A DNA stretch of 58,185 nucleotides from a bacterium (GTDB lineage Bacteria; Krumholzibacteriota; Krumholzibacteriia; LZORAL124-64-63), in assembly GCA_043823125.1 (NCBI GenBank), contig JBDRBC010000479.1:1-58185 (forward strand), written 5' to 3'. The notes under the pieces were generated by a model, which searched no databases, was not told where the DNA came from, and was given only the letters and a program-made list of their open reading frames with translations. Positions 1 through 58,185 of this stretch are shown here, piece after piece (position 1 is the first letter of the stretch; each line of letters opens with the position of its first letter). Both the position numbers and the translations under genes were made by a program.

Positions 1-405
1 GGCGGCCAGGTCGTCGACCATGATGCCCCAGCCGGCCGGCAGCCGTTCCAGGGAACGCACCGGCGGTGGTTTGAGAATATCGAAAACGCGGAACCAGAAG
101 AAACCGGCGAGCCAGCCGGCCACGCCGATGCCCTGATCGATGGCGAGGAAGGTCACCAGCATCCCCGCGACCTCATCACAGACCACCAGGTGGGGATCCT
201 TGCCGTGCCGCTGCTCCAGGCGAGTGGCCACCGGACCGCCCAGACCGGTGACCCCCAGCAACAGGACGATCTGCAGCCAGAGCGGAACGGGCAGCACCAG
301 GATCCACAGGCCGGTGAAGGCCAGGCTGGCCACGGTGGCGGGTGCGAAGGGCGCAAAACCGGTACCGCCGAAGGTGCCGAAGGCGTAGAGGAAAAAGCGC
401 GACAT
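1..405 (-). CDS. pgpA: phosphatidylglycerophosphatase A (3' end cut by window edge)
   Basis: Absent from the ORF track because it runs off the left edge. Minus-strand ATG at 405 follows GGAAGGA. My translation is MSRFFLYAFGTFGGTGFAPFAPATVASLAFTGLW...CDEVAGMLVTF...FRVFDILKPPP...GWGIMVDDLAA, which carries the PgpA signature blocks. Confidence 0.8.
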   Translation of the reverse strand, partial: MSRFFLYAFGTFGGTGFAPFAPATVASLAFTGLWILVLPVPLWLQIVLLLGVTGLGGPVATRLEQRHGKDPHLVVCDEVAGMLVTFLAIDQGIGVAGWLAGFFWFRVFDILKPPPVRSLERLPAGWGIMVDDLAA

Positions 406-604
406 GCAAATCCTTCCCGTTCCGAAGTCGGGAGCGCGGGCCGGCGCCGACCCAGCACGAAAATCCCGGGTCGGCCAGTGAAGATACAGTCACAGTCAGA
501 CGAAGATAGATACAACAGACCGGACGGTCAATGGCCGGACAAAACAGTCAGACAGAATGAGCGGATGGATTGGTCGGACCGGGAACAAACAGATCGGTCC
601 GCGA

Positions 605-1198
605 TCAGGCCGGCGTTCCCGCCTGGAGTGAACGGAGCACCTGCTTGGCCACGCACTTGAGGGTGTCGAAGACACCGGTCCCCTTGAGCGCGACGGCCTC
701 GAAGTACTCGTAGCCTTCGGGATTCAGCTCTTCCTCCAGCTCTGCCACCGGCACGGCGTCCGGCAAGTCGCGCTTGTTGTACTGCATCACGAACGGGATC
801 TTGGCCAGATCGAGTTCGTACTCCTTGAGGTTCTCGTGCAGGTTGTACAGTGATTCGATGTTGGCGTCGAAGCGGGAATCTTGACTGTCGGCCACGAAGA
901 CGATGCCGTCCACGCCGCGCAGGATGAGCTTGCGACTGGCGTTGTAATACACCTGCCCCGGTACGGTGTAGAGATGGAAACGGGTCTTGAAGCCCTTCAC
1001 CTCTCCCAGCTCCAGCGGCAGGAAATCGAAGAACAGGGTCCGGTCCATCTCGGTCGCCAGGGTCACCAGCCTGCCCTTGGTGTCGGGCGCCAGTTTCTCG
1101 TAGACGTACTGGATGTTGGAGGTCTTGCCGCCCAGTCCCGGACCGTAATAGACGATCTTGCAATTGATCTCACGCGACGAGTAGTTGATCAGCGACAC
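605..1198 (-). CDS. mglA: Ras-like small GTPase MglA
   Basis: 197 aa. N-terminus [17 protein letters not shown] (P-loop), then [16 protein letters not shown] and QYNKRDL (NKxD), matching the MglA family. It lies directly downstream of a Roadblock/LC7 gene. Confidence 0.9.
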
Positions 1199-1244
1199 GA
1201 TTCCATCCTCTTACAGGAGCCGTGGAAAGTGGCTACCCAGCGGC

Positions 1245-1742
1245 TCACTCCACGAACAGGTTGTCGATCTCCGCCGCGGCTTCTTCCGCGAAACTCTCAT
1301 CGAAGGTATCGTACTCTTCGTTCCGGTACTCCAGCTTGTCGAACAGACCATCGAGGATGGTGTTGAGCTCCTCCGCCGTCCGTTTCACGCGCAACCGTAT
1401 CAGGCCCAAGGTCGTGCGCTTGTCGAACAGGACCACGAGCACCACACCTTGCGCGATCTTGCCGAGGTACATGCTCTCTTTCGCCCCCTGGTGGTACAGG
1501 GTGCTGAAGTCCTTTTCGCCAATGAGTTTTGCCAACTGGTAGTTGGCCTCGAAGTCGGCCGCACAGAGCGAGGCGAAGCTGACCAGATCGAACTCCACCT
1601 CGTCACCGGCCTGGGTGATGAGCTGTCCGGTCCGGTCGATCAGTAAAATGTTCTGGGCGCGACTGCTGCTGAGCAGATCCTCCAGGGCAGCGTTGATCGC
1701 CCAGTAGTCTTCCTCGAAGATGGCCCACTCAGTTCTGACCAT
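1245..1742 (-). CDS. mglB: Roadblock/LC7-domain GTPase-activating protein MglB
   Basis: 165 aa with Roadblock-like core (ILLIDRTGQLITQAG...VVLVVLFDKRTTLGLIRL) and an acidic C-terminal tail. Canonical mglB-mglA order. Confidence 0.8.
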   Translation of the reverse strand: MVRTEWAIFEEDYWAINAALEDLLSSSRAQNILLIDRTGQLITQAGDEVEFDLVSFASLCAADFEANYQLAKLIGEKDFSTLYHQGAKESMYLGKIAQGVVLVVLFDKRTTLGLIRLRVKRTAEELNTILDGLFDKLEYRNEEYDTFDESFAEEAAAEIDNLFVE

Positions 1743-1855
1743 AATCCCTCTCCACGCCGACCTTCGCCGCCGTCATATCGTAGTTGATGTTGCTGCATTG
1801 TGATATCGACGGCTGGCGCGGCGGCTTGAATGCTAAAAAAGAACCGGGCGGGCGG

Positions 1856-2491
1856 TCAGAAGGAGCGACGGTACTGCAGGGCCCGTTCCAGGGTCACCTC
1901 GTCGGTGTAGGCGAGGGCGCCTCCCACCGGAATGCCGGTGGCCAGCCGGGTCAGGGTGAGGTCGTGATCACGCAGGAGACGCTGGATGAAGAGTGCCGTC
2001 GTCTCGCCCTCGACACTGGCGTCGACGGCCAGGATGACCTCGCGGACCTGGTCGGTTTCGATTCTGTCCCGGAGTCGCTCGAACGGCAGGTCGGCGGCGC
2101 CCACGCCGTCCAGCGGTGACAGCAGACCGCCGAGCACGAAGTACTTGCCGTTGAAGATCCCGGCCTTCTCGAACGGGAGGACATCCACCGGGCTGGCCAC
2201 CACGCAAAGGATGCCGGCGTCGCGCTGGGAGGCACTGCAGATGGCGCACGGATCGGCCTCGGTGATGGCGCCGCACTGACCGCAGTAGCCGACCTGTTCC
2301 AGGGCCGTGGTCATGGCCGTGGTGAGTTCACCGGCCAGATCGCCGCCGTTCTGCAAGAGGTGCAGTGCGATGCGAGTGGCCGACTTGCGCCCCAGACCGG
2401 GCAGGCGGCTCAGCGCGCGCACCAACTTCTCCAGGGCCGGGGACTGGAACTCGCCTCCATCCCGCGACCGACCGTCAGTCTCACCGTACAT
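1856..2491 (-). CDS. recR: recombination protein RecR
   Basis: 211 aa. LSRLPGLGRKSATRIALHLL (HhH), a C4 zinc finger (CGQCGAITEADPCAICS), and a Toprim segment ending VTLERALQYRR. Confidence 0.95.
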   Translation of the reverse strand: MYGETDGRSRDGGEFQSPALEKLVRALSRLPGLGRKSATRIALHLLQNGGDLAGELTTAMTTALEQVGYCGQCGAITEADPCAICSASQRDAGILCVVASPVDVLPFEKAGIFNGKYFVLGGLLSPLDGVGAADLPFERLRDRIETDQVREVILAVDASVEGETTALFIQRLLRDHDLTLTRLATGIPVGGALAYTDEVTLERALQYRRSF

Positions 2492-2539
2492 CAGCAGTCC
2501 TTCATCTAGACGAGCTGTCGTGCCGAGCCTGACCCGAGG

Positions 2540-2866
2540 TCAGCCCCCCATGCCGGGCAGGTTCATCCCCGGGATATTCATGCCGCCGGTGACCGATCCC
2601 ATCTCCGTTTCCACCATCTCGTCGACCTTGCGGGTCGCCTCGTTCACGGCGGACAAAACCATGTCCTGCAAGAACTCTATATCCTGCGGATCCACAGCCT
2701 CGGGTTTGATTTCCAGGCTCTTGAGTTCGTGCTTGCCGTTCATGACCACGGTCACCTGACCGCCTCCCACGGTGGCGCACACTTCCTTGAGCGCCAGCTC
2801 TTCCTGGACGGCGGCCATCTTCTTCTGCATCTGCTGGGCTTGCTTCATGAGCTTGCCGATATCCAT
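2540..2866 (-). CDS. ybaB: YbaB/EbfC nucleoid-associated protein
   Basis: Internal ATG at 2866, preceded by GGAGGAG, gives [24 protein letters not shown]...[23 protein letters not shown], typical of YbaB. The longer track ORF (to 2995) would overlap dnaX. Confidence 0.9.
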
Positions 2867-2894
2867 GTCTCCTCCAGTCGCTGCCAGCGTGTGG

Positions 2895-4880
2895 TCAGCT
2901 ATCGCGCTCGGCAGGGAAATCGCGTGGCGGTCTCGGATCACCCTGGTCTGGTGGTGGTGATATCTCGAGCTGGTCGGCGGTCGGCTCGGCGTCAACCGGG
3001 CCGTTGGCTGGCGGCGGGGGGGCCTCTTGATGAGACCAGGTGTCTTGCTCCTGATCGGAAATGGGCTCGCCCTTTAACAAGTCCACCAGCTCCGCCAGCG
3101 TCTCATCGTCGTTACAGGCATCCGCCAGCTTCTCCTGGCTGGTGGGCGCCACTTCCTTGCGGAGATTCTCGCAAAACCCATTGTCCGGTCCCGTGGCCAG
3201 AACGACGAACTGGAGCTTGATCTTGTCGCCCCAGGTGTCGGCCACCCTTGGTTCGAGGCTGTCTCGCGCGCGTTCCAGATTCTGCATCTGGAAAGCCTTG
3301 TCGGCCGGGAAGGCTATGGTCAAACGGCGGCCGGCTTCGTCGAGAGAGGGCAATCCCTCCATCAGGCAGGAGGCGAGGCCGGGATAGGACCGGTACAGGG
3401 CTTGAATGAACCCGGTCCAGCCAGGGATGGTCTCGGCGGCGGATGCTGCCACTGCCGGAGGCGCCGCCAGGTCCTGCGGGGAAACGTGGGCGCTGTTTTC
3501 CCGGGCCAGCGATTCGGGATCGGTTTTGGCTGGCGAGTCCTGACTGTAGCCCACTCGGCCGGTCAAAGCGCTGTTCCGAGCGCTGTTCCGAGCGCCGGTC
3601 CGGGCGCCGGCCGTGGCCGCGCGGCCACTGGCGCCTCGTGCGCTCGAGCCCGGGCTGCCTCTGGAGTCGCGGCCACTGCGCCCTGGGTTTTTATCACCTG
3701 TTGCCGGGGATCCGGATCCGGATTCCTGGCTCGAGATACTGCCCCCGGTCAAGGCCTGCAAGCGGCGCATCAGATCCGAGAGCAGCACCCGGGATTCGAA
3801 CTGGGCGAACTCCACCAGAGCCGCCTCGAGCAAGATACGTGGCTGACTGCTCCGGTGGATCCGCTCGTACCAGTGACAGGCGCGGTCGATCAAGGCCAGC
3901 AGATCCTGCTGGGTGAACGACTCCGCCTGACGGGACAAGGTCTCGATCTGGTCCGGCGAGAGTTCCATGGCCGAGGCCAGCTCGGGATCGATCTTGAGCA
4001 ACAGCAGATTGCGGAAGTTGAGCAGTACACCCTGGGCGAAGCTGTCGAGACTCTGCCCCGAAGTGAGGAGCTGTTCCACGAGCTGCAGCACCCGCCGGGA
4101 GTCGTGCTGGATGATCGCCTCGTTCAGCACGTGGTAGATCTCGGAGCGGATCAGCCCGAACAGCTCCACGATCCGATCCTCGTCGATGGCGCCGTCACTG
4201 GCGGCGATGAGCTGATCGAGAATACTCAATCCGTCACGCATGCTGCCTTCGGCCAGGGCAACCAGCAGCCGAAGGCCGGACTCGGTGAGTTCCGTGGCTT
4301 CGGCCGCGGCGATCTCCTGAAACCGCGTGGACAGTTCGGACTGGGTCAACAGACGGAAATCGAACCGCTGGCAACGGGAGAGGATGGTGCGCGGGATCTT
4401 GGTCGGTTCCGTGGTGGCGAAAAAAAAGTGCACCCGGGGGGGTGGCTCCTCGAGGATCTTCAACAACGCGTTGAAAGCCCCCTTGGAGAGCATGTGGACC
4501 TCGTCGATGATGAAGACCCGACAGCCACCTTTGGTGGGGCTGTACTGAGCCATGTCGCGCAGGTCACGGATGTTATCGACGCCGGTGTGCGAGGCCGCGT
4601 CGATCTCGAGCACATCGAGGTAGCTACCCAGGGCGATGTTTTTACAGGTCTCGCACTCGCCGCACGGATCGGTGTCCTGGGGATTGGCGCAGTTCAACGC
4701 CTTGGCGAGCAGACGCGCCACGGTGGTCTTGCCGGTACCGCGCGGTCCGGCGAGCAGATAAGCGTGAGAGAGTTTGTCCTTGCGCAGGGCAGCCCGCAGG
4801 GTGGTGGTCACATGTTGCTGGCCGACCATCTGGGCAAACGTGGCAGGCCGGTATTTCCGAGCCAGGGCATGGTAGGACAT
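2895..4880 (-). CDS. dnaX: DNA polymerase III subunit gamma/tau
   Basis: ATG at 4880 gives [24 protein letters not shown], followed by GPRGTGKTT (Walker A), a zinc module CGECETC, and IIDEVHMLS. There is a low-complexity Gly/Ser/Arg linker and a tau-like C-terminus. Confidence 0.95.
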
Positions 4881-4952
4881 CAGTTCCGCTCGGGGCCAGA
4901 GATGTGATTTCACGGATCAGGCACAGCGCCTGGAACGAACGCGGTCAGGGAA

Positions 4953-5056
4953 AAGCGGGCCAGGCTGAACGGCGCACTCGCCGAAGTTAGCATACCGCTG
5001 CTACTTTCCAGTCCTGACGGGGTTAGCGCCCCAACGCCACGCCGGGCCTGGCCCAT
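4953..5056 (-). ncRNA. ffs: signal recognition particle RNA (small, 4.5S-type); ends approximate
   Basis: The minus strand reads ...CCCGUCAGGACUGGAAAGUAGCAGCGG..., matching the conserved SRP helix-8 motif (GUCAGGuCcGGAAgGaAGCAGC) with a GGAA tetraloop. Outer stem GGGCCAGG (5047-5054) pairs with CCUGGCCC (4957-4964). It sits immediately upstream of dnaX, as in many bacteria. Confidence 0.75.
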
Positions 5057-5101
5057 CATATCCTGTGGCAACCGTCCCGGGACGGTGGCCACCGAAAATC
5101 T

Positions 5102-5178
5102 TGGTGGAGATGAGCGGGCTCGAACCGCCGACCTCCTCGTTGCGAACGAGGCGCTCTCCCAAACTGAGCTACATCCCC
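5102..5178 (-). tRNA. tRNA-Ala (anticodon CGC), CCA encoded
   Basis: Reverse complement is GGGGATGTAGCTCAGTTTGGGAGAGCGCCTCGTTCGCAACGAGGAGGTCGGCGGTTCGAGCCCGCTCATCTCCACCA. G3:U70 identity pair present; anticodon loop is TTCGCAA. Confidence 0.9.
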
Positions 5179-5281
5179 ACGTCGAAATTCACTATAGCAC
5201 CGGCCGTGGCCGGCGTCGACACCACATTCGCCGGGATGGTACCGCCCGTGGCGATTCCGGGGCGAGGTGATGCTTGTATGC

Positions 5282-5371
5282 TGGCGGAGAGGCAGGGATT
5301 CGAACCCTGGGAACCCCGAAGGGCTCAACGGTTTTCGAGACCGCCCCATTCAACCACTCTGGCACCTCTCC
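5282..5371 (-). tRNA. tRNA-Ser (anticodon CGA), CCA encoded
   Basis: 90-nt type II tRNA, GGAGAGGTGCCAGAGTGG...GGTCTCGAAAACCG..., with a long variable arm, then GGTTCGAATCCCTGCCTCTCCGCCA. Confidence 0.9.
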
Positions 5372-5390
5372 ACCACGAGTCGGGGTGATC

Positions 5391-5479
<89 letters not shown>

Positions 5480-5663
5480 ACCATAAACCGGCGGCGGAAT
5501 ATAGCACCTGATCCGGCGAAAATCAACCTGGCCCGCGTGAGCAATCGTGGTCGCAAACTGTTCAGCGCCGACCGGGCCAGCGGCCATATCATACCGACAG
5601 GAAATGCCCGCCATCAGATCAGCCACGGCTCCTGGTGCGTGCGAAATAATTCGCACTCCTCAC

Positions 5664-5691
5664 TTGACACCATCGACAAACATGCTAATAT
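5664..5691 (+). promoter_or_regulatory. sigma70-like promoter (TTGACA-N16-TAATAT) upstream of the blaI-like gene, flanked by inverted repeats
   Basis: TTGACA at 5664-5669 and TAATAT at 5686-5691. It is flanked by GCGAA-ATAA-TTCGC (5641-5654) and TTCGC-ACTAT-GCGAA (5693-5707). The TTCGCACT motif occurs twice. Confidence 0.45.
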
Positions 5692-5768
5692 CTTCGCACT
5701 ATGCGAATTTTCCCGCACAACTCGGTGTACCCGGGGAGTTCCACGTTGACATCCATCGAGGAGACGTG

Positions 5769-6158
5769 ATGGCCAAGAATCCCCACGAGACCCTGAGCCG
5801 ACGTGAACGGCAGATCATGGACATCGTCTACCGGCTCGGTCGAGCCACAGTCAACGATGTCCTGGTGAACCTCCCCGATCCACCCGGGTATTCCGGCGTG
5901 CGCGCGCATTTACGGATCCTGGAACAGAAAGGCCATCTGCATCACGAAACCGATGGTGCCCGCTACATCTACTCGCCGCGGGTCTCACGGGAGCGAGCCA
6001 GGAAATCTGCTCTCCACAATCTGTTACACAACTTCTTCGATGGATCACGTGAACAACTCATCGCAACCCTGCTCGACTCGTCCGCCACCGAGCTGGCGGA
6101 CACCGAGCTCGAAAATCTGGCTCGACTGATCGATCAGGCTCGACTGGAGGGACGATGA
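5769..6158 (+). CDS. BlaI/MecI/CopY-family transcriptional repressor
   Basis: ATG at 5769 gives MAKNPHETLSRRERQIMDIVYRLGRATVNDVLVNL...SGVRAHLRILEQKGHL, a winged-helix domain of the penicillinase-repressor family. Its stop overlaps the next gene's start (ATGA). Confidence 0.85.
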   Translation: MAKNPHETLSRRERQIMDIVYRLGRATVNDVLVNLPDPPGYSGVRAHLRILEQKGHLHHETDGARYIYSPRVSRERARKSALHNLLHNFFDGSREQLIATLLDSSATELADTELENLARLIDQARLEGR

Positions 6159-7789
6159 ATATGTTTCCACTTTTGGCAAGCGAGACTGTATCCACGTCGG
6201 CGGCCGCCTGGGCTCACTGGATTCTCGATCTCACCCTCAAAAGCAGTATATTGCTCGCCGTGGTGGGTCTGGTGTCTTTCGGTCTGCGGCATCGTTCCGC
6301 CGCAACCCGACATCTGCTCTGGACCCTCGGCGTCGCCGGTGTCCTGGTGCTCCCGCTGTTGACCGCCGTGCTCCCCGATTGGAGGCTGCCGATACTCCCG
6401 GACCTGGACCTGGCGTCCGTGACTCGGGTGGCGGAAGCCGAGGTGTCCTGGGCACCCGGTCCGGTTGGTCTGCTGGATGAATCTGCGATCGCCGCATCGC
6501 CATCACCCCCGGTGGTGTCGCAGACCGCGGTCGTCGCCACCCCGGCACCTCGTGACCGTGCCCACTCGGGATTCCACGCCGTCGCACTCCTGTTGTCCCA
6601 GGCACGTCCCGCGGTCTGGCTGTACTTTCTCTGGTTCACCGGGATATTTCTGGTGCTGTTCAGCTTTCTCGTCTCTGTTTTCCGGCTCTGGCAACTCGTG
6701 CGAAACGCCGCAGCACTGGACGCCGGAGACTGGACTGAAGCGCTGGGTCGGCTGCAACAAGAGTATGGCCTCACCGGTAAGGTTCAGCTGCTGCGGACTC
6801 TCGGCTCCCACTCTCCCCTCGCTTTCGGCCTGACCCGGGCGGTCATTCTCTTGCCGGAGAACTGCGGCGACTGGGACCGTGTTCAACGTGATGACGTGCT
6901 GCGGCACGAACTCGCTCACGTCAAGCGAGGCGATGGTTGGAGCCAGGTCATGGCCAATGTCCTCTGCCTGTTCTACTGGTTCAACCCCCTGGTGTGGCTG
7001 GCGGCCGGACGGATGCGCGTCGAGCGGGAGTTGGCGTGCGACGACCAGGTCATCCTTCGCGGTGCCAGGCCGTCAGCCTATGCCAGCAGCTTGCTGGCCA
7101 TCGCCCGTTCTTTGACTGCAACCAGCGGCACCTCTCCCGTGAGCGTGGCCATGGCGAGACGCCCCCTTTTCACCCGCCGGTTGGCGGCCGTCCTGGATCC
7201 GCGACGACACCGCACCACACCCGGCCGGGGCGTGGTCCTGGCGGCGGCGTGTGTGCTGCTGAGTTTCCTGCTGCCGCTGGCGTCCATCAGCCGCGACACC
7301 GAAACCGCCACCGCTGCGGTGGATCACCGGGCGCAGGCAGCCGGCCTCGTCGCCGCCACCCCCGGGAGTCCACACGACTGCGCTTCACGAGACACGCCAT
7401 CCGGACAGGATCGCGAGACCATCCGCCGGGCCATCGAAACCAACGCGTTACAGATGCTCGCCGCCATCGAACGCCGGGACGCGGCGGGCTGGGCGCGCTT
7501 CTATGCCCGGGACGCTCGCCTGTACATTCCCGACCAGCGGCCGTTCCGCGGACGGCGTGGCGCCCGGGATCACATGGAACAAGCGCTCGCCGCCGGCATC
7601 GCCGCGGTGGAGACCCAGCGCGACGAGCTGGAGTTTCTCGGCGAACTCGTCTACGAGACCGGCAGTTTCATCACGCGCGGCCGCAACCCCCGGTCCTACG
7701 TCAAGGGTCGATACCTGACGGTCTGGAAATGGGAGGACGGGGAGTGGCTCATCAGCCGCGACATGATCACCATTCAGGAGGTCCACTGA
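6155..7789 (+). CDS. BlaR1/MecR1-like M56 peptidase signal transducer with C-terminal NTF2-like (DUF4440/SnoaL-like) domain
   Basis: 544 aa with multiple N-terminal TM helices and the zinc motif LRHELAHVKRGD (HExxH). The C-terminal ~130 aa (...YLTVWKWEDGEWLISRDM) replace the usual penicillin-binding sensor domain. Confidence 0.8.
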   Translation: MNMFPLLASETVSTSAAAWAHWILDLTLKSSILLAVVGLVSFGLRHRSAATRHLLWTLGVAGVLVLPLLTAVLPDWRLPILPDLDLASVTRVAEAEVSWAPGPVGLLDESAIAASPSPPVVSQTAVVATPAPRDRAHSGFHAVALLLSQARPAVWLYFLWFTGIFLVLFSFLVSVFRLWQLVRNAAALDAGDWTEALGRLQQEYGLTGKVQLLRTLGSHSPLAFGLTRAVILLPENCGDWDRVQRDDVLRHELAHVKRGDGWSQVMANVLCLFYWFNPLVWLAAGRMRVERELACDDQVILRGARPSAYASSLLAIARSLTATSGTSPVSVAMARRPLFTRRLAAVLDPRRHRTTPGRGVVLAAACVLLSFLLPLASISRDTETATAAVDHRAQAAGLVAATPGSPHDCASRDTPSGQDRETIRRAIETNALQMLAAIERRDAAGWARFYARDARLYIPDQRPFRGRRGARDHMEQALAAGIAAVETQRDELEFLGELVYETGSFITRGRNPRSYVKGRYLTVWKWEDGEWLISRDMITIQEVH

Positions 7790-8283
7790 TGTCGACGATT
7801 CACCGGGCCTGCCTGGTCAGCACGTTGCTCTGCTCGCTCTGCCTCCTCGCCACACCGGTGCCAGCCGTGCTGAAGGGTGACATACCGCCACAACTTGCCG
7901 AGAGTTACATGCTGCTCGAGGATATCTATTACCGCGGCCGCCTGGAGCGGGTCGACGATCTGTATACCGAGGATGCCGAGCTGTACGTGCCGGACCAGGA
8001 CGTGATCCGCGGCCACCGTCGCATCCGGCGACACTGGCAGTCCATCATCGACCGGGAGTTCGCGGATTTCGAGATCGAGGTGGACGAGCTGATCGAAGCG
8101 GAAGATTCCATCCTGCAGATCGGCACCGTCTGGGTGGAGGCGGACCACGGCACCGCCCTCGTCGCTGTCCGTTTCATGACCATCTGGAAGCTGGAGGACG
8201 GGCAGTGGAAGATCCACCGGGACATCTCCAACGTGGAAAACGTCCACCGGGTGGAGCAGCACGGCAATTCCGTGGTGAACTGA
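7789..8283 (+). CDS. secreted NTF2-like (DUF4440-type) protein, paralogous to the C-terminal domain of the upstream M56 protein
   Basis: ATG at 7789 overlaps the upstream stop (TGATG). Signal peptide MSTIHRACLVSTLLCSLCLLATPVPA. AELYVPDQDVIRGHRRI...FMTIWKLEDGQWKIHRDI aligns with ARLYIPDQRPFRGRRGA...YLTVWKWEDGEWLISRDM of the previous gene. Confidence 0.75.
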   Translation: MSTIHRACLVSTLLCSLCLLATPVPAVLKGDIPPQLAESYMLLEDIYYRGRLERVDDLYTEDAELYVPDQDVIRGHRRIRRHWQSIIDREFADFEIEVDELIEAEDSILQIGTVWVEADHGTALVAVRFMTIWKLEDGQWKIHRDISNVENVHRVEQHGNSVVN

Positions 8284-8289
8284 CCTCGC

Positions 8290-8790
8290 CTAGCAATTTC
8301 CAGGCGGTTCGGGCTCACGGCGGCGGCGGAAGAAATCTTGCAGTATCCCCGTGCAGCGCTCGGCCAGTATACCGCCGACGATCTCCACCGATTGTCGATA
8401 CGGGTTCCCGTCGAACAGGCGACTGGTGGAGACCACCGCGCCGGCGCGCTTGTCGCTGGCGCCGTACACGAGCTTGCCGAGCCGGCTCAACAGCATGGCG
8501 CCGCTACACATGATACACGGTTCGAGGGTGACGTAGAGACTGGCGCCGTCCAGCCGCCAGTCGCCGAGAGTGGTGGCCGCCGCGCCGATGGCCAGGATCT
8601 CGGCGTGGGCGGTGGCGTCACGTAAGGTTTCCACCTGGTTGTGCCCGCGCCCCAGCAGGCGATCCTGATACACCACCACCGCACCGACGGGCACCTCGCC
8701 TTTCTCGGCCGCCTGTTCCGCCTCGCGGATTGCTTCCAGCATCCAGCGGTCGTGAGACCGGAAGCTGGCCAGCAGGTCGTCACCGTGCAT
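8290..8790 (-). CDS. tadA: tRNA adenosine(34) deaminase
   Basis: 166 aa with the CDA zinc motifs HAEILAI and PCIMCSGA, and VPVGAVVV near the N-terminus. Confidence 0.9.
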   Translation of the reverse strand: MHGDDLLASFRSHDRWMLEAIREAEQAAEKGEVPVGAVVVYQDRLLGRGHNQVETLRDATAHAEILAIGAAATTLGDWRLDGASLYVTLEPCIMCSGAMLLSRLGKLVYGASDKRAGAVVSTSRLFDGNPYRQSVEIVGGILAERCTGILQDFFRRRREPEPPGNC

Positions 8791-8820
8791 GGGGCTTTTC
8801 CCGATTTCCGGCGGATCCGC

Positions 8821-11070
8821 TCACTCCAGTTCCCCTTCCTCGGCAACGACGTTGCCCAGGCGATCGCTCACCACCACCCGCACCCGCCACGGCTCGGGCG
8901 GAGCCGGTTTCGTTTCGCCAGGGTAGACCACCTCGGCAGCGAACTGCTCCTCCTGACTGTCACAGACACCGTCCCGAGGGTCGAGCCGTTCCGTGTCGCC
9001 ATTGGGCAGCTCGAGCCACGCCTCCCCCAGTGGGGAGATCGTATCCGCCACCTTGAACTCGATCCGGATACCGTCCACGGTCCGTTTCACCGAGAAGTTG
9101 CTGATTCGGGGCGGACTGTTGTCCACCTGCAACGGTGCGCCGATCTTGGACGTGGTCAGGGCGGTTGCCCGCGGATTGTCGGGGCGGTCACTGGCGGTCA
9201 GGCGCACCACGTAGGTGCCGTCGGGAACGGTGGCGGTGTCCCAGCTCCCCACCATCTCGTGACTGGCTGTGCTCACCGGGCGCCAGGTCTGCTCCCCGAT
9301 CCGCTGGTATTCCAGCTGGTACTGCAGTCGATCGTCGTTGGGATCGTGCGCCAACCACATGAAGGTGCGCAGCGGACGCGTGGGCTCGGCCTTGAACAGA
9401 TCGGCCCTGGTGTCTTTGCGGCTGGTGAGATTGTATTCGGCTTTCAAACCGCTCCGGAAGGTCTCGGTGACGTTCTCCTCGTGACTCATCAACCCGCCCA
9501 GGCTGATCTCGCCGGCTGGCTCCAGGACGAACTCATAGATGACGGGGGGACGGTTGGGCTCGACGCCGCTGACCGTCACCGCAGCCAGGGCGCACTCCGG
9601 ATGCTTCCCCTTGAACAACACGCGCCACTGCAAAAACCGCGAGGGCGACACGTCGAGGGCGTGGTCTTGATCGCGCCAGCTCTCGCTCCATTCGCTCCAG
9701 GTCTCGTCTGGGGTCGAGCGCGCACCGCTCCTGACGGAGAACTCCAGGTTCCCCGCAGCTCTCGGGCTGCCTTCCCAGCGCAGCCGTCTCCAGCGGATGG
9801 CCGCGCCGCCGTCCAGCGGTGGCGAGATCGCCGTCACGGAACCTTCACTCTCCTCTTCCAGACGCACGACGCGGCCTGGATGCGCCAGGCAGGCGATCAC
9901 ACTCTCATGTCCTCCCCCGGTCTCCTCCACCACGATGTCGAGCACATCGCCGGCTTCCCAGGTCGCAATGGTCCGACTCCCCGCCGGTTCCGTCAGGACC
10001 AGCAAGGCCGCCTGATCCTGGGCACGATCGATCATCCCGGCCCCCAGCCAGCCCCAGTTCCGGCTGTAGGCCACGGCGAGCAAGTTGGTCTCATCGCTCC
10101 AGACCTGGCTGACCAGTCCATCCGGATCGAGCCGGTAGAGTGCGGCCGGTTCGGGCACGGCATCCTGCCCGTTGCCACCGCCGTTGTGAGCGCCGCCGCC
10201 GTTGAGGGTCTGGACCGACAGGCTGATGTCCCCGAGGTCATCCTGGCGCGAGACGGCCAGAAAGAACCACTGGCCGGCCGGCCCCGCGGCGAACTGACGG
10301 ATCTCCTCCTGGGTGGTCTCGAAGAGGATCTCCGGAAACTTCGGTCGGTGCGGATCGATCCGGTACAGGAGGCCGGGGCCCTGGGTTGCCACCAGCAGCG
10401 CGCCGTTTTCGTCTCGTACCAGATCCAGAGCGTTGGCGGCCGCCAACCGGGTGAGCAACTTGACCTCGTGCCGACCGTCCACGACGTACACCGCCGCCGG
10501 CGCGCCGGTGGCCAGATAGAGCTGCTGTTTCGAGCCCACATCCATGGCCCAGATATACCCTTCCGGCAGGTCCGCCCAGATCTCCGCCTCGCCGCTCCGG
10601 TCGATGCGATAAAGCAGCCCGTCCGGACCACCGCCGGCATAGAGAAAATCCCCCACCTTCAACAAGCAGAAGATCTCCGGTTCGGGTAGGGTCACCAGCA
10701 GTTCGGCCTCGCCGTTCCTCGGTTGATGCCAGATCTCACCGCTGTGGCCGGTCCCCGCATACAAACCGCCGTCGCCGTCAGGGATGGTTTGCCACACCAC
10801 CTCGCACTCGCCGGCCAGGACTTCCGTCGGCACCAGCCCGGCGATGAGCCGTCCGTAAACGTCCCGCGCCACACCCTCCAGCTCGAACTCGTCGAAATCG
10901 ATGCTTTCCGGGTAGTCCCAGAAGACTGGCCCGGACGCCAGGACCGGTGTCGGCCCGGCGCCGAGAACAGCGACCACGAAACCGAGTAGTGCGGTGGCAA
11001 CGGCATGGCGGCGACTGCGGCGGATTATTGTGCCAGGTCGTACAGACTGAGCCACAGGGAATCGAATCAT
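8821..11070 (-). CDS. secreted beta-propeller / Ig-like multidomain protein, function unknown
   Basis: 749 aa with a signal-anchor-like N-terminus (AVATALLGFVVAVLGAGPTPVLASG). Repeated LYxG/LLYRID blade-like motifs in the first ~350 aa, then Ig/Fn3-like segments at the C-terminus. 4-nt overlap with the upstream S55 peptidase gene. Confidence 0.6.
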   Translation of the reverse strand: MIRFPVAQSVRPGTIIRRSRRHAVATALLGFVVAVLGAGPTPVLASGPVFWDYPESIDFDEFELEGVARDVYGRLIAGLVPTEVLAGECEVVWQTIPDGDGGLYAGTGHSGEIWHQPRNGEAELLVTLPEPEIFCLLKVGDFLYAGGGPDGLLYRIDRSGEAEIWADLPEGYIWAMDVGSKQQLYLATGAPAAVYVVDGRHEVKLLTRLAAANALDLVRDENGALLVATQGPGLLYRIDPHRPKFPEILFETTQEEIRQFAAGPAGQWFFLAVSRQDDLGDISLSVQTLNGGGAHNGGGNGQDAVPEPAALYRLDPDGLVSQVWSDETNLLAVAYSRNWGWLGAGMIDRAQDQAALLVLTEPAGSRTIATWEAGDVLDIVVEETGGGHESVIACLAHPGRVVRLEEESEGSVTAISPPLDGGAAIRWRRLRWEGSPRAAGNLEFSVRSGARSTPDETWSEWSESWRDQDHALDVSPSRFLQWRVLFKGKHPECALAAVTVSGVEPNRPPVIYEFVLEPAGEISLGGLMSHEENVTETFRSGLKAEYNLTSRKDTRADLFKAEPTRPLRTFMWLAHDPNDDRLQYQLEYQRIGEQTWRPVSTASHEMVGSWDTATVPDGTYVVRLTASDRPDNPRATALTTSKIGAPLQVDNSPPRISNFSVKRTVDGIRIEFKVADTISPLGEAWLELPNGDTERLDPRDGVCDSQEEQFAAEVVYPGETKPAPPEPWRVRVVVSDRLGNVVAEEGELE

Positions 11071-13166
11071 GGACGGGCTTCCTTCCTGGTTGGCGCGGAC
11101 GATTGCCGGATCACGATATCCCGGATGACGTGGCCGTCGAGTACCTGTCCCGTTTCCACCCGCTTTCTGGCAATGATGTCGGCCAGGGTCGGGGAAATCC
11201 GGCCACTCCTTTCCTGTCGGAGCAGCTTCCCGACGCTGGCGGGCAGATCGGCCAGTTCATGCCCGTCCACCAGGACGCCCCGTGACGGCGCATACAGCAC
11301 CAGTGCGAGTTCGGTGGCGGTCCGCGGGGAATGGAGCAGGTCCAGTGTGGCCTGATAGCTGAGATCGGCGAACTTGCCCGCAGCCCGTTCGCTTTCCAGG
11401 GCGAACACGTCCCGACCGTTGGCCACCAGCAACCGGTAATGGCCCGGTGGCAGATGCAAAGGCAGTGCAAGCAGGTGGGACACGGTCTCGGACCGACCCC
11501 GTCGCGGGTGCAGGGTCACCGTCACCGGCAGGTCAGCACCACGTTCCAGAGATCTGGGGACCGTGACCGAACTGATGGTGGCCATCTCGAGGCAGGGGCT
11601 GATCCGGAGCGAACCATCCACAGCGATCAGTCGCAGGGGACGGTGCCGGTTGGCCACCAGGATCCGTAACGGCGCCATCCACTCCGCCGCCAGCGCGATC
11701 ATGGCGCCCGGCCCGGCCACGGCGCCGTCGATCCCGACGGACTCCTCGTTCCCCTGGCTGTCCCGCCAGACCGTATCGAGGTGATACCCGATGGTCTGCA
11801 GGCTGAGATCGTCTCCCCGCACGAGCAACGCGTTATACAGACACCAGAATACCAGCGCCGGGGTCAGGCGCGGATCCTGGACCACTTCGAAGTGGTACTG
11901 CTCCTGCCCGGTGGATCGCTCCAGTTGCACGTTCACCGGCAGCAGATCGGGTCCCGGCCCCAGCCGACCGGTCACGCCGGAGCGGAGGTCGTGAAATACC
12001 GAACCCACCACCTCACCGATGGCTCCCATCTTGAACGACATCTGCCGACTGGGGAAAATACTCAGGATCTCGGCAGCCGCCAGCGGGAAGGTCACCGCGC
12101 CTTGTTGCATGAGTGGGTGTCCCAGGAGATAGACCCGATCGTCTTCCACCCAGGTAGTGGTGCCGATGGAGCCCAACAGGGCATCCCCCAGAACCAGCGG
12201 CACGGCACAGGCCGACCCGGGTGCGAACCGGTTACCGGCGCCCGCCCCACCCCCCGGAGCTTGTACCGACTCGGTGCGACCCAGGGGGGCGTAGATCAAG
12301 GTCGCCGGCAGCGGTTGCCACTCCTGGCCCGGGCCAGCGGCCGCCGGCGAGACCGGGAGCAACAACTGCTCGGCCAGCTGCATCGGGTCCGGCCAGGCCG
12401 TTTCGGTGCCGGATCGCGGATCGTGGCCGTGCTGGGCCGTGGCACCGGCAGCATCCTGACGGGACTGGTCACCGACACGCCACGTCGTTTCTCCGGCAGC
12501 AGCTGTGCTTGCAGAGCTGAACATCCGCGCCGCCAAGAATCGCCCGCGACCGCCGGGATCGAGCAAGCGGTTCAGCTGGCCAGGCAAGAGATCGGTGGCG
12601 GCCGCCATGAGCTCGGGCTGCCCGCCCGACGCGACCGGTTTCACGGAATCGCTGTCGGAATCGAGGTCCATTGGCGCCGCGGCCGCGGTGGGCATGGCCA
12701 GCATCTCCTCGGCCGGGGTTACCCCCACGATGGGGCGCAAGGCGCCCGACCAACCGAAGGCGACTGCCCCGGCCAGTCGACCATCCAGGAATACGGGGCT
12801 CCCGCTCATACCCCGCGGAATGGCGGTGAACTCCAGATCGTGCCCGGAGACTTCCACCAGGATGACACTGCCGGCCGCCCGCACGTTGCGTTGTACACCG
12901 ATCACTTCCACACCGAACGTATCGATCCGGCTGCCCTTGAAGACGGTCAGTCCGTAGCCGCGCATCCCCGCACTGATCTCTGTCAGCGGCAACCAGCGAT
13001 TGCTCTCCACGGGGATCGTGGCCGAGTGAGCCGCCACGGTTGCGGCGGCAGGTTCGGTCCCGTTCCGGGCGAAACCGGACGACCCATAGCCGAACCAGGC
13101 CACCAGAAGCACCTGGGCGGCGATATGGATTCCGATGATCCGAGTTCGTGCAGCGTTTCGTTTCAA
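11067..13166 (-). CDS. SpoIVB-like peptidase S55 domain protein (secreted)
   Basis: 699 aa with an N-terminal hydrophobic segment. GYGLTVFKGSRIDTFGVEVIGV...IPRGMSGSPVFLDGRLAGAVAFGW matches the S55 catalytic serine block GMSGSP. Confidence 0.65.
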   Translation of the reverse strand: MKRNAARTRIIGIHIAAQVLLVAWFGYGSSGFARNGTEPAAATVAAHSATIPVESNRWLPLTEISAGMRGYGLTVFKGSRIDTFGVEVIGVQRNVRAAGSVILVEVSGHDLEFTAIPRGMSGSPVFLDGRLAGAVAFGWSGALRPIVGVTPAEEMLAMPTAAAAPMDLDSDSDSVKPVASGGQPELMAAATDLLPGQLNRLLDPGGRGRFLAARMFSSASTAAAGETTWRVGDQSRQDAAGATAQHGHDPRSGTETAWPDPMQLAEQLLLPVSPAAAGPGQEWQPLPATLIYAPLGRTESVQAPGGGAGAGNRFAPGSACAVPLVLGDALLGSIGTTTWVEDDRVYLLGHPLMQQGAVTFPLAAAEILSIFPSRQMSFKMGAIGEVVGSVFHDLRSGVTGRLGPGPDLLPVNVQLERSTGQEQYHFEVVQDPRLTPALVFWCLYNALLVRGDDLSLQTIGYHLDTVWRDSQGNEESVGIDGAVAGPGAMIALAAEWMAPLRILVANRHRPLRLIAVDGSLRISPCLEMATISSVTVPRSLERGADLPVTVTLHPRRGRSETVSHLLALPLHLPPGHYRLLVANGRDVFALESERAAGKFADLSYQATLDLLHSPRTATELALVLYAPSRGVLVDGHELADLPASVGKLLRQERSGRISPTLADIIARKRVETGQVLDGHVIRDIVIRQSSAPTRKEARP

Positions 13167-13442
13167 TTGACACCCCAGTCCGTCAGGTCATGAAGCCAGC
13201 ACCAGAAGAGGAGATTCGTACCGGTACCCAACACAATTCGAGTATCGCGCATACTAGCTACAGTGGAGTGGCCTGGCAAGGCTCCAACCTCGGGGGATGA
13301 CCGATTCGGGCCGTTCCGGGCTGATCCGGACAATTGCGGGCCGGCCCAGACCGCGCTCCGCCTTTTCTTGCGGCGCCCAACTTCCCACTATTCGCGCCCC
13401 CTTACGGTTGACAACGCAAAAGTGATGCCACCAAACACGGGT

Positions 13443-13480
13443 AAAAAATCCGGGGATCCGCTTATCTTGCGGATCCCCGG
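13443..13480 (-). terminator. rho-independent terminator after the tRNA cluster
   Basis: 12-bp perfect stem CCGGGGATCCGC (13450-13461) / GCGGATCCCCGG (13469-13480) with a 7-nt loop. On the minus strand it is followed by a T6 run (13443-13448). Confidence 0.8.
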
Positions 13481-13485
13481 AGATA

Positions 13486-13562
13486 TGGTACGCCCAGGAG
13501 GACTCGAACCCCCAACCTTCTGGTCCGTAGCCAGACGCTCTATCCAATTGAGCTATGGGCGC
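13486..13562 (-). tRNA. tRNA-Arg (anticodon ACG), CCA encoded
   Basis: Reverse complement is GCGCCCATAGCTCAATTGGATAGAGCGTCTGGCTACGGACCAGAAGGTTGGGGGTTCGAGTCCTCCTGGGCGTACCA. Confidence 0.9.
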
Positions 13563-13576
13563 CCCGTAACGTGCTC

Positions 13577-13664
<88 letters not shown>

Positions 13665-13676
13665 CGATTTCTTGCT

Positions 13677-13763
13677 TGGCGGAGGGCGGGGGACTCGAAC
13701 CCCCAAGGGTTTTCACCCGGCGGTTTTCAAGACCGCTGCCTTACCAATTAGGACTAGCCCTCC
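13677..13763 (-). tRNA. tRNA-Ser (anticodon UGA), CCA encoded
   Basis: 87-nt type II tRNA, GGAGGGCTAGTCCTAATTGGTAAGGCAGCGGTCTTGAAAACCGC..., with a variable arm, then GGTTCGAGTCCCCCGCCCTCCGCCA. Confidence 0.85.
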
Positions 13764-13828
13764 AGGTTTCTTCTCGACCCCTGAAAGGTCTCGTTGACAC
13801 TGAAATCAGGCGATGGAGAGGCACGGTA

Positions 13829-16603
13829 CTAATTGCCCTTCAGTTTGTCAAGGAGCCCCTTCAATCCTTCTTTCACCGTGTCCTGCAGATCGTCCCCGGC
13901 CTGCTCCTGTAAAAGGGCTTTGGCTTCCTCCAGATCGAGGGTGACTCGCGGTCGCGCCGAACGCCCGGACAGGCGTAGATCGAGCTTGATCCGCTCGTCT
14001 TCCCCCCGCATGGCCGCGGCCAGGAAGGAGAACGCGCCGAGCTGCGGCGTGAAATCGGCCGGCAGTTTCACCTGGAGCACCAGGTCGATGCCGCCGTCGA
14101 ATCCCAGCCAACCGTCTCCCCACCAGTCGGTGTCGGGCCCGTGCAGTTCCAGGTCCTTGATGTGGTACCGTCCATCCCGCACCTCGAAGTTGTGCAGGAA
14201 TCGCTTGAACTTGATCAACTTGAGGTCCTGGCGGTCGCCGAGGTACTGGCTGATACCGTCCAGCAACGAGTTGGCGCGAATGACACCGTTGCTGGCAAGG
14301 GCGTCGCCGCCGAGACTCAGGGAGGACAGGACCGAGGCCTTGTCCTTTAGCCGGCACCCGCCACTGGCTTTGGCCGTCACCACCCCTTCCCAGAGCGGCC
14401 CGATGGCCGGCGCGTACGGCGTGACCAGCGCGCCCACGGGCACTTCGGTGGCCTCGGCTTCAAAGCTGAGTTCACCGTGGGGATCCACGGCGTAGTCGAT
14501 GGCGCCGTGGCCGGTAATGGTCCCGGTGTCCTGGCGGGCGGTGACGGAAGCGAAGATCAACCGACGCCGCTGCAAGGACCCCTGAGCTAACACATCGTCG
14601 TACCGCGCGTTATGCATAATCACGGTTCCGACCCGACCGGCATACGACACAGTCAACGATTCGGGGATCCGTTCTCCCGGGGGAATCGCAGCTTCGGTCG
14701 CCGGCGCCGCGGCATACGCCACGGCCACCAGCTCGTTCAGGAACCGGAGGGGCCAACGGGTGGGTGGCCGTTGAACGACCTGGTCCGGGTCGCCGAAGAG
14801 CGTGACCAGTTGATCCACATCCAGTCGCTCCACCTGGAGATCCAGTTCCAGTAACGGCTCCGGAAAGAACTGGGTGACCCGGGCTGTGACGCCGCCACTC
14901 AGTGCCGAATGTTGCACTCCCTGGCAGCTCACCGTGGCCTGGCGGCCGTCACTGTCGAAGCTGATCTGGCCGAGGTCCCACGGTTCACCGGGTATTCCGG
15001 TCACCTGCAGGTCGGTGAGGGAGCCCTGGAGGGCCACCCCGCTGAGCTGTCCCGATTCGAGCAACTGTCGCCACGCTTCCTGGTCCTGCCAGGCGGGCGT
15101 TTCCGCCAGCTCGAGGTCCAGACGCCACCGCAGTGATCCAGCCAGCCGCGGCGGCGTGGCGGGTTCACCGGCGGGCGCCAGCGCCGCACTGACCGACAAG
15201 CCGAGGGCCTGGAGCTGGCCGAGGTTCCCGGAACCCGCCAGCGCTCCCGTCAACGTCCCGTGTTGGTTGTCCAGCGGCAGATCCAACCGACCGTTGACGG
15301 CCAACCCTCCCCCCGGTTCCGTGAGTTCGATGTCCACCAGTGACAGGACATTCCGGACGAGTTCGAGCCGCAACTCCAGATCCAGAATCGCCTCGCCGCC
15401 CGGGAGCTGGCAACGCCCGGCCGTCAGACTGCCGGCCATGGTCACACCCTGCAACAGTTCGAGGGGCGAGGATTGTGGCGGCGTCGGCCACGGGAGCGAG
15501 AGCTGCCCACCCAGGGTCAACTCTCCCGCACTGACCGGCCCGGCCGTCAGCCACTGCTGGACCGGATCGGGATCCGTCGCCGCCTCCGCGGCAGCGGGTG
15601 GCGGCGCCAGCTCCTGGCAATCCTGCACCAAGGCGGCCAGCGGCATGGTCCCGCTCCGCCAGGTCCCGGATAAACGAGCGAATCCCATCCGATCGGGGCG
15701 GGAAAGCTCCAGATCGGCCGCCAGTTCCAGACTACGCCAGGTGATGGCATCCACCTGGATACCGAGGTGGTCGGCCGCCGGCTCGGCCACGAGGGCGCCC
15801 CGAGCCGAGATGTCGGTGAAGGTAGTGGGTGGTCCCTCGCTGAAACCGGCCACTGTCAACTGGCCCAGATTCGTCTGCACCTGAAGTCTCGATGTCTCGG
15901 GGGCGGGATCCGCTTCCGGTTCTCCGGTCCGGAAGGCCAGCAAGCGCTGCAGGAGCAGATTCATGTCGCCAATGGTGATCTCCTGTTCCCAGCCCGTGAT
16001 GGTGATGGCTTTCTCGGTCCGTGCCTGTCGCCACCGCACGGAACCGTTACGGACCTCGATACCCGCCACCACCAGTTCCCACGGCATGACCATCTGCGGG
16101 GACGGCTCGACCGCCGGACTCGAACCGCCCGACGGTACAGGCGGCGCCCCACTGCCTGGCAACACTGTCGAACCAGTGGTCGGGCCCCCGGGTGGTGGCT
16201 CCGGATTTTTCGTCACCACGTCGATCTCCGGCGCCACCAGCCGGATCTTGCCGGTCTCGATCCGTTTCCGCAGGAGCGGACCGATGGCCAGGTCGATCTC
16301 GAGGCGGTCGAGTGTCACCTCGTACGATTGGAGATTACTTTCGATCCGGGCCGCCTGCTCCAGAGCCCGTCCCGTTCCCTTGATCTCGCCGTCCTTGACC
16401 ACCACCCGCAAGCGGGGCCAGAACCCTACCGTGGCTTGCCCGAGGCTCACCTGAGCACCTGTGGCCGCCTCCAGTTTGGTGACCAAAAGATCACGTATTC
16501 TGTCCGTCGGTATCAGCAGGCGAGCGGTGACGGTGAGGGCGACCACCAGCAGGATCAGCAGGAGCAGGAACCGGATCAGCTTGCGACGAAACAGTGAAGC
16601 CAC
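13829..16603 (-). CDS. AsmA-family / TamB-like envelope protein
   Basis: A GTG at 16603, preceded by GGGGAGG, gives VASLFRRKLIRFLLLLILLVVALTV (N-terminal anchor). The rest is long and beta-rich, with an AsmA-like start (LVTKLEAATGAQVSLGQATVGFWPRLRVVVKDGEI). The longer track ORF would overlap mnmA. Confidence 0.65.
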   Translation of the reverse strand: MASLFRRKLIRFLLLLILLVVALTVTARLLIPTDRIRDLLVTKLEAATGAQVSLGQATVGFWPRLRVVVKDGEIKGTGRALEQAARIESNLQSYEVTLDRLEIDLAIGPLLRKRIETGKIRLVAPEIDVVTKNPEPPPGGPTTGSTVLPGSGAPPVPSGGSSPAVEPSPQMVMPWELVVAGIEVRNGSVRWRQARTEKAITITGWEQEITIGDMNLLLQRLLAFRTGEPEADPAPETSRLQVQTNLGQLTVAGFSEGPPTTFTDISARGALVAEPAADHLGIQVDAITWRSLELAADLELSRPDRMGFARLSGTWRSGTMPLAALVQDCQELAPPPAAAEAATDPDPVQQWLTAGPVSAGELTLGGQLSLPWPTPPQSSPLELLQGVTMAGSLTAGRCQLPGGEAILDLELRLELVRNVLSLVDIELTEPGGGLAVNGRLDLPLDNQHGTLTGALAGSGNLGQLQALGLSVSAALAPAGEPATPPRLAGSLRWRLDLELAETPAWQDQEAWRQLLESGQLSGVALQGSLTDLQVTGIPGEPWDLGQISFDSDGRQATVSCQGVQHSALSGGVTARVTQFFPEPLLELDLQVERLDVDQLVTLFGDPDQVVQRPPTRWPLRFLNELVAVAYAAAPATEAAIPPGERIPESLTVSYAGRVGTVIMHNARYDDVLAQGSLQRRRLIFASVTARQDTGTITGHGAIDYAVDPHGELSFEAEATEVPVGALVTPYAPAIGPLWEGVVTAKASGGCRLKDKASVLSSLSLGGDALASNGVIRANSLLDGISQYLGDRQDLKLIKFKRFLHNFEVRDGRYHIKDLELHGPDTDWWGDGWLGFDGGIDLVLQVKLPADFTPQLGAFSFLAAAMRGEDERIKLDLRLSGRSARPRVTLDLEEAKALLQEQAGDDLQDTVKEGLKGLLDKLKGN

Positions 16604-16623
16604 GAATTTTCCTCCCCGTGAAA

Positions 16624-17772
16624 TCAGGCGGTCTTCACAATCCGACCACCACCGAGCACAATATCGTCTCGATACATGACCAGCGCCTGTCCCGGCGCGG
16701 CGCCGAACACAGGTTCGGTGAGAGCCACCATCAGCCGCCTCTCGTCGAGTCGCCACTGCGCCACCGCTACCCCACGGTGGCGGTGACGGATCCGCGCGAG
16801 CCAGTTCCCGGCAATACCCCGGGGCGGTCCTGTCGCCGAAAAATCCGGGGCGCTGGACACGAACCGATCACACCAGAGTCGGGTCACCGCCAATTCCTCT
16901 GCGGTCCCGACGATGAGTCGATTGTGTTCGTTGTCCAGGGCCAGGACATACAGTGGCTGTCCGGCAGCGATCCCGAGTCCACGGCGCTGGCCCACCGTAT
17001 AGTACACCAGGCCGCGGTGACGACCAAGCAGCTCCCCCTTTCGATCGACGATATCTCCCGGTAACGAGCCCCGCGACGCCTGGAACAGAAACGAACGGTC
17101 GTCCTCGGGCACGAAGCAGATCTCCTGACTATCGGGCTTCGCGGCCACCGGCAGGCCGAGTGTTCCAGCGGCCTGACGCACCTCGGTCTTGGTGTACCAG
17201 CCCAGGGGGAACACGATGCGCGGGAGATCTTCCGCCTTGAGCCGGTACAGGAAATACGCCTGGTCCTTTTCCGGATCCAGCCCGCGCCGGAGTTGCCACT
17301 GCTGATCACTCCTGGAGATGCGAGCGTAATGCCCGGTGGCCACCAGATCGAGTCCCAGCAGATCGGCCAGACGCAACAGCTCCGGGAAACGCACGGCGGC
17401 ATTGCAGTCGATGCAGGGATTGGGTGTGCGGGCCCGGCCATACTCGGCCACGAAGGGAGTGATCACCTGCTCCTGGAAACGAGCCGACACGTCACTGACC
17501 TGATGCCGACAGTCGAAGCGATACGCGATCCGTCGCGCATCCTCGATGGCCTCGAGGGAACAGCAGGCCTTGTCACCCGGCGTGGCCCCGGCTGGATCAC
17601 TGTCGCCATAACAGAAATTCTTGAAGGTGACGGTGTGGACGCGACAGCGGAGATGGAACAGCAGCGCGAGGGCCACGCTGCTGTCCACTCCTCCGCTCAG
17701 CGCCATCAAGACAGTGGTTCCCGGCCGCAGAACGGATTCGAGTGCGGACGGAATCGGCAGGGGAAAAGACAT
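16624..17772 (-). CDS. mnmA: tRNA 2-thiouridine(34) synthase
   Basis: 382 aa with the PP-loop MALSGGVDSSVA, plus CCSLEAIEDARR and ATGHYAR motifs. Confidence 0.95.
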   Translation of the reverse strand: MSFPLPIPSALESVLRPGTTVLMALSGGVDSSVALALLFHLRCRVHTVTFKNFCYGDSDPAGATPGDKACCSLEAIEDARRIAYRFDCRHQVSDVSARFQEQVITPFVAEYGRARTPNPCIDCNAAVRFPELLRLADLLGLDLVATGHYARISRSDQQWQLRRGLDPEKDQAYFLYRLKAEDLPRIVFPLGWYTKTEVRQAAGTLGLPVAAKPDSQEICFVPEDDRSFLFQASRGSLPGDIVDRKGELLGRHRGLVYYTVGQRRGLGIAAGQPLYVLALDNEHNRLIVGTAEELAVTRLWCDRFVSSAPDFSATGPPRGIAGNWLARIRHRHRGVAVAQWRLDERRLMVALTEPVFGAAPGQALVMYRDDIVLGGGRIVKTA

Positions 17773-17822
17773 GCTATCCCCTCACCAGGCGCCGGATTGC
17801 CCAACGGACACGTTGGCTTCGA

Positions 17823-18632
17823 TCAGTGACCACCCGCCGGCTGGCCCAGATTCTCCGGCACTTCCGAGGAGAGCAGTTCCTGCACGATCTGGATGTTGGC
17901 CCGGGAACGATCACCGATATCACCGTCCGGATCCACTTTCGCCGCCAGCTCCCATTCCAGCAACGCTTCGCGGTAGATCTTCTCCTCCGCGAACATGATG
18001 GCCATGTTGTAGTGCGCCAGGGCGCTGTTGGGATTGATGGCGAGCACGTGGCTGAACCGCACCTTGGCCTCGGTCTGTTCCTTCTGCTTGAGATGCAGGG
18101 AGCCCAGATTGCAGTTCGCCTTTTCGTTGTCGGGATCGATGGCCAGGGCGCGTTCGTACATGGTGCGAGCGGTGTCCAGGTGCTCCTGGCGAACCCGTCG
18201 TTGTTCGAAATTGGTGCCGATGGGTGCGGCACGATCGTCGTATAGGGAACCCAGGTTGACATAGGCCTGGACGAAGGTGCTGTCCAGGGCGATGGCCTGG
18301 GCGAAATGTATCTGGGCAGAGTCGAGATACGTCGAAACGATATCGGTATTCCAGCCTGTATTCTCGGCACTGTCGCTGGCAGCGCCGTAGTAGAAGTTGC
18401 CCAGCTCATAATGGGCGTAAGTCGCCACGGGTGGCTTGCCGTTGGCCAGGACCTGCAACGAATCCACGAATTCCGCTGTGGGCAGGCTGCGGTAGTGCTC
18501 CAAGAACTTGTCGAGTTCACTCTGGGGGATCTTCTGCTTGCAACCCCACAGGCCCACACTCATCACCAGCGCTGCCAGGATCAGGAGATACCCTGACCAG
18601 CTGTTTGTCCTAAAACTTCCTGTCCGCCTCAT
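17823..18632 (-). CDS. TPR-repeat lipoprotein
   Basis: 269 aa with lipobox LWGC (MSVGLWGCKQK). TPR-like repeats follow (AHYELGNFYY, AQIHFAQAIALD, AYVNLGSLY, AHYNMAIMFAEEKIYREALLEWELA). Confidence 0.75.
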   Translation of the reverse strand: MRRTGSFRTNSWSGYLLILAALVMSVGLWGCKQKIPQSELDKFLEHYRSLPTAEFVDSLQVLANGKPPVATYAHYELGNFYYGAASDSAENTGWNTDIVSTYLDSAQIHFAQAIALDSTFVQAYVNLGSLYDDRAAPIGTNFEQRRVRQEHLDTARTMYERALAIDPDNEKANCNLGSLHLKQKEQTEAKVRFSHVLAINPNSALAHYNMAIMFAEEKIYREALLEWELAAKVDPDGDIGDRSRANIQIVQELLSSEVPENLGQPAGGH

Positions 18633-18675
18633 TGTCCCTCCCCTGTGGATCTTGCCAAGTTCAGCTTGCTACAGT

Positions 18676-19977
18676 TTACCACCATTTTTCGATGCCGATG
18701 ACAGAAACTGTCACCCGCCAGATTCTATCCTCACTGCCGTTCCGGTCCAGGTCGCCGACCCAGACATGCGAAATGGCGAAATCCAGATGGCCGCTCCCCC
18801 GTTGCAACGGGAAACCCGACCCGAAAGTCAACTGTAACTCGTCGATCTCGTTACCGCCAACTTTGTAACCCCACTGCCGGACGGCGGCGCCGAACCGAAT
18901 GGGGAGATTACTCCACCCACCCCGGCGGACACTCTCGCGGTCACGTTCGAATCCGCAGGCCCATGTCCACTCGTCGACCATGTCGGCCGCCCAGTCGTCG
19001 CGGCCGCTGAACTCGGAATAGGCCTGGTAATCGTAATCGAGCCCGAAACGCCAGCGCGGACTGAACCGGATGTTGCACCCCGCCGACCAGGCCAGCGGCA
19101 TCTGCACGCTGAAGCTACTGTCCGCCTTGGCCGCCACGCCGCCGATCTCCAGGTGGCGCTTCATCTCCACTTCGTGGGCGGCGGTGAACGATCCCCCGAG
19201 CTGAAAGCGGGGAAATGGTGAGACCAGGAAAGCGAAAGTAGACGAAGTGCCTGACAGCTCATCGTTCACGGAGCGGCTGCGCGGCAGATAATCGACGACG
19301 CCGTTGCCGTCGGCATCGGTATCGAAGAAGTTGTTCAAGGTCTCGTTGATGCTCCCCCGCACCAGGTTGACACTGGCTCCCACGGCAATTATCGGGCTGA
19401 AACGCCAGGCGAGGCCGATGGGTATTTCGAACTGGGTGCCGTCGCGCAGGAAATCCTCCGTCCCCTCCACGACCAGATCGCCCGCCTGCCAGGTCTGGGG
19501 CTGCGTGTACGAGAACTCGGTGGCGCGCCGCCCGAGGAACCCGGCAGTCAGGGCCCCCCGGTTGCCCAGCAAGGGGATAGCGGCCCGTACAGTCGGCGTC
19601 AGCACCCGTCGGGTTTTGCGGCCGGTCCCGTCGCTCTGGCTGTCGCGTCCCTCGGCATACCCGCTCAGCAGGATGGTCACACCCTGCAGTGGCGCCAGGC
19701 TGGCCAGATTCTTGAAGCCGGGCAACAAGGTGTCCTGCTCGGCCATGCCCCAGCCACCCCGGCCGGTAATCCGGGCGTCGTGCACCTGGATACTCGAGCC
19801 GAGATTGAGCAGAGCGAACGGTCCCTGGGCGCTGGCCGGGCTGGTCCAGCAGCAGAGCGCCGCCAGTGCGAGACAGCTCAGGCGCCGTATCGTAAGCCAC
19901 CGTCTGCTTGTCCCCGGCACAGGATCGCCGGGAAAGCCGGGCAGAGAGGCGAGGCATCTTGGCGTAAACATGGTCAC
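18676..19977 (-). CDS. outer-membrane beta-barrel protein (family unassigned)
   Basis: 433 aa with a signal peptide ending SPASAQG, alternating beta-strand pattern and an aromatic C-terminus (...VIGIEKWW). Start is GTG at 19977 (GTGA overlap with the upstream stop) or ATG at 19971. Confidence 0.65.
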   Translation of the reverse strand: MTMFTPRCLASLPGFPGDPVPGTSRRWLTIRRLSCLALAALCCWTSPASAQGPFALLNLGSSIQVHDARITGRGGWGMAEQDTLLPGFKNLASLAPLQGVTILLSGYAEGRDSQSDGTGRKTRRVLTPTVRAAIPLLGNRGALTAGFLGRRATEFSYTQPQTWQAGDLVVEGTEDFLRDGTQFEIPIGLAWRFSPIIAVGASVNLVRGSINETLNNFFDTDADGNGVVDYLPRSRSVNDELSGTSSTFAFLVSPFPRFQLGGSFTAAHEVEMKRHLEIGGVAAKADSSFSVQMPLAWSAGCNIRFSPRWRFGLDYDYQAYSEFSGRDDWAADMVDEWTWACGFERDRESVRRGGWSNLPIRFGAAVRQWGYKVGGNEIDELQLTFGSGFPLQRGSGHLDFAISHVWVGDLDRNGSEDRIWRVTVSVIGIEKWW

Positions 19978-21323
19978 TCCCCCCCTTCCGTCAGCTCATC
20001 GATGCGAGTGTAGGTGATGTCCAGATAAGGGCGTAAGGTATCGAGTGCCGTCGTGCCGAAGAAATGGAACCGGGCAAGCTGGAAATCGGGATCGACACTG
20101 GAGACATCGTAAGTCGGGAAGAAATCCTCGGCAGCGCACAAGATGTACCGGATCGGATCCTCGAAAACTCCGTTCACCACTCGCTGTAGTGAACGGGTGA
20201 TGTTGAACTCGAGGCGTTGCAGGTGATACGGATCGAGACTCGTTCTCCCGGTGACCGACGCCACGGCGTCCCCCAGGTCATCCAGGGTAACGCTGTCCAC
20301 CACGCTGGCCACGAAGCTGGAATCGATCTCGGCGCAGATGATGTTGGTCAGAGGGCCGTAACTGCGAGTGGTGTCGTTGTAGACCCCGAGCACGGCGCGA
20401 TTGATCAGCACGTTCTCCGGCAGCGTCGAGAGATCGAAATCCAGGTAGGGATAACTGCGGAGGTGCGTTCGGAGCACGATCCCCTCGCTGGGATCGTCAG
20501 GCGCCGGCGCGATGTGATCCCAGGTACTTAGATCGACGGCGGGGCGGAGTACGTCGGTGTAGCCGGCCGGCTCTTTGAATTCGATCTGCAGAACGACACC
20601 AACGGTCGTGTCATCATCATCGAGTTCGAGCTGGCTACCTGCGAAATCGAACTCGTTGGAAGCGACGCCCATCAAACCCTCATCCACAGAGAGATCTTCG
20701 TCTTCACTGATCATGATCCCGTTATGAGAGGCATACCACCCCAGCAACACTTCCGGTCGCAACGGGATCGTCTGGGGCGAATTGATATCGATGGTGTCAT
20801 TGGGAGTGGCATTGATCAATTCCGGTTCGACTGCCGGTCGATCCCCTGGGTAAACGGTGGAGTCGAGTGGCGCCGCCAGATTCTGGATCTGGAATACCTT
20901 GGTGATCGTGGTGCCGTCCAGAGCCCGTAAATTGTTGTAGTGATTGGGGAAGTACAGGATCAGGTTGAATCTCTTGATGTTACTGGTATCCGTATCAGCC
21001 TGGATCGTATCGAGCCAGGTCTCGAAGTCGTAACGAACCAGGATCGCCGAGCGCTCGTCTCCCTGCCGACCAATGTACAGTACTCGGTTCTGGGTAAAGG
21101 GAATATCCTCAATTTCCAGGTTACCGAAGTCGTCAAAGTCCAGAATTTTGAGCAGGTGCAACGAATCGTACCGAGCTTCATGCAGCCCCGCGCCGACCAG
21201 GTTGCTCTGTTCGCTGGTGCAGCCGGCTCCCAGCGCCATGACCAGCGCGGCCGTCAATCCCCACAGAGGTGGCAGCCACCGGCGATTCCCGAGCGACCGC
21301 AAAGACAATCCCTTCAGAAACAA
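19974..21323 (-). CDS. lipoprotein, function unknown
   Basis: 449 aa with lipobox ALGAGC. TTG start at 21323 lies 6 nt after a strong GGAAGGAG. No recognisable catalytic motif. Confidence 0.6.
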   Translation of the reverse strand: MFLKGLSLRSLGNRRWLPPLWGLTAALVMALGAGCTSEQSNLVGAGLHEARYDSLHLLKILDFDDFGNLEIEDIPFTQNRVLYIGRQGDERSAILVRYDFETWLDTIQADTDTSNIKRFNLILYFPNHYNNLRALDGTTITKVFQIQNLAAPLDSTVYPGDRPAVEPELINATPNDTIDINSPQTIPLRPEVLLGWYASHNGIMISEDEDLSVDEGLMGVASNEFDFAGSQLELDDDDTTVGVVLQIEFKEPAGYTDVLRPAVDLSTWDHIAPAPDDPSEGIVLRTHLRSYPYLDFDLSTLPENVLINRAVLGVYNDTTRSYGPLTNIICAEIDSSFVASVVDSVTLDDLGDAVASVTGRTSLDPYHLQRLEFNITRSLQRVVNGVFEDPIRYILCAAEDFFPTYDVSSVDPDFQLARFHFFGTTALDTLRPYLDITYTRIDELTEGGE

Positions 21324-21499
21324 CAGGCACTCCTTCCAAAAAACCGGGTTACCCCCGGTACCGTGAGCGACAATACTATGCCCGTCAACCCACCAGCGTC
21401 AAGCCGGGCCACAACCGAGCGACCCGGTGGTGACGGTCTCGGTGGTGACGGTCTCGGTGGCGCCGTTCCGGCCGCGACGACCAGTCGACCGAAACCCGT

Positions 21500-21919
21500 T
21501 CATTTCCTTTCAGTTCCCTCGGGGGCCCGCGCGGAAATACTGACCCGGGTGAATCCGCTCTCCTTGACAAGATCGATCAGGCGCACGACATCGCCGTGAT
21601 CGGCCTCGGTGTCGGCGCGCAGGATGATCCGATCTTCTCCTGTCGTGGCCTGCATTTGCGCCAAGGTGGCCGGTAACGAGGTGTCGTCCAGTGCCTGATC
21701 GTTGAGATAGACCGCACCGTCGGATGTCAGGTAGAGCACGGCCGGCGTGAGCGGCGATTCCTCGGCGGATACCGACCGCGGCAGGACCAGATTGATGGCC
21801 GGTTGATTCTTGAAGGTCGAGGTGACCATGATAAATATCAGCAGCAGAAACATCACATCGATCAGCGAGGTGACGTTGATGATCAGGCGGCTCCCCTTCT
21901 TGGGTGGCATGAAATCCAT
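21500..21919 (-). CDS. exbD: ExbD/TolR-family biopolymer transport protein
   Basis: 139 aa. INVTSLIDVMFLLLIFIMVTS (TM helix) followed by a periplasmic domain ...RIILRADTEADHGDVVRLIDLVKESG. Confidence 0.9.
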   Translation of the reverse strand: MDFMPPKKGSRLIINVTSLIDVMFLLLIFIMVTSTFKNQPAINLVLPRSVSAEESPLTPAVLYLTSDGAVYLNDQALDDTSLPATLAQMQATTGEDRIILRADTEADHGDVVRLIDLVKESGFTRVSISARAPEGTERK

Positions 21920-21920
21920 G

Positions 21921-22583
21921 TCACCGCACCCCCGCCGGAGTTCCGTCCCCGAGACCGGGAGCGGGTGCCGAGTTCATCGGTTGCCGGCGACGGAGGGTAT
22001 CGAGCACCTTGGTGGCGTAACACTCCAGCTCGAAGATGATCCCCTTGGCGCGACCTTCCAGCCAGTTGTGCCCCACCAGGGCGGGGATGCCCACCATCAG
22101 TCCCGCGGCGGTGGTGATCATCGCCTCGGAGATTCCGCCCGAGAGGTGTTCGGCGTACCCGAGTCCGTGGGCCGAGACGGACGAGAACACCCGGATCATT
22201 CCGGTGACCGTGCCGAGCAAGCCGAGCAGCGGGGCCACCGCCGCCACCGTCTCCAGGATGCCAAGATGGCGAATCAGGCGCACCCCCTCCTGCCGACCGG
22301 CTTCCTGGAGCACCTGCTGGATGATCTCCCAGTCGTCCTCGGCATGGTCGAGTCCTGTGCGCACGAGATTGGCGAAGGCGCCCGGTTTCCGTTCGCAGAT
22401 GGCATAGGCCACGGAGTAGTCGTTACCGGCGGCAAGGGTCTCCACGGCCTCGGCGATCTCCGGATAGATGATCCGGTGCCGGCGCAGGGTGAGCAGGCGC
22501 TCCACGAAGATGGCCAGGCCGATCAAGGAGCAGAGAATGATGGGAATCATCATGATGTTCCCGGAGCGGATCAGTTCCCACAT
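21921..22583 (-). CDS. exbB: MotA/TolQ/ExbB proton-channel protein
   Basis: ATG at 22583, after GGAGG, gives MWELIRSGNIMMIPIILCSLIGLAIFVERL. C-terminal GLLGTVTGMI...EAMITTAAGLMVGIPAL is typical of the family. Confidence 0.9.
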   Translation of the reverse strand: MWELIRSGNIMMIPIILCSLIGLAIFVERLLTLRRHRIIYPEIAEAVETLAAGNDYSVAYAICERKPGAFANLVRTGLDHAEDDWEIIQQVLQEAGRQEGVRLIRHLGILETVAAVAPLLGLLGTVTGMIRVFSSVSAHGLGYAEHLSGGISEAMITTAAGLMVGIPALVGHNWLEGRAKGIIFELECYATKVLDTLRRRQPMNSAPAPGLGDGTPAGVR

Positions 22584-22635
22584 GTTTTTCCTGAACCTCC
22601 AGTAGTATCGGGTTCGGACGGGTCGAGGACTTGAC

Positions 22636-24024
22636 TCAACGTCGAGAACCGGTGCGGGATCCGCCCCCACCTGCCGCTCGCTGCTGTCTGATCAACTTTT
22701 CCCACGCCGGATATTCCAGCGTGTACCTGATCACCAGTTTCTCTTCGGGGAAGTCCGGCGGCAGTGGCGCGAAAGGCGCCGAGGCCCTGATGGCCGCCAC
22801 ACTGGCCTGATGCAATGATTCGTGCCCCACCGTCTCTTTGATCTCGAGCGGACCGAGAGTGCCGTCGGGATTGATCTCCACTACCAGGGTGGTTCTGCCA
22901 CTGAGTATCCCCAGCGCGTAATAGGCATAGGGTGGAATCCAGTGCCGCTGGATTTCCTGCCCGAACTGTTTCATCCACGGCGCAAAGTTCCACTCTAGGG
23001 TGTTGAGATGGTATTCGCCCGAGCGAACGATATTCCCCTCGATATCACCCACCGCGATCTGATCGAACTCGAATCCCCGATCACCACCGATCTGCTCGCG
23101 AGAGCGGAGAATGGACGGCGCCGGAGTATCCAGGAACGGCGAGTTTTCCGGTGACTCTTCAGCCGCCTCCGTAGTCTCCTCGGATTCATCTTCGGTGATG
23201 TCAGCTGGTTCTTCCGCCCCGTTCACCTCGCCCGGTCTCGGCTCGCCGCTGGGGAGTTCCAGGTCACTGGGATCGAACCGAGTATCACTCGGGTCTGTGG
23301 GCTCGTTCTCGGTACCCGGCAGTTGTTCGGCCAGTGGCAGGTCGCCCGTCTCGCCGGCGGCCTCCGGTGCGGGCTCGGCCCGGTAGCCCGCCGCAGCAGC
23401 CGACCGGGTTCGTTCCGGTGTCGCCGGTTCCGTGAATTGAATACCGGGCAGGTTCTCCAGCTCTTCCCGTTGAATCGCCACCTGGGGGAAATTCAGCGGG
23501 ATCTCGGCCGCGGGCTGGCTGCTCTCCTCGCCATCCGGAAGTTGATCCGCGGCTCGACTGTTGTGTAGCGCCAGGAAATCAGGTCGCTCAGGCGGCTCCG
23601 CGGAGGCCATCCGCTCGGGGATGTCGGTGTAGGTACGCGGTTTATCAGGATCTTCAGCGGGAGGCGCTTGCGTTGCGGCTAACTCGATATCGGGCAACAG
23701 GATCAGTTCGTTGGGATCTTCCTCTGCCCGAGCGAGTCCCCAATCTTCCGGATTAACGAACTCCATATTCCAGGTGGCCAGGACAATCAACGCGTGGATG
23801 ACCAGGGAAACCACAAATGCATGGAAGGTCGACCTGTGAGTATCCACCCTGCCTGTTCCGCCCTTCCTGGATTCGGACCTCGACGGTGCGGGATAACTCG
23901 TGGCGAGCAATCCCCGGAGAATGTACCGTGTCCTCCACAGAATAGCAAAGCCCAGCCGATCAAGCATTGACGGCAGGGCCGACCCGATTGATGCTGGCCA
24001 GGATATATCCGGAATCACTGCCAC
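22636..24024 (-). CDS. TonB/TolA-like energy transducer with long acidic/proline-rich linker (start uncertain: GTG 24024 or ATG 23967)
   Basis: One TM helix (FHAFVVSLVIHALIVLATW), a ~250-aa Pro/Glu/Ala-rich linker, and a C-terminal TonB_C-like fold (GRTTLVVEINPDGTLGPLEIKETVGHESLHQASVAAIRASAPFAPLP). Confidence 0.7.
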   Translation of the reverse strand: MAVIPDISWPASIGSALPSMLDRLGFAILWRTRYILRGLLATSYPAPSRSESRKGGTGRVDTHRSTFHAFVVSLVIHALIVLATWNMEFVNPEDWGLARAEEDPNELILLPDIELAATQAPPAEDPDKPRTYTDIPERMASAEPPERPDFLALHNSRAADQLPDGEESSQPAAEIPLNFPQVAIQREELENLPGIQFTEPATPERTRSAAAAGYRAEPAPEAAGETGDLPLAEQLPGTENEPTDPSDTRFDPSDLELPSGEPRPGEVNGAEEPADITEDESEETTEAAEESPENSPFLDTPAPSILRSREQIGGDRGFEFDQIAVGDIEGNIVRSGEYHLNTLEWNFAPWMKQFGQEIQRHWIPPYAYYALGILSGRTTLVVEINPDGTLGPLEIKETVGHESLHQASVAAIRASAPFAPLPPDFPEEKLVIRYTLEYPAWEKLIRQQRAAGGGGSRTGSRR

Positions 24025-24089
24025 CAGACGGCGATTCAGACTCGATCCGGGCCCAGCGGTAATCGCGAACTCTTGCAGGGGCGGAACAG

Positions 24090-25058
24090 ATGTCTCGACA
24101 CCCCGACCGGAACCGAGAGCAAGCGACGGTCAAGCGGATCCGGACTGCCATCGACTCTCTGCGGGGCCAATTCCCGGCCCAGTTGCTGGTGGATGTGCCG
24201 CTGCGGGAGTTGACAACGTTTCGCATCGGCGGTCCGGCCCTCGGCGTCGGACTCATCCAAACGCACGATGACGCGCGCAAGTTCCAGGCTATCGCCGCGG
24301 AACACGACCTGCCGCTCGCTTTTCTCGGCGACGGCAGCAATGTACTCGCTGACGATCGCGGTTTTTGCGGACTCATCCTGAAGATGGAGGTCCCGACCTT
24401 CGAGATACACGGTGATACCGTCACCGTCGGGGCCGGGGTCCGGTTCGACAACCTCATCGAACGATGTCTGGCCGCCGGTCTGGTCGGACTCGAGTTCGCT
24501 TCCGGGATCCCGGGCACCGTGGGTGGGGCCGTGGTGGGCAACGCCGGTTGCTACGGACATGAGATCAGTGAATTCCTGGTGGCGGCGACCGTCTTGCGCG
24601 CGGACGGACGACTCGAAACCGTCGGTCCCGAAGACCTCGTCTTCAGTTACCGGAATTCCCGTCTCAAGGGGAGCACAGATCTACTGCTGGAAGCCGAATT
24701 ACAGCTACGTCAAGGGGACAACACGGCGGCCCTCCAGGCACGTCAGGAACACCTCGCCAGTCGCGGCCGCAAACACCCCGTCCACGAACCGTGCGCCGGC
24801 AGCTATTTCCAGAATCTGCCGCCACGGATTTCTGGCGGCAAGCGACGTGCGGCCGGTGAGCTGCTGGAGGCGGTGGGCGCCAAGGAGATGCAGGTCGGGG
24901 GCGCGGCCGTCTTCGCCAAGCACGCCAACATCATCATCAATGCGGATGGCGCCTCTTGCCGTGACGTCCAGGCGCTGGCGGCCCGCATGCGGACCGCCGT
25001 CGCCGATCGTTTCGAGGTTCAATTGCAGGAGGAAGTCCGGTATCTGTCGTGGTGCTGA
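24090..25058 (+). CDS. murB: UDP-N-acetylenolpyruvoylglucosamine reductase
   Basis: 322 aa with LTTFRIGGPA, LGDGSNVL, IPGTVGGAVVGNAGCYG and GSYFQN motifs. Confidence 0.9.
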   Translation: MSRHPDRNREQATVKRIRTAIDSLRGQFPAQLLVDVPLRELTTFRIGGPALGVGLIQTHDDARKFQAIAAEHDLPLAFLGDGSNVLADDRGFCGLILKMEVPTFEIHGDTVTVGAGVRFDNLIERCLAAGLVGLEFASGIPGTVGGAVVGNAGCYGHEISEFLVAATVLRADGRLETVGPEDLVFSYRNSRLKGSTDLLLEAELQLRQGDNTAALQARQEHLASRGRKHPVHEPCAGSYFQNLPPRISGGKRRAAGELLEAVGAKEMQVGGAAVFAKHANIIINADGASCRDVQALAARMRTAVADRFEVQLQEEVRYLSWC

Positions 25059-25134
25059 GGTATGGATTCGGGGGCGCATACTTGCCCGCCACCACTGCCG
25101 TCCAGCGCGGTGATTTCCACGTCGCGCCGCCGGA

Positions 25135-27978
25135 TCACTTCAACAGGGTCACCTTGTAACTGAACCGACGACCGTCCACCGCCAGGCTCAGGACGTAGGT
25201 GCCTGTGGCGGCCGCACCGCTATCAGTCAAACCATCCCAGGTGACCTGATTCGCGCCGGCCGGATACCAACTCCGTCCCAGGCTCGCCACCCGGCGTCCG
25301 CTCAGATCACATACCACCCCCTCGACCCAGGTCGCTCGCGGCAACTCGAACCGGACGAACACAGCGGGATTGAACGGATTCGGATACGGCGCCTCGACGT
25401 GGGTATACCGCCCAGGTGGCGTCTCGCCGTCTGACCAGCAGCGTGCCGTCTGGGCAGTGGTCACCGGCGAGTCCGCGGCGCCGGGAGTCACGAGGCGGAA
25501 ACTATACAATCCGTCATTCCCCTCCGTCAGACCTGCGGCCGCGACGGCCCCGGCGGATAGGGTCAGTTGCCAACCAACTACCGCCCGTGACAGGTCACCG
25601 TGAAAGGCGGTCGCACTTTCCGCCAGGCGTACCCAGTCACTGTTCGCGGCGCCCTCCAGCCACCATGCGTCACCAAGGGGAGGCTGAAAGGAAAGCTCGA
25701 AGATCCCTGCCCGACACCGGGCGACGAACTTTCGGGGCGCTGTGGGCACCGGATTGGGCTCGATGTTGAGCATGGTCAGTGCGAGTTCCAGTGAACGATC
25801 CAGTACCACCAGATCGAGAATGTTGTCGTTGTTGAAGTCGCCAACGGCAGTAGCATACGGCTCCAGAGCCGACTGGAAATCCACGGGCGGGATCATGAAC
25901 CAGTCACCGCTATTGACCACAATGCTGATGACCTGCTCCTCCGCGTAGGTGATGGCGAGATCGGGAAACCCGTTTTCGGTAAAATCGCCCACGGACAATG
26001 AGGTGGGACTTTTCCCCAGCTCGAAGTCTCTGAGCCGTTCCATGAGAGAGCCATCGCTCAGGTTTTCGATAAAGGTCAAGGCGTTCGAGTTTGCCTGAGC
26101 CACCACGATATCGAAGTCGCCATCATCATCGAAATCGGCCCGGGCGATGACGCGGGGACAACCTGGGTAGTTGTAGAATCGCGCCTGACCGAAGATGCCG
26201 CCAAGGTTCGTGAGTGTGGTCACTCGACCGATACAGCTCGTGAAGATGATGTCCGGCAGATCGTTGTCATCGATGTCGGCTAGAACGATATCGTCGGGAG
26301 CATCCACGAGGTGCAATTCCGAGACATCCACAAAGGTGCCGTCCCCCACCCCGAATCCCACCGTGATATTATCGGATCCCTCGTTGCCCACCACCAGATC
26401 GTCGATCCCGTCATCGTTCAAATCATCCGCAAGGACCTTGTACGGGCCGACGCCGGTAGGCATCACCCCCAGCGGTGTGTAGCCCCCCCCCGGCAAGCGG
26501 CGCATGATCTGGATCCTCGGCACACTGGGCTGGACGATGGCCAGATCCAGCAGGTTGTCGGCATCGGCGTGGATAGTGTTGAGCGTGCGGGGCGGATTGG
26601 CGAGCTGGACCGGTTCCGGATCCATGACCAGATGTCCCTGGTTGTCGCAACGCAAGATCTCTACCGTGGCAGTACCGAAACAGGCGACCAGGTAATCGAG
26701 ATCGCCGTCCAGATCCTCATCGAAAATGATGCCCCCGGTTGGTGACGGTGGAAGCAAGGTCGCCAGAAAAGCCCGGAAATTGATGGCGTTGTTGCCAAAG
26801 AGCAACGCGACCTCATCCGAAGCACCGTTGGCGACGGCCAGGTCCGGCCACAAATCACCGTTCATGTTCGTGATGGTCACATCCACTGCCTGCCCACCGC
26901 AGTAATAGGTCTCGTGCAGATTCCAGGCGGCCCCCGCTCGCCGGAAGAAATGCACGGTCCCCCGCTCGGTACTCCAGCACCAGAGGCCCTTCTCGAATTC
27001 CAAGATGGAATGGACCAGGAGCCCATCACCGGGCGTGAAGATCTGCAGCTCGTCGATCTCCACCAGGTTCCCGCTCTGGGGAGTGAATACGGTCACGTGG
27101 CAGGAGTCGGAGTAGGAGACGAAGAGTTCGTCCTGCAGGTCATCGTCCTGATCGAATACCTGCATCTTGAATGGTGCACCATCCATGTCGATCTGATTCA
27201 CCAACGAATAGGTGCCGCTGAGATCCCGGGCGAAGACGGAGCATGATCGCGAGAGCACACCGTTGTCGGCTGTAACCAGCTCGAGTTGACCGTCGCCGTC
27301 CATATCCAGAGGCACGATGGCTACCGGTCCGTCCCCGCTCGGAACGACCTGTTCGATTTGCCAACCGTCACCGCTATCGGCCACCAGAACCCAGCAATCG
27401 CTCCCGGGAGTCGTCACCGCCAAGGCGGGAGCTTCGTCAGGGCCGAACGGACCGTAGACGACATCGGCGGGATCTTCATCGAGTTCCACCGCGGCCAGAA
27501 CCGAGAACAGTTCCGGACTGACCTGATACTGAAGCAATACGACCTGGTCGGGATTGGCGGTCAGCGCCACGAGGATGTCGGGTTCCCCCGTAGGCCCCTC
27601 GACGGTTTTCAGGTCGACGATCTTACTCCCCAGATCGAAGCTTCTGGTGGGATAGAACTGACCGTAAGCCACATGCTCGACCAGCTTGATCAAACCACTC
27701 TCGTGACCGACCATGAGTTCGACCCAGTTATCGTCATCGACATCATACCCGACCACACTGGTGGTCGGTTCATGAGTGGCGACGGAGATCTGCCCCGGAA
27801 AACGGAGGGGAGCCGCCAGCAAGACAGCTGACCAGCCGAGATAAACCAGCATTAGCATGGGCCCGAAAAACCGGCGCCGCGGGCTCCGGAGCGAATGGCT
27901 CCGCAACCCTCGCCAAGCGACTACTGCTGAATTGTGTCTGGGCAGGACCGGCACTTCCGAAATGTCAAAGGGCGGCAT
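25135..27978 (-). CDS. FG-GAP/VCBS-repeat protein with T9SS-type (FlgD Ig-like) C-terminal sorting domain (start uncertain: 27978 or 27858; track maximum 28080)
   Basis: At least 7 calcium-binding-like DxDxDG repeats (DMDGDGQLELV, DEDLDGDLDYLV, DLNDDGIDDLVVGN, DFDDDGDFDIVV, DFNNDNILDLVV). C-terminal ~80 aa, PYPNPFNPAVFVRFELP...GTYVLSLAVDGRRFSYKVTLLK, resemble a Por/T9SS C-terminal domain. Confidence 0.75.
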   Translation of the reverse strand: MPPFDISEVPVLPRHNSAVVAWRGLRSHSLRSPRRRFFGPMLMLVYLGWSAVLLAAPLRFPGQISVATHEPTTSVVGYDVDDDNWVELMVGHESGLIKLVEHVAYGQFYPTRSFDLGSKIVDLKTVEGPTGEPDILVALTANPDQVVLLQYQVSPELFSVLAAVELDEDPADVVYGPFGPDEAPALAVTTPGSDCWVLVADSGDGWQIEQVVPSGDGPVAIVPLDMDGDGQLELVTADNGVLSRSCSVFARDLSGTYSLVNQIDMDGAPFKMQVFDQDDDLQDELFVSYSDSCHVTVFTPQSGNLVEIDELQIFTPGDGLLVHSILEFEKGLWCWSTERGTVHFFRRAGAAWNLHETYYCGGQAVDVTITNMNGDLWPDLAVANGASDEVALLFGNNAINFRAFLATLLPPSPTGGIIFDEDLDGDLDYLVACFGTATVEILRCDNQGHLVMDPEPVQLANPPRTLNTIHADADNLLDLAIVQPSVPRIQIMRRLPGGGYTPLGVMPTGVGPYKVLADDLNDDGIDDLVVGNEGSDNITVGFGVGDGTFVDVSELHLVDAPDDIVLADIDDNDLPDIIFTSCIGRVTTLTNLGGIFGQARFYNYPGCPRVIARADFDDDGDFDIVVAQANSNALTFIENLSDGSLMERLRDFELGKSPTSLSVGDFTENGFPDLAITYAEEQVISIVVNSGDWFMIPPVDFQSALEPYATAVGDFNNDNILDLVVLDRSLELALTMLNIEPNPVPTAPRKFVARCRAGIFELSFQPPLGDAWWLEGAANSDWVRLAESATAFHGDLSRAVVGWQLTLSAGAVAAAGLTEGNDGLYSFRLVTPGAADSPVTTAQTARCWSDGETPPGRYTHVEAPYPNPFNPAVFVRFELPRATWVEGVVCDLSGRRVASLGRSWYPAGANQVTWDGLTDSGAAATGTYVLSLAVDGRRFSYKVTLLK

Positions 27979-28218
27979 ATCTACCTTTCCGGAAAGGGGC
28001 GCGACTACCTCATTGCAGTATACGGCGGATACGGTCCGGTGACAAAATTGATGCGGTTGATTCACCGCGTCACGAACCATTTCAGGGCAGAAACGGGTTA
28101 ATGGTTGACACTACCGTGCCCGGACCTGAAATTAAACAGGAGACTCGGTCGCCGTACGGGCGGTGACCGCCACGATTTTCCCCCACATCAATGGTGGCAG
28201 CGCCGACAGGAGCCATCC

Positions 28219-29118
28219 ATGTCTCGTAAATTTACGTTTTGCTTGATTCTGCCATTGGTCCTGCTTTGTGCAACTTCTCTCGTGGCTCAAACGACCACCA
28301 CGGAGAGGACCTTCCGCCTGAAACCGAGCGTGTCGGATACTTCCATGGCCGCACAAGACGAGGAAATTGTGGCCGAGGTGTTCAAGCCAGCCATCGAAGC
28401 CGGCCAGCTCGAGACGTCAATGACCCTGGGTTTCATCGATCTGACGGGTACCTTGATGTCCGCCGAGCAGATCCTCTACAAGGTGACCGATGAAGCTGTC
28501 TGGTGGGGCGACGTGGAGATGCGGGGGGAATCCGCTTTTAATCCCATCCTGCGGCTCAACTACAACCTGACTTCCTGGTTCGCCCTGGAAGGGGTGTTCA
28601 ACGTTTCGGTCTCCGAATACATGGCCGAGATCACCAATCGCTTCCGCCGTGCCCAGGAAGACGAGGCTCCCATCGAACCCGATCCTCCCCTGGGTGAATT
28701 CGATCCCGAACACAGATCCGTGATCACCCTCGGCTTGGGCGCCCACGGTGTGCTGTATCCGTTCAATTTCGACGATGGCGAAGGTCGTTTCCACCCGTTC
28801 CTGATGGCCGGCATGGACCGCATGTGGTTCAATCTCAATACCGACTACACGGATGAATCCTCCATCGACTGGAACTACCAGGCGGGAGCCAGCATCCGCT
28901 TCATCGCGGACGACCTGATCAGTGTTCGTTTCCAGGTGGCGTACCAGACCACCAAGGTACAGTTCACACCATCCGAAACCTGGGTGGAGTTCAACGAAGG
29001 CACCATCCAGGTCCCGGTGTACGAAGTCGTGGATGGTGTTTTGAGCCTGAAAGAGGAATTCGAATCGCAGACCATCAGCAGCCTGAGCTGGGGGATCGGA
29101 TTCCAGGCCAATTTCTAG
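28219..29118 (+). CDS. outer-membrane beta-barrel protein (porin-family-like)
   Basis: ATG at 28219, after AGGAG, gives the signal peptide MSRKFTFCLILPLVLLCATSLVAQ. Amphipathic strands follow, with a C-terminal ...SWGIGFQANF (terminal Phe). Confidence 0.7.
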   Translation: MSRKFTFCLILPLVLLCATSLVAQTTTTERTFRLKPSVSDTSMAAQDEEIVAEVFKPAIEAGQLETSMTLGFIDLTGTLMSAEQILYKVTDEAVWWGDVEMRGESAFNPILRLNYNLTSWFALEGVFNVSVSEYMAEITNRFRRAQEDEAPIEPDPPLGEFDPEHRSVITLGLGAHGVLYPFNFDDGEGRFHPFLMAGMDRMWFNLNTDYTDESSIDWNYQAGASIRFIADDLISVRFQVAYQTTKVQFTPSETWVEFNEGTIQVPVYEVVDGVLSLKEEFESQTISSLSWGIGFQANF

Positions 29119-29190
29119 ACATCGGTTGCTGCACTGCCTGGCTGATCCTGCTCCCAGTGGTGAACAGCCGAAGCGAATGATCAACTCCAG

Positions 29191-29219
29191 AGCGCCCGCT
29201 GTCCCTCACAGCGGGCGCT
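29191..29219. terminator. hairpin between convergent genes (possible bidirectional terminator)
   Basis: 12-bp perfect stem AGCGCCCGCTGT / ACAGCGGGCGCT with a 5-nt loop, between the stops at 29118 (+) and 29231 (-). No clear U-tract. Confidence 0.5.
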
Positions 29220-29230
29220 GTCATGTGTGA

Positions 29231-30829
29231 TCATTCATTCTCACTTGCGGACAGATCTTGGGCGGGCGGCGCCGCCAGCCCCGGCACCGCTTCCTGCCGG
29301 AATGCCAACGCCTCCACCAGATGGTCTCTGGTGATTGTCCGCGCCCCCGCCAGGGCGGTGATGGTCCTGGCCACCCGCACACACCGCAGGACCCCACGGA
29401 TTGAAAGTGCCAACCGGCGTCGAGCCTCCTCGAGATAAGCAATGGCCACCGGCTCCAGACCCAATTCCTTCACCAACCGATTGGGATCGGAACTGGCGGG
29501 GCGGATTCGCTGCCGTTCTTCGTCGATGATCTGCCAGACAGTTTTCACCTGTTGCCGCAAGACTCGCCACGTGTCCAGCCCGGGCCGGGCGGATCCACCA
29601 CCAGTGGTCAAGACAACAGCGGGTGACTCGGCCATTTCCACGAACATATCGATCCGATCCAGAAACGGACCGGAAAACCGGCCCCGATAATTCGAAACGG
29701 AGGCGGGTGAACAACGACAGGTGCGCAGACGACTCCCCAGATAGCCACAGCGGCAGGGATTGCTGGCGGCCAGCAGTTGAAACGATGCCGGGTAGACGCG
29801 GCAGAGTGAACCACGCACCAGGGTTATCTGCCCCTCTTCCAGCGGTTCGCGAATGACCTCGAGAACCGCCGGCGAGAATTCACCGAGTTCATCCAGGAAC
29901 AGCATCCCGCAGTGAGCCAGAGTGGCTTCTCCGGGCCGCACCCGATTGCCACCGCCGATCAAACCGGTCCTGGTCACCGTGTGGTGTGGCGCCCGGAACG
30001 GTCGCCTCCGAACCAGACCTTCCCCACGTAACGTCCCCGCGGCGCTGTGGATCCGACTCACCTCGAGGGCTTCGCTCCGAGATAACGGCGGCTGCAGACT
30101 CTCGATAGCTCGCGCGAGCCGTGTCTTACCCGTTCCTGGCGGCCCCAAGAGCAACAGGTTGTGACGCCCGGCAGCAGCGATCAGTGCGGCACGACGCGCC
30201 TGCTCCTGGCCGATCAGGCCCAGGAACGCCTCCCCATCCTGTGCCGCCGTTAAAACCCGTTCGTTATTCCCTCGCGGTGCAGGGCTTGCCCCCGGACCTC
30301 TGGGTTCGATCCCCTCACGCCACCAATTGACCGCGTCGGCCAGCGTCGAGGCGGCGATGACTTTCACTCGATCGACGAGGTTCGCTTCCCAGGCTTGGCA
30401 GGTGGGCACCACAACCTGTTCGATCCCTTGTGCCACCGCATCCAGCACGATGGCCAGCAATCCTCTGACCGGCCGCAACTCGCCGAACAGAGACAGTTCG
30501 CCCAGAAATAGCGCGCGGCCATGAGACCGGGTTCTCGCCTTTCCTGGTTGGTCCTGGGCGGCGATGACCCCCATGGCGATGGCCAGATCGAAGGAAGCAC
30601 CTTCCTTGCGGACATCGGCGGGCGCCAGGTTGATCGTCACCCGCCCCAGCGGAAACGAGAATCCGCTGTTGCGCACAGCCGCCAGTACTCGCTCCCGACT
30701 CTCTCGCACCGCCGCGTTGGGCAAGCCAACGATGTGGAAGGCCGGCAAACCGCGACTGATATCGACTTCCACCGTGACCAGATAGCCATCGATGCCGTCC
30801 ACGGCGCCACTGCGAAATCTCGTGAGCAT
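29231..30829 (-). CDS. comM: YifB/ComM-family Mg-chelatase-like AAA+ ATPase
   Basis: ATG at 30829, after GGGGGAG, gives MLTRFRSGAVDGIDGYLVTVEVDISRGLPAFHIVGLP. Walker A LLLLGPPGTGKTRLA, then MLFLDELGEF and ASNPCRCGY. Confidence 0.9.
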   Translation of the reverse strand: MLTRFRSGAVDGIDGYLVTVEVDISRGLPAFHIVGLPNAAVRESRERVLAAVRNSGFSFPLGRVTINLAPADVRKEGASFDLAIAMGVIAAQDQPGKARTRSHGRALFLGELSLFGELRPVRGLLAIVLDAVAQGIEQVVVPTCQAWEANLVDRVKVIAASTLADAVNWWREGIEPRGPGASPAPRGNNERVLTAAQDGEAFLGLIGQEQARRAALIAAAGRHNLLLLGPPGTGKTRLARAIESLQPPLSRSEALEVSRIHSAAGTLRGEGLVRRRPFRAPHHTVTRTGLIGGGNRVRPGEATLAHCGMLFLDELGEFSPAVLEVIREPLEEGQITLVRGSLCRVYPASFQLLAASNPCRCGYLGSRLRTCRCSPASVSNYRGRFSGPFLDRIDMFVEMAESPAVVLTTGGGSARPGLDTWRVLRQQVKTVWQIIDEERQRIRPASSDPNRLVKELGLEPVAIAYLEEARRRLALSIRGVLRCVRVARTITALAGARTITRDHLVEALAFRQEAVPGLAAPPAQDLSASENE

Positions 30830-31061
30830 AAACGTCTCCCCCTCGAAAACATGGAGCCGACCCTGGAGCCCCTGCCTCAGCAAGGGACAATCCAGTCGGG
30901 GAATCCGTGCTCACCCCCCCCGTTGGCGCAATGGGCAACCCCAGACACAGGGTAAGCGACTGTATCCTGTCAACCGGAGAGGACAGGGGACCCGGGTCAG
31001 GAGGATAACCGGGAGACGGTGGTGTCTGGTTGATTCAGCAGGCTGATCAGATGGAGAATCA

Positions 31062-31096
31062 AGGCAAAATGAAAAGGGCTCCAGAAGGAGCCCCTT
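31062..31096 (-). terminator. rho-independent terminator downstream of the tandem paralog pair
   Basis: On the minus strand, AAGGGGCTCC-TTCT-GGAGCCCTT hairpin (31074-31096) followed by TTCATTTTGCC. Confidence 0.65.
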
Positions 31097-31142
31097 CCAC
31101 TATTACCGCAAAAGGAATGGTGTCCTAGCGGTCGAGTCCGAT

Positions 31143-31850
31143 CTAACGATACAAGGTCTTGACCTGACCCCACGTCGAATCCACGGTGTCGGTCGGATCG
31201 TTCGGCGGCGTCAGCTTCGCCTTAAAGTTCCGATCGTAACCGGGATGCACCGGGGTCGCCGGCGGATTGTCATCCGAGAGGTCCAGACCGTGCAGATACC
31301 AGTCCGTGAGCAGGTACTCGGCGGTGATCAACGCATCGTACTGCGTGCCACCGATGAAATCGAACGTACCCGAACCGGATCCGGTATAGGTCCCTGGCGG
31401 TGTCACCGACGAGTCCATGAGCATCATGGTCCAGCCGTCGTCCACCACGCCTTCCAGGATCAATTCGCCATCCACGAAGGTGGCGGGGTTGTCGTAGTCA
31501 GCGGCGGTCCCGCCAACGATGGGGTCGGCATAGATAAACAGACCACCACCCTCGAACCCCACGATCCTCCGCGCGAATGGCGGCGGTGGGAGGTCAGTCC
31601 GGCTGTTCACCGTCTGACCGTTGATATAGATCGTGTACTCGTAATTCACCGGATCGAGCAGGATCGGAGTGGGGATACCGCCGACGGTACCGAGAATACC
31701 GAAGACCTCCCTCACCGAACCCACATTATCGACCGATGGGGTGTAAACCGAGTACCCGTTGAACAGGAACTCACTCTCTGCCGATACTGGCAAGGCCATC
31801 AGTACAATGGCGAGCAAGGCAGCAGGAGCTAGGAACTTGTAAACCTTCAT
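31143..31850 (-). CDS. secreted protein of unknown function, paralog A, C-terminal STWGQVKTLYR
   Basis: ATG at 31850, after GGAGAGGAGG. Signal peptide MKVYKFLAPAALLAIVLMALPVSA. Shares NYEYTIYI, ATFVDGELILEG, HPGYD and the final STWGQVKTLYR with the upstream gene. Confidence 0.7.
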   Translation of the reverse strand: MKVYKFLAPAALLAIVLMALPVSAESEFLFNGYSVYTPSVDNVGSVREVFGILGTVGGIPTPILLDPVNYEYTIYINGQTVNSRTDLPPPPFARRIVGFEGGGLFIYADPIVGGTAADYDNPATFVDGELILEGVVDDGWTMMLMDSSVTPPGTYTGSGSGTFDFIGGTQYDALITAEYLLTDWYLHGLDLSDDNPPATPVHPGYDRNFKAKLTPPNDPTDTVDSTWGQVKTLYR

Positions 31851-31882
31851 AACGCAATTCCTCCTCTCCATCTCGCCCCGCC

Positions 31883-32581
31883 TTACCGGTAGAGATTCTT
31901 GACCTGACCCCAGGTGCTGTGTTCCCTCGGAATCGTCGAATCAAACATGACGTGGCCATCCATCTCGAGATCATAACCATCTGGCACGGGAGCGGCGAGT
32001 GGATCCACCGTACCCGAGAAGATGTTGCCGATCGGATTGAACAATTCGCCAATGTCCGGATGAATCGTCCAGTTGATGACACCCTCGTAGTTACCTACAT
32101 GCAGAGTCGGGTAGTACACCATGTAAAAGCTGGTGAACGCCCCGTGCAGGTAGATATCCCCATCCGTGAATGTCGACGGTGCGGTGGCATTAGGGGGTTC
32201 TACGCCATACTCAGGTACAGTGTACCCCGCGTCGTTATAACGCTGGGCAATGATATCGACCGTTCCTCCACTGTATGTGATGTAGAACGTGCCCCAGCCG
32301 ATGTCGACCTCGCCGTCGGAGACGAGATCGGAAATGTAAATAGTGTACTGGTAATCATCCGGGCTCCATACCAAGGGTTGGCTTATACTCTCGATAAAGC
32401 CAACTGCGGCCATCACGTCTCCCGGGTTGCTCGGCGGAAATCCGACTTCTCCCGGAGTGTTGTCGTCCTCGTACATGAAGCCGGTGAAGTCCAGAATCGT
32501 TTCGGTATCCTGCGCCCACACCGTGCCGGCCACCATCGCCGAACAGAGAGTCAGAACGCTCAGGATAATGATTCTTTTCAT
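31883..32581 (-). CDS. secreted protein of unknown function, paralog B, C-terminal STWGQVKNLYR
   Basis: ATG at 32581, after GGGAGGG. Signal peptide MKRIIILSVLTLCSAMVAGTVWA. Contains DYQYTIYI, STFTDGDIYLHG and PDGYD, ending STWGQVKNLYR. Confidence 0.7.
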   Translation of the reverse strand: MKRIIILSVLTLCSAMVAGTVWAQDTETILDFTGFMYEDDNTPGEVGFPPSNPGDVMAAVGFIESISQPLVWSPDDYQYTIYISDLVSDGEVDIGWGTFYITYSGGTVDIIAQRYNDAGYTVPEYGVEPPNATAPSTFTDGDIYLHGAFTSFYMVYYPTLHVGNYEGVINWTIHPDIGELFNPIGNIFSGTVDPLAAPVPDGYDLEMDGHVMFDSTIPREHSTWGQVKNLYR

Positions 32582-32877
32582 CACACCCTCCCACGTTATC
32601 CAAGAAAGCTGACTTGTCTCACCAGAAAAACTATAATGCATTGTCCCAATATCGAGTTGTATCACCCCCCCGTCAAATCAGTAAACCGTGCCGTTTCGAT
32701 ACTTTCGACAACTCTTTTGTTGTCACAGACTTAACCCCATCACAAACCAATAAGTGTGCGTAGTATACCATAAAACAATGCAGCCTGCAACGGAAGAATT
32801 TGCACATGATTCGCCCACCGCGTATCAAAAAAACTGGGTCGGGTATTATGCCTGGTCAAAAAAGCAACAATCAAACC

Positions 32878-32910
32878 GAGGCGGAAGTCCCGGTTCCGGA
32901 CTCCCGCCTC
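32878..32910 (-). terminator. possible terminator hairpin after the small histone-like gene
   Basis: GAGGCGG...CCGCCTC extended imperfect hairpin (32878-32910). On the minus strand it is followed by the U-rich CGGTTTGATTGTTGCTTTTTT. Confidence 0.4.
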
Positions 32911-32982
32911 GTGAAGCGAATCCCCCATCATCAGCATGGAATACGATGTCGGGGGCAGCTGGCGACCTGTCCGTCGGATCGC

Positions 32983-33153
32983 TTACAGATCCTGGGGACG
33001 TACGGTCTTGCGGCCATTGGCCGTGGCGCGCTTCTCGGCCTGAGCGATCAGCTCACGCACTTTCTTGTCCAGAGCGCCGTAGAACTCGCCGGAGACGTTG
33101 CACTTCTTGATGGTTTCCTTGGTCTTGCTCTTGCTGATGATCAAGTCGGCCAT
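32983..33153 (-). CDS. 56-aa histone-fold-like small DNA-binding protein (bacterial singlet histone / DUF1931-like)
   Basis: Absent from the ORF track (<60 aa). ATG at 33153 lies 6 nt after GAGGAGG; TAA stop at 32985-32983. My translation is MADLIISKSKTKETIKKCNVSGEFYGALDKKVRELIAQAEKRATANGRKTVRPQDL. Confidence 0.7.
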   Translation of the reverse strand: MADLIISKSKTKETIKKCNVSGEFYGALDKKVRELIAQAEKRATANGRKTVRPQDL

Positions 33154-33413
33154 GGGATCCTCCTCGACAGTCAGTAGGTGAATCGTTCACGAACCGCAGG
33201 GGCTGAATCGTCCCGAAGGTCTCCCCTGCTGTCAACCGAATAGAACTCAAAAAGACGATTCCTCGCTCAGGACGCCTGCCAGAGGCTTCCTGGAGGCTGC
33301 GACACAATCGCCTCGACAGGCGGAGCTGTCAAGAGTAGTTTTTCAGGAAACCGACGTTTCAGCGGGGAAAACCCCTGCCTCGGTCCGTGGAATCCAGCGC
33401 GAAGGAGAGTCGC

Positions 33414-34787
33414 ATGAGCAGCGAAAAAGTGCTCGCCTATCTCGACGCCCATCAGCAGCAGCATGTCGATCAGCTCTGCGAGTTTCTCCGCATCCCCAGC
33501 ATCAGCGCCGACAGTGAATACAATGAAGACACCAAACGCGCCGCCGCTTTTCTGGTGAACGAACTGCAGGAACTCGGTCTGGATGTCCAGGTGATCGATC
33601 GGGGCGGGAACCCGCTCGTGTATGCCGAATCGGAAATCAGAGCGGACCGCAAGACATTGCTTTTCTACGGGCATTACGATGTGCAACCGGTCGATCCGCT
33701 CGACCTGTGGGAAACACCCCCCTTCGAACCTCGCGTCGCCGACGGCGTTGTCTATGCCCGTGGCGCCTCCGACGACAAGGGTCAGGTCTACGCCCACATC
33801 AAAGCCCTCGAGGCGTACATCAAAGCGGGGGTCGAGCTCCCGGTGAACGTGAAGTTCATCATCGAAGGTGAAGAGGAGTGTGGTGGCAAGAGCATCTACA
33901 AGTACACCGAGGAGAATCCGGATCAACTCGCCTGCGATGCCATCATCGTCAGCGACACCACGCTGTACAACGAGACCACGCCGGGCATCTGTTACAGTCT
34001 GAAGGGGCTGGCCTACATGGAGATCCGACTCTCCGGCCCGGGTGCCGACCTGCACTCGGGCAGCTTCGGCGGTACGGTGCAGAATCCGGGTAACGCCATC
34101 TGCGAGATCGTGACCGGGCTCAAGGACCAGGACGGCCGCTGTCTGGTGCCCGGCTTCTACGACGACGTGATCGAACTGGATGCCGAGGAGCGTGCGGCCT
34201 TCGCCTCGCTGAACTACACGGATGAGGTGCTGCGCGAGGAAACCGGCGCGCTGGCGCCCTTCGGCGAGAAGGGGTACACCACCCTGGAACGGATGTGGGG
34301 CCGGCCGACCTGCGATGTCAACGGCGTGGCGAGCGGGTACGGCGGCCAGGGCGCCAAGACCATCATCCCCGCCCAGGCCGTGGCCAAGGTCAGCATGCGC
34401 CTCGTTCCCGATCAGGATCCGGAAAAGATCTCGGCCGCCTTCACGGAGTATGTAAAGCAGATCTGCCCCCCCGGCGTTCGTCTCGAGGTGGAGAATCTGC
34501 ACAACGCCAATGCCGTGCTGGTACCGCGCAACTCGGCCATGATGCAGGCGGGTAAACGAGCGCTCGAGCAGGGTTTCGGCGCCAAACCGGTGTTCATCCG
34601 CGAGGGTGGCTCCATTCCCGTCGTGGGTACTTTCCAGGAATGCTTGAAATCCCCGGTGCTGATGCTCGGCTACGGACTCTCCACCGACAACATCCATTCG
34701 CCCAACGAAAAGTTCCACCTGGACAACTTCTGGCGCGGGGCTCGGACCACTGCGCTCCTGATGCAGGAGGCGGCGTTGCTGGACTGA
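33414..34787 (+). CDS. M20-family dipeptidase / metallopeptidase
   Basis: ATG at 33414, after AAGGAG. Contains LLFYGHYDVQP, ARGASDDKGQ and IIEGEEECGG, with a C-terminal HSPNEKF. Confidence 0.85.
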   Translation: MSSEKVLAYLDAHQQQHVDQLCEFLRIPSISADSEYNEDTKRAAAFLVNELQELGLDVQVIDRGGNPLVYAESEIRADRKTLLFYGHYDVQPVDPLDLWETPPFEPRVADGVVYARGASDDKGQVYAHIKALEAYIKAGVELPVNVKFIIEGEEECGGKSIYKYTEENPDQLACDAIIVSDTTLYNETTPGICYSLKGLAYMEIRLSGPGADLHSGSFGGTVQNPGNAICEIVTGLKDQDGRCLVPGFYDDVIELDAEERAAFASLNYTDEVLREETGALAPFGEKGYTTLERMWGRPTCDVNGVASGYGGQGAKTIIPAQAVAKVSMRLVPDQDPEKISAAFTEYVKQICPPGVRLEVENLHNANAVLVPRNSAMMQAGKRALEQGFGAKPVFIREGGSIPVVGTFQECLKSPVLMLGYGLSTDNIHSPNEKFHLDNFWRGARTTALLMQEAALLD

Positions 34788-34903
34788 ACGGTGATGTCGC
34801 GGACCGTCCGGGCAGGTGCTACTCCACCCCCGGCCTCACCTTCGCCATCGCACCTGAAAGTTGACAGGAGACGGATCAGAGGATAGTTTGTGGCGGCTCA
34901 GGC

Positions 34904-34978
34904 GTCCCCATCGTCTAGTGGTTAGGACACCGCCCTTTCACGGCGGCAGCACGGGTTCGATCCCCGTTGGGGACGCCA
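34904..34978 (+). tRNA. tRNA-Glu (anticodon UUC), CCA encoded
   Basis: GTCCCCATCGTCTAGTGGTTAGGACACCGCCCTTTCACGGCGGCAGCACGGGTTCGATCCCCGTTGGGGACGCCA. Confidence 0.9.
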
Positions 34979-34997
34979 AACTGAACAAAGCGCAGCT

Positions 34998-35028
34998 ACG
35001 GGCCGATTTATTCAGGCCCGTTTTTTTG
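34998..35028 (+). terminator. rho-independent terminator after tRNA-Glu
   Basis: ACGGGCC-(10-nt loop)-GGCCCGT stem followed by T7 (35021-35027). Confidence 0.7.
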
Positions 35029-35048
35029 TGCCCTGCGCCGATCATCAA

Positions 35049-36506
35049 TCACCGCCGCCAGAACGACGGATAGAAGATCACCAGCGCCGAGAACATCTCC
35101 AGCCGGCCCACCAGCATGTTCCAGGCCAGGAACCACTTCCCGATATCCGAGATGTGCGCATAGTTCTCGGACGGGCCGACACTCCCGAAACCCGGACCGA
35201 TGTTCATCAACGTCGCGATGACGGAGCTCATGGCGGACAGGTAATCCATGTCGTCCACGAGCACCATGAAGCAGCCGCCGCCCAGCACCAGGAAGATGTT
35301 GACGATGAAGTAGCAGACGGCGAGATCGATGATGGACTGGTCCACGGGACGGCCGTTGACCCGCACCGACGCCACGGAGAGCGGTTGCAGGAAGATCCGC
35401 TTGATGGCGGCCACCATGAACTTCCAGATGACGACGTAGTGGATGACCTTGATACCGCTGGTGGTGGAACCGGCGCAGGCGCCGATGAAGCAGACCGCGA
35501 ACAGGAACATCTGCGCGGCCTGCGGCCACAACTCGTAGTCCCGGGTGGTGAAGCCGGTGGTGGTGAGCAGGGACATCACCTGGAAGGTGCCGTGCCGCAG
35601 GGCGTTCAGGAAACTGTAGGTCTCCGCCCGCCAGAGGATCAGGGCCACAGCGCCGCAGAACACCAGCACGAAGCCGACATACCAGCGAAACTCGGTGTTG
35701 ATCCGCAGCACCCGCCACTCGCCGCGGGCCGCGTGGTAGAACAGCATGAAGGTCACGCCGCCGAGGAACATGAACAGGATGATGATCCAGTCGAAGTAGG
35801 CGCTGTCGTAGTGACCGATACTGGCGTTGTACGGGGAGTAGCCCGAGGTGGAGACCGTACCGAAGGCGTGGCAGAGGGAATCGAACAGAGACATGCCGCC
35901 TGCACACATGAGCCCCACCTGCAAGAGATTCAGAAGCAGGTAGATGAGCCAGAGCACCACGATGGCGTCCCGGTTGCGAGCCAGGAACCGCTCCCGGGTG
36001 ATCACCTGACCGGGGCTCGACTCCGCCCGGAAGATCCGGGCGCCGCCCATGCCGTGGGGCAAGAAGATGATGGTCAAGGTCAGAAAGCCCATGCCGCCGA
36101 GCAGATGGGTCTCACTGCGCCAGAAGAGCAGACCGTGGGGCACCACCTCGATGTCGGTGAGGATGGTGGCGCCCGAGGTGGTGTAGCCGGACATCATCTC
36201 GAAGAAGGCGTCCGTGAACGACGGGATCGAGCCGTGGATCATGAACGGCAGGGCGGACACGGCGGAGACGACCCCCCAGCCGAACGCGGCAATGACGAAG
36301 GCGTCCTTGATGTTCAGCTCGTGATCGTGGCGAAAGAGCCCCCAGAGGGGCAGACCGACCGCACCGGCAATGGCGGCCGAGAGCACCAGGGCCATGAGAT
36401 CGCCCTCGTGGCCGTAACAGAGCGAGCAGATCACCGACAGCATCAAGGCGCCCGCCGTGACCAGCAGCAACGTCCCCATGACGAAGGCGATGGAGCGAAC
36501 GTTCAT
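35049..36506 (-). CDS. trkH: TrkH-family potassium uptake transporter
   Basis: ATG at 36506 gives MNVRSIAFVMGTLLLV. Polytopic membrane protein with repeated selectivity-filter-like segments (MSGYTTSGATI, STSGYSP, LTTTGFTT, GSTTSGIK). Confidence 0.9.
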   Translation of the reverse strand: MNVRSIAFVMGTLLLVTAGALMLSVICSLCYGHEGDLMALVLSAAIAGAVGLPLWGLFRHDHELNIKDAFVIAAFGWGVVSAVSALPFMIHGSIPSFTDAFFEMMSGYTTSGATILTDIEVVPHGLLFWRSETHLLGGMGFLTLTIIFLPHGMGGARIFRAESSPGQVITRERFLARNRDAIVVLWLIYLLLNLLQVGLMCAGGMSLFDSLCHAFGTVSTSGYSPYNASIGHYDSAYFDWIIILFMFLGGVTFMLFYHAARGEWRVLRINTEFRWYVGFVLVFCGAVALILWRAETYSFLNALRHGTFQVMSLLTTTGFTTRDYELWPQAAQMFLFAVCFIGACAGSTTSGIKVIHYVVIWKFMVAAIKRIFLQPLSVASVRVNGRPVDQSIIDLAVCYFIVNIFLVLGGGCFMVLVDDMDYLSAMSSVIATLMNIGPGFGSVGPSENYAHISDIGKWFLAWNMLVGRLEMFSALVIFYPSFWRR

Positions 36507-36558
36507 CGTTTCCCCGGTGCAATCGCTCGGGTGAGGCGGCGGCTGTTCCCGCAACGAT

Positions 36559-37950
36559 TCATGACAGCAGCAACGCCTGGAGATCCCGGAGGTGACGGGA
36601 CGTGCAAATGCCGATGACCTTGTCGCCAGCCTGGACGTGAGTATCCCCCACGGCGATCTCCCACTTGCCGTTCCGGTGGACCGCGCCGATGATGATCTTC
36701 TCCTTCATCCCGCCCACTTCGAACAGTGGCTTGCGAGTGATGGGCGCTCCCGGATCGGCCACGAGTTCCACCACCTCGGTGTCGCACCCGTGCAGCTGCG
36801 CCACCGAGAGCAGCTTGCCCCGGCGGATATACTTGAGGATCTCGTTGCCGGCGAGGACCTTCTTGTCCAGCACGACGTCCGAACCCATGGTGGCGGCGAG
36901 CACGAGGTACTCTTCCCGCTTCACCAGAGCGATGGTCTTGCATTCCCGCCCCTGCGCGGCCCCCGACCGGTCCTGGATGAGGTGCTTGGCGAGCACGCTC
37001 GTCATGATGTTCGTCTCGTTGTCGCCGGTGGCGGTTATGAAGACGTCCGCGTCCTGCAACCCCGCTTTGGCCAGGGTGTCGACGCGCGAACCGTCGCCGT
37101 TGAGGATCTCCGTCTTGTCCAGCTGGTAGGAGAGTTCCTCGGCGCGGCGGCTATCCCGTTCGATCAAGGTGACGGGAAACGAGTCCTCGAGCAGTTCGGC
37201 CACCCGCCACCCCACCAGTCCCCCGCCGATGATCATGATATTGCGCCGACGTTTCTGGGGAACCCCGGCCAGTTCCATCAACCGCGGCAGGTCCGCGGTG
37301 TAAGCCAGCACGTAGATGTGGTCCCCCGGCAGGATCTCGTCGTCGCCCCCCGGGATGATGGTGTTGATGCCGCGCGCGATGGAGACGATCCGGAAATAGA
37401 AGTCGCTGTACTGCTGTGAGATATCCTTGAGCTTGGTGTGAGCAATGGCCGAATCCGCACCGATGCGGGTGGCCATGACCTGCATGCGGCCGTCGGCAAT
37501 GTCGATGACGACGTTGCCCGAGCGGATCTTGAGCAGACGTGTGATCTCCTTGGCGGCCAGTTCCTCGGGGCGTATGACCAGGTCGATCGTGAGGTCGCTG
37601 GCCGAGAGCCGGGCGTCTTGTTGCAGCAGATCCAACGTGCGGACTCGGGCGATCTTGCACGGAATACCACAGCGGTCCGCCTGTAGAGCCGACAGGATGT
37701 TCACCGCATCGTTGTCGGTGACCGCGATCATGTAATCCATGCCGTCGGCGCCAGCTTCGTCCCAGGTAGTGGAACTCATGGCATCACCCCAAACCAACCG
37801 GGCGTCGACCTCACCATCAAGACGCCGGATCAATTCGGGTTTTGATTCGATAGCCGTGATGGAATGGCCCTCGTGGGTGAGCCGTTTGGCGAGGTAATAC
37901 CCGACGCCGCCGAGACCGAGCAGCAGGATGTTCGCGTTCTTCTGGGACAT
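36559..37950 (-). CDS. trkA: Trk system NAD-binding component
   Basis: 463 aa with two Rossmann/RCK halves: ILLLGLGGVGYYLAKRL and IMIIGGGLVGWRVAELL. Confidence 0.9.
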   Translation of the reverse strand: MSQKNANILLLGLGGVGYYLAKRLTHEGHSITAIESKPELIRRLDGEVDARLVWGDAMSSTTWDEAGADGMDYMIAVTDNDAVNILSALQADRCGIPCKIARVRTLDLLQQDARLSASDLTIDLVIRPEELAAKEITRLLKIRSGNVVIDIADGRMQVMATRIGADSAIAHTKLKDISQQYSDFYFRIVSIARGINTIIPGGDDEILPGDHIYVLAYTADLPRLMELAGVPQKRRRNIMIIGGGLVGWRVAELLEDSFPVTLIERDSRRAEELSYQLDKTEILNGDGSRVDTLAKAGLQDADVFITATGDNETNIMTSVLAKHLIQDRSGAAQGRECKTIALVKREEYLVLAATMGSDVVLDKKVLAGNEILKYIRRGKLLSVAQLHGCDTEVVELVADPGAPITRKPLFEVGGMKEKIIIGAVHRNGKWEIAVGDTHVQAGDKVIGICTSRHLRDLQALLLS

Positions 37951-38167
37951 GGTCCACTCGCTCCGGGCAGAGAAGGTCTGGGGGAAACCTCGAAATCATT
38001 GGCCCCACCGAACTCGGTGGCTCCAGCGCCTGACAGAACCCGAATGGTGGTGAAACGCGGGCTCGCTCGAGTCTCGTATAGTGTGCCAGGATGCTCGCAC
38101 AGAGAATTGATCTAGTAAAGAACCACTTTGACTCGCGGGATCGACCGCGCGAGGAAGGAAAAACTCG

Positions 38168-39358
38168 TCACGGAATGATCCCTCTGGTCCGCAAACTCGC
38201 GATATCGTGCTCCCCAAGCCCCACTTCCTGCAGCAACGACACCGTGTGCTCGCTGTACTTCGGAGCGAAGGAGAACTCGGTCACCCCATCTTCCCGATCG
38301 ACAGCCGGCGGCGGCAGGTGGATCACCTTGCCGTTCGGCGTGCGGGTGGTGGTCAACTTGGGCGCGATGGCCGCCAGATCCCGCACCTGCTGGATCGTGT
38401 GAATGGGAGCGTGGGGAATCTTGGCGGCGGCCAGCTCGGCTTGTAGCTCGACTGAGTCGCACCGGGCGCAAATCGCCGCCAGTTCCGTGTGGATGGCTTC
38501 CCGCTCCTGATGCCGGCCGTCGTTGGTGCGACGGAGCGGTCGATCCAGAGCCCGACACCTGGGCAGATCCACCAGCCGCTGCCACTGCACATCGTTGCCG
38601 ATGGCGATGAAGATGAACCCGTCCCGGGTGGGATAGGCGTTCACCGGGATGAACTTGCGGTGCTCGTTCCCGCAACGCCCCACCTCGGCGGGAGCGCAGT
38701 CGAAATCGAGTAGCGGCAGGGTCGTGGTGAGCCACGAGGCCGCCGCCTGCAGCATGGAGACGTGGATCGCCTGCCCGACGCCAGTCTCCGTCCGCTCCGC
38801 CAGAGCGAGACAGACGTTGGCATATACCTCGTCGCCGGCCTTGAAATCGACAATCGGTATTCCGGCCAAGGTGGGCGGGCCGTCCGCGGCCCCGGTGACC
38901 TCCATGTACCCCGCCATGGCTTGCAGGGCGGGATCGTATCCCGGCGTGTGCGGGTAATCCGGTCCCATGGCCGAGATGCCCGCCCAGATGAGGTCCGGCT
39001 TGACACTCCTGAGCGTGGCGTAATCGATGCCCAGCGCCTCGTAACGGGCGGGCAGGGTATTGCAGCAGAAGATATCCACATCCAGCTCGGTGATGAGCCG
39101 CTGCAGGAGTTCCCTGCCCGCGGCTTCCTGCAGATTGAGGGCGATGGCTTCCTTCCCCACGTTGGGGGCGATGAAGTACGACCGCCTGTCGTCGTCCACC
39201 ACCTGTTCACCGATGTAGCGGTTGGGATCGCCCGGGAGCGTCTGGCCCCGGGGCGTGGCCTCGAGCCTGATCACGCGCCACCCGAGCTGGGCGAAACGTT
39301 GGGTGGCGTGGCTCAGCGACAGCGCCTGCTCCATGGAGATCACGGTTTGTGGTCTCAT
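38168..39358 (-). CDS. family III CoA-transferase (CaiB/BaiF/Frc-like)
   Basis: ATG at 39358 overlaps the upstream stop (ATGA). [33 protein letters not shown] resembles the family III N-terminal fold. The size (396 aa) and central ...[12 protein letters not shown]... also fit. Confidence 0.7.
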
Positions 39359-41664
39359 GCCTGGCCTTCCCGGTTTTTCCGGTTTTCCAACAAGGCGCGC
39401 AGCACGTATTCCGGGGTCAGCGGCAGCTTGTTGAACCACACGCCGGTGGCGTTGTGGAGCGCGTTGGCGATGGCCGGCGCGGTGGGGATCATGGGTGACT
39501 CGCCGATTCCCTTGGCGCCGGCGGGGCCCTCGGGATCCATGGTCTCGATGAAAAACATCTCGATCTCCGGAATCTCGGGGGCGGTCAACACCTTGTAATC
39601 ACGGAAGCACGGATTCTGCATGATGCCCCGATCCAGCTGCAGGTTCTCGGTGGTGGCGTACCCGATGCCCATGATCACGCCCCCCTCCACCTGCCCCTCG
39701 ATGCCGATGGCGTTGATCACGCGGCCCACGTCGTGCGCAGCCACGACCTTGAGAATTCGAATAACCCCGGTCTCGGTATCCACCTCCAACTCCACGACCT
39801 GGGTGCCGAAGGCATAGGCGGCGGAGACATTGCCGTGGAAATCACGATCCTGGGCTTCACTGGGCGGCTCGTAATACTCCGTCGTCATGACCACTTCGTT
39901 CTTCTGGCCGAAGTGCAACGAACGGATGAGCTTCCCCAGATCCAATAGAACCTCGCCGCTCCGGGCGTCCACCACGGCGCCACGGTACAGATCCAGGTTC
40001 TTTGCCGATTGTTCCAGGCTGGCGGCGGCGGCGGCCAGGAGTTTGTCCCGCGCCTTCCGGGCGGCCCGGAGCGCTGAATTGCCGGCGATGAAGGTCGTCC
40101 GGCTGGCGTGAACACCCACATCCCAGGGACAGAGGTCGGTGTCGTTGTTGACGATCTTGATGGCCGTGATGGGCACGCCGAGCTGTTCGGCCACGAGCTG
40201 AGCGATGACCGTCTCGGAACCCTGTCCGATCTCGGAGGCGCCCGTCATCACCGTGACCTTGCCGAAATCGTCGATCTTCAGGATGGTGCCGCAGCCGTCG
40301 CTGTGGTAGATCTTCGCCCCTCCCCCCACGTGCAGCAACGAGGCGATGCCAACTCCCCGTTTGACCACTCCAGGCTGAGGCGACCGGTTCCGGGCCTGTT
40401 TCGTCACGAAGTCACTCTGCTCAGCGGCCGTCTCGAGGCATTCCCGCAGCCCGCAGCTGGTGAACTGCAGCCCCTGTCCCGTGGTCTCCCCCGGTCGCTG
40501 TGCGTTGAGCAGACGGAAGGCCAGCGGATCCATCGCCACCGCCTCGGCCCACCGGTCCATGTGCGACTCGACGGCGAAGGTCGCCTGGGGATTGCCGTAA
40601 CCACGAAAGGCGCCGCTGTACGGGTTGTTGGTATACACCACCTTGGTGTGGTACTTGCAGTGCTCCACGCGGTACAGCGAGGAGACCGTCTGCATCATCA
40701 CGAACGGCGTCGTCGCTCCCCAGGAGGTGTAGCCGCCGTTGTCGTGCAGGGTGGTCGCCTCGCGGAAGGTCAACGTGCCGTCCCGGCGCACGCCACTGCG
40801 CAGGGTGAACTCCACCGGCTGGCGAGTCGGCGAGGCGATGAACTCCTCCTCACGCGTGAAGAGCAGCCGCACCGGCCGGCGGGTGGCCCGGGCCAGGAAG
40901 ATGCAGATCGGCTCGAAGGGATAGATATCCAGCTTGCTGCCGAAACCGCCGCCCAGTGGCGGCTGGACGACGCGGATCTTCTCCGGGGGAACGTCGATCA
41001 CCGCGGCGATGTCCTTCTTGTACAGAAACGGCACCTGGGTCAGGGAGTGGACGGTCAGTTCGCCCTGGGGATCGAAGGCCGCCAGGCAGCCGCTGACGCC
41101 GAGGCAGCAGTGCGTGACGAAGTGCAGCGAGAACGTGTCCTCGATGATGAGGTCGGATTCCTGCTCACCGGTGGCGATGTCCCCGTGGCTGTAATCGTAC
41201 TCGTGGAGGATGTTGTCGGGATGCCGTTCGTGAATGATCGGCGCACCTTCGCGTAACGCGGCGGCCGGCGAGAATACCCCTGGTAGATCCTCGTACTCCA
41301 CCCGGATCGCCGCGACGGCGGCGGTGGCGATCGCCTCGGTATCCGCGGCGACGGCCGCGACCTCGTCTCCGTAACGACGGACCTTGTCGCCCTTGAGCGG
41401 CGGATTGTCCCTGAAATGGCCGAGCGGCACCCCGGGCGTGTCCGCCGCCGTGATCACCGCGCGCACACCGGGTAGAGCCCGGGCGGCACTGGTATCGATG
41501 TTTATGATGCGAGCATGGACCCGGTCGCTCCGCAGGATCTTGCCGTGCAACATGCCGGGCAGCTTCAGGTCCTGCAAGTAACGCACCTCGCCGGTGGTCT
41601 TCTGCGGCGCGTCGAGCTTGGTGATACGCTGGCCGATGAGTGTTTCCTTGTGAAACCCGGTCAT
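39355..41664 (-). CDS. xanthine dehydrogenase-family molybdopterin-binding large subunit
   Basis: ATG at 41664 (ATGA overlap) gives [46 protein letters not shown]. Contains [10 protein letters not shown] and a C-terminal GAKGIGESP. Confidence 0.9.
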
Positions 41665-42167
41665 GGTTCCTCGGTACTCTCGTTGTTCGCGGCGTCCCTG
41701 GTCTTGTGCACGGCACTGGCGATCGCCTCGATGACCTTGCCGTATCCCGTACAGCGACAGAGGTTGCCCTCGATCCCGCGTTTGATCTCCGTCACGGTCA
41801 GGTCGCGGTTCTGGTGCAACAGGTGGATTCCCTGCACGATCATGCCCGAAGTGCAGAAGCCGCACTGGACAGCCCCCTTGGCGACGAACTCCTGCTGCAA
41901 GATGTTCAGACCTTCCTCGGTGAGCAGCCCTTCGATGGTGGTCACTTCCCGCCCGTCACAGTCCACGGCGAACATGAGACAGGAATTCTGCGAGATCCCG
42001 TCCACCAGGATCGTACAGGCGCCGCACTCGCCCTCGCCGCAGCCGAGCTTGGTTCCGGTCAGATCGAACAGTTCACGCAACATGGTGAGACTGTCCATCT
42101 GGAGCGGGACGTCCACCGCCACCGTCTGGCCGTTGAGTCGGAAGCTAATATGCTGTTTGCAAGACAT
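41661..42167 (-). CDS. (2Fe-2S)-binding small subunit of the Mo hydroxylase
   Basis: 168 aa with GCGEGECGACT (plant-type cluster) and CGFCTSGM / CRCTGY (second cluster). Confidence 0.9.
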   Translation of the reverse strand: MSCKQHISFRLNGQTVAVDVPLQMDSLTMLRELFDLTGTKLGCGEGECGACTILVDGISQNSCLMFAVDCDGREVTTIEGLLTEEGLNILQQEFVAKGAVQCGFCTSGMIVQGIHLLHQNRDLTVTEIKRGIEGNLCRCTGYGKVIEAIASAVHKTRDAANNESTEEP

Positions 42168-43017
42168 GACGGAGCACTCTTCCTGTCAGGATCCGGATCA
42201 TCTCCCGCCGATACCACGCCGTGGCGCGGACATCGGTGATGGGAGACACCTCCTCGGCGGCCAGGCGACCTGCCTGACCGATGAACTGCTCGGAATAGAC
42301 CTGTCCCTCGATGAAGGCTTCGGTCTGGCGGCCGCGGAGCGGCGTGGGCGCCACGGCGCCGAAAGCGACACGCACCTGGTGCAGCGACCCGTTCTGCCGG
42401 GTACCGGCAATCCCCACGGACACGATGGAGATGTCGAGGGCGGGCCGGGCGCCGAACTTCTCGAAATACGCCACCCGTTCGGGGGGCGGCAGCGCGAAGG
42501 TGGCGGCCAGCAGGATTTCAGTCGCCGCCAGCCTGGTCTGTCCGGGACCGACGAAAAAATCACTCAGGGGGAGTGAACTTCTGACCACCGCACCGTCCAC
42601 CCAGCTGGCCAGTTCCAGTTCGGCATCCAGCAGCAGCAGAGGGATGATCAGATCGCCGGCCGGCGAGGCGTTGCAGATGTTGCCGCCGATGGTGGCGCTG
42701 TTGCGCACCTGATCGCTGGCAAAGCAGTCCGCGGTCTCCGGCAGGATCGCGGCGGCCTGCCGCAAGGTCCGATCACGCAGGATCTCGGTCACCGTGGTGA
42801 GCGCGCCGATCCGGATCCGCTGGTCAACGGTGGTTATGCCCCGCAGTTCGGGAATCTTGCGCAGGTTGACCAGCAGCGGCGCCGTCGCCATCCCACCCGT
42901 CCGGGTCCTCGGCATCAGATCCGTGCCGCCGGCCAGCAGGGTGGCGTCGTGTTCGGCGAGCAGCCGCACGGCCTCGGCGAGATCGGTTGGGATGACGTAT
43001 TTCTCGATCGTGCTCAT
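42145..43017 (-). CDS. FAD-binding medium subunit of the Mo hydroxylase (CoxM/XdhB-like)
   Basis: ATG at 43017 gives MSTIEKYVIPTDLAEAVRLLAEHDATLLAGGTDLM. About 290 aa, with TIGGNICNASPAGD. No cysteine-rich insertion. Confidence 0.85.
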   Translation of the reverse strand: MSTIEKYVIPTDLAEAVRLLAEHDATLLAGGTDLMPRTRTGGMATAPLLVNLRKIPELRGITTVDQRIRIGALTTVTEILRDRTLRQAAAILPETADCFASDQVRNSATIGGNICNASPAGDLIIPLLLLDAELELASWVDGAVVRSSLPLSDFFVGPGQTRLAATEILLAATFALPPPERVAYFEKFGARPALDISIVSVGIAGTRQNGSLHQVRVAFGAVAPTPLRGRQTEAFIEGQVYSEQFIGQAGRLAAEEVSPITDVRATAWYRREMIRILTGRVLRHVLQTAY

Positions 43018-43095
43018 GGTCCTGCTTGTGGTGCTGCGATCCGGGTTACCGTGTCCGGACACTGGTGCTCTATCAATCCATGGATGGACAGAGTA

Positions 43096-44706
43096 CTAGA
43101 ACCGAACCGGCTCCTTGAAAGTGCCGAACACCTCCACCAGGCAACGAGTGATTTCGCCGACGGTAGCGTACGCCTGCACTGCCGCGATGATGGCGGGCAT
43201 GACGTTGTCTTCCGTTCGGGCGACCTCCGTCACTTTCTTCAATGCTGCAGCCACCCGGGCAGCGTCCCGCTCATTGCGTTTCCGATCGAGTCGGTCGAGC
43301 TGATGGCGGCAGTTGTTTGCCTCGAACTGGTGATACTCGATGCTGAGTTCCTCTTCCTCAATCCGGTAACAGTTCACGCCTACCTTGCGCCTCTCGCCGT
43401 TCTGGACAGCCACGAGATCTGCCTTGGCCTGACGGGAAACCGCGGCCTGTATCTGGCCCTCGGCGATGGCCTTGACGATGCCGCCCTGGCTGTCGACCTC
43501 CACCATCACCGCGCGGATCTTCTGCTCCATCTGATTCGTCAGCGTCTCCACGTAATAGGAGCCACCCAGCGGATCCACCGTATCACAGAGTCCCATCTCC
43601 TCGATGAGGATCTGCATGGTGCGCAAGGAGATCCGCGCCGCTTTTTCGGTGGGAATCGTGAACGCCTCGTCGTAGGAGCACAACGCCATGGTCTGGGTGC
43701 CGGACAGGGCGCTGATCAGGGCATAATAGGCGCTACGCACGATGTTGTTCTCCGGTTGCTCGATGGTCAAGCCCCCACCCCCGCCACCAGCTATCATGCG
43801 CATCCACATGGACTTGGAGTTCTGCGCTGCATATTCCTCTTTAATGATCCGCGCCCAGAGCCGACGGCCCGCCCGGAACTTGGCCACCTGCTCGAACAGG
43901 TTGCCATGAATGTCGAAGTTGAACGACAACCGCGAGGCAAAGCTGTCGATGTCCAGCCCCCGCTCGAGCACCAGATCGATGTAGGCCTTGGCGATGCAGA
44001 AGGCGTAGGCCATCTCCTGTACCGGGTTCGCACCGGACTCCCGGATGTGGTATCCGCAGACGCTGACCGGGCTGTAGAGCGGAGCATTCTCGGCGCAGTA
44101 GGCGATGGTGTCCCCCACCAACCGCATCGACGGCTCCACCGGAAAGATCCAGGTTCCCCGACCGACGAACTCCTTCAAGATGTCGTTCTGGGCCGTGCCT
44201 CTCAGTCTGCTCAGGTCGTAACCCCGCTTTTCCGCCAGGGCGAGATACATGGCGATCAGGACGGCAGCGGCGCCGTTGATCGTCAGTGATACGGTGATCT
44301 TCTCCAGATCGATCCCGGCGAAGGCGATCTCTAAATCCTCCAGCGTATCCACCGCCATGCCCACCCGACCCACTTCACCGGCGGCGAGTTCGGCATCGGA
44401 ATCCAGACCCACCTGGGTCGGCAGATCGAAAGCCACATTCAGACCGGTCTGTCCATTCTCGATCAGATAGTGGAATCGCCCGTTCGTTTCCTCGGGCGTA
44501 CCGAAACCCGCGTACTGCCGCATGGTGTAGGGACGCTGGCGGTACATGTACTGGTGGATCCCGCGGGTGAAGGGAAAGACACCCGGGTTACCCACCGGGT
44601 CTTCACCACCGCTGGCGGCCAGATCGTCGGCCGTGTAGACCGGTTTGATCTCGATGCCCGATTCATTGAATACCGGCGGCAGATCCATTTTCTGAGGACT
44701 ACTCAT
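43096..44706 (-). CDS. B12-dependent acyl-CoA mutase, large (substrate-binding) subunit
   Basis: 536 aa. GVFPFTRGIHQYMYRQRPYTMRQYAGFGTPEETNGRFHYL...GLNVAFDLPTQ is the methylmalonyl-CoA-mutase-family TIM-barrel signature. Confidence 0.9.
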   Translation of the reverse strand: MSSPQKMDLPPVFNESGIEIKPVYTADDLAASGGEDPVGNPGVFPFTRGIHQYMYRQRPYTMRQYAGFGTPEETNGRFHYLIENGQTGLNVAFDLPTQVGLDSDAELAAGEVGRVGMAVDTLEDLEIAFAGIDLEKITVSLTINGAAAVLIAMYLALAEKRGYDLSRLRGTAQNDILKEFVGRGTWIFPVEPSMRLVGDTIAYCAENAPLYSPVSVCGYHIRESGANPVQEMAYAFCIAKAYIDLVLERGLDIDSFASRLSFNFDIHGNLFEQVAKFRAGRRLWARIIKEEYAAQNSKSMWMRMIAGGGGGGLTIEQPENNIVRSAYYALISALSGTQTMALCSYDEAFTIPTEKAARISLRTMQILIEEMGLCDTVDPLGGSYYVETLTNQMEQKIRAVMVEVDSQGGIVKAIAEGQIQAAVSRQAKADLVAVQNGERRKVGVNCYRIEEEELSIEYHQFEANNCRHQLDRLDRKRNERDAARVAAALKKVTEVARTEDNVMPAIIAAVQAYATVGEITRCLVEVFGTFKEPVRF

Positions 44707-45098
44707 GTCACTCTCTCGTTGATGAAATCCACGATTGACTGCAGCGGGGTACCGAAAGGAAACACCCCGTGCACCCCGAGTTCTGTCAGCTCAGCCAGGT
44801 CGGCCCGGGGAATGCTGCCGCCGACGATCCACAACTTGTCAGCGAGGCCATAGTCGGGCAGCAACTCCTTGAGTTTACGGCACAACGGCAGGTGGGACCC
44901 GGAAAGGATGGACAGTCCGATCACGTCGACATCCTCGTCACGGGCGGCGGCCGCGATCTCGGCGGCGGATTTGCGCAGTCCCGTGTAGATGACGTCGAAG
45001 CCCGCCTCCAGCAACGTACGTACCACGATCTTGGCGCCCACGTCGTGGCCGTCCAGGCCCGGTTTGGCCACCAGGATCTTGATCTTCCGCTGATTCAT
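44703..45098 (-). CDS. acyl-CoA mutase small subunit, cobalamin-binding domain
   Basis: 131 aa. KILVAKPGLDGHDVGAKIVVRTLLEAGFDVIYTG contains the DxHxxG base-off B12 motif. ATGA overlap with the large subunit. Confidence 0.9.
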   Translation of the reverse strand: MNQRKIKILVAKPGLDGHDVGAKIVVRTLLEAGFDVIYTGLRKSAAEIAAAARDEDVDVIGLSILSGSHLPLCRKLKELLPDYGLADKLWIVGGSIPRADLAELTELGVHGVFPFGTPLQSIVDFINERVT

Positions 45099-46297
45099 CA
45101 GTCGGCTTCTTTCCCTAGAATGGTCACGGCGGCGATGGCCCCGGGGCCGCCGATGTTGTGCGCGAGTCCCAGGCGGGCGCCGGAGATCTGACGGTCGCCG
45201 GCACTCCCGCGCAGATGTTCACAGATCTCGTGGACCATACGGATTCCGGTGGCCCCCACGGGATGACCGCACGACAGCAGGCCGCCGCTCACGTTGACGG
45301 GGATGTCGCCGTCTCGTCGCGTGGCGCCGGACCGCACCAGTTCCTTGGCTTCGCCCTGCTGGCAAAAACCGAGATCCTCGTAGGTCAACAGCTCGACGAT
45401 GGAAAAACAGTCGTGCACTTCCGCCAGATCGATCTGAGCGGCGGGATCGTCGATACCGGCCTGCCGGTACGCCTTCTTCGCGGCGACCCTAGCCGCCTGG
45501 AACGAGAGCAGATCGTAGGACTCATCGAAGAACGGCAGGTCCCAGCCCGTCGAAACGGACAGTCCCAGACCCTTGAGATAGACCGGGGTTCCGGCGTACT
45601 TCCCGGCATCCTCGGCGCGGACCAGGATCACCGCCGCGGCGCCGTCGGTGGTGGGACAGGAATCCATCACCGTCAACGGATCCGCCACCAGCGGCGAGTG
45701 GAGCGCCTGCTCGAGCGTGATCTCCCGCCGGTAATGGGCGCGTGGGTTGAGACAGGCGTGGGCGTGATTCTTCACCGAGATGGCTGCCAGATCCTCCCGG
45801 GTCACGCCGTACTTCTCGAAGTGCCGGCTCGCGTACATGGCGAAGGTGCCGGCGGCGGTGAATCCCTTCTGATAAAACGGGTGCCCCATCTCCACCATCA
45901 GCTTGACGATGCTGTCCTGCGGCGAACGGTCGCGCAGCTTTTCCACGCCCAGGGCTAGGGCCACGTTGCTCTCGCCGGCCAGCAACGAGTTCACGGCGCC
46001 GCGCACGGCCTCGGCGGCGGTGGCGCAGTAGTTCGAGACCCGGGTGATCGGGATATGGAACAGGCCGAGCGGCTCGGCCAGATCCATGCCGGCCCGCCCC
46101 TTGTAGACCCCGGCGTCGGGAAAGGCGGTGCCCAGCCAGGCGGCGTCGATCTGTCGTCGGGAAACGCCGGCATCCGCCAAGGCGTCGTGAGCCGCCGCGG
46201 CCACGAGGTCCTCGTAGCTCAGATGAAAGTGCTCGCCGAACTCGGTGCAACCGATGCCGACGATACAGACCAGGTCCTTGAAATCGTTACCCGGCAT
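45098..46297 (-). CDS. thiolase (SCP-x / archaeal-type, pairs with a DUF35 partner)
   Basis: ATG at 46297 gives MPGNDFKDLVCIVGIGCTEFGEH. Nucleophile region VSNYCATAAEAV; C-terminal VNVSGGLLSCGHPVGATG and LAHNIGGPG. Confidence 0.85.
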   Translation of the reverse strand: MPGNDFKDLVCIVGIGCTEFGEHFHLSYEDLVAAAAHDALADAGVSRRQIDAAWLGTAFPDAGVYKGRAGMDLAEPLGLFHIPITRVSNYCATAAEAVRGAVNSLLAGESNVALALGVEKLRDRSPQDSIVKLMVEMGHPFYQKGFTAAGTFAMYASRHFEKYGVTREDLAAISVKNHAHACLNPRAHYRREITLEQALHSPLVADPLTVMDSCPTTDGAAAVILVRAEDAGKYAGTPVYLKGLGLSVSTGWDLPFFDESYDLLSFQAARVAAKKAYRQAGIDDPAAQIDLAEVHDCFSIVELLTYEDLGFCQQGEAKELVRSGATRRDGDIPVNVSGGLLSCGHPVGATGIRMVHEICEHLRGSAGDRQISGARLGLAHNIGGPGAIAAVTILGKEAD

Positions 46298-47714
46298 GGT
46301 CTTGCTCCCCGGTCGCCACGGCCCGGCATTTCCAGAAGTAGTTGGGTCGATCTCCAGCATCGTGCAGCCGCCGGAACACCAGCTCCACCCGGTCGCCCAC
46401 CTGCAAGGGGTGATCCTCGTCGGCCACCTGCAGCGTCAGCCGGCCCCCACCCTGGAGATCCACGGTGGCCATGCCCAGCGGCGGCTCCGGCGTGGGATAA
46501 TAGTGCTCGTGCGTGATGGCGAAGACCCTGCCCGTGGTTGCCAGCGGATAATCGGCGAGTTCGGTGGGCTCCGCACAGTGTGGACAGTTCGGCAACGGCA
46601 GGGTGATCACGGCGTCGCAAGTGCCGCAGCGCCTGGCGATCAGTGAAAACCAGAGCGACCGGTTACGCTCCTCCATGATCTCGGAGGTGAAGCCGCCACT
46701 GTCCCGGGCACTGCCCGCGTGCAGATCGTGCAGAGCCAGGAACCGATTGTACGAGATGTCGTATCCCTGGGCCAGAGCCGTCTCGAAGTGCGAGAGTTCG
46801 GGGCGCCGCTCCATCTGCAGAGCGCAGGCGGAAGCGCCATCGCCATACCCGAGGGCGAGAAGACGTTCACCGGGACTCGCTTGCTCCAGCGCCGCGTTTA
46901 GCATCACCAGCAGATGAGCAGTGCCGGTCAGTCCCAGGTGCGGGCTGGCCAGGTCGCGGTACTGACGCTTCAGATCAAAACCGTTGCGTTGCAAAAGACG
47001 ACTCGCGCTCTTGATGTCCGGACTGTACGGGACCACCACGTCGATGTCAGCCGCTGGCCAGCCCGTCTGTTCCAGGATCCCGGTGAGCACGGCCTGGGTA
47101 GGACGGGCATACGCCCCTTGCCGCGCAAAGCGCTGGTCACCGGAACGGGGGAACCTGGCGCCGGCCGTGCGCCAGGTGTCGAGCTGGGAACTGGTGTGGC
47201 GGGTGTGAGCCAGGATCCGGGCGATGGCGCCGTCGGCCGGCCCGATGATCAACGCTACCCCGGCATGGCCGAACAGGAATTCATCGGGGCTGCCCGGTCT
47301 GGCGAGACGCTGATCGGCCGCGATCACCAGAACGTTCCGGCAGGAACCGGCAGCAACCAATTCACAGGCGGTTTCCAGAGCGGTGCAGCCCGCGCGCAGG
47401 CTGCCGCCCAGGTCGAGACAGCGAGCCTCTCCAGGCAGGCCGAGGGCGGCGGCAAGAACCGCCGCGTCCGATCGTTCGGCGAAGACTCCCGTGGTGCTTG
47501 CGAAGATCAAGCCATCGAGCGTGGATCGGTCGTGGCCGGCGGTTGCCTGGAGCGCGGCCTGCAAGCCCAGGGTCAGGGAATCCTCGTCGTGGCCGGTGAC
47601 AGCACGTGCCCCGGGCATACCCGGCCGCTGCCACGCCTCCTGCACGGTCCGGTTCGTCAGTCGTCTGCGGGGAATCGCGAATCCCCAGCCCTGGATTCCA
47701 CTGCCGGCACTCAC
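46287..47714 (-). CDS. fusion protein: HMG-CoA-synthase/KAS III-like domain (catalytic residues apparently substituted) + C-terminal DUF35 zinc-ribbon/OB-fold
   Basis: GTG start at 47714 (GTGA overlap). The N-terminal ~330 aa align by eye to archaeal HMG-CoA synthase (IQGWGFAIPRRRL, HDEDSLTLGL, VIAADQRLARPG...GHAGVALIIG, LALGYGDGAS). The C-terminal part, CGTCDAVITLPLPNCPHCAEP...VGDRVELVFRRL, is a DUF35 rubredoxin-like knuckle plus OB fold. Confidence 0.75.
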   Translation of the reverse strand: MSAGSGIQGWGFAIPRRRLTNRTVQEAWQRPGMPGARAVTGHDEDSLTLGLQAALQATAGHDRSTLDGLIFASTTGVFAERSDAAVLAAALGLPGEARCLDLGGSLRAGCTALETACELVAAGSCRNVLVIAADQRLARPGSPDEFLFGHAGVALIIGPADGAIARILAHTRHTSSQLDTWRTAGARFPRSGDQRFARQGAYARPTQAVLTGILEQTGWPAADIDVVVPYSPDIKSASRLLQRNGFDLKRQYRDLASPHLGLTGTAHLLVMLNAALEQASPGERLLALGYGDGASACALQMERRPELSHFETALAQGYDISYNRFLALHDLHAGSARDSGGFTSEIMEERNRSLWFSLIARRCGTCDAVITLPLPNCPHCAEPTELADYPLATTGRVFAITHEHYYPTPEPPLGMATVDLQGGGRLTLQVADEDHPLQVGDRVELVFRRLHDAGDRPNYFWKCRAVATGEQDHAG

Positions 47715-48841
47715 CTGGTCATCTCCTTGGCGATTATCAGTTTCAGTATCTCGCTGGTGCCGCCGCCATACAGGGTGAAGCGGATGTCCCGGAAATACCG
47801 TTGCACCGGATACTCCATGGCATACCCGTAAGAAGCAAAGATCCGGGTGGCCTGATCACAGAGGCCGACAGCTGCCTCGGTGGCGAACAGCTTGGCCATG
47901 GCGGCCTCCTGGACATGGGCCTGGCCCGTGTCGAGAAGCCAGGCCGCCCGGTACACGAGCTGGGTTGCCGCCGCGAGATCAGTACCCATCTCGGCCAGTT
48001 TGAACTGAATGGCCTGGAATCGATTGATCGGGCGGCCGAATTGCTGTCGCTGGGCGGCGTACGCCACCGAATCGTCGAGTGCGGCCCGGGCGACTCCGAG
48101 GGCCAGCGCTCCGGTCATGATCCGGATCTGGGCCAGGAGCTTGCGCAACTCGACTTCGCCCTGCCCCTCGGCGCCCAGTCGGTGGTGTACGGGCACGCTA
48201 CAGTCATCGAGTGAGAGCTCGGAGGTGGGCAAGGCCCAGACACCCATCTTCTCGATCTCCCTGCCGATCCGCAGCCCGGGCGTCTCGCTTCCGACCAGAA
48301 AGATGGTCAGCTGCTCTTCCTCGCCCACGCGGGCAAAGACCGTGAAAAAGTCGGCAACCGGCGCGGCGGTGATCCACATCTTCTGCCCATTGAGCAGATA
48401 GCCATCCTGGTGACGAACCGCCGTGGTGGAGATGGCGGACAGATCACTCCCGGCATCGGGTTCGGTGATGCAGATGGCGCCGATCTTTTCTCCGCGCAGA
48501 GCCGGTTCGAACCAGCGCGCCTGCAGGTCCAGGTCGCCCAAGGTGAACAGGAAATGGGTTCCCATGAGTGATTGCATGGCCGCGGCGGCGGCCAGCGAGA
48601 GCGAACCCCGGGCGATCTGCTCGATGGCCAGACAGTAGGAGACGAAGTCCAGACCCGAACCGCCCACCGACTCCGGATAACGCAGCCCGAAGAAGCCCAG
48701 GTCGCCGAGCTGGGTCATGAGCTGGCGGGGATACGACTTCGCCTCGTCTATCTCGGCGGCCACCGGCTTGATCCTCTCGTCGCAGAAACGTACGAAGGTA
48801 TCTCGCACGAGTCGCTGTGGCTCGTTCAGGGCAAAATCCAC
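47711..48841 (-). CDS. acyl-CoA dehydrogenase
   Basis: I prefer the GTG at 48841 (VDFALNEPQRLVRD, preceded by GGGAGGAG) over the track ATG at 48874. Contains CITEPDAGSDLSAI and YPVQRYFRDIRFTLYGGGTSEI. Confidence 0.9.
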   Translation of the reverse strand: MDFALNEPQRLVRDTFVRFCDERIKPVAAEIDEAKSYPRQLMTQLGDLGFFGLRYPESVGGSGLDFVSYCLAIEQIARGSLSLAAAAAMQSLMGTHFLFTLGDLDLQARWFEPALRGEKIGAICITEPDAGSDLSAISTTAVRHQDGYLLNGQKMWITAAPVADFFTVFARVGEEEQLTIFLVGSETPGLRIGREIEKMGVWALPTSELSLDDCSVPVHHRLGAEGQGEVELRKLLAQIRIMTGALALGVARAALDDSVAYAAQRQQFGRPINRFQAIQFKLAEMGTDLAAATQLVYRAAWLLDTGQAHVQEAAMAKLFATEAAVGLCDQATRIFASYGYAMEYPVQRYFRDIRFTLYGGGTSEILKLIIAKEMTR

Positions 48842-49335
48842 TACTCCCGCTCCTCCCAGAATTGCCGCAGGCAACCGCCCCCGCCGCCGGGTAGAGATTC
48901 GACGGTCGAGACCCGCAAGGAAGTTCCCAGCGCCGAATTGATCGCCTTCACGACGACCTGCAGAAAATGATCACACCCCGCGAGGTCCTCGGCCAGCAGG
49001 TTCTCACGCTGGTGCCAATCGAACCAAGGGCAGCTGTGGTGCCGCACCTGGCAGCGGCCATCGGCCGAATTCTCGATCACTTCCGCTTCCTCGCCCATGA
49101 CCACGCTGCTGGACACGAACAGCGCGGCCACCTGTTCGGCGACATCCCCGTCGGCATCGATCTGGCGTAGATAGTAACTCGCCGTGTCCCGGCCGACCTC
49201 GTCCCAGTACCGGTTGACGAGTTCCCCGGGATCGAGTCCGGGATTCAGGGCCAGAGCGGCGCGGCGCCACTGGAAATGGGACGCGCGCATGATGGTGGCC
49301 AGCACCTCGAATCTTCTCTCTGCTTCCATGGTCAT
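48841..49335 (-). CDS. small conserved-looking protein of unknown function (Cys/His/Trp motif CPWFDWH...GCDHF)
   Basis: 164 aa, with an ATGA overlap to the upstream hyuB-like stop and its stop overlapping the ACAD start. From memory only, it faintly resembles the ATC-hydrolase-type family found near hydantoinases. Confidence 0.5.
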   Translation of the reverse strand: MTMEAERRFEVLATIMRASHFQWRRAALALNPGLDPGELVNRYWDEVGRDTASYYLRQIDADGDVAEQVAALFVSSSVVMGEEAEVIENSADGRCQVRHHSCPWFDWHQRENLLAEDLAGCDHFLQVVVKAINSALGTSLRVSTVESLPGGGGGCLRQFWEERE

Positions 49336-51062
49336 CGGTTCCTCAACTGGTTGGTGGTTTTCGGGTCGAGTTCGTGGGTCGCGGCATCGACGGCAACCCC
49401 GTACAGCTCACGGGCGGCGGCGGCGGAGATGATCCCGTTTTTCACCTCGGCGGCGACGAGCTCCGCCGGACGTTTCCTGGCATCGCCATACCCGCCGCCA
49501 CCGCCGGCAAGCTGGCGGTACACCGTTCCCCTGGGGATCCCGGTGATGATGTCGAGGCTCAGAGTGGGGTTGACCGTGCCGTCGGCATACTGGAGCTTGA
49601 CCGAATTCAAGGTCCCGTCACCACCCCCGTGCAAGCCAAAAGCCGGCTCCACATCACCGTCGCCGAACACCACCAGCTGGGTATCGTCGGCGCCGAACTC
49701 GAAGATGGTCTCGACCCCGAGTCCCCCCCGCCACTGCCCGCAACCGGCGGAGTCACAGAGGTATTCGTGCTTGTGGAGCAGGTGCGGAGTCTGCTGTTCG
49801 AACATCTCGTAATCCTGATCGAGCAAGCCCCCGGAAGCGTCGATCATGCCGATGTGATCGTAACCGTCGACCCCCTGCATGGCCCCGGAACCGCCTTTCA
49901 ATCCCATGAAGCAGATGTCCACGTACTTGTCCTGCTTGCGGGGATCCAGGCCGGTGGTCAACGAGCACAGCAGGTGATTCCAGCCGGCGGTGACGCGCTC
50001 GGGAATCGCGGCTTCCAGAGCGCGAGAGATCGCATCCGCATTGGCTGGACAGAGGTGGTTGCCGTAGGTGGTGGCGGCCGGGTAGGCGGCATTCAGAATG
50101 GTGCCTTCGGGAATGATGATCTCGATCGGCTGCACCATACCCTGGTTGTGCGGAATATCCGGGTTGACCATCTGCAGGAAGGTCAAGGTGGTGGCCGAGG
50201 CGCTGGAGGTGTAGGTGCCGTTGACGAAGGCATCGGATTGCGGGTCGGTCCGCGAGTAGTCGAATCGGATGCGCCTGTCCGCCACGGTGATCTCCACCCG
50301 TATGGTGTACTGCCGACCGTGGTTCTTGCCGTCGTAGTAGATGATCGCCTCCCCGTGGTACACCCCGTTGGGAATGGCGGCGATCTCGGCTTCCATCATC
50401 CTGCTGGTGGCGGCGAACAGTGCTTCCTTGTGGCGCTCGAAGCAGGCGACTCCGTACTTCTCCAGCAGCTGGAGCAGGCGTCTTTCGCCCACGACACAGG
50501 AACCGATCTCGGCGCGCATGTCCTCCGCCACGATATCGAAGCGAATGTTGGCGAAGATGAGATCCCACACGTCCTGGCGGAGTTTCCCCCGCTCGTACAC
50601 CTTCACCGGCGGGATCCGCAACGCTTCCTGCCAGACCTCGGTCGCGTTGGGATTGTACCCGCCCGCAACGGCACCGCCGATGTCCGCCTGGTGCCCCTTG
50701 CAGGCCGACCAGGCCACGAGCTTGTCCGCGTGGAAAATCGGCTTGTAGACCGCGACATCGTTATTCTGGTTGCCCATGCTGAAGACGTCGTTGTGAAAGA
50801 TGACATCACCGGGATGGATGTCTTCACCGAAATAGTCGCAGATGTACTTGCAGACCGGACCGAGGGAAAAGGACAGAATGGGCAGGTTCTCGGTCTGTTC
50901 TAGCATGTTGCCCCGGGCATCGTACAGGCCGGTCACGAAGTCCTTGGCCTCGCACAGAATCGGTGACCGGGTGGTCTTCTGCAGCGAGATGCTCATTTCG
51001 TCCGTGACGGACTTGAACGCTCGCGCGAACACCGACAGCAGAATGGGATCGACATCGGGCAT
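49332..51062 (-). CDS. hyuB: hydantoinase B / oxoprolinase-family protein
   Basis: ATG at 51062, after GGAGG, gives MPDVDPILLSVFARAFKSVTDEMSISLQKTTRSPILCEAKDFVTGLYD, the typical HyuB N-terminus. 576 aa. Confidence 0.9.
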   Translation of the reverse strand: MPDVDPILLSVFARAFKSVTDEMSISLQKTTRSPILCEAKDFVTGLYDARGNMLEQTENLPILSFSLGPVCKYICDYFGEDIHPGDVIFHNDVFSMGNQNNDVAVYKPIFHADKLVAWSACKGHQADIGGAVAGGYNPNATEVWQEALRIPPVKVYERGKLRQDVWDLIFANIRFDIVAEDMRAEIGSCVVGERRLLQLLEKYGVACFERHKEALFAATSRMMEAEIAAIPNGVYHGEAIIYYDGKNHGRQYTIRVEITVADRRIRFDYSRTDPQSDAFVNGTYTSSASATTLTFLQMVNPDIPHNQGMVQPIEIIIPEGTILNAAYPAATTYGNHLCPANADAISRALEAAIPERVTAGWNHLLCSLTTGLDPRKQDKYVDICFMGLKGGSGAMQGVDGYDHIGMIDASGGLLDQDYEMFEQQTPHLLHKHEYLCDSAGCGQWRGGLGVETIFEFGADDTQLVVFGDGDVEPAFGLHGGGDGTLNSVKLQYADGTVNPTLSLDIITGIPRGTVYRQLAGGGGGYGDARKRPAELVAAEVKNGIISAAAARELYGVAVDAATHELDPKTTNQLRNR

Positions 51063-51066
51063 CTCG

Positions 51067-53181
51067 TCACCTCCCCCCGGTCGTGGCCGCTCCGGCGACC
51101 AGATCTTCCCGCCCCCTGAGGTGGACGGCGAAGGAACCGCTGGCATCGCAGAGACAGTCGAAGGCCGAACTCAGGAACAACGTCGTGTTGGTCTGTTCGA
51201 TGATGGCCGGACCCGCGATCCGAAAACCGAAACGGATCCGGTGACCGTCGTAAACCGGGACGGTCTCGAAGGATGAGGATTCGGGCAGATAGACCGCCCG
51301 GTTCCCTTTCCGGGCCACGGCGGGATCGTGGCCCGCGTACTCCTCGGCTTCGTAGGTCGGCTTCTCGATGACACCGACCGCCCGCAAGCGCACGTTGATC
51401 AACTCGACCGGCGTACCTTCCCGTTCGAGGGAGTAACCATACAACCGGTTGTGTTCGTGGTGGAACGCGTTCACGATCTGATCGAGATCGGCCTGGGCCA
51501 CCGCCGACCTGGGCAGCGGGAACGAGACCTCGTGATACTGCTTGACGTAGCGGCAATCCAGGTGCAGCTGGAACTCCCGGTTTTCCCGGGGGACCTTCTC
51601 CTCCGCCAGCAGCCGCTCGCCTTCTGCGATCAACTCGTTGACGACCGCCTGGAGCCGGGACCAGTCGATCCGCTCGAGCACCGTGACGAACGAGCGGACA
51701 AAATCGTGTCGCAGATCACTCATGAGCATGCCCGCCGCGCAGAAGATCGACGATTCCCGCGGCACGACGAACATGGGGATCTCCAGCTCCTGGCAGATGG
51801 GACAGGCGTGCAGCGGACCGGCCCCACCGGCAACCACCATCAGAAACTCGCGCGGATCGTAACCACGCTTGATGGTGATTTCACGAACCCCTTGCGCCAT
51901 GTTGGTATTGATCACCTGGTACATGCCCGCCGCCGCCGCCGTCGTGGACAAGCTGAGCGGGTCGGCGATGAAACGGTCGATGGCGGCGCTGGCGGCGCCC
52001 GTTTCGAGCGCGATCTTGCCGCCGGCGAAGTACTCGGGATCGAGGTACCCCAGAACCAGATCCGCGTCGGTGCAGGTCGGTCGGGTGCCACCCTTGCCGT
52101 AGCAGGCAGGCCCCGGATCGGCACCGGCACTCTGCGGTCCCATCCGCAACAATCCCCCTTCATCGATCCAGCCGATACTGCCGCCGCCAGCGCCGATGGT
52201 CACGATGCCCAGCATCGGCAAGGCGATCCGATATCGATTGATCTCTCCCTCGGTCGCCACGATGGGATTGCCATCGCGAACCAGGGCGGCGTCGAAACTG
52301 GTGCCGCCCATGTCGACGGTGATGCAGTCCTCGCGCCCATGGACGCGGGCGTAGGACAACCCGGCGCCAGGACCGGCCGCCGGTCCGGAGAGCAACGTCA
52401 AGGCGGCCCCCCGACGCGCCACCTCGGGCGCCATAACCCCACCATTCGACTGCATGATCAGCAGGATGCCTCGAAAACCGATCTCGCGCAGACGGTCACG
52501 CAGGCTGTCCATGTAGAGACCGAGTTGCGGCCCGACGTACGAGTTCAAAACCGTGGTGCTGAGCCGATCGTAGAATCGGATCGAGGGCAGGAGTTCCGAG
52601 GACACCGTCAGGTAGGCGTCGGGCAACTGTTCTCGCACCTGCGCCGCCGCTTGCTGCTCGTGCTCCTGATTGGCGAAGGAGTTCATGAAGCAGATGGCGA
52701 CCGCTGCGACCTGCTCTTCACGAAAATAATCGATGGCTCGCTGGACATCGTCTTGATTTAGCGGATCAACCGGGTCGCCTCGATAATCCAGGCGGCCCCG
52801 GATCGGCAGTCGGAGGTACCGTGGCACCAGGGGAGGAACGTTGGTGTAGCGGTTGTTGTACTGCTCCTCGCGGATACCCCGGCGCATCTCCAGCGCATCG
52901 CGCACCCCGGCAGTGGTCAGCAATCCCGTCTTGGCCCCGGTCATGGTCAAGGCGGCGTTGGTGGTCACGGTGGTACCGTGGACGATCGTCTCGATGGAGG
53001 TCGCCAATTCCGTCAGGGAGAGTCCCAGAAACGTCGCGATCTCGGTCAGCCCATCGATCAGGCCGATGGCCGGATCCTGGGGCGTGGAGAGCACCTTGAA
53101 GACCAGCGGCTCCGAGTCGTCCTGCGTGACCAGGAAGTCGGTGAAAGTCCCCCCGACGTCTGTACCGATTTTCAGAGGCAT
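51067..53181 (-). CDS. hyuA: hydantoinase A / oxoprolinase-family protein (ATP-dependent, ASKHA fold)
   Basis: ATG at 53181 gives MPLKIGTDVGGTFTDFLV. 704 aa, with a second ASKHA block ITVDMGGTSFDAALV. The 911-aa track ORF is an upstream read-through of the same frame. Confidence 0.9.
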   Translation of the reverse strand: MPLKIGTDVGGTFTDFLVTQDDSEPLVFKVLSTPQDPAIGLIDGLTEIATFLGLSLTELATSIETIVHGTTVTTNAALTMTGAKTGLLTTAGVRDALEMRRGIREEQYNNRYTNVPPLVPRYLRLPIRGRLDYRGDPVDPLNQDDVQRAIDYFREEQVAAVAICFMNSFANQEHEQQAAAQVREQLPDAYLTVSSELLPSIRFYDRLSTTVLNSYVGPQLGLYMDSLRDRLREIGFRGILLIMQSNGGVMAPEVARRGAALTLLSGPAAGPGAGLSYARVHGREDCITVDMGGTSFDAALVRDGNPIVATEGEINRYRIALPMLGIVTIGAGGGSIGWIDEGGLLRMGPQSAGADPGPACYGKGGTRPTCTDADLVLGYLDPEYFAGGKIALETGAASAAIDRFIADPLSLSTTAAAAGMYQVINTNMAQGVREITIKRGYDPREFLMVVAGGAGPLHACPICQELEIPMFVVPRESSIFCAAGMLMSDLRHDFVRSFVTVLERIDWSRLQAVVNELIAEGERLLAEEKVPRENREFQLHLDCRYVKQYHEVSFPLPRSAVAQADLDQIVNAFHHEHNRLYGYSLEREGTPVELINVRLRAVGVIEKPTYEAEEYAGHDPAVARKGNRAVYLPESSSFETVPVYDGHRIRFGFRIAGPAIIEQTNTTLFLSSAFDCLCDASGSFAVHLRGREDLVAGAATTGGR

Positions 53182-53864
53182 GACTTTATCTCGATCTGAT
53201 CGAGCGCTTCGCCGAAGACGACTCCGCTGCGAAAGGCCCGCTGGTTCAGTTCCGCCAGCTGGGGCGGAACGGTTTTCATGGTCGTATCCAGAAAATCCTG
53301 CGCGGCGTAGGGCAACAGGCCGCTGCCGAAGAGACACCCCAGCATGACCACATTGAGGGTCTGGATCGCCCCCGCTTCCTTGGCCAGCGCGGTGGCATCC
53401 ACCGTCACCAGGAAAGCCGTGACCGCACGAATTGTCTCGAACAGTTGCGGCACACTCGGATACTCGGTCGGACCGTCTTCGAACACGAAGTTCTGCGCCA
53501 GAATGAAGGGAAAAACCGGTATCGGGTTCATGAAAACGACGGTTTTGGTGGTGATATACGGCAAGGCCCGAACCGTTTCGATCGGCTCGAGTCCGAGCAC
53601 GAAATCGGCGCCGCACCGTCCGAGGACCGGGCTGATGCCGCTGTCGATGGTGACCAGGGATTGCACCGCCCCGCCCCGCTGTGCCATGCCGTGGAGCTGG
53701 CTGCTCATGACCTGGTGTCCACGCGAGACGAAAAAATCCGTCAACAGGCGCGCCGAGGTGATCACACCCTGGCCACCGGTGCCGGCAACCACAATACGGC
53801 ACCCGGTTCGTTCCGGAGAAACCTGCTCAGTACTGGACACTTTCACCCACCTGTCGGATGGCAT
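53172..53864 (-). CDS. iorB: indolepyruvate:ferredoxin oxidoreductase beta subunit (start uncertain: ATG 53864, GTG 53846 or 53840)
   Basis: RIVVAGTGGQGVITSARLL...QLHGMAQRGGAVQS is the pyruvate/ketoisovalerate oxidoreductase gamma-type domain typical of IorB. 10-nt overlap with the hyuA start. Confidence 0.8.
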   Translation of the reverse strand: MPSDRWVKVSSTEQVSPERTGCRIVVAGTGGQGVITSARLLTDFFVSRGHQVMSSQLHGMAQRGGAVQSLVTIDSGISPVLGRCGADFVLGLEPIETVRALPYITTKTVVFMNPIPVFPFILAQNFVFEDGPTEYPSVPQLFETIRAVTAFLVTVDATALAKEAGAIQTLNVVMLGCLFGSGLLPYAAQDFLDTTMKTVPPQLAELNQRAFRSGVVFGEALDQIEIKSCL

Positions 53865-55713
53865 CCTTGTTACACACCTGGGCACACAGTCCGCACCCGT
53901 CGCAGTTTTTCTGATCGATGGCGTACTCGCCGTCAGCCACGAAGATGCTGGGACACCCCAGCAAACGCACACACAACGAGCATTCGTCGCAGAGTTCCGG
54001 TTCGATGCGGAACGGGGCCTGTTCCTCCGCACTACCGAGTCGGCGTTGATAAACCCGACACGGCGAGTTGAAGATAACCACGTTGGGGCCGGTGGCGTCG
54101 CGAGCCTGTTTGAGTTGCTCTCGGGCTGACTCCAGCTCGTATGGGTCCAGCACGTGGATGTCGGTGACACCGAGTCCGCGGACGGCTTGTGCCAGAGGAT
54201 CATCCGTTCCGGCCGCCGGAGAAGCAGTCGGCGCCGACTCGACAGCGATAACCGCCGACATCGGGCTGGGCTGGAAACCGGTCATGGCGGTGACGTAATT
54301 GTTCAGGATGCACACGGTCACCGGATCGTTGTTCTGAACAGCGTTGGCCAGCGCCGGCAGACCGCTGTGATAGAAGGTCGAATCGCCGATGTAAGCCACC
54401 GTCCGCTGACCGGTCACCCTGGCGAAACCGGCCGCCATGCTGATACTCGCCCCCATGCAGAGCAACAGATCACAGGAATGAAGCGGTGTCCCGTACCCGA
54501 GGGTGTAACAACCGATATCGTTCACGTAGACGGTCTGCTTGCCAAAGACCCGGCGCATCAGATAGAAGCTCGCCCGATGGGGACAGCCCGGACAGAGAAC
54601 CGGTGGGCGGGCCGGCAGATCGGGCACTTCCGGGGTGGCGACCACGGACGGTCCCAGCTGCAGATATTGACGGATGGCATCCTCGACCAGGTTGGGACTG
54701 TACTCGAACTCCAGCGGGAAGTGCCCGCTATGTTTGCCGTAAATAGGAATCGTCAACCCAGCCCGGTACGCTGACAGGGTGACCGTCTCCTCGACAAAGG
54801 GAGTCAACTCCTCCACCACCAGCACCGATTCGACACTGGACAAGAAATCGCGGAGAACTCTTTCGGGAACGGGATACGCACCGATCTGGAGCAGGGATAC
54901 CCGGTCGCCGACCCCGAGTTCATCGATGACCTGTGACGTATAGGCCCAGGCCACACCACTGGCGATGAGGCCGAGTTTGCCCGTCCCCCGCCGCGGGAAA
55001 AAATCCGATCCCGCCAGGAGCGATTGCGCCAAGGCGAACCGTTTGCTGAGATCCAGACGGAGACTCCGCACATTGGCCGGGATGGGCACCCGCCGGCCAA
55101 AATCCTTGGTGAGGAGAATTTCGTTTCTCTGGGCGGGAATCGATCCGAGTTCGACCATACCACTGACATGGCACACCCGGGTTGTCGGCCGCATCAGCAC
55201 CGGTAACCGGGTCTGTTCAGAAAACGCGAAGGCGAAGCGTGTCATGCGCAAGGCATCGGCGGGAGTAGCGGGATCGAAGATCGGATAGAAGAGAAAACGG
55301 GAGAATTGTCGTTGGTCCTGTTCGTTGGGACTCGTGATGGCCGAAGGATCTCCGGCCGTCACGATCACCAGACCGCCATCGACGCCCACATAAGGCATCG
55401 AAGCCGCCGGATCGCCGGCGTAGTTGAATCCGAGATGTTTCATGCCGCACATGGACCGGGCACCGGTCAAACTCGCCGCGAAGGCGATCTCGAGGGCGTT
55501 TTTCTCGTTGATCGAATACTCGAAAATAATGTCCGTTTCCGCGGCGATGCGGGCAAATGTGTCACCCACCTCGGAAGACGGTGTGCCGGGATAACACGAG
55601 TAGAACTGTACCCCGGCCTCAAGCGCTCCCCGGACAATGGCGTGATTGCCGAGCAAACAGGTTACCGTTCCTGCATCACCCCGCAGGACTTCAGGTCGTG
55701 CTGAACCGCTCAT
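53827..55713 (-). CDS. iorA: indolepyruvate:ferredoxin oxidoreductase alpha subunit
   Basis: 628 aa. N-terminal LLGNHAIVRGALEAGVQFYSCYPGTPSSEV, a TPP motif GDSTFYHSG...NN, and two C-terminal ferredoxin motifs (CDECSLCVRLLGCP, CDGCGLCAQVC). Confidence 0.85.
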   Translation of the reverse strand: MSGSARPEVLRGDAGTVTCLLGNHAIVRGALEAGVQFYSCYPGTPSSEVGDTFARIAAETDIIFEYSINEKNALEIAFAASLTGARSMCGMKHLGFNYAGDPAASMPYVGVDGGLVIVTAGDPSAITSPNEQDQRQFSRFLFYPIFDPATPADALRMTRFAFAFSEQTRLPVLMRPTTRVCHVSGMVELGSIPAQRNEILLTKDFGRRVPIPANVRSLRLDLSKRFALAQSLLAGSDFFPRRGTGKLGLIASGVAWAYTSQVIDELGVGDRVSLLQIGAYPVPERVLRDFLSSVESVLVVEELTPFVEETVTLSAYRAGLTIPIYGKHSGHFPLEFEYSPNLVEDAIRQYLQLGPSVVATPEVPDLPARPPVLCPGCPHRASFYLMRRVFGKQTVYVNDIGCYTLGYGTPLHSCDLLLCMGASISMAAGFARVTGQRTVAYIGDSTFYHSGLPALANAVQNNDPVTVCILNNYVTAMTGFQPSPMSAVIAVESAPTASPAAGTDDPLAQAVRGLGVTDIHVLDPYELESAREQLKQARDATGPNVVIFNSPCRVYQRRLGSAEEQAPFRIEPELCDECSLCVRLLGCPSIFVADGEYAIDQKNCDGCGLCAQVCNKDAIRQVGESVQY

Positions 55714-55961
55714 TGCCGATCTTTCGGGATTTGCAGAGGTGGGGAAAACTGCCGTAAGCAGATCCGCGTCGACTCATGGGGTGGCTCCGGTCCGAGAAGG
55801 ATAGAGGTCCACCCGGATGTCTGAATCGTCACGCGATTACCGTGATGTCGAGGCACAGTTGCATGGGGCCGCCGGTACGGATCTGTTGAGCATCCGGTCG
55901 CGCCCACCTGGTGACGTAGCGATTCAGCGATCCGAGTTATGGACAATCGCGAGCACGATCG

Positions 55962-55990
55962 ATCATATGGGCGAGGCAAATATTATTCAA
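55962..55990 (-). promoter_or_regulatory. candidate sigma70 promoter for the iorA operon (TTGAAT-N17-TATGAT)
   Basis: On the minus strand, TTGAAT (55990-55985), a 17-nt spacer, then TATGAT (55967-55962), in the only A/T-rich patch of the 362-nt tnaA-iorA gap. This implies a ~240-nt leader. Confidence 0.35.
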
Positions 55991-56075
55991 TTGCTAAGTT
56001 GCATCGAGTGGTCGGTGGCCCAGTCAGCCGCCGGCCCGTCCCCACCAAGCAGCAGGCGCAGGCATCCTCTGGGGG

Positions 56076-57446
56076 TCAGATCCACTCGAACCGTGCCGTG
56101 AAGTGACGCAGGAACGGCGGTGACTCGACGATTCGCATCCCCCGGATCGATTCCCGGCGTTTGAAGACCTGACCGATGGCCTCGATCACATAATCCATGT
56201 GGCTCTGGGTGTACGCGCGGCGGGGTATGGCCAGGCGAACGAGATCCATCTTGGCGGGACGTTCCTCCCCGGTCTCGGAATCGGCGCCGAACATGACCGT
56301 CCCGATCTCGACCGACCGGATACCAGCTTCGATGTAGAGTTCCACCGCGAGCACCCACCCCGGATAGCGCAAAGGATCGAGGTGTGACAGGAAACGCCGC
56401 GCATCGAGGTAGACAGCGTGGCCGCCGGCGGGCCGCAGGACCGGGATTCCCTGGGCGATGAGTGCCTCGACCATGTACTCGGTGACCCGGAGCCGGTACT
56501 GCAGGTAATCGTGGTCGAGAACCTCCTGCAAGCCGACTGCAACCGCTTCGAGATCCCGACCGGCGAGGCCCCCGTAGGTGGAATACCCTTCGGTGAGGAT
56601 CAACAGGTTACGCTCGTCCCGGGCCAGATCGTCGTCGTTGGTGCAGAGAAAACCGCCGATGTTGGCGAAAGCGTCCTTCTTGGCCGACATGGTGCAGCCG
56701 TCCGCATAGGAGAACAACTCCTGGACGATTTCCTTCACCGGTTTATCCGCATAGCCTTCCTCGCGCAACTTGATGAAGTAAGCGTTTTCGGCGAAGCGGC
56801 AAGCGTCGATGTAGAACGGCAGACCGTACCGGTGCGCCAGTTCGCTGGTGGCGCGGATATTGGCCATGGAGACCGGCTGCCCACCGGCCGAGTTGTTCGT
56901 GATGGTCAGCATGATCAGGGGAATCTGCTCGGGGCCGGTCTGTTTGATGAGGTTTTCGAGTGCCTCGAGATCCACGTTGCCCTTGAACGGGGCCACCAAT
57001 TCCGGGTCCCGGCTCTCGATACACGGCAGGTCGATGGCCTTGCCCCGAAGATACTCGATGTTGGCCCGAGTGGTATCGAAGTGGGTGTTGTTCGGCACGG
57101 TCATACCGGGCTGGACCATGACGCCGAACAGGATCCGCTCGGCCGCGCGTCCCTGATGGGTCGGGATGACGTGCTTGAAGCCGAAGATATCCTTGATCAC
57201 GGATTCGAATCGATACCAGCTCCGGGCGCCGGCGTACGACTCGTCGCCCCGCATGATACCCGCCCAGCCTTCGGAAGACATGGCGCTGGTGCCGGAGTCG
57301 GTCAGCAGGTCGATGATCACATCCTCGGCCTTGAGCAGGAATGGATTGTAGCCCGCCGCCTGGATTTTCTGCTCGCGCTCGCTCCGGGTGGTGAAGGTGA
57401 TGGGCTCTATCGATTTGATCTTGAACGGCTCAATGATCGTCTTCAT
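56076..57446 (-). CDS. tnaA: beta-eliminating lyase, tryptophanase-like
   Basis: 456 aa. IIEPFKIKSIEP, DLLTDSGTSAMS, ITNNSAGGQPVSMAN, DACRFAENAYFIK, MSAKKDA (PLP lysine region) and RLAIPRRAYTQSHMDYVIEA. At discriminating blocks it is closer to my memory of TnaA (SNSAGGQP, ARFAENAYFIK, MSAKKDA) than to tyrosine phenol-lyase. Confidence 0.85.
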   Translation of the reverse strand: MKTIIEPFKIKSIEPITFTTRSEREQKIQAAGYNPFLLKAEDVIIDLLTDSGTSAMSSEGWAGIMRGDESYAGARSWYRFESVIKDIFGFKHVIPTHQGRAAERILFGVMVQPGMTVPNNTHFDTTRANIEYLRGKAIDLPCIESRDPELVAPFKGNVDLEALENLIKQTGPEQIPLIMLTITNNSAGGQPVSMANIRATSELAHRYGLPFYIDACRFAENAYFIKLREEGYADKPVKEIVQELFSYADGCTMSAKKDAFANIGGFLCTNDDDLARDERNLLILTEGYSTYGGLAGRDLEAVAVGLQEVLDHDYLQYRLRVTEYMVEALIAQGIPVLRPAGGHAVYLDARRFLSHLDPLRYPGWVLAVELYIEAGIRSVEIGTVMFGADSETGEERPAKMDLVRLAIPRRAYTQSHMDYVIEAIGQVFKRRESIRGMRIVESPPFLRHFTARFEWI

Positions 57447-57607
57447 GGAAGTCTCCCCTGGTCGATTGGTTCGGCTTCAAGTTGTCTGCAAGATGACGGG
57501 GAGTCAAGCTGATATCGGCCCTATCCCTCACCCCGGAAACGCCTCGCTCCCGAGCCGGCCCGACCACTCACTCCAGGTCCGGTAACCGCCGGTCACGTCC
57601 CCACCGA

Positions 57608-57946
57608 TTACCCGGCCGGCAGATCGGCGGCCGTGAGCTTCACCAGCTTGCCGGGGAAGAGTTCGGCCAGACCGAAGGTGCCGTCCGGAAGCTGCACCAG
57701 GTACACCGGTCCGCTCACCTCTCCCGGTCCCTCGACCTGACGACTGAGGGTTCCCGCCAGTTTGCCGTCCGGGCCGAAGACGAACACCCGGCAGAGCTGT
57801 TGATCGGCCAGCAGCGCTCGATCCGTTTCATCGGCTATGGCTTCCACCGGCATGCCGAACAGCAAGCCATCGTCGTCGCCGCCCGCACGCCACAGCTCTG
57901 CGAGTTCCAGAGTCAACGGCGGCAGAGCCGGCTCCGTATTTACCAC
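57608..57946 (-). CDS. hypothetical protein, possibly a gene fragment
   Basis: 112-aa ORF with a GTG start and no clear RBS. Codon usage looks like its neighbours and the beta-strand-like segments resemble one or two propeller blades. Weak support. Confidence 0.25.
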   Translation of the reverse strand: MVNTEPALPPLTLELAELWRAGGDDDGLLFGMPVEAIADETDRALLADQQLCRVFVFGPDGKLAGTLSRQVEGPGEVSGPVYLVQLPDGTFGLAELFPGKLVKLTAADLPAG

Positions 57947-58103
57947 CTGCTCTCACCGTGGTCCCCAGCCGAAAAACACGAAAATTCTTGACCGTTTTGA
58001 CGATTCCAAGCACTCTGCGCCAAGACACTTCACTCTCGTGGGAAATCCCATCATTTTCGCCCCGAGGTGAATACTATGCCCCCTCAATACAAGGAGGTTG
58101 GTC

Positions 58104-58185
58104 GTGAGAAATTTCTTTGGCGGCGTGAGCAGGAGGGATTTCCTGAAGTATTGCGCCGGCACCGCCGCGGTATTGGGGCTCTCCC
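58104..58185 (+). CDS. 5' end of a Tat-exported redox protein, most like a [NiFe]-hydrogenase small subunit (cut by window edge)
   Basis: AAGGAGG, then 6 nt, then GTG at 58104. Translation VRNFFGGVSRRDFLKYCAGTAAVLGLS carries the twin-arginine motif SRRDFLK plus CxxxAAxLGL, as in hydrogenase small subunits. Confidence 0.55.
   Translation, partial: MRNFFGGVSRRDFLKYCAGTAAVLGLS

Follow-up and report, generated by a model that had tools for sequence, protein, structure and literature searches.

We identified, in the window (the 58,185-nt stretch of DNA analysed here), an operon of 14 genes that very probably represents an IOR-type variant of the iaa operon, a peripheral route leading from indole-3-pyruvate, derived from tryptophan, to 2-aminobenzoyl-CoA without oxygen. 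The original prediction held that an indolepyruvate:ferredoxin oxidoreductase (IOR) replaces the CoA ligase and that indolepyruvate enters as indoleacetyl-CoA. This reading gains support from the orthology of the core enzymes, a GGG motif, the mutase residues and conserved gene linkage, and the most likely route runs from tryptophan through indolepyruvate and indoleacetyl-CoA to 2-aminobenzoyl-CoA.

The operon begins with iorA at 55713 and closes with a family III CoA-transferase gene at 38168; all features given with coordinates lie on the minus strand. ORF listing and Pfam/NCBIfam scans confirmed every enzyme class originally named, in place and on this strand. From iorA to the CoA-transferase gene iaaL, the successive junctions measure −38, −10, +4, −4 (ATGA), −1 (TAGTG), −4 (GTGA), −11, −1 (TGATG), −4, +78, −23, −4, and −4 nt, the +78-nt gap becoming +33 nt if an upstream GTG start is used. 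With junctions that are tight or overlapping almost throughout, the proposed single operon holds. Its gene count had been given as 13 instead of 14; either iorB (53172–53864) or a gene for a 162–164 aa protein (48841–49335) was overlooked. All 14 ORFs are intact, and alignments of the nine core ORFs with their respective orthologs cover almost the whole length of the latter.

Reciprocal best-hit searches pair these nine core proteins with Aromatoleum evansii IaaC, E, F, G, H, I, J, K, and L (53–74% identity), and their genes are collinear with iaaCEFGHIJKL, bearing out the proposed iaa-like identity. Compared with the Aromatoleum cluster, the window operon carries IorAB in place of the IaaB ligase and an SCP2-type thiolase in place of IaaA, has a small protein, p164, added after iaaE, and lacks the IaaP hydratase/dehydrogenase, the regulator and the binding protein. 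Because identities of 63–69% were found, placement of the Mo, mutase and acyl-CoA dehydrogenase proteins outside the Iaa clades would be very unlikely.

The indolepyruvate would come from an aminotransferase encoded elsewhere. IorA, the TPP-binding alpha subunit with two [4Fe-4S] clusters (53827–55713, 628 aa; POR_N, TPP_enzyme_C and Fer4 in Pfam), scored 643.3 bits against NCBIfam TIGR03336 (IOR_alpha), just under the cutoff of 650.9. The end of iorA is overlapped by iorB, whose product of about 230 aa carries a POR gamma-type domain (Pfam POR); its top NCBIfam families are IOR_beta models, every score falling under cutoff. Family membership and gene position suggest that IorAB carries out an oxidative decarboxylation of indolepyruvate, with indoleacetyl-CoA and reduced ferredoxin as products. 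If IorAB makes indoleacetyl-CoA directly, the ATP-consuming IaaB ligase would be dispensable. IOR enzymes accept several arylpyruvates, which counts against a strict indolepyruvate assignment.

The subsequent hydroxylation, ring opening and mutase steps follow a published pathway proposal together with orthology. The Mo hydroxylase IaaIJK would place a water-derived hydroxyl on C2 of the pyrrole ring, yielding 2-oxoindoleacetyl-CoA. Its FAD-binding medium subunit IaaI (42145–43017, the ORF extending to 43062; FAD_binding_5 and CO_deh_flav_C in Pfam) and its small subunit IaaJ with two [2Fe-2S] clusters (41661–42167, 168 aa; Fer2 and Fer2_2) are 53% and 57% identical to their A. evansii counterparts. 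The molybdopterin large subunit IaaK, of the predicted indoleacetyl-CoA C2-hydroxylase (39355–41664, 769 aa), shows 63% identity over 776 aa to A. evansii IaaK and fell under the cutoff of the NCBIfam XDH, HcrA and CoxL equivalog models. Its closest solved structure is the alpha subunit of 4-hydroxybenzoyl-CoA reductase (1rm6), whose substrate is an aromatic CoA thioester; we count this in favor of the proposed route. Counting against the CoA-ester level, for hydroxylation and ring opening alike, Azoarcus extracts in the 2012 work of Ebenau-Jehle reportedly turned free indoleacetate (IAA) into 2-oxo-IAA.

The lactam would then be opened to (2-aminophenyl)succinyl-CoA by the ATP-dependent, hydantoinase-like IaaCE. 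The A-type subunit IaaC (51067–53181, 704 aa) matches A. evansii IaaC at 64% identity over 698 aa, and among NCBIfam models caprolactamase alpha outscores acetophenone carboxylase. For the B-type subunit IaaE (49332–51062, 576 aa), identity is 74% with A. evansii IaaE and 88% with the corresponding protein of the locus L086. Ring opening may be assisted by p164 (48841–49335), a putative accessory protein translationally coupled to both iaaE and iaaF. Its AlphaFold2 model (pLDDT 93.6) points to a V4R/Bet3/H-NOX-like fold, with Foldseek matches to Bet3/TRAPPC3, H-NOX and the phenol-sensor domains of PoxR/MopR/DmpR (TM 0.5–0.6). A Pfam ATC_hydrolase match is weak and under cutoff. The residues H97, C100, H106, C119, and C153 are invariant, and relatives form just 34 clusters among 5.8 billion proteins. 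Among the loci examined, p164 is absent from all 45 ligase-type loci; it turns up in IOR-type loci and, apart from these, only where the front end is truncated or unassigned (L009, L026).

The family III CoA-transferase IaaL (38168–39358, 396 aa; CoA_transf_3), a predicted intramolecular (2-aminophenyl)succinyl-CoA transferase 66% identical over 397 aa to A. evansii IaaL, would shift CoA onto the other carboxyl group. The anticipated similarity of the hydantoinase-like pair and the CoA-transferase to Iaa proteins is thus evident in all three. Next, the B12-dependent mutase IaaGH would rearrange the skeleton to (2-aminobenzyl)malonyl-CoA. IaaG, the small subunit with the B12-binding domain (44703–45098, 131 aa), and IaaH, the large subunit (43096–44706, 536 aa), are 56% and 69% identical to A. 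evansii IaaG and IaaH. The latter keeps both carboxylate-binding residues of the MCM type, Tyr in MRQYAGFG and Arg in KEFVGRGTW, exactly as in A. evansii IaaH; together with the IaaK identity, this agrees with the Iaa-type specificity proposed for the Mo enzyme and mutase. IaaF (47711–48841, 376 aa, GTG start), the predicted decarboxylating (2-aminobenzyl)malonyl-CoA dehydrogenase, would oxidize and decarboxylate this product to 2-aminocinnamoyl-CoA. It is 68–69% identical to Aromatoleum/Azoarcus proteins named benzylmalonyl-CoA dehydrogenase by their sources, and has GGG instead of YEG, the GGG being invariant in 17 orthologs. This motif defines an acyl-CoA dehydrogenase subclass confined to iaa operons (PMC8360864). 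For the IaaL and IaaF steps, the basis is published enzymology of the Aromatoleum orthologs.

Hydration and dehydrogenation would be carried out by enzymes encoded outside the window, after which the SCP2/archaeal-type thiolase (45098–46297, 399 aa; Thiolase_N and Thiolase_C_1 in Pfam), a predicted 2-aminobenzoylacetyl-CoA thiolase, would cleave the 3-oxo intermediate into 2-aminobenzoyl-CoA and acetyl-CoA. It retains its nucleophilic Cys along with the HDCF and GHPVGATG motifs, the closest solved structures are archaeal/SCP2 thiolases (7yvy, 6esq_A), with BbsB at 172 bits, and BLAST returned no match to A. evansii IaaA. While the thiolase itself was correctly predicted, its supposed DUF35 partner proved to be a fused two-domain protein of 475 aa, in which an HMG-CoA-synthase/KAS-III-like domain precedes a C-terminal DUF35 (zinc ribbon plus OB fold; 46287–47714; ACP_syn_III(_C) and OB_ChsH2_C in Pfam). 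Its best solved relatives are the HMG-CoA synthase (HMGCS) of the archaeal thiolase/HMGCS/DUF35 complex (6esq), PhlA, and DUF35 chains. The catalytic Glu/Cys/His are replaced by Thr74/Leu106/Tyr230, and across about 146 aligned full-length representatives of the family the catalytic residue predominates at none of the three positions; the domain is, judging by these residues, catalytically dead. The CxxC...CxxC pattern is kept in the window protein, and we predict that the fusion scaffolds the thiolase, an arrangement of active thiolase and residue-stripped partner that resembles BbsAB and PhlACB.

Several functions expected of the pathway would have to lie elsewhere. As originally noted, tested ORFs of the window encode no ligase, transporter for the pathway, MarR regulator, enoyl-CoA hydratase or hydroxyacyl-CoA dehydrogenase; nor did we find there a GntR/TetR regulator, binding protein, ETF domain or aminotransferase. 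Given the absence of the aminotransferase, hydratase, dehydrogenase, ETF, regulator and transporter, the pathway is incomplete as encoded in the window.

The literature already describes predicted iaa operons from sulfate reducers and from Ferroglobus placidus (PMC8360864), and IaaF relatives are encoded in at least 445 GTDB species genomes, so the enzyme combination is not confined to Aromatoleum/Azoarcus as first thought. The IOR-type architecture (IorAB-iaaC-iaaE...) was found in at least 14–17 of 88 related loci, from Acidobacteriota, Gemmatimonadota, Planctomycetota, Eisenbacteria and others, and is thus widespread in uncultured bacterial phyla. Linkage including IorAB is kept in many of these genomes, as the original prediction required. 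L086 shows the identical 14-gene order, and peptide transporter and aminopeptidase genes border other IOR-type loci, both in favor of the proposed route; counting against it, the Mo enzyme and CoA-transferase genes lie apart in L003, L004, and L006.

This distribution bears on the possibility that the locus is a classical operon for free indoleacetate as in Aromatoleum, with its ligase elsewhere and IorAB, serving general aromatic amino-acid fermentation or anabolism, clustered by chance. The core is indeed orthologous to IAA-induced Aromatoleum genes, and both the breadth of IOR enzymes and the slightly sub-cutoff scores would fit. However, IorAB overlaps or abuts iaaC in the iaaB slot, this junction is kept across phyla, and the IorA proteins in it, including that of the window, are 61–71% identical to one another. 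Moreover, none of the IOR-type loci has a CoA ligase and none of the 45 ligase-type loci has IorAB, while in L087 (Ca. Eisenbacteria) a class I/II aminotransferase is the last gene of the operon. We therefore regard this classical reading as quite improbable.

Two further alternatives involve the gene upstream, tnaA (56076–57446, 456 aa; Beta_elim_lyase), exactly 362 nt from the iorA start as originally measured. Its product scored 696 bits against NCBIfam PRK13238 (cutoff 285) and aligns without gaps to tyrosine phenol-lyases, having D124/Y288/V379/I381/H448 where these have T124/M288/M379/R381/F448. These residues match the tryptophanase signature D137/F304/V394/I396/H463 and mark this PLP enzyme as a genuine tryptophanase. 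Within the intergenic region (55714–56075) lie an AT-rich patch and a single sigma70-like site (55990–55962), a lone consensus match whose count is not above shuffle expectation; tnaA is probably a separate transcription unit, although with no terminator-like site found 3′ of it in this region, read-through into iorA may occur. Of the two attached genes in the original prediction, IOR recurs across loci, but a tnaA homolog adjoins iaa genes in none of the 88 other related loci, making this linkage unique to the window among those compared.

The tryptophanase would fit the alternative route raised originally, in which it releases indole, the Mo enzyme forms oxindole, the hydantoinase-like enzyme cleaves the ring and the remaining enzymes process the product. 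C2 hydroxylation to oxindole is the known first step of anaerobic indole degradation (PMC6221969). Opened oxindole, however, is 2-aminophenylacetate, without the succinyl side chain, which would leave IaaL, IaaGH with its Tyr/Arg, and the decarboxylating GGG-type IaaF without substrate and IorAB without a role; with the core enzymes 53–74% identical to those for IAA and tnaA absent from all 88 related loci, this alternative is unsupported and highly improbable. Somewhat less remote, yet still unlikely, is an extra input beside the main route: by beta-replacement, tryptophanase would join indole with Ser/Cys to form tryptophan, so that environmental indole would be mineralized through tryptophan, indolepyruvate and the iaa pathway. 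In a Chromatiales MAG (L010/L088), unrelated to the window genome, a stand-alone TrpB2-like gene (728 bits against NCBIfam PRK12391, cutoff 366) likewise lies directly upstream of iorA, and TrpB2 enzymes are not known to work in any but the synthetic direction. Yet such neighbors occur in just 2 of about 17 IOR-type loci, TnaA usually degrades tryptophan, the 362-nt gap, which has a promoter-like site of its own, points to separate control, and the adjacency may reflect common tryptophan-responsive regulation or chance.

The operon is flanked by housekeeping genes (TrkAH, RecR, DnaX, MnmA, MurB, ExbBD). MnmA reaches at most 65% identity in the database, with named matches from Krumholzibacteria and Gemmatimonadales, in line with the non-proteobacterial host originally suggested.

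The minus strand between positions 38168 and 57446 carries an unbroken run of open reading frames (ORFs) with high third-position GC. Pfam and NCBIfam searches confirmed the genes in this order: IorA, IorB, hydantoinase A, hydantoinase B, a small protein of 162-164 amino acids (hereafter p164; 48841-49335), an acyl-CoA dehydrogenase, a 475-amino-acid fusion protein (46287-47714), an SCP2-type thiolase (45098-46297), the B12-binding small and large subunits of a mutase, the FAD, 2x[2Fe-2S] and molybdopterin subunits of a xanthine dehydrogenase (XDH)-family enzyme, and a family III CoA-transferase. The count of 13 in the original prediction had to be corrected, as iorA through the transferase comprises 14 genes. 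With starts set by homology, the successive junctions measure -38, -10, +4, -4, -1, -4, -11, -1, -4, +78 (or +33), -23, -4, and -4 nt, and the 14 genes form a translationally coupled operon. A beta-eliminating lyase gene, tnaA (56076-57446, minus strand), lies 362 nt upstream of iorA. The spacer between the two contains one sigma70-like site, in a promoter scan that performed no better than chance; promoter and terminator scans gave nothing above shuffle expectation, and no RNA elements were found in or near the operon with Rfam. None of the 14 operon proteins received an equivalog-level name from NCBIfam.

We compared this operon with the reference system for anaerobic conversion of indoleacetate to 2-aminobenzoyl-CoA, iaaABCDEFGHIJKLMPQR of Aromatoleum aromaticum EbN1 and Aromatoleum (Azoarcus) evansii KB740. 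In A. evansii (CP141259; locus L001 in our set), the genes are ordered as a GntR regulator, thiolase (iaaA), ligase (iaaB), HyuA (iaaC), HyuB (iaaE), iaaF, the B12 small and large subunits (iaaG, iaaH), the FAD, FeS, and Mo subunits (iaaI, iaaJ, iaaK), CoA-transferase (iaaL), and a binding protein (iaaM). Reciprocal BLASTP searches, with nearly full-length alignments, paired nine window proteins with IaaC (64% identity), IaaE (74%), IaaF (68%), IaaG (56%), IaaH (69%), IaaI (53%), IaaJ (57%), IaaK (63%), and IaaL (66%). The order C-E-F-G-H-I-J-K-L is common to both loci, with p164 added after E and the thiolase pair after F in the window. Compared with the Aromatoleum cluster, the window lacks IaaB, an IaaA-type thiolase, the hydratase/3-hydroxyacyl-CoA dehydrogenase IaaP, the regulators IaaQ and IaaR, and the binding protein IaaM. 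For the last three, tblastn of the window gave no match, nor were such Pfam domains found near the operon; more broadly, Pfam revealed no ligase, hydratase, dehydrogenase, ETF, regulator, or transporter fitting the pathway among the tested window ORFs.

A search with the acyl-CoA dehydrogenase returned thousands of relatives, the best metagenomic matches being about 82% identical. An identity of 68-69% was obtained for proteins of Azoarcus sp. CIB, Aromatoleum evansii, A. tolulyticum, and A. toluvorans, several of which carry the name benzylmalonyl-CoA dehydrogenase. According to the study that characterized IaaF, its subclass has GGG in place of the catalytic YEG motif and is restricted to iaa operons (Schuhle et al. 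2021; PMC8360864). The window protein carries this motif (...TLYGGGTSEI, compared with ...TLIGGGTSEI in A. evansii IaaF), which is invariant in 17 orthologs. The C-termini read ...RFTLYGGGTSEI in the window and ...RFTLIGGGTSEI in A. evansii.

The mutase large subunit contains a Tyr (MRQYAGFG) and an Arg (KEFVGRGTW), identical in IaaH, which we take to be the residues with which methylmalonyl-CoA mutase binds the free carboxylate. Its closest solved structure is 2-hydroxyisobutyryl-CoA mutase, with Ile and Gln at these positions. Both of these activities were ruled out, as the protein is most consistent with IaaH at 69% identity, scores below the methylmalonyl-CoA mutase cutoff, and is devoid of HcmA-type residues. 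The closest solved relative of the Mo large subunit is 4-hydroxybenzoyl-CoA reductase (HcrCAB; 1rm6), an enzyme acting on an aromatic CoA ester, and the three-subunit Mo/FeS/FAD architecture of IaaIJK is shared with HcrCAB and the xanthine dehydrogenase family. However, the window large subunit falls below every equivalog cutoff, the FAD subunit matches HcrB only partially, and the predicted IaaIJK reaction is a hydroxylation, whereas HcrCAB catalyzes a dehydroxylation. A carbon monoxide or xanthine dehydrogenase was likewise ruled out by scores uniformly below cutoff, together with the identity to IaaK. IaaC and IaaE share the two-subunit HyuA/HyuB architecture of caprolactamase CapAB and 5-oxoprolinase, and CapA and CapB are their best NCBIfam models; yet their scores are far below the cutoffs, and the gene for a small protein with a putative V4R fold is translationally coupled to theirs. 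An acetone or acetophenone carboxylase, considered for the HyuAB pair with its small protein, was rejected because the Apc models score far lower than those of caprolactamase and because the pair is 64-74% identical to IaaCE. The reciprocal Iaa orthology (53-74%), the GGG motif, the mutase Tyr and Arg, and the relatives of the Mo subunit all bear out the original prediction of an iaa-like cluster, and none of the outcomes that it named as refuting was observed.

The entry to the pathway differs from that of Aromatoleum. The position of IaaB is taken by IorAB, and an AMP-binding protein of the IaaB ligase type was found neither in the operon nor among the tested window ORFs. IorAB has the build of a two-subunit 2-oxoacid:ferredoxin oxidoreductase (OFOR), with TPP and 2x[4Fe-4S] domains in the alpha subunit and a POR-gamma domain in the beta subunit (Pfam). 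Its family is clear. The NCBIfam scores against the indolepyruvate oxidoreductase (IOR) models both stay below cutoff, at 643.3 for IOR_alpha (TIGR03336; cutoff 650.9) and 139.9 for IOR_beta (cutoff 205.8), and indolepyruvate is its probable preferred substrate. Since operons of this kind have neither ligase nor thioesterase, the Mo hydroxylase and the lactamase must accept CoA esters. This ligase-free and thioesterase-free CoA-thioester entry is independent evidence from genomes in favor of a pathway that runs at the CoA-ester level. Wiring of the iaa core to an indolepyruvate oxidoreductase also implies that the natural feed is probably protein-derived tryptophan, not plant auxin.

The best-supported reading of the operon is a route from tryptophan through indoleacetyl-CoA to 2-aminobenzoyl-CoA. 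Tryptophan would be transaminated by an enzyme encoded outside the window operon, and IorAB, judging from gene position, family membership, and co-occurrence, would convert indolepyruvate to indoleacetyl-CoA and reduced ferredoxin. IaaIJK would then hydroxylate C2, IaaCE, possibly helped by p164, would hydrolyze the lactam at the expense of ATP, IaaL would shift the CoA, and IaaGH would rearrange the skeleton to (2-aminobenzyl)malonyl-CoA. From this, IaaF would form 2-aminocinnamoyl-CoA and CO2; after hydration and oxidation by unlinked enzymes, the thiolase complex, assigned on the same grounds as IorAB, would release 2-aminobenzoyl-CoA and acetyl-CoA. The Mo hydroxylase, hydantoinase, and mutase steps follow a published proposal. 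The chemistry of IaaL and IaaF has been published for orthologs (PMC8360864). The alternative raised in the original prediction, an oxindole route, draws on the same ring-opening enzymes but fails on chemistry: opened oxindole is 2-aminophenylacetate, which is no substrate for the transferase, the mutase, or the decarboxylating dehydrogenase, and these three enzymes would be left with nothing to act upon. We therefore rejected it.

The last step of the tryptophan route is assigned to a thiolase of the SCP2/archaeal type, which retains its catalytic residues and has no similarity to IaaA detectable by BLAST; an IaaA homolog was not found in the window. The adjoining 475-amino-acid fusion consists of an HMG-CoA synthase (HMGCS)-like domain and a DUF35 domain. 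The N-terminal domain has its best matches in PhlA and in the HMG-CoA synthase that forms part of the archaeal thiolase/HMGCS/DUF35 complex, and the C-terminus matches OB_ChsH2_C (Pfam) as well as 6esq_E and ChsH2 in the PDB. Positions aligned to Glu82, Cys114, and His238 of 6esq_I, which on the basis of HMGCS motifs we take to be the catalytic triad, are occupied by Thr74, Leu106, and Tyr230. An exhaustive search recovered 351 representatives at E<=1e-30, and in the alignment of about 146 full-length fusions a catalytic residue predominates at none of the three positions. The DUF35 zinc ribbon is kept (C363-x2-C366 and C377-x2-C380). With the triad absent, an HMG-CoA synthase or mevalonate function was ruled out despite the resemblance in fold, and since the zinc ribbon is retained, the fusion is predicted to be a scaffold, not a synthase. 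Similar assemblies of an SCP2-type thiolase with a DUF35 partner are known in BbsAB benzoylsuccinyl-CoA thiolase (7pxp), the archaeal acetoacetyl-CoA thiolase/HMGCS/DUF35 complex (6esq/6et9), and the PhlACB acyltransferase (5m3k). An HMGCS-fold subunit is present in two of these three, and PhlA, like the window fusion, has no catalytic triad; in BbsAB and PhlACB the chemistry is performed by the SCP2-type subunit. Unlike these assemblies, the window joins the HMGCS fold and DUF35 in one 475-amino-acid chain in which HMG-CoA synthesis is impossible, and the predicted thiolase substrate is 2-aminobenzoylacetyl-CoA.

The second addition to the core, p164, is encoded by a gene translationally coupled between iaaE and iaaF. 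Its homologs form only 34 clusters in 5.8 billion proteins, with H97, C100, H106, C119, and C153 invariant. The confident AlphaFold2 model (pLDDT 93.6) matched, in Foldseek, Bet3/TRAPPC3, H-NOX, and the phenol-binding sensor domains of PoxR, MopR, and DmpR, at TM scores of only 0.5-0.6. In profile searches, p164 reached 21.5 bits against PF14196 (ATC_hydrolase; cutoff 28.1), and about half of its homologs have a precomputed match to this family. Among the loci compared, the gene is confined to those with IorAB and those with a truncated or unassigned front end (L009 and L026), and it occurs in none of the 45 loci with a ligase. Gene position, family membership, and co-occurrence suggest that p164, a candidate zinc- or iron-binding V4R-fold protein, possibly has a role in the opening of the lactam by IaaCE.

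The lyase upstream of iorA scored slightly higher against solved tyrosine phenol-lyases (TPL) than against tryptophanases (TIL). The residues that separate the two are D137, F304, V394, I396, and H463 in the E. coli TIL, and T124, M288, M379, R381, and F448 in TPL (PMC5805759). In TPL numbering, the window lyase has D124, Y288, V379, I381, and H448, so that four of the five agree with tryptophanase and the remaining one is aromatic; it also has the PLP lysine, K257. Because these five specificity residues are of the tryptophanase type, the lyase is identified as a tryptophanase, and they rule out a tyrosine phenol-lyase despite its slightly higher overall score. A tnaA homolog was found within 10 kb of iaaF in none of the 88 other loci, and the linkage is thus lineage-specific. 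In a single genome, a Chromatiales metagenome-assembled genome (MAG; L010/L088), the gene directly upstream of iorA (L088:1350-2717) encodes a TrpB2-like PLP enzyme of the stand-alone kind, which scores 728 bits with NCBIfam PRK12391 (cutoff 366). The presence of two different indole/tryptophan enzymes at one position is suggestive, with two cases only. A more speculative idea, which we consider improbable, is that the lineage-specific parts of the operon, p164 and the thiolase with its pseudo-HMGCS-DUF35 fusion, might replace the missing hydratase/dehydrogenase chemistry or stabilize cyclization-prone aminophenyl intermediates, and that the flanking TnaA or TrpB2 might turn the module into a funnel mineralizing free indole via tryptophan. 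If true, indole would have an anaerobic route with a defined genetic basis, separate from the oxindole-isatin pathway.

An IaaF profile, run against a single genome for each GTDB species, detected a relative in at least 445 genomes, and we mapped by tblastn the best 80 loci and others fetched by exact protein look-up. These maps revealed two architectures. The ligase type (45 loci) occurs mostly in Rhodocyclales, other Betaproteobacteria, and Alphaproteobacteria and carries iaaA and iaaB, often with iaaP, iaaR, and iaaM. The IOR type, with IorAB directly before iaaC, comprises 14 clear loci and three with a divergent or duplicated OFOR, and never contains a ligase or IaaP; IaaP is also without a homolog in the window. 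MAGs with this type are labeled as Acidobacteriota, Gemmatimonadota, Planctomycetota/Phycisphaerae, Ca. Eisenbacteria, 'Fibrobacteraceae', Chromatiales, Gammaproteobacteria, and Myxococcales. The thiolase pair is present in a subset of the compared loci (L003-7, L010, L016, and L086).

Metagenome contig L086 has the exact 14-gene order of the window, with 54-88% protein identity and 77-80% nucleotide identity over 12.6 kb. A resolvase gene at its left flank hints at mobility; separately, a BrnT/BrnA toxin-antitoxin pair (L086:15755-16311) lies between its mutase and Mo-enzyme genes. In L003, L004, and L006, whose IaaF is 79% identical to that of the window, IorAB through the mutase are present and the Mo hydroxylase and CoA-transferase were not found within 10 kb; the operon is split in that lineage. 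The Ca. Eisenbacteria locus L087 is ordered OYE-ferredoxin-glyoxalase-IorAB-CEFGHIJKL-aminotransferase, and the class I/II aminotransferase that ends the operon (L087:18100-19329) is predicted to encode the tryptophan to indolepyruvate step missing from the window. The OYE gene of this locus encodes a FadH/OYE-type Fe-S flavoprotein of about 650 amino acids (Oxidored_FMN and Pyr_redox_2) that recurs beside iaa operons of both types: L086:1054-3015 (upstream of the operon), L087:872-2821, L040, L044, and the Rhodocyclales loci L022, L028, L031, L033, L041, and L049. It is absent from the window. In NCBIfam it comes closest to mycofactocin OYE_2 and BaiCD without reaching the cutoff of either, and its substrate could be 2-aminocinnamoyl-CoA or 2-aminobenzoyl-CoA. 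Other IOR-type loci are flanked by genes for a POT/PTR2 peptide transporter or for M24 Xaa-Pro aminopeptidases (L011:594-2738, L012:17988-19550, and L009:12565-14049), which fits a peptide and amino-acid diet. In the Acidobacteriota locus L089 (= L008), a second, divergently oriented IorAB pair and an IaaA-type thiolase (1-5576) precede the IOR-type iaa operon, and a B12-binding radical SAM gene follows iaaL.

MnmA encoded in the window is at most 65% identical to any database protein, and its named matches are from Ca. Krumholzibacteria and Gemmatimonadales; because of this, the host is placed in a deep, poorly sampled part of the FCB group and outside the proteobacteria, whereas Aromatoleum belongs to the Rhodocyclales. 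Exact-sequence look-ups of window proteins gave no match. The Iaa proteins are far more conserved across distant phyla (identities reach 88% with L086 and 74% with Aromatoleum) than this housekeeping protein, which suggests lateral spread of the operon. The nine-enzyme core is widely spread among uncultured lineages, including Acidobacteriota, Gemmatimonadota, Planctomycetota, and Eisenbacteria/Krumholzibacteria-like bacteria.

To our knowledge, the biochemistry of anaerobic indole-ring breakdown is understood only in outline, only for auxin, and in a few denitrifying Betaproteobacteria. Anaerobic degradation of tryptophan occurs in Ferroglobus placidus, presumably by means of arylpyruvate oxidoreductases and a cluster resembling iaa, and Aklujkar is said to have described a tryptophan-induced cluster in this organism in 2014. 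Predicted iaa operons are on record for F. placidus and for strict anaerobes, namely Desulfatiglans anilini and further sulfate reducers (PMC8360864). Like that of the window, these clusters are of the iaa type outside denitrifiers; they are reported to include a dedicated non-bifurcating ETF paralogue (PMC8360864), and none is present in the window. We found no description of IOR-linked iaa clusters in the open literature, through which prior art is only partly covered. The pathway family and iaa-like operons in strict anaerobes and F. placidus are known; what appears to differ here, judging from sequence comparison, is that the entry and thiolase modules are swapped, one new accessory protein is added, and the distribution is wide. 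For open points of the pathway, the window and its related loci supply candidates, namely for the thiolase step, a new accessory protein, and an OYE-type flavoenzyme.

Outside the operon, the window carries housekeeping functions, including MglA/B-like proteins, RecR, YbaB, DnaX, MnmA, MurB, ExbBD, TrkAH, tRNAs, and SRP RNA. A Ras-like small GTPase beside a Roadblock/LC7 protein (605-1742) forms an MglA/MglB-like polarity pair. The tRNA genes include two clusters, Ala-Ser-Ser next to the SRP RNA and Arg-Ser-Ser (4955-5479 and 13486-13763), which place four tRNA-Ser genes within 9 kb, and a lone tRNA-Glu is located at 34904-34978. Four large ORFs (750, 700, 434, and 450 amino acids; 8821-13166 and 18676-21323) show strong coding GC3; Pfam gave no match for three of them and, for the 700-amino-acid ORF, a marginal Peptidase_S55 match alone. 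An ORF of 112 amino acids upstream of tnaA (57608-57946) is likewise without a Pfam match, and an M20 peptidase gene (33387-34787) lies 3.4 kb downstream of the operon.

Follow-up and report, generated by a model that had tools for sequence, protein, structure and literature searches.

A pseudo-HMG-CoA synthase fused to DUF35 as a probable non-catalytic partner of a thiolase in an iaa-type operon

DUF35 proteins clamp SCP2-type thiolases in the archaeal HMG-CoA synthase (HMGCS)/thiolase/DUF35 complex, in BbsAB and in ChsH2-Ltp2, where Ltp2 is an aldolase that lacks the nucleophilic cysteine. An ACAT/HMGS-DUF35 complex from Pseudomonas fluorescens with a dead HMGS was found to perform thiolysis only: it cleaved acetoacetyl-CoA, formed no HMG-CoA and required the histidine of the HDxF motif (Nat Commun 2026, PMC12960953). 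Its authors viewed it as an 'evolutionary intermediate' and assigned it to no pathway, and the loss of HDxF in the thiolase-like subunit was given as the criterion for the PhlABC/MucABC type (PMC12960953). Among acyl-CoA dehydrogenases, the IaaF subclass carries GGG where others have the YEG motif, and the IaaF reaction is described as irreversible and degradative (PMC8360864). A gene-level description of the iaa operon and of its gene functions was not found in those portions of the literature that our search covered.

Here we describe a gene pair in a 58,185-nt stretch of bacterial DNA (the window; all positions are counted from its first letter), which is part of a metagenome-type assembly fragmented into 663 contigs. 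A first-pass annotation had proposed that one of the genes encodes an HMGCS-like protein with substituted catalytic residues, fused to DUF35 and possibly serving as a non-catalytic platform or a substrate-binding subunit for an aryl-3-oxoacyl-CoA thiolase, and it had treated this architecture as unrecognized. The functional idea held up in our analysis, whereas the implied novelty of the architecture did not.

The fused gene and its domains

The fused gene was divided into the following parts:

46287..47714, minus strand: pseudo-HMG-CoA synthase::DUF35 fused gene, 475 aa, GTG start and TAA stop (Pfam, NCBIfam, HMMER, AlphaFold2, Foldseek)
46800..47714, minus strand: pseudo-HMGCS domain with thiolase fold, approximately residues 1-305 (alignments to 6esq_I and to the HMGCS of the same genome, Foldseek)
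47493-47495, 47397-47399, 47025-47027 and 46929-46931, minus strand: codons of the former tetrad, now Thr74, Leu106, Tyr230 and Leu262, respectively (alignments and column counts)
46644..46799, minus strand: inter-domain linker, residues 306-357, in frame and free of stop codons and frameshifts
46572..46643, minus strand: rubredoxin-like zinc ribbon zf-ChsH2, residues 358-381, with ligands C363, C366, C377 and C380 (Pfam)
46320..46559, minus strand: OB fold of DUF35 (OB_ChsH2_C), approximately residues 386-465 (Pfam, HMMER, AlphaFold2)

The N-terminal domain has the fold of an archaeal-type HMG-CoA synthase and is followed by a four-cysteine zinc ribbon and an OB fold, which together make up DUF35. 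The NCBIfam model for archaeal HMGCS, NF003274, covered residues 5-305 (E 8.8e-51), and the fusion scored under the family cut-offs of both NF003274 (172.9 compared to 244 bits) and TIGR00748 (119.7 compared to 353 bits). Pfam matched ACP_syn_III and ACP_syn_III_C at residues 108-299, zf-ChsH2 at 358-381 and OB_ChsH2_C at 390-448, and the DUF35 part matched the DUF35 proteins 6esq_E (E 9.3e-9) and ChsH2 6ok1_B (E 1.9e-5). The AlphaFold2 model of the single chain (pLDDT 90.7, pTM 0.92) had HMGCS (6et9_I/6esq_J) as its best Foldseek match, with a TM by target of 0.89-0.90 and an rmsd of 1.8 Å over ~346 columns, which places the fusion in the HMGCS/thiolase-superfamily fold. After archaeal HMGCS, the next fold matches were PhlA and MucA. 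Both domain assignments made in the first-pass annotation, an HMGCS-like N-terminus and a complete C-terminal DUF35, were borne out by these results.

Such a fusion could also be an assembly or frameshift artefact of two separate genes. Apart from the fragmented assembly behind the window, no sign that would support an artefact was found. The linker was modelled with confidence by AlphaFold2 (pLDDT mostly 82-94 with one block at 69; predicted helices at residues 309-315, 322-328 and 345-357), and the same fused frame was present in 80 of 80 loci from independent assemblies and many phyla, in complete plasmids of cultured strains and in ~60 protein clusters. An artefact was thus ruled out, with practically no probability left for it.

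Loss of the catalytic tetrad

The HMGCS of M. thermolithotrophicus served as the reference, with the tetrad E82/C114/H238/N270. In the HMMER alignment to its solved structure (6esq_I, E 2.5e-27), GSESHPY was paired with ASTTGVF (Glu to Thr74), FACKAG with GSLRAG (Cys to Leu106) and FHQPNG with PYSPDI (His to Tyr230). A BLASTP comparison with the genuine HMGCS encoded in the same genome gave these three replacements again and, in addition, GNT to GLT (Asn to Leu262). The motifs quoted in the first-pass annotation correspond to residues 71-78, 101-112 and 227-235, and its reading of a substituted Glu, Cys and His was confirmed, with the Asn replaced as well; neither alignment placed an intact triad in the active site.

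The loss extends throughout the family. None of 44 database homologues had Glu, Cys or His at the three catalytic positions, and all 80 genomic loci have Thr at the Glu position, lack both the Cys and the His, and retain the four zinc cysteines. Since the Glu/Cys/His/Asn tetrad is lost, the HMGS-like domain is expected to be unable to carry out the Claisen condensation. The lost tetrad and the scores under the cut-offs ruled out a genuine HMGCS; a genuine unfused thiolase/HMGCS/DUF35 trio is carried by the same genome on contig C334. Cys110 (RAGCTA) as a substitute nucleophile was ruled out because this column is Cys in only 2 of the 44 homologues.

The replacement residues are themselves conserved. 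Besides the invariant Thr74, Ser105 and Arg107 were each found in 40 and Asp233 in 36 of the 44 homologues, and Tyr230 was also listed among the conserved residues of the remodelled pocket. This strong conservation at replaced active-site positions could mean that a pocket function was retained, and not purely a structural role.

The thiolase and its operon

The fused gene is flanked by the following genes:

45098..46297, minus strand: SCP2/archaeal-type thiolase, 399 aa from ATG 46297 (NF004810, motif alignments)
47711..48841, minus strand: IaaF-type (benzylmalonyl-CoA) acyl-CoA dehydrogenase, with GGG replacing YEG; its stop overlaps the GTG of the fusion
43096..45098, minus strand: split B12-dependent acyl-CoA mutase that immediately follows the thiolase, with a small (44703-45098) and a large subunit (43096-44706)

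The thiolase scored 443.5 bits with the NCBIfam model NF004810 (cut-off 403 bits), aligned with archaeal ACAT and SCP2 thiolases, and keeps Cys91 (NYC(91)AT), His295 (H(295)DCF) and His345 (GH(345)P) when numbered from ATG 46297. With this ATG as the start, the gene overlaps the TAA of the fusion by 11 nt (ATGCCGGGTAA) and is translationally coupled to the fusion. The expectation that the next gene would be an SCP-x/archaeal-type thiolase with intact Cys and His and an 11-nt overlap was thus correct. A thiolase with Cys, HDxF and GHx that adjoins the fusion is the arrangement of the PfACAT/HMGS-DUF35 type. With the NCBIfam models for BbsAB, the thiolase reached 184.4 bits on BbsB (cut-off 750) and the DUF35 part of the fusion 12.8 bits on BbsA (cut-off 250, E 0.088), which is outside the BbsAB type.

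Among solved structures, those of PhlA (9skh, 5m3k) and MucA (9vbo) were some of the nearest to the N-terminal domain, and both proteins also lack the tetrad. The pair might accordingly be a CoA-independent Friedel-Crafts C-acyltransferase of the PhlABC/MucABC type that acts on an aromatic acceptor, and not a thiolase. However, the thiolase matches archaeal ACAT (E 1e-64) much more closely than it does PhlC (E ~1e-30), and the tetrad positions read T/L/Y/L compared to C/G/Q/D in the mut4 variant of PMC12960953, in which the archaeal tetrad was replaced. In the alignment, the first three of these positions were filled by Cys, Gly and Gln in PhlA and by T/L/Y in the fusion, and the genes nearby serve CoA-ester catabolism and include no PKS or NRPS. 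We regard such an acyltransferase as very improbable, and the PhlABC/MucABC type was ruled out by the HDxF motif, which the thiolase retains as HDCF.

The dehydrogenase upstream of the fusion reads LYGGGTSEI, with the GGG of the IaaF subclass, and is 68% identical to proteins of Azoarcus sp. CIB and Aromatoleum; the UniRef name benzylmalonyl-CoA dehydrogenase was attached to the Azoarcus sp. CIB entry and to two Aromatoleum sp. entries (67-68%). At the junction the two genes share GTGA, with AAGGAG 8 nt upstream. The operon begins with an indolepyruvate:ferredoxin oxidoreductase (IOR) and also holds a family III CoA-transferase, a three-subunit Mo hydroxylase and hydantoinase A/B (Pfam), which together with the split B12 mutase make it, by gene content, an operon of the iaa type known from anaerobic indoleacetate (auxin) degradation. 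Its gene order is shared by the related loci L001 and L002 and its gene set by L004, and the mutase follows the thiolase in the same order in L001, L002, L004 and L005. By Pfam, the operon contains neither a hydratase nor a 3-hydroxyacyl-CoA dehydrogenase, so the substrate proposed below needs enzymes that are encoded elsewhere. The genome has ten ECH_1 matches, none of which is linked to the operon. A MaoC was not found in the genome, either with the MaoC hydratase of L004 as the query or with Pfam PF01575, but with the genome only 87% complete the missing match does not show absence.

At least 551 relatives of the fusion turned up when species genomes were searched, and 80 loci were kept for analysis. 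In 71 of these the next gene downstream of the fusion is a thiolase, and in 27 the fusion is immediately preceded by an SDR gene; in L003, L004 and L005, a MaoC and an SDR gene sit between the IaaF-like dehydrogenase and the fusion. The fusion was also found in 31 plasmid records of cultured bacteria, where annotated modules read SDR-MaoC-fusion-thiolase-ACAD and ACAD-SDR-fusion-thiolase-ECH, and in many clusters of the ESM Atlas, one of which holds an SDR+HMGS-like+DUF35 triple fusion. The family resides in beta-oxidation modules (SDR, fusion, thiolase). In a tree of 45 of 97 rows (L054 and L075 were left out due to over-long frames, and L006-L080 were thinned by about three quarters for speed), the fusions in an iaa context fell on one side of a branch with 100/98 support. 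The window's copy belongs to this well-supported subclade, which is embedded in iaa-type operons, and follows directly after an IaaF orthologue.

The architecture is therefore real but widespread, and the window's gene adds a member and not a new kind of system. It was also not new to the literature, as PfACAT/HMGS-DUF35 was described and assayed in 2026 and the dead HMGS-like subunits PhlA and MucA were known earlier. What is new here is the beta-oxidation-module setting of the family and the iaa-operon subclade of the window's copy. In cultured degraders the architecture is labelled in RefSeq only as 'OB-fold domain-containing protein', so the module provides a useful annotation rule.

The conserved replacement residues and the enzymes missing from the operon may be read together as a repurposed pocket, with Thr74, Ser105, Arg107, Tyr230 and Asp233 as the residues of a new site for catalysis or ligand binding. 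Where an operon has no MaoC and SDR, such a site might process or hydrate the enoyl- or hydroxyacyl-CoA, or it might play an active part in holding the aryl group and pass the 3-oxoacyl-CoA on to the thiolase. Conservation of these residues would fit, as would the operons of the window, L001 and L002, which lack the MaoC/SDR pair that L003-L005 have, and the absence of a MaoC-family match in the incomplete genome. However, identical replacement residues also occur in loci that carry MaoC and SDR, so the residues do not track the missing enzymes. Furthermore, the assayed P. fluorescens complex showed thiolysis only, dependent on the HDxF histidine of its thiolase, and at least 10 crotonase-family genes in the genome could serve in trans. 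We consider this reading quite unlikely. It is likewise unlikely that the remodelled pocket is functional, as an aryl/CoA chamber or a new catalytic site, and that the iaa subclade represents a dedicated 2-aminobenzoylacetyl-CoA thiolase of an IOR-initiated variant. If this were true, the chamber would capture the 3-oxoacyl-CoA and channel it into the thiolase, which would be the archaeal channelling complex in reverse; alternatively, the new catalytic site would cover the hydratase and dehydrogenase steps missing from the operon. With either pocket role, the variant would be a so far undescribed IOR-initiated anaerobic degradation of tryptophan/auxin.

Proposed function and comparison with known systems

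With the domain architecture, the tetrad loss, the intact thiolase motifs, the gene pairing and the operon context established for the window's copy, we consider it probable that the fusion is a non-catalytic partner of the downstream thiolase, which would thiolyse an aryl-3-oxoacyl-CoA in the iaa-type operon. Support for this idea, which the first-pass annotation had put forward, came from the family-wide loss of the tetrad with an intact thiolase almost always adjacent, from the beta-oxidative, iaa-like operon and from the homologous complex that performs thiolysis only (PMC12960953). Given the iaa-type operon subclade and the position directly after IaaF, the most likely role of the pair is the terminal thiolase step, from aryl-3-oxopropionyl-CoA to aroyl-CoA and acetyl-CoA.

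The N-terminal domain keeps the HMG-CoA synthase fold and, presumably, the dimer interface, and the zinc ribbon and OB fold of the C-terminal DUF35 would act as a clamp for the SCP2-type thiolase. The two proteins, whose synthesis is coupled, would assemble into a hetero-oligomer, in which the thiolase, with Cys91 as the nucleophile, His295 of HDCF and His345 of GHP, would cleave a 3-oxoacyl-CoA by CoA-dependent thiolysis. The part of the dead HMGS-DUF35 subunit would be to stabilize the thiolase and help to build a shared CoA-binding chamber. The IaaF orthologue would yield (amino)cinnamoyl-CoA, and the enzymes for the hydratase and dehydrogenase steps would be encoded at other sites in the genome. 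Because the gene pair follows the IaaF orthologue, the likely substrate is 3-(2-aminophenyl)-3-oxopropionyl-CoA or benzoylacetyl-CoA, which would be cleaved to 2-aminobenzoyl-CoA or benzoyl-CoA, respectively, and acetyl-CoA. We infer complex formation in the source organism, as well as the shared CoA site and the substrate; thiolysis without HMG-CoA synthesis is known from the published homologue.

Thiolases are reversible, and the complex might instead condense and build a 3-oxoacyl-CoA, like the archaeal complex or the Sulfolobus thiolase/DUF35 fatty-acid synthase. Archaeal DUF35/thiolase complexes support condensation (bioRxiv 10.1101/2024.07.05.601840), and relatives carry MaoC (R-specific) and SDR, which are partners typical of synthesis. 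However, with the HMGS dead there is no downstream enzyme to pull condensation, acetyl-CoA was not converted to acetoacetyl-CoA by the P. fluorescens complex, and the gene lies inside a catabolic operon directly after IaaF with its irreversible reaction. The condensing direction is thus highly improbable.

As a putative non-catalytic partner and its thiolase, the gene pair is a candidate to catalyse aryl-3-oxopropionyl-CoA thiolysis, which would complete beta-oxidation in a variant anaerobic indoleacetate/tryptophan pathway of uncultured anaerobes. The pseudo-HMGS-DUF35/thiolase module is routinely found in catabolic beta-oxidation operons for bulky substrates, beside SDR, MaoC and acyl-CoA dehydrogenase, and this setting is a testable refinement of the published 'evolutionary intermediate' view.

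Compared to the archaeal thiolase/HMGCS/DUF35 complex of M. thermolithotrophicus (6ESQ/6ET9), the window has three homologous modules, with the thiolase matching at E 1.1e-64 alongside the HMGCS and DUF35 matches given above, and the N-terminal fold superposes at 1.8 Å. In contrast to the archaeal complex, the HMGS of the window is dead, the DUF35 is covalently fused and the context is catabolic and not mevalonate synthesis. PhlABC/MucABC (5M3K, 5MG5, 9SKH, 9VBO) share the tetrad-less HMGS-like subunit, the SCP2-type thiolase-like subunit and DUF35, but they consist of three separate polypeptides, their thiolase subunit lacks HDxF, and they perform CoA-independent C-acetyl transfer in biosynthetic clusters. 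In the BbsAB benzoylsuccinyl-CoA thiolase (7PXP) and ChsH2(DUF35)-Ltp2, DUF35 is an obligatory partner of an SCP2-type thiolase fold, and both systems degrade bulky CoA esters of aromatic or steroid compounds by beta-oxidation, but neither has an HMGS-like domain.

The iaa operon of Aromatoleum aromaticum/A. evansii shares the GGG-motif IaaF orthologue (68%), the split B12 mutase, the family III CoA-transferase, the three-subunit Mo hydroxylase and hydantoinase A/B, and differs in that the window's operon starts with an indolepyruvate:ferredoxin oxidoreductase. No Aromatoleum protein was among the matches listed for the fusion query, so the Aromatoleum iaa thiolase is probably of another type than that of the window. 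Ebenau-Jehle in 2012 reportedly described it as a conventional beta-ketothiolase, together with a hydratase/dehydrogenase fusion protein.

PfACAT/HMGS-DUF35, likened to the window's pair by its published description, is also a fused HMGS-DUF35 without the E-C-H-N tetrad. In both, the adjoining thiolase keeps Cys, HDxF and GHx (His294 in Pf, His295 in the window), and neither has PKS or NRPS neighbours. What sets the window's copy apart from PfACAT/HMGS-DUF35 is its place within a defined catabolic operon of the iaa type and its membership in a subclade that is separate and well supported.

Fused protein, probable partner thiolase and own-genome control

The fused protein and the thiolase that follows it are encoded at:
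46287-47714, minus strand, pseudo-HMG-CoA synthase (HMGCS)::DUF35 fusion, 475 aa
45098-46297, minus strand, probable partner thiolase

Pfam assigned residues 108-299 of the fusion to the two FabH/HMGS-type halves, ACP_syn_III and ACP_syn_III_C, residues 358-381 to zf-ChsH2 and residues 390-448 to OB_ChsH2_C. The top NCBIfam model was that of archaeal HMG-CoA synthase (NF003274, residues 5-305, E 8.8e-51), but the score of 172.9 bits was well under the curated cut-off of 244. A PDB search matched the N-terminal part to the HMGCS of Methanothermococcus thermolithotrophicus (6esq_I, E 2.5e-27) and to the PhlA proteins 9skh and 5m3k; its matches for the C-terminal part were 6esq_E (E 9.3e-9), which is the DUF35 chain of that archaeal complex, and ChsH2-DUF35 (6ok1_B). 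An AlphaFold2 model built from 44 homologues was confident, with a mean pLDDT of 90.7 and a pTM of 0.92, and showed a structured linker that joins the domains without a break. Its best Foldseek match was archaeal HMGCS, at a TM by target of 0.89-0.90 and an rmsd of 1.8 Å; PhlA and MucA came next. The GTG start, with AAGGAG 8 nt ahead, shares bases with the stop codon of the dehydrogenase gene upstream (GTGA), and the thiolase ATG at 46297 lies inside the end of the fusion gene in an 11-nt overlap (ATGCCGGGTAA), preceded by GGGGAG.

The thiolase scored 443.5 bits against NF004810, over the curated cut-off of 403, and aligned over its whole length with SCP2-type thiolases and archaeal ACAT (7yvy, 4yzo; 6esq_A at E 1.1e-64), whereas BbsB and PhlC were much poorer matches. 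It has kept the nucleophile motif NYC91AT as well as H295DCF and GH345P. The Pfam, NCBIfam, PDB and junction results thus bore out every element that the first-pass annotation had observed, namely an HMGCS-like domain with substituted catalytic residues, a DUF35 module and an overlapping, intact thiolase.

In the HMMER alignment to 6esq_I, GSESHPY corresponded to ASTTGVF, FACKAG to GSLRAG and FHQPNG to PYSPDI, replacing Glu by Thr74, Cys by Leu106 and His by Tyr230. The three substitutions, earlier read by eye, were upheld here and reproduced in a BLASTP alignment to the genuine HMGCS of the same genome (29% identity, E 4e-31), which added Asn to Leu262. The tetrad E82/C114/H238/N270 is experimentally essential in the archaeal enzyme (PMC12960953). 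The genuine HMGCS belongs to a canonical, unfused trio of archaeal type on another contig of the genome:
L083:6062-8670, minus strand, contig C334, HMGCS + thiolase + DUF35 protein

The HMGCS (349 aa) has GSESHPY, FACKAG, FHMPNG and GNTYSG all intact, and it is accompanied by a 384-aa thiolase and a 131-aa DUF35 protein with CxxC...CxxC. The genome thus holds both a genuine complex, which probably serves the mevalonate pathway, and a dead fused paralogue.

Spread and conservation of the fused family

A protein search recovered fused proteins of 460-510 aa in about 60 clusters. None of 44 aligned members had Glu, Cys or His at the three positions, and the replacements were themselves conserved (Thr74 in 41, Ser105 in 40, Arg107 in 40 and Asp233 in 36 of the 44). 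When the same fusion was sought in one genome per species, at least 551 relatives were confirmed, spanning Myxococcota, Binatia, Thermodesulfobacteriota, Chloroflexota, Planctomycetota, Bacillota and other phyla. Glu was replaced by Thr in all 80 loci that were kept; the Cys position never held Cys (Leu in 60, Thr in 13, Val in 5) and the His position never His (Tyr in 55). Asn was kept in 56/80, and all four zinc cysteines in 80/80. The gene immediately after the fusion encoded a homologous thiolase in 71 of the 80 loci, and in one further locus the gene immediately before it did. This recurrence of the fused form, together with the structured linker, spoke against a frameshift or sequencing artefact at the junction, an explanation that the first-pass annotation had allowed for.

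The fusion gene was also present in 31 plasmid records of cultured degraders, with hosts that include Sphingobium, Rhodococcus (including DK17 and R. opacus PD630), Novosphingobium, Variovorax and Mycobacterium avium; the records label its product 'OB-fold domain-containing protein' or '3-oxoacyl-ACP synthase III C-terminal domain protein'. Many ESM Atlas clusters share the HMGS-like + DUF35 architecture. One 791-aa Thermodesulfobacteriota cluster was an SDR + HMGS-like + DUF35 triple fusion (TM 0.94 over the whole query), which is consistent with a dehydrogenase-thiolase unit.

Operon context and proposed pathway

The fusion is gene 7 of a tightly packed operon, all on the minus strand:
genes 1-2, minus strand, IorA and IorB
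genes 3-4, minus strand, hydantoinase A and hydantoinase B
gene 5, 48841-49335, minus strand, 164-aa ORF
gene 6, 47711-48841, minus strand, acyl-CoA dehydrogenase
genes 7-8, minus strand, fusion and thiolase
genes 9-10, minus strand, B12 mutase small and large subunits
genes 11-13, minus strand, Mo hydroxylase FAD, 2Fe-2S and Moco subunits
gene 14, minus strand, family III CoA-transferase

The dehydrogenase reads LYGGGTSEI, and the GGG that replaces the YEG motif is a signature of the benzylmalonyl-CoA dehydrogenase (IaaF) subclass (PMC8360864). It shared 68% identity with proteins of Azoarcus sp. CIB, named benzylmalonyl-CoA dehydrogenase in UniRef, and Aromatoleum, where two Aromatoleum sp. 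entries (67-68%) carry the same name from NCBI or UniRef. Judged by its sequence, it is an IaaF orthologue. At least about 120 homologues at ≥67% identity were present among the matches listed, and the variant pathway thus seems common in metagenomes. The 164-aa ORF, with a single, weak Pfam match to ATC_hydrolase, was conserved in the related loci L001 (71%), L002 (64%) and L004 (50% identity), directly after hydantoinase B in the first two and elsewhere in L004, and its product may serve the hydantoinase-like enzyme as a small third subunit.

The gene order of the window was repeated in L001 (fusion 70% identical) and L002 (51%), while L004 (41%) had the same gene set in another arrangement and L005 part of it. 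In L003, L004 and L005, the IaaF-like gene and the fusion are separated by genes for a MaoC hydratase and an SDR dehydrogenase, which completes a dehydrogenase-hydratase-dehydrogenase-thiolase series:
L004:8749-9950, MaoC + SDR
L005:7764-8974, MaoC + SDR

An SDR gene lay directly upstream of the fusion in 27/80 loci. By annotation, a Variovorax plasmid locus reads SDR-MaoC-fusion-thiolase-ACAD-CoA transferase, and one on a Novosphingobium ES2-1 plasmid reads ACAD-SDR-fusion-thiolase-ECH-ECH. On plasmid p3 of Novosphingobium sp. ES2-1 (L093, 140558-148694), one catabolic cluster combines two distinct DUF35-dependent modules for C-C cleavage, the fused pair and a separate pair of a lipid-transfer protein (Ltp) and a stand-alone DUF35; the neighbouring genes encode a P450, a FadD3-type ligase and a member of the indolepyruvate-ferredoxin-oxidoreductase family.

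In a maximum-likelihood tree built on 45 rows, the fusions found in iaa contexts (anaerobic indoleacetate degradation) fell to the same side of a branch supported at 100/98, and a second group, tied to another ACAD and mutase pair, formed its own clade (97/90). Fusions of this second set (L030, L058, L060 and L078, each at ~10001, and L054, at 4856) were 33-35% identical to that of the window, and beside them lay genes for a split B12 mutase (43-51%) and an acyl-CoA dehydrogenase (37-40%); all except L054, which was left out of the tree, made up the separate clade. They may serve a different aryl- or alkyl-succinate/malonyl-CoA pathway with the same logic. Matching lengths of the longest contigs in two homologue listings suggest that at least 12 metagenome contigs hold an IaaF-like gene together with a close homologue of the fusion. 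The gene neighbourhoods found here argue that catabolic beta-oxidation operons regularly use the fusion family as a thiolase module and that iaa-type operons have a dedicated subclade.

The fused protein is most likely a non-catalytic partner with which the thiolase would form a complex, so that the earlier proposal of such a partner for an aryl-3-oxoacyl-CoA thiolase is largely supported. The DUF35 module would clamp the thiolase, as in the archaeal complex, BbsAB and ChsH2-Ltp2, and the dead HMGS domain would be a dimeric platform and probably provide half of a shared CoA chamber, a feature retained in bacterial complexes (PMC12960953). The chemistry would be done by the thiolase. After IaaF, hydration and oxidation, its substrate would be 3-(2-aminophenyl)-3-oxopropionyl-CoA or the benzoyl analogue, and thiolysis of the former would yield 2-aminobenzoyl-CoA and acetyl-CoA. 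No hydratase or dehydrogenase for these steps is encoded in the window operon, and L001 and L002 also lack MaoC and SDR. A search of the own genome (87% complete) for the MaoC family (PF01575) gave no matches. Crotonase-family genes number at least 10 in the genome; one, a frame of 670 aa, may encode a hydratase/dehydrogenase fusion.

Comparison with known systems

The Aromatoleum iaa cluster reportedly encodes a conventional beta-ketothiolase and a hydratase/dehydrogenase fusion protein. In line with this, no Aromatoleum protein was among the fusion homologues in a protein search that scored the 8,000 candidates sharing most words.

A study published in 2026, 'Evolutionary repurposing of a metabolic thiolase complex enables antibiotic biosynthesis', mined 1,030 bacterial loci in which HMGS, ACAT and DUF35 genes co-localise (PMC12960953). 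The P. fluorescens complex described there pairs a fused HMGS-DUF35 protein lacking the E-C-H-N tetrad with an ACAT that has Cys, HDxF and GHx; it made neither HMG-CoA nor acetoacetyl-CoA but cleaved acetoacetyl-CoA, and H294Y abolished this cleavage (PMC12960953). Compared with the published description, the window pair has every sequence feature of this type, and its HDxF histidine is residue 295. The architecture, which the first-pass annotation had not recognised, is therefore already described, and it is widespread. In contrast, PhlABC and MucABC consist of three separate subunits and have lost HDxF; PhlA has C/G/Q at the first three tetrad positions in our alignment, unlike the window fusion, and the mut4 variant carries C/G/Q/D (PMC12960953). 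BbsAB differs in having no HMGS domain. To the known P. fluorescens-type architecture, the present analysis adds a plausible pathway assignment.
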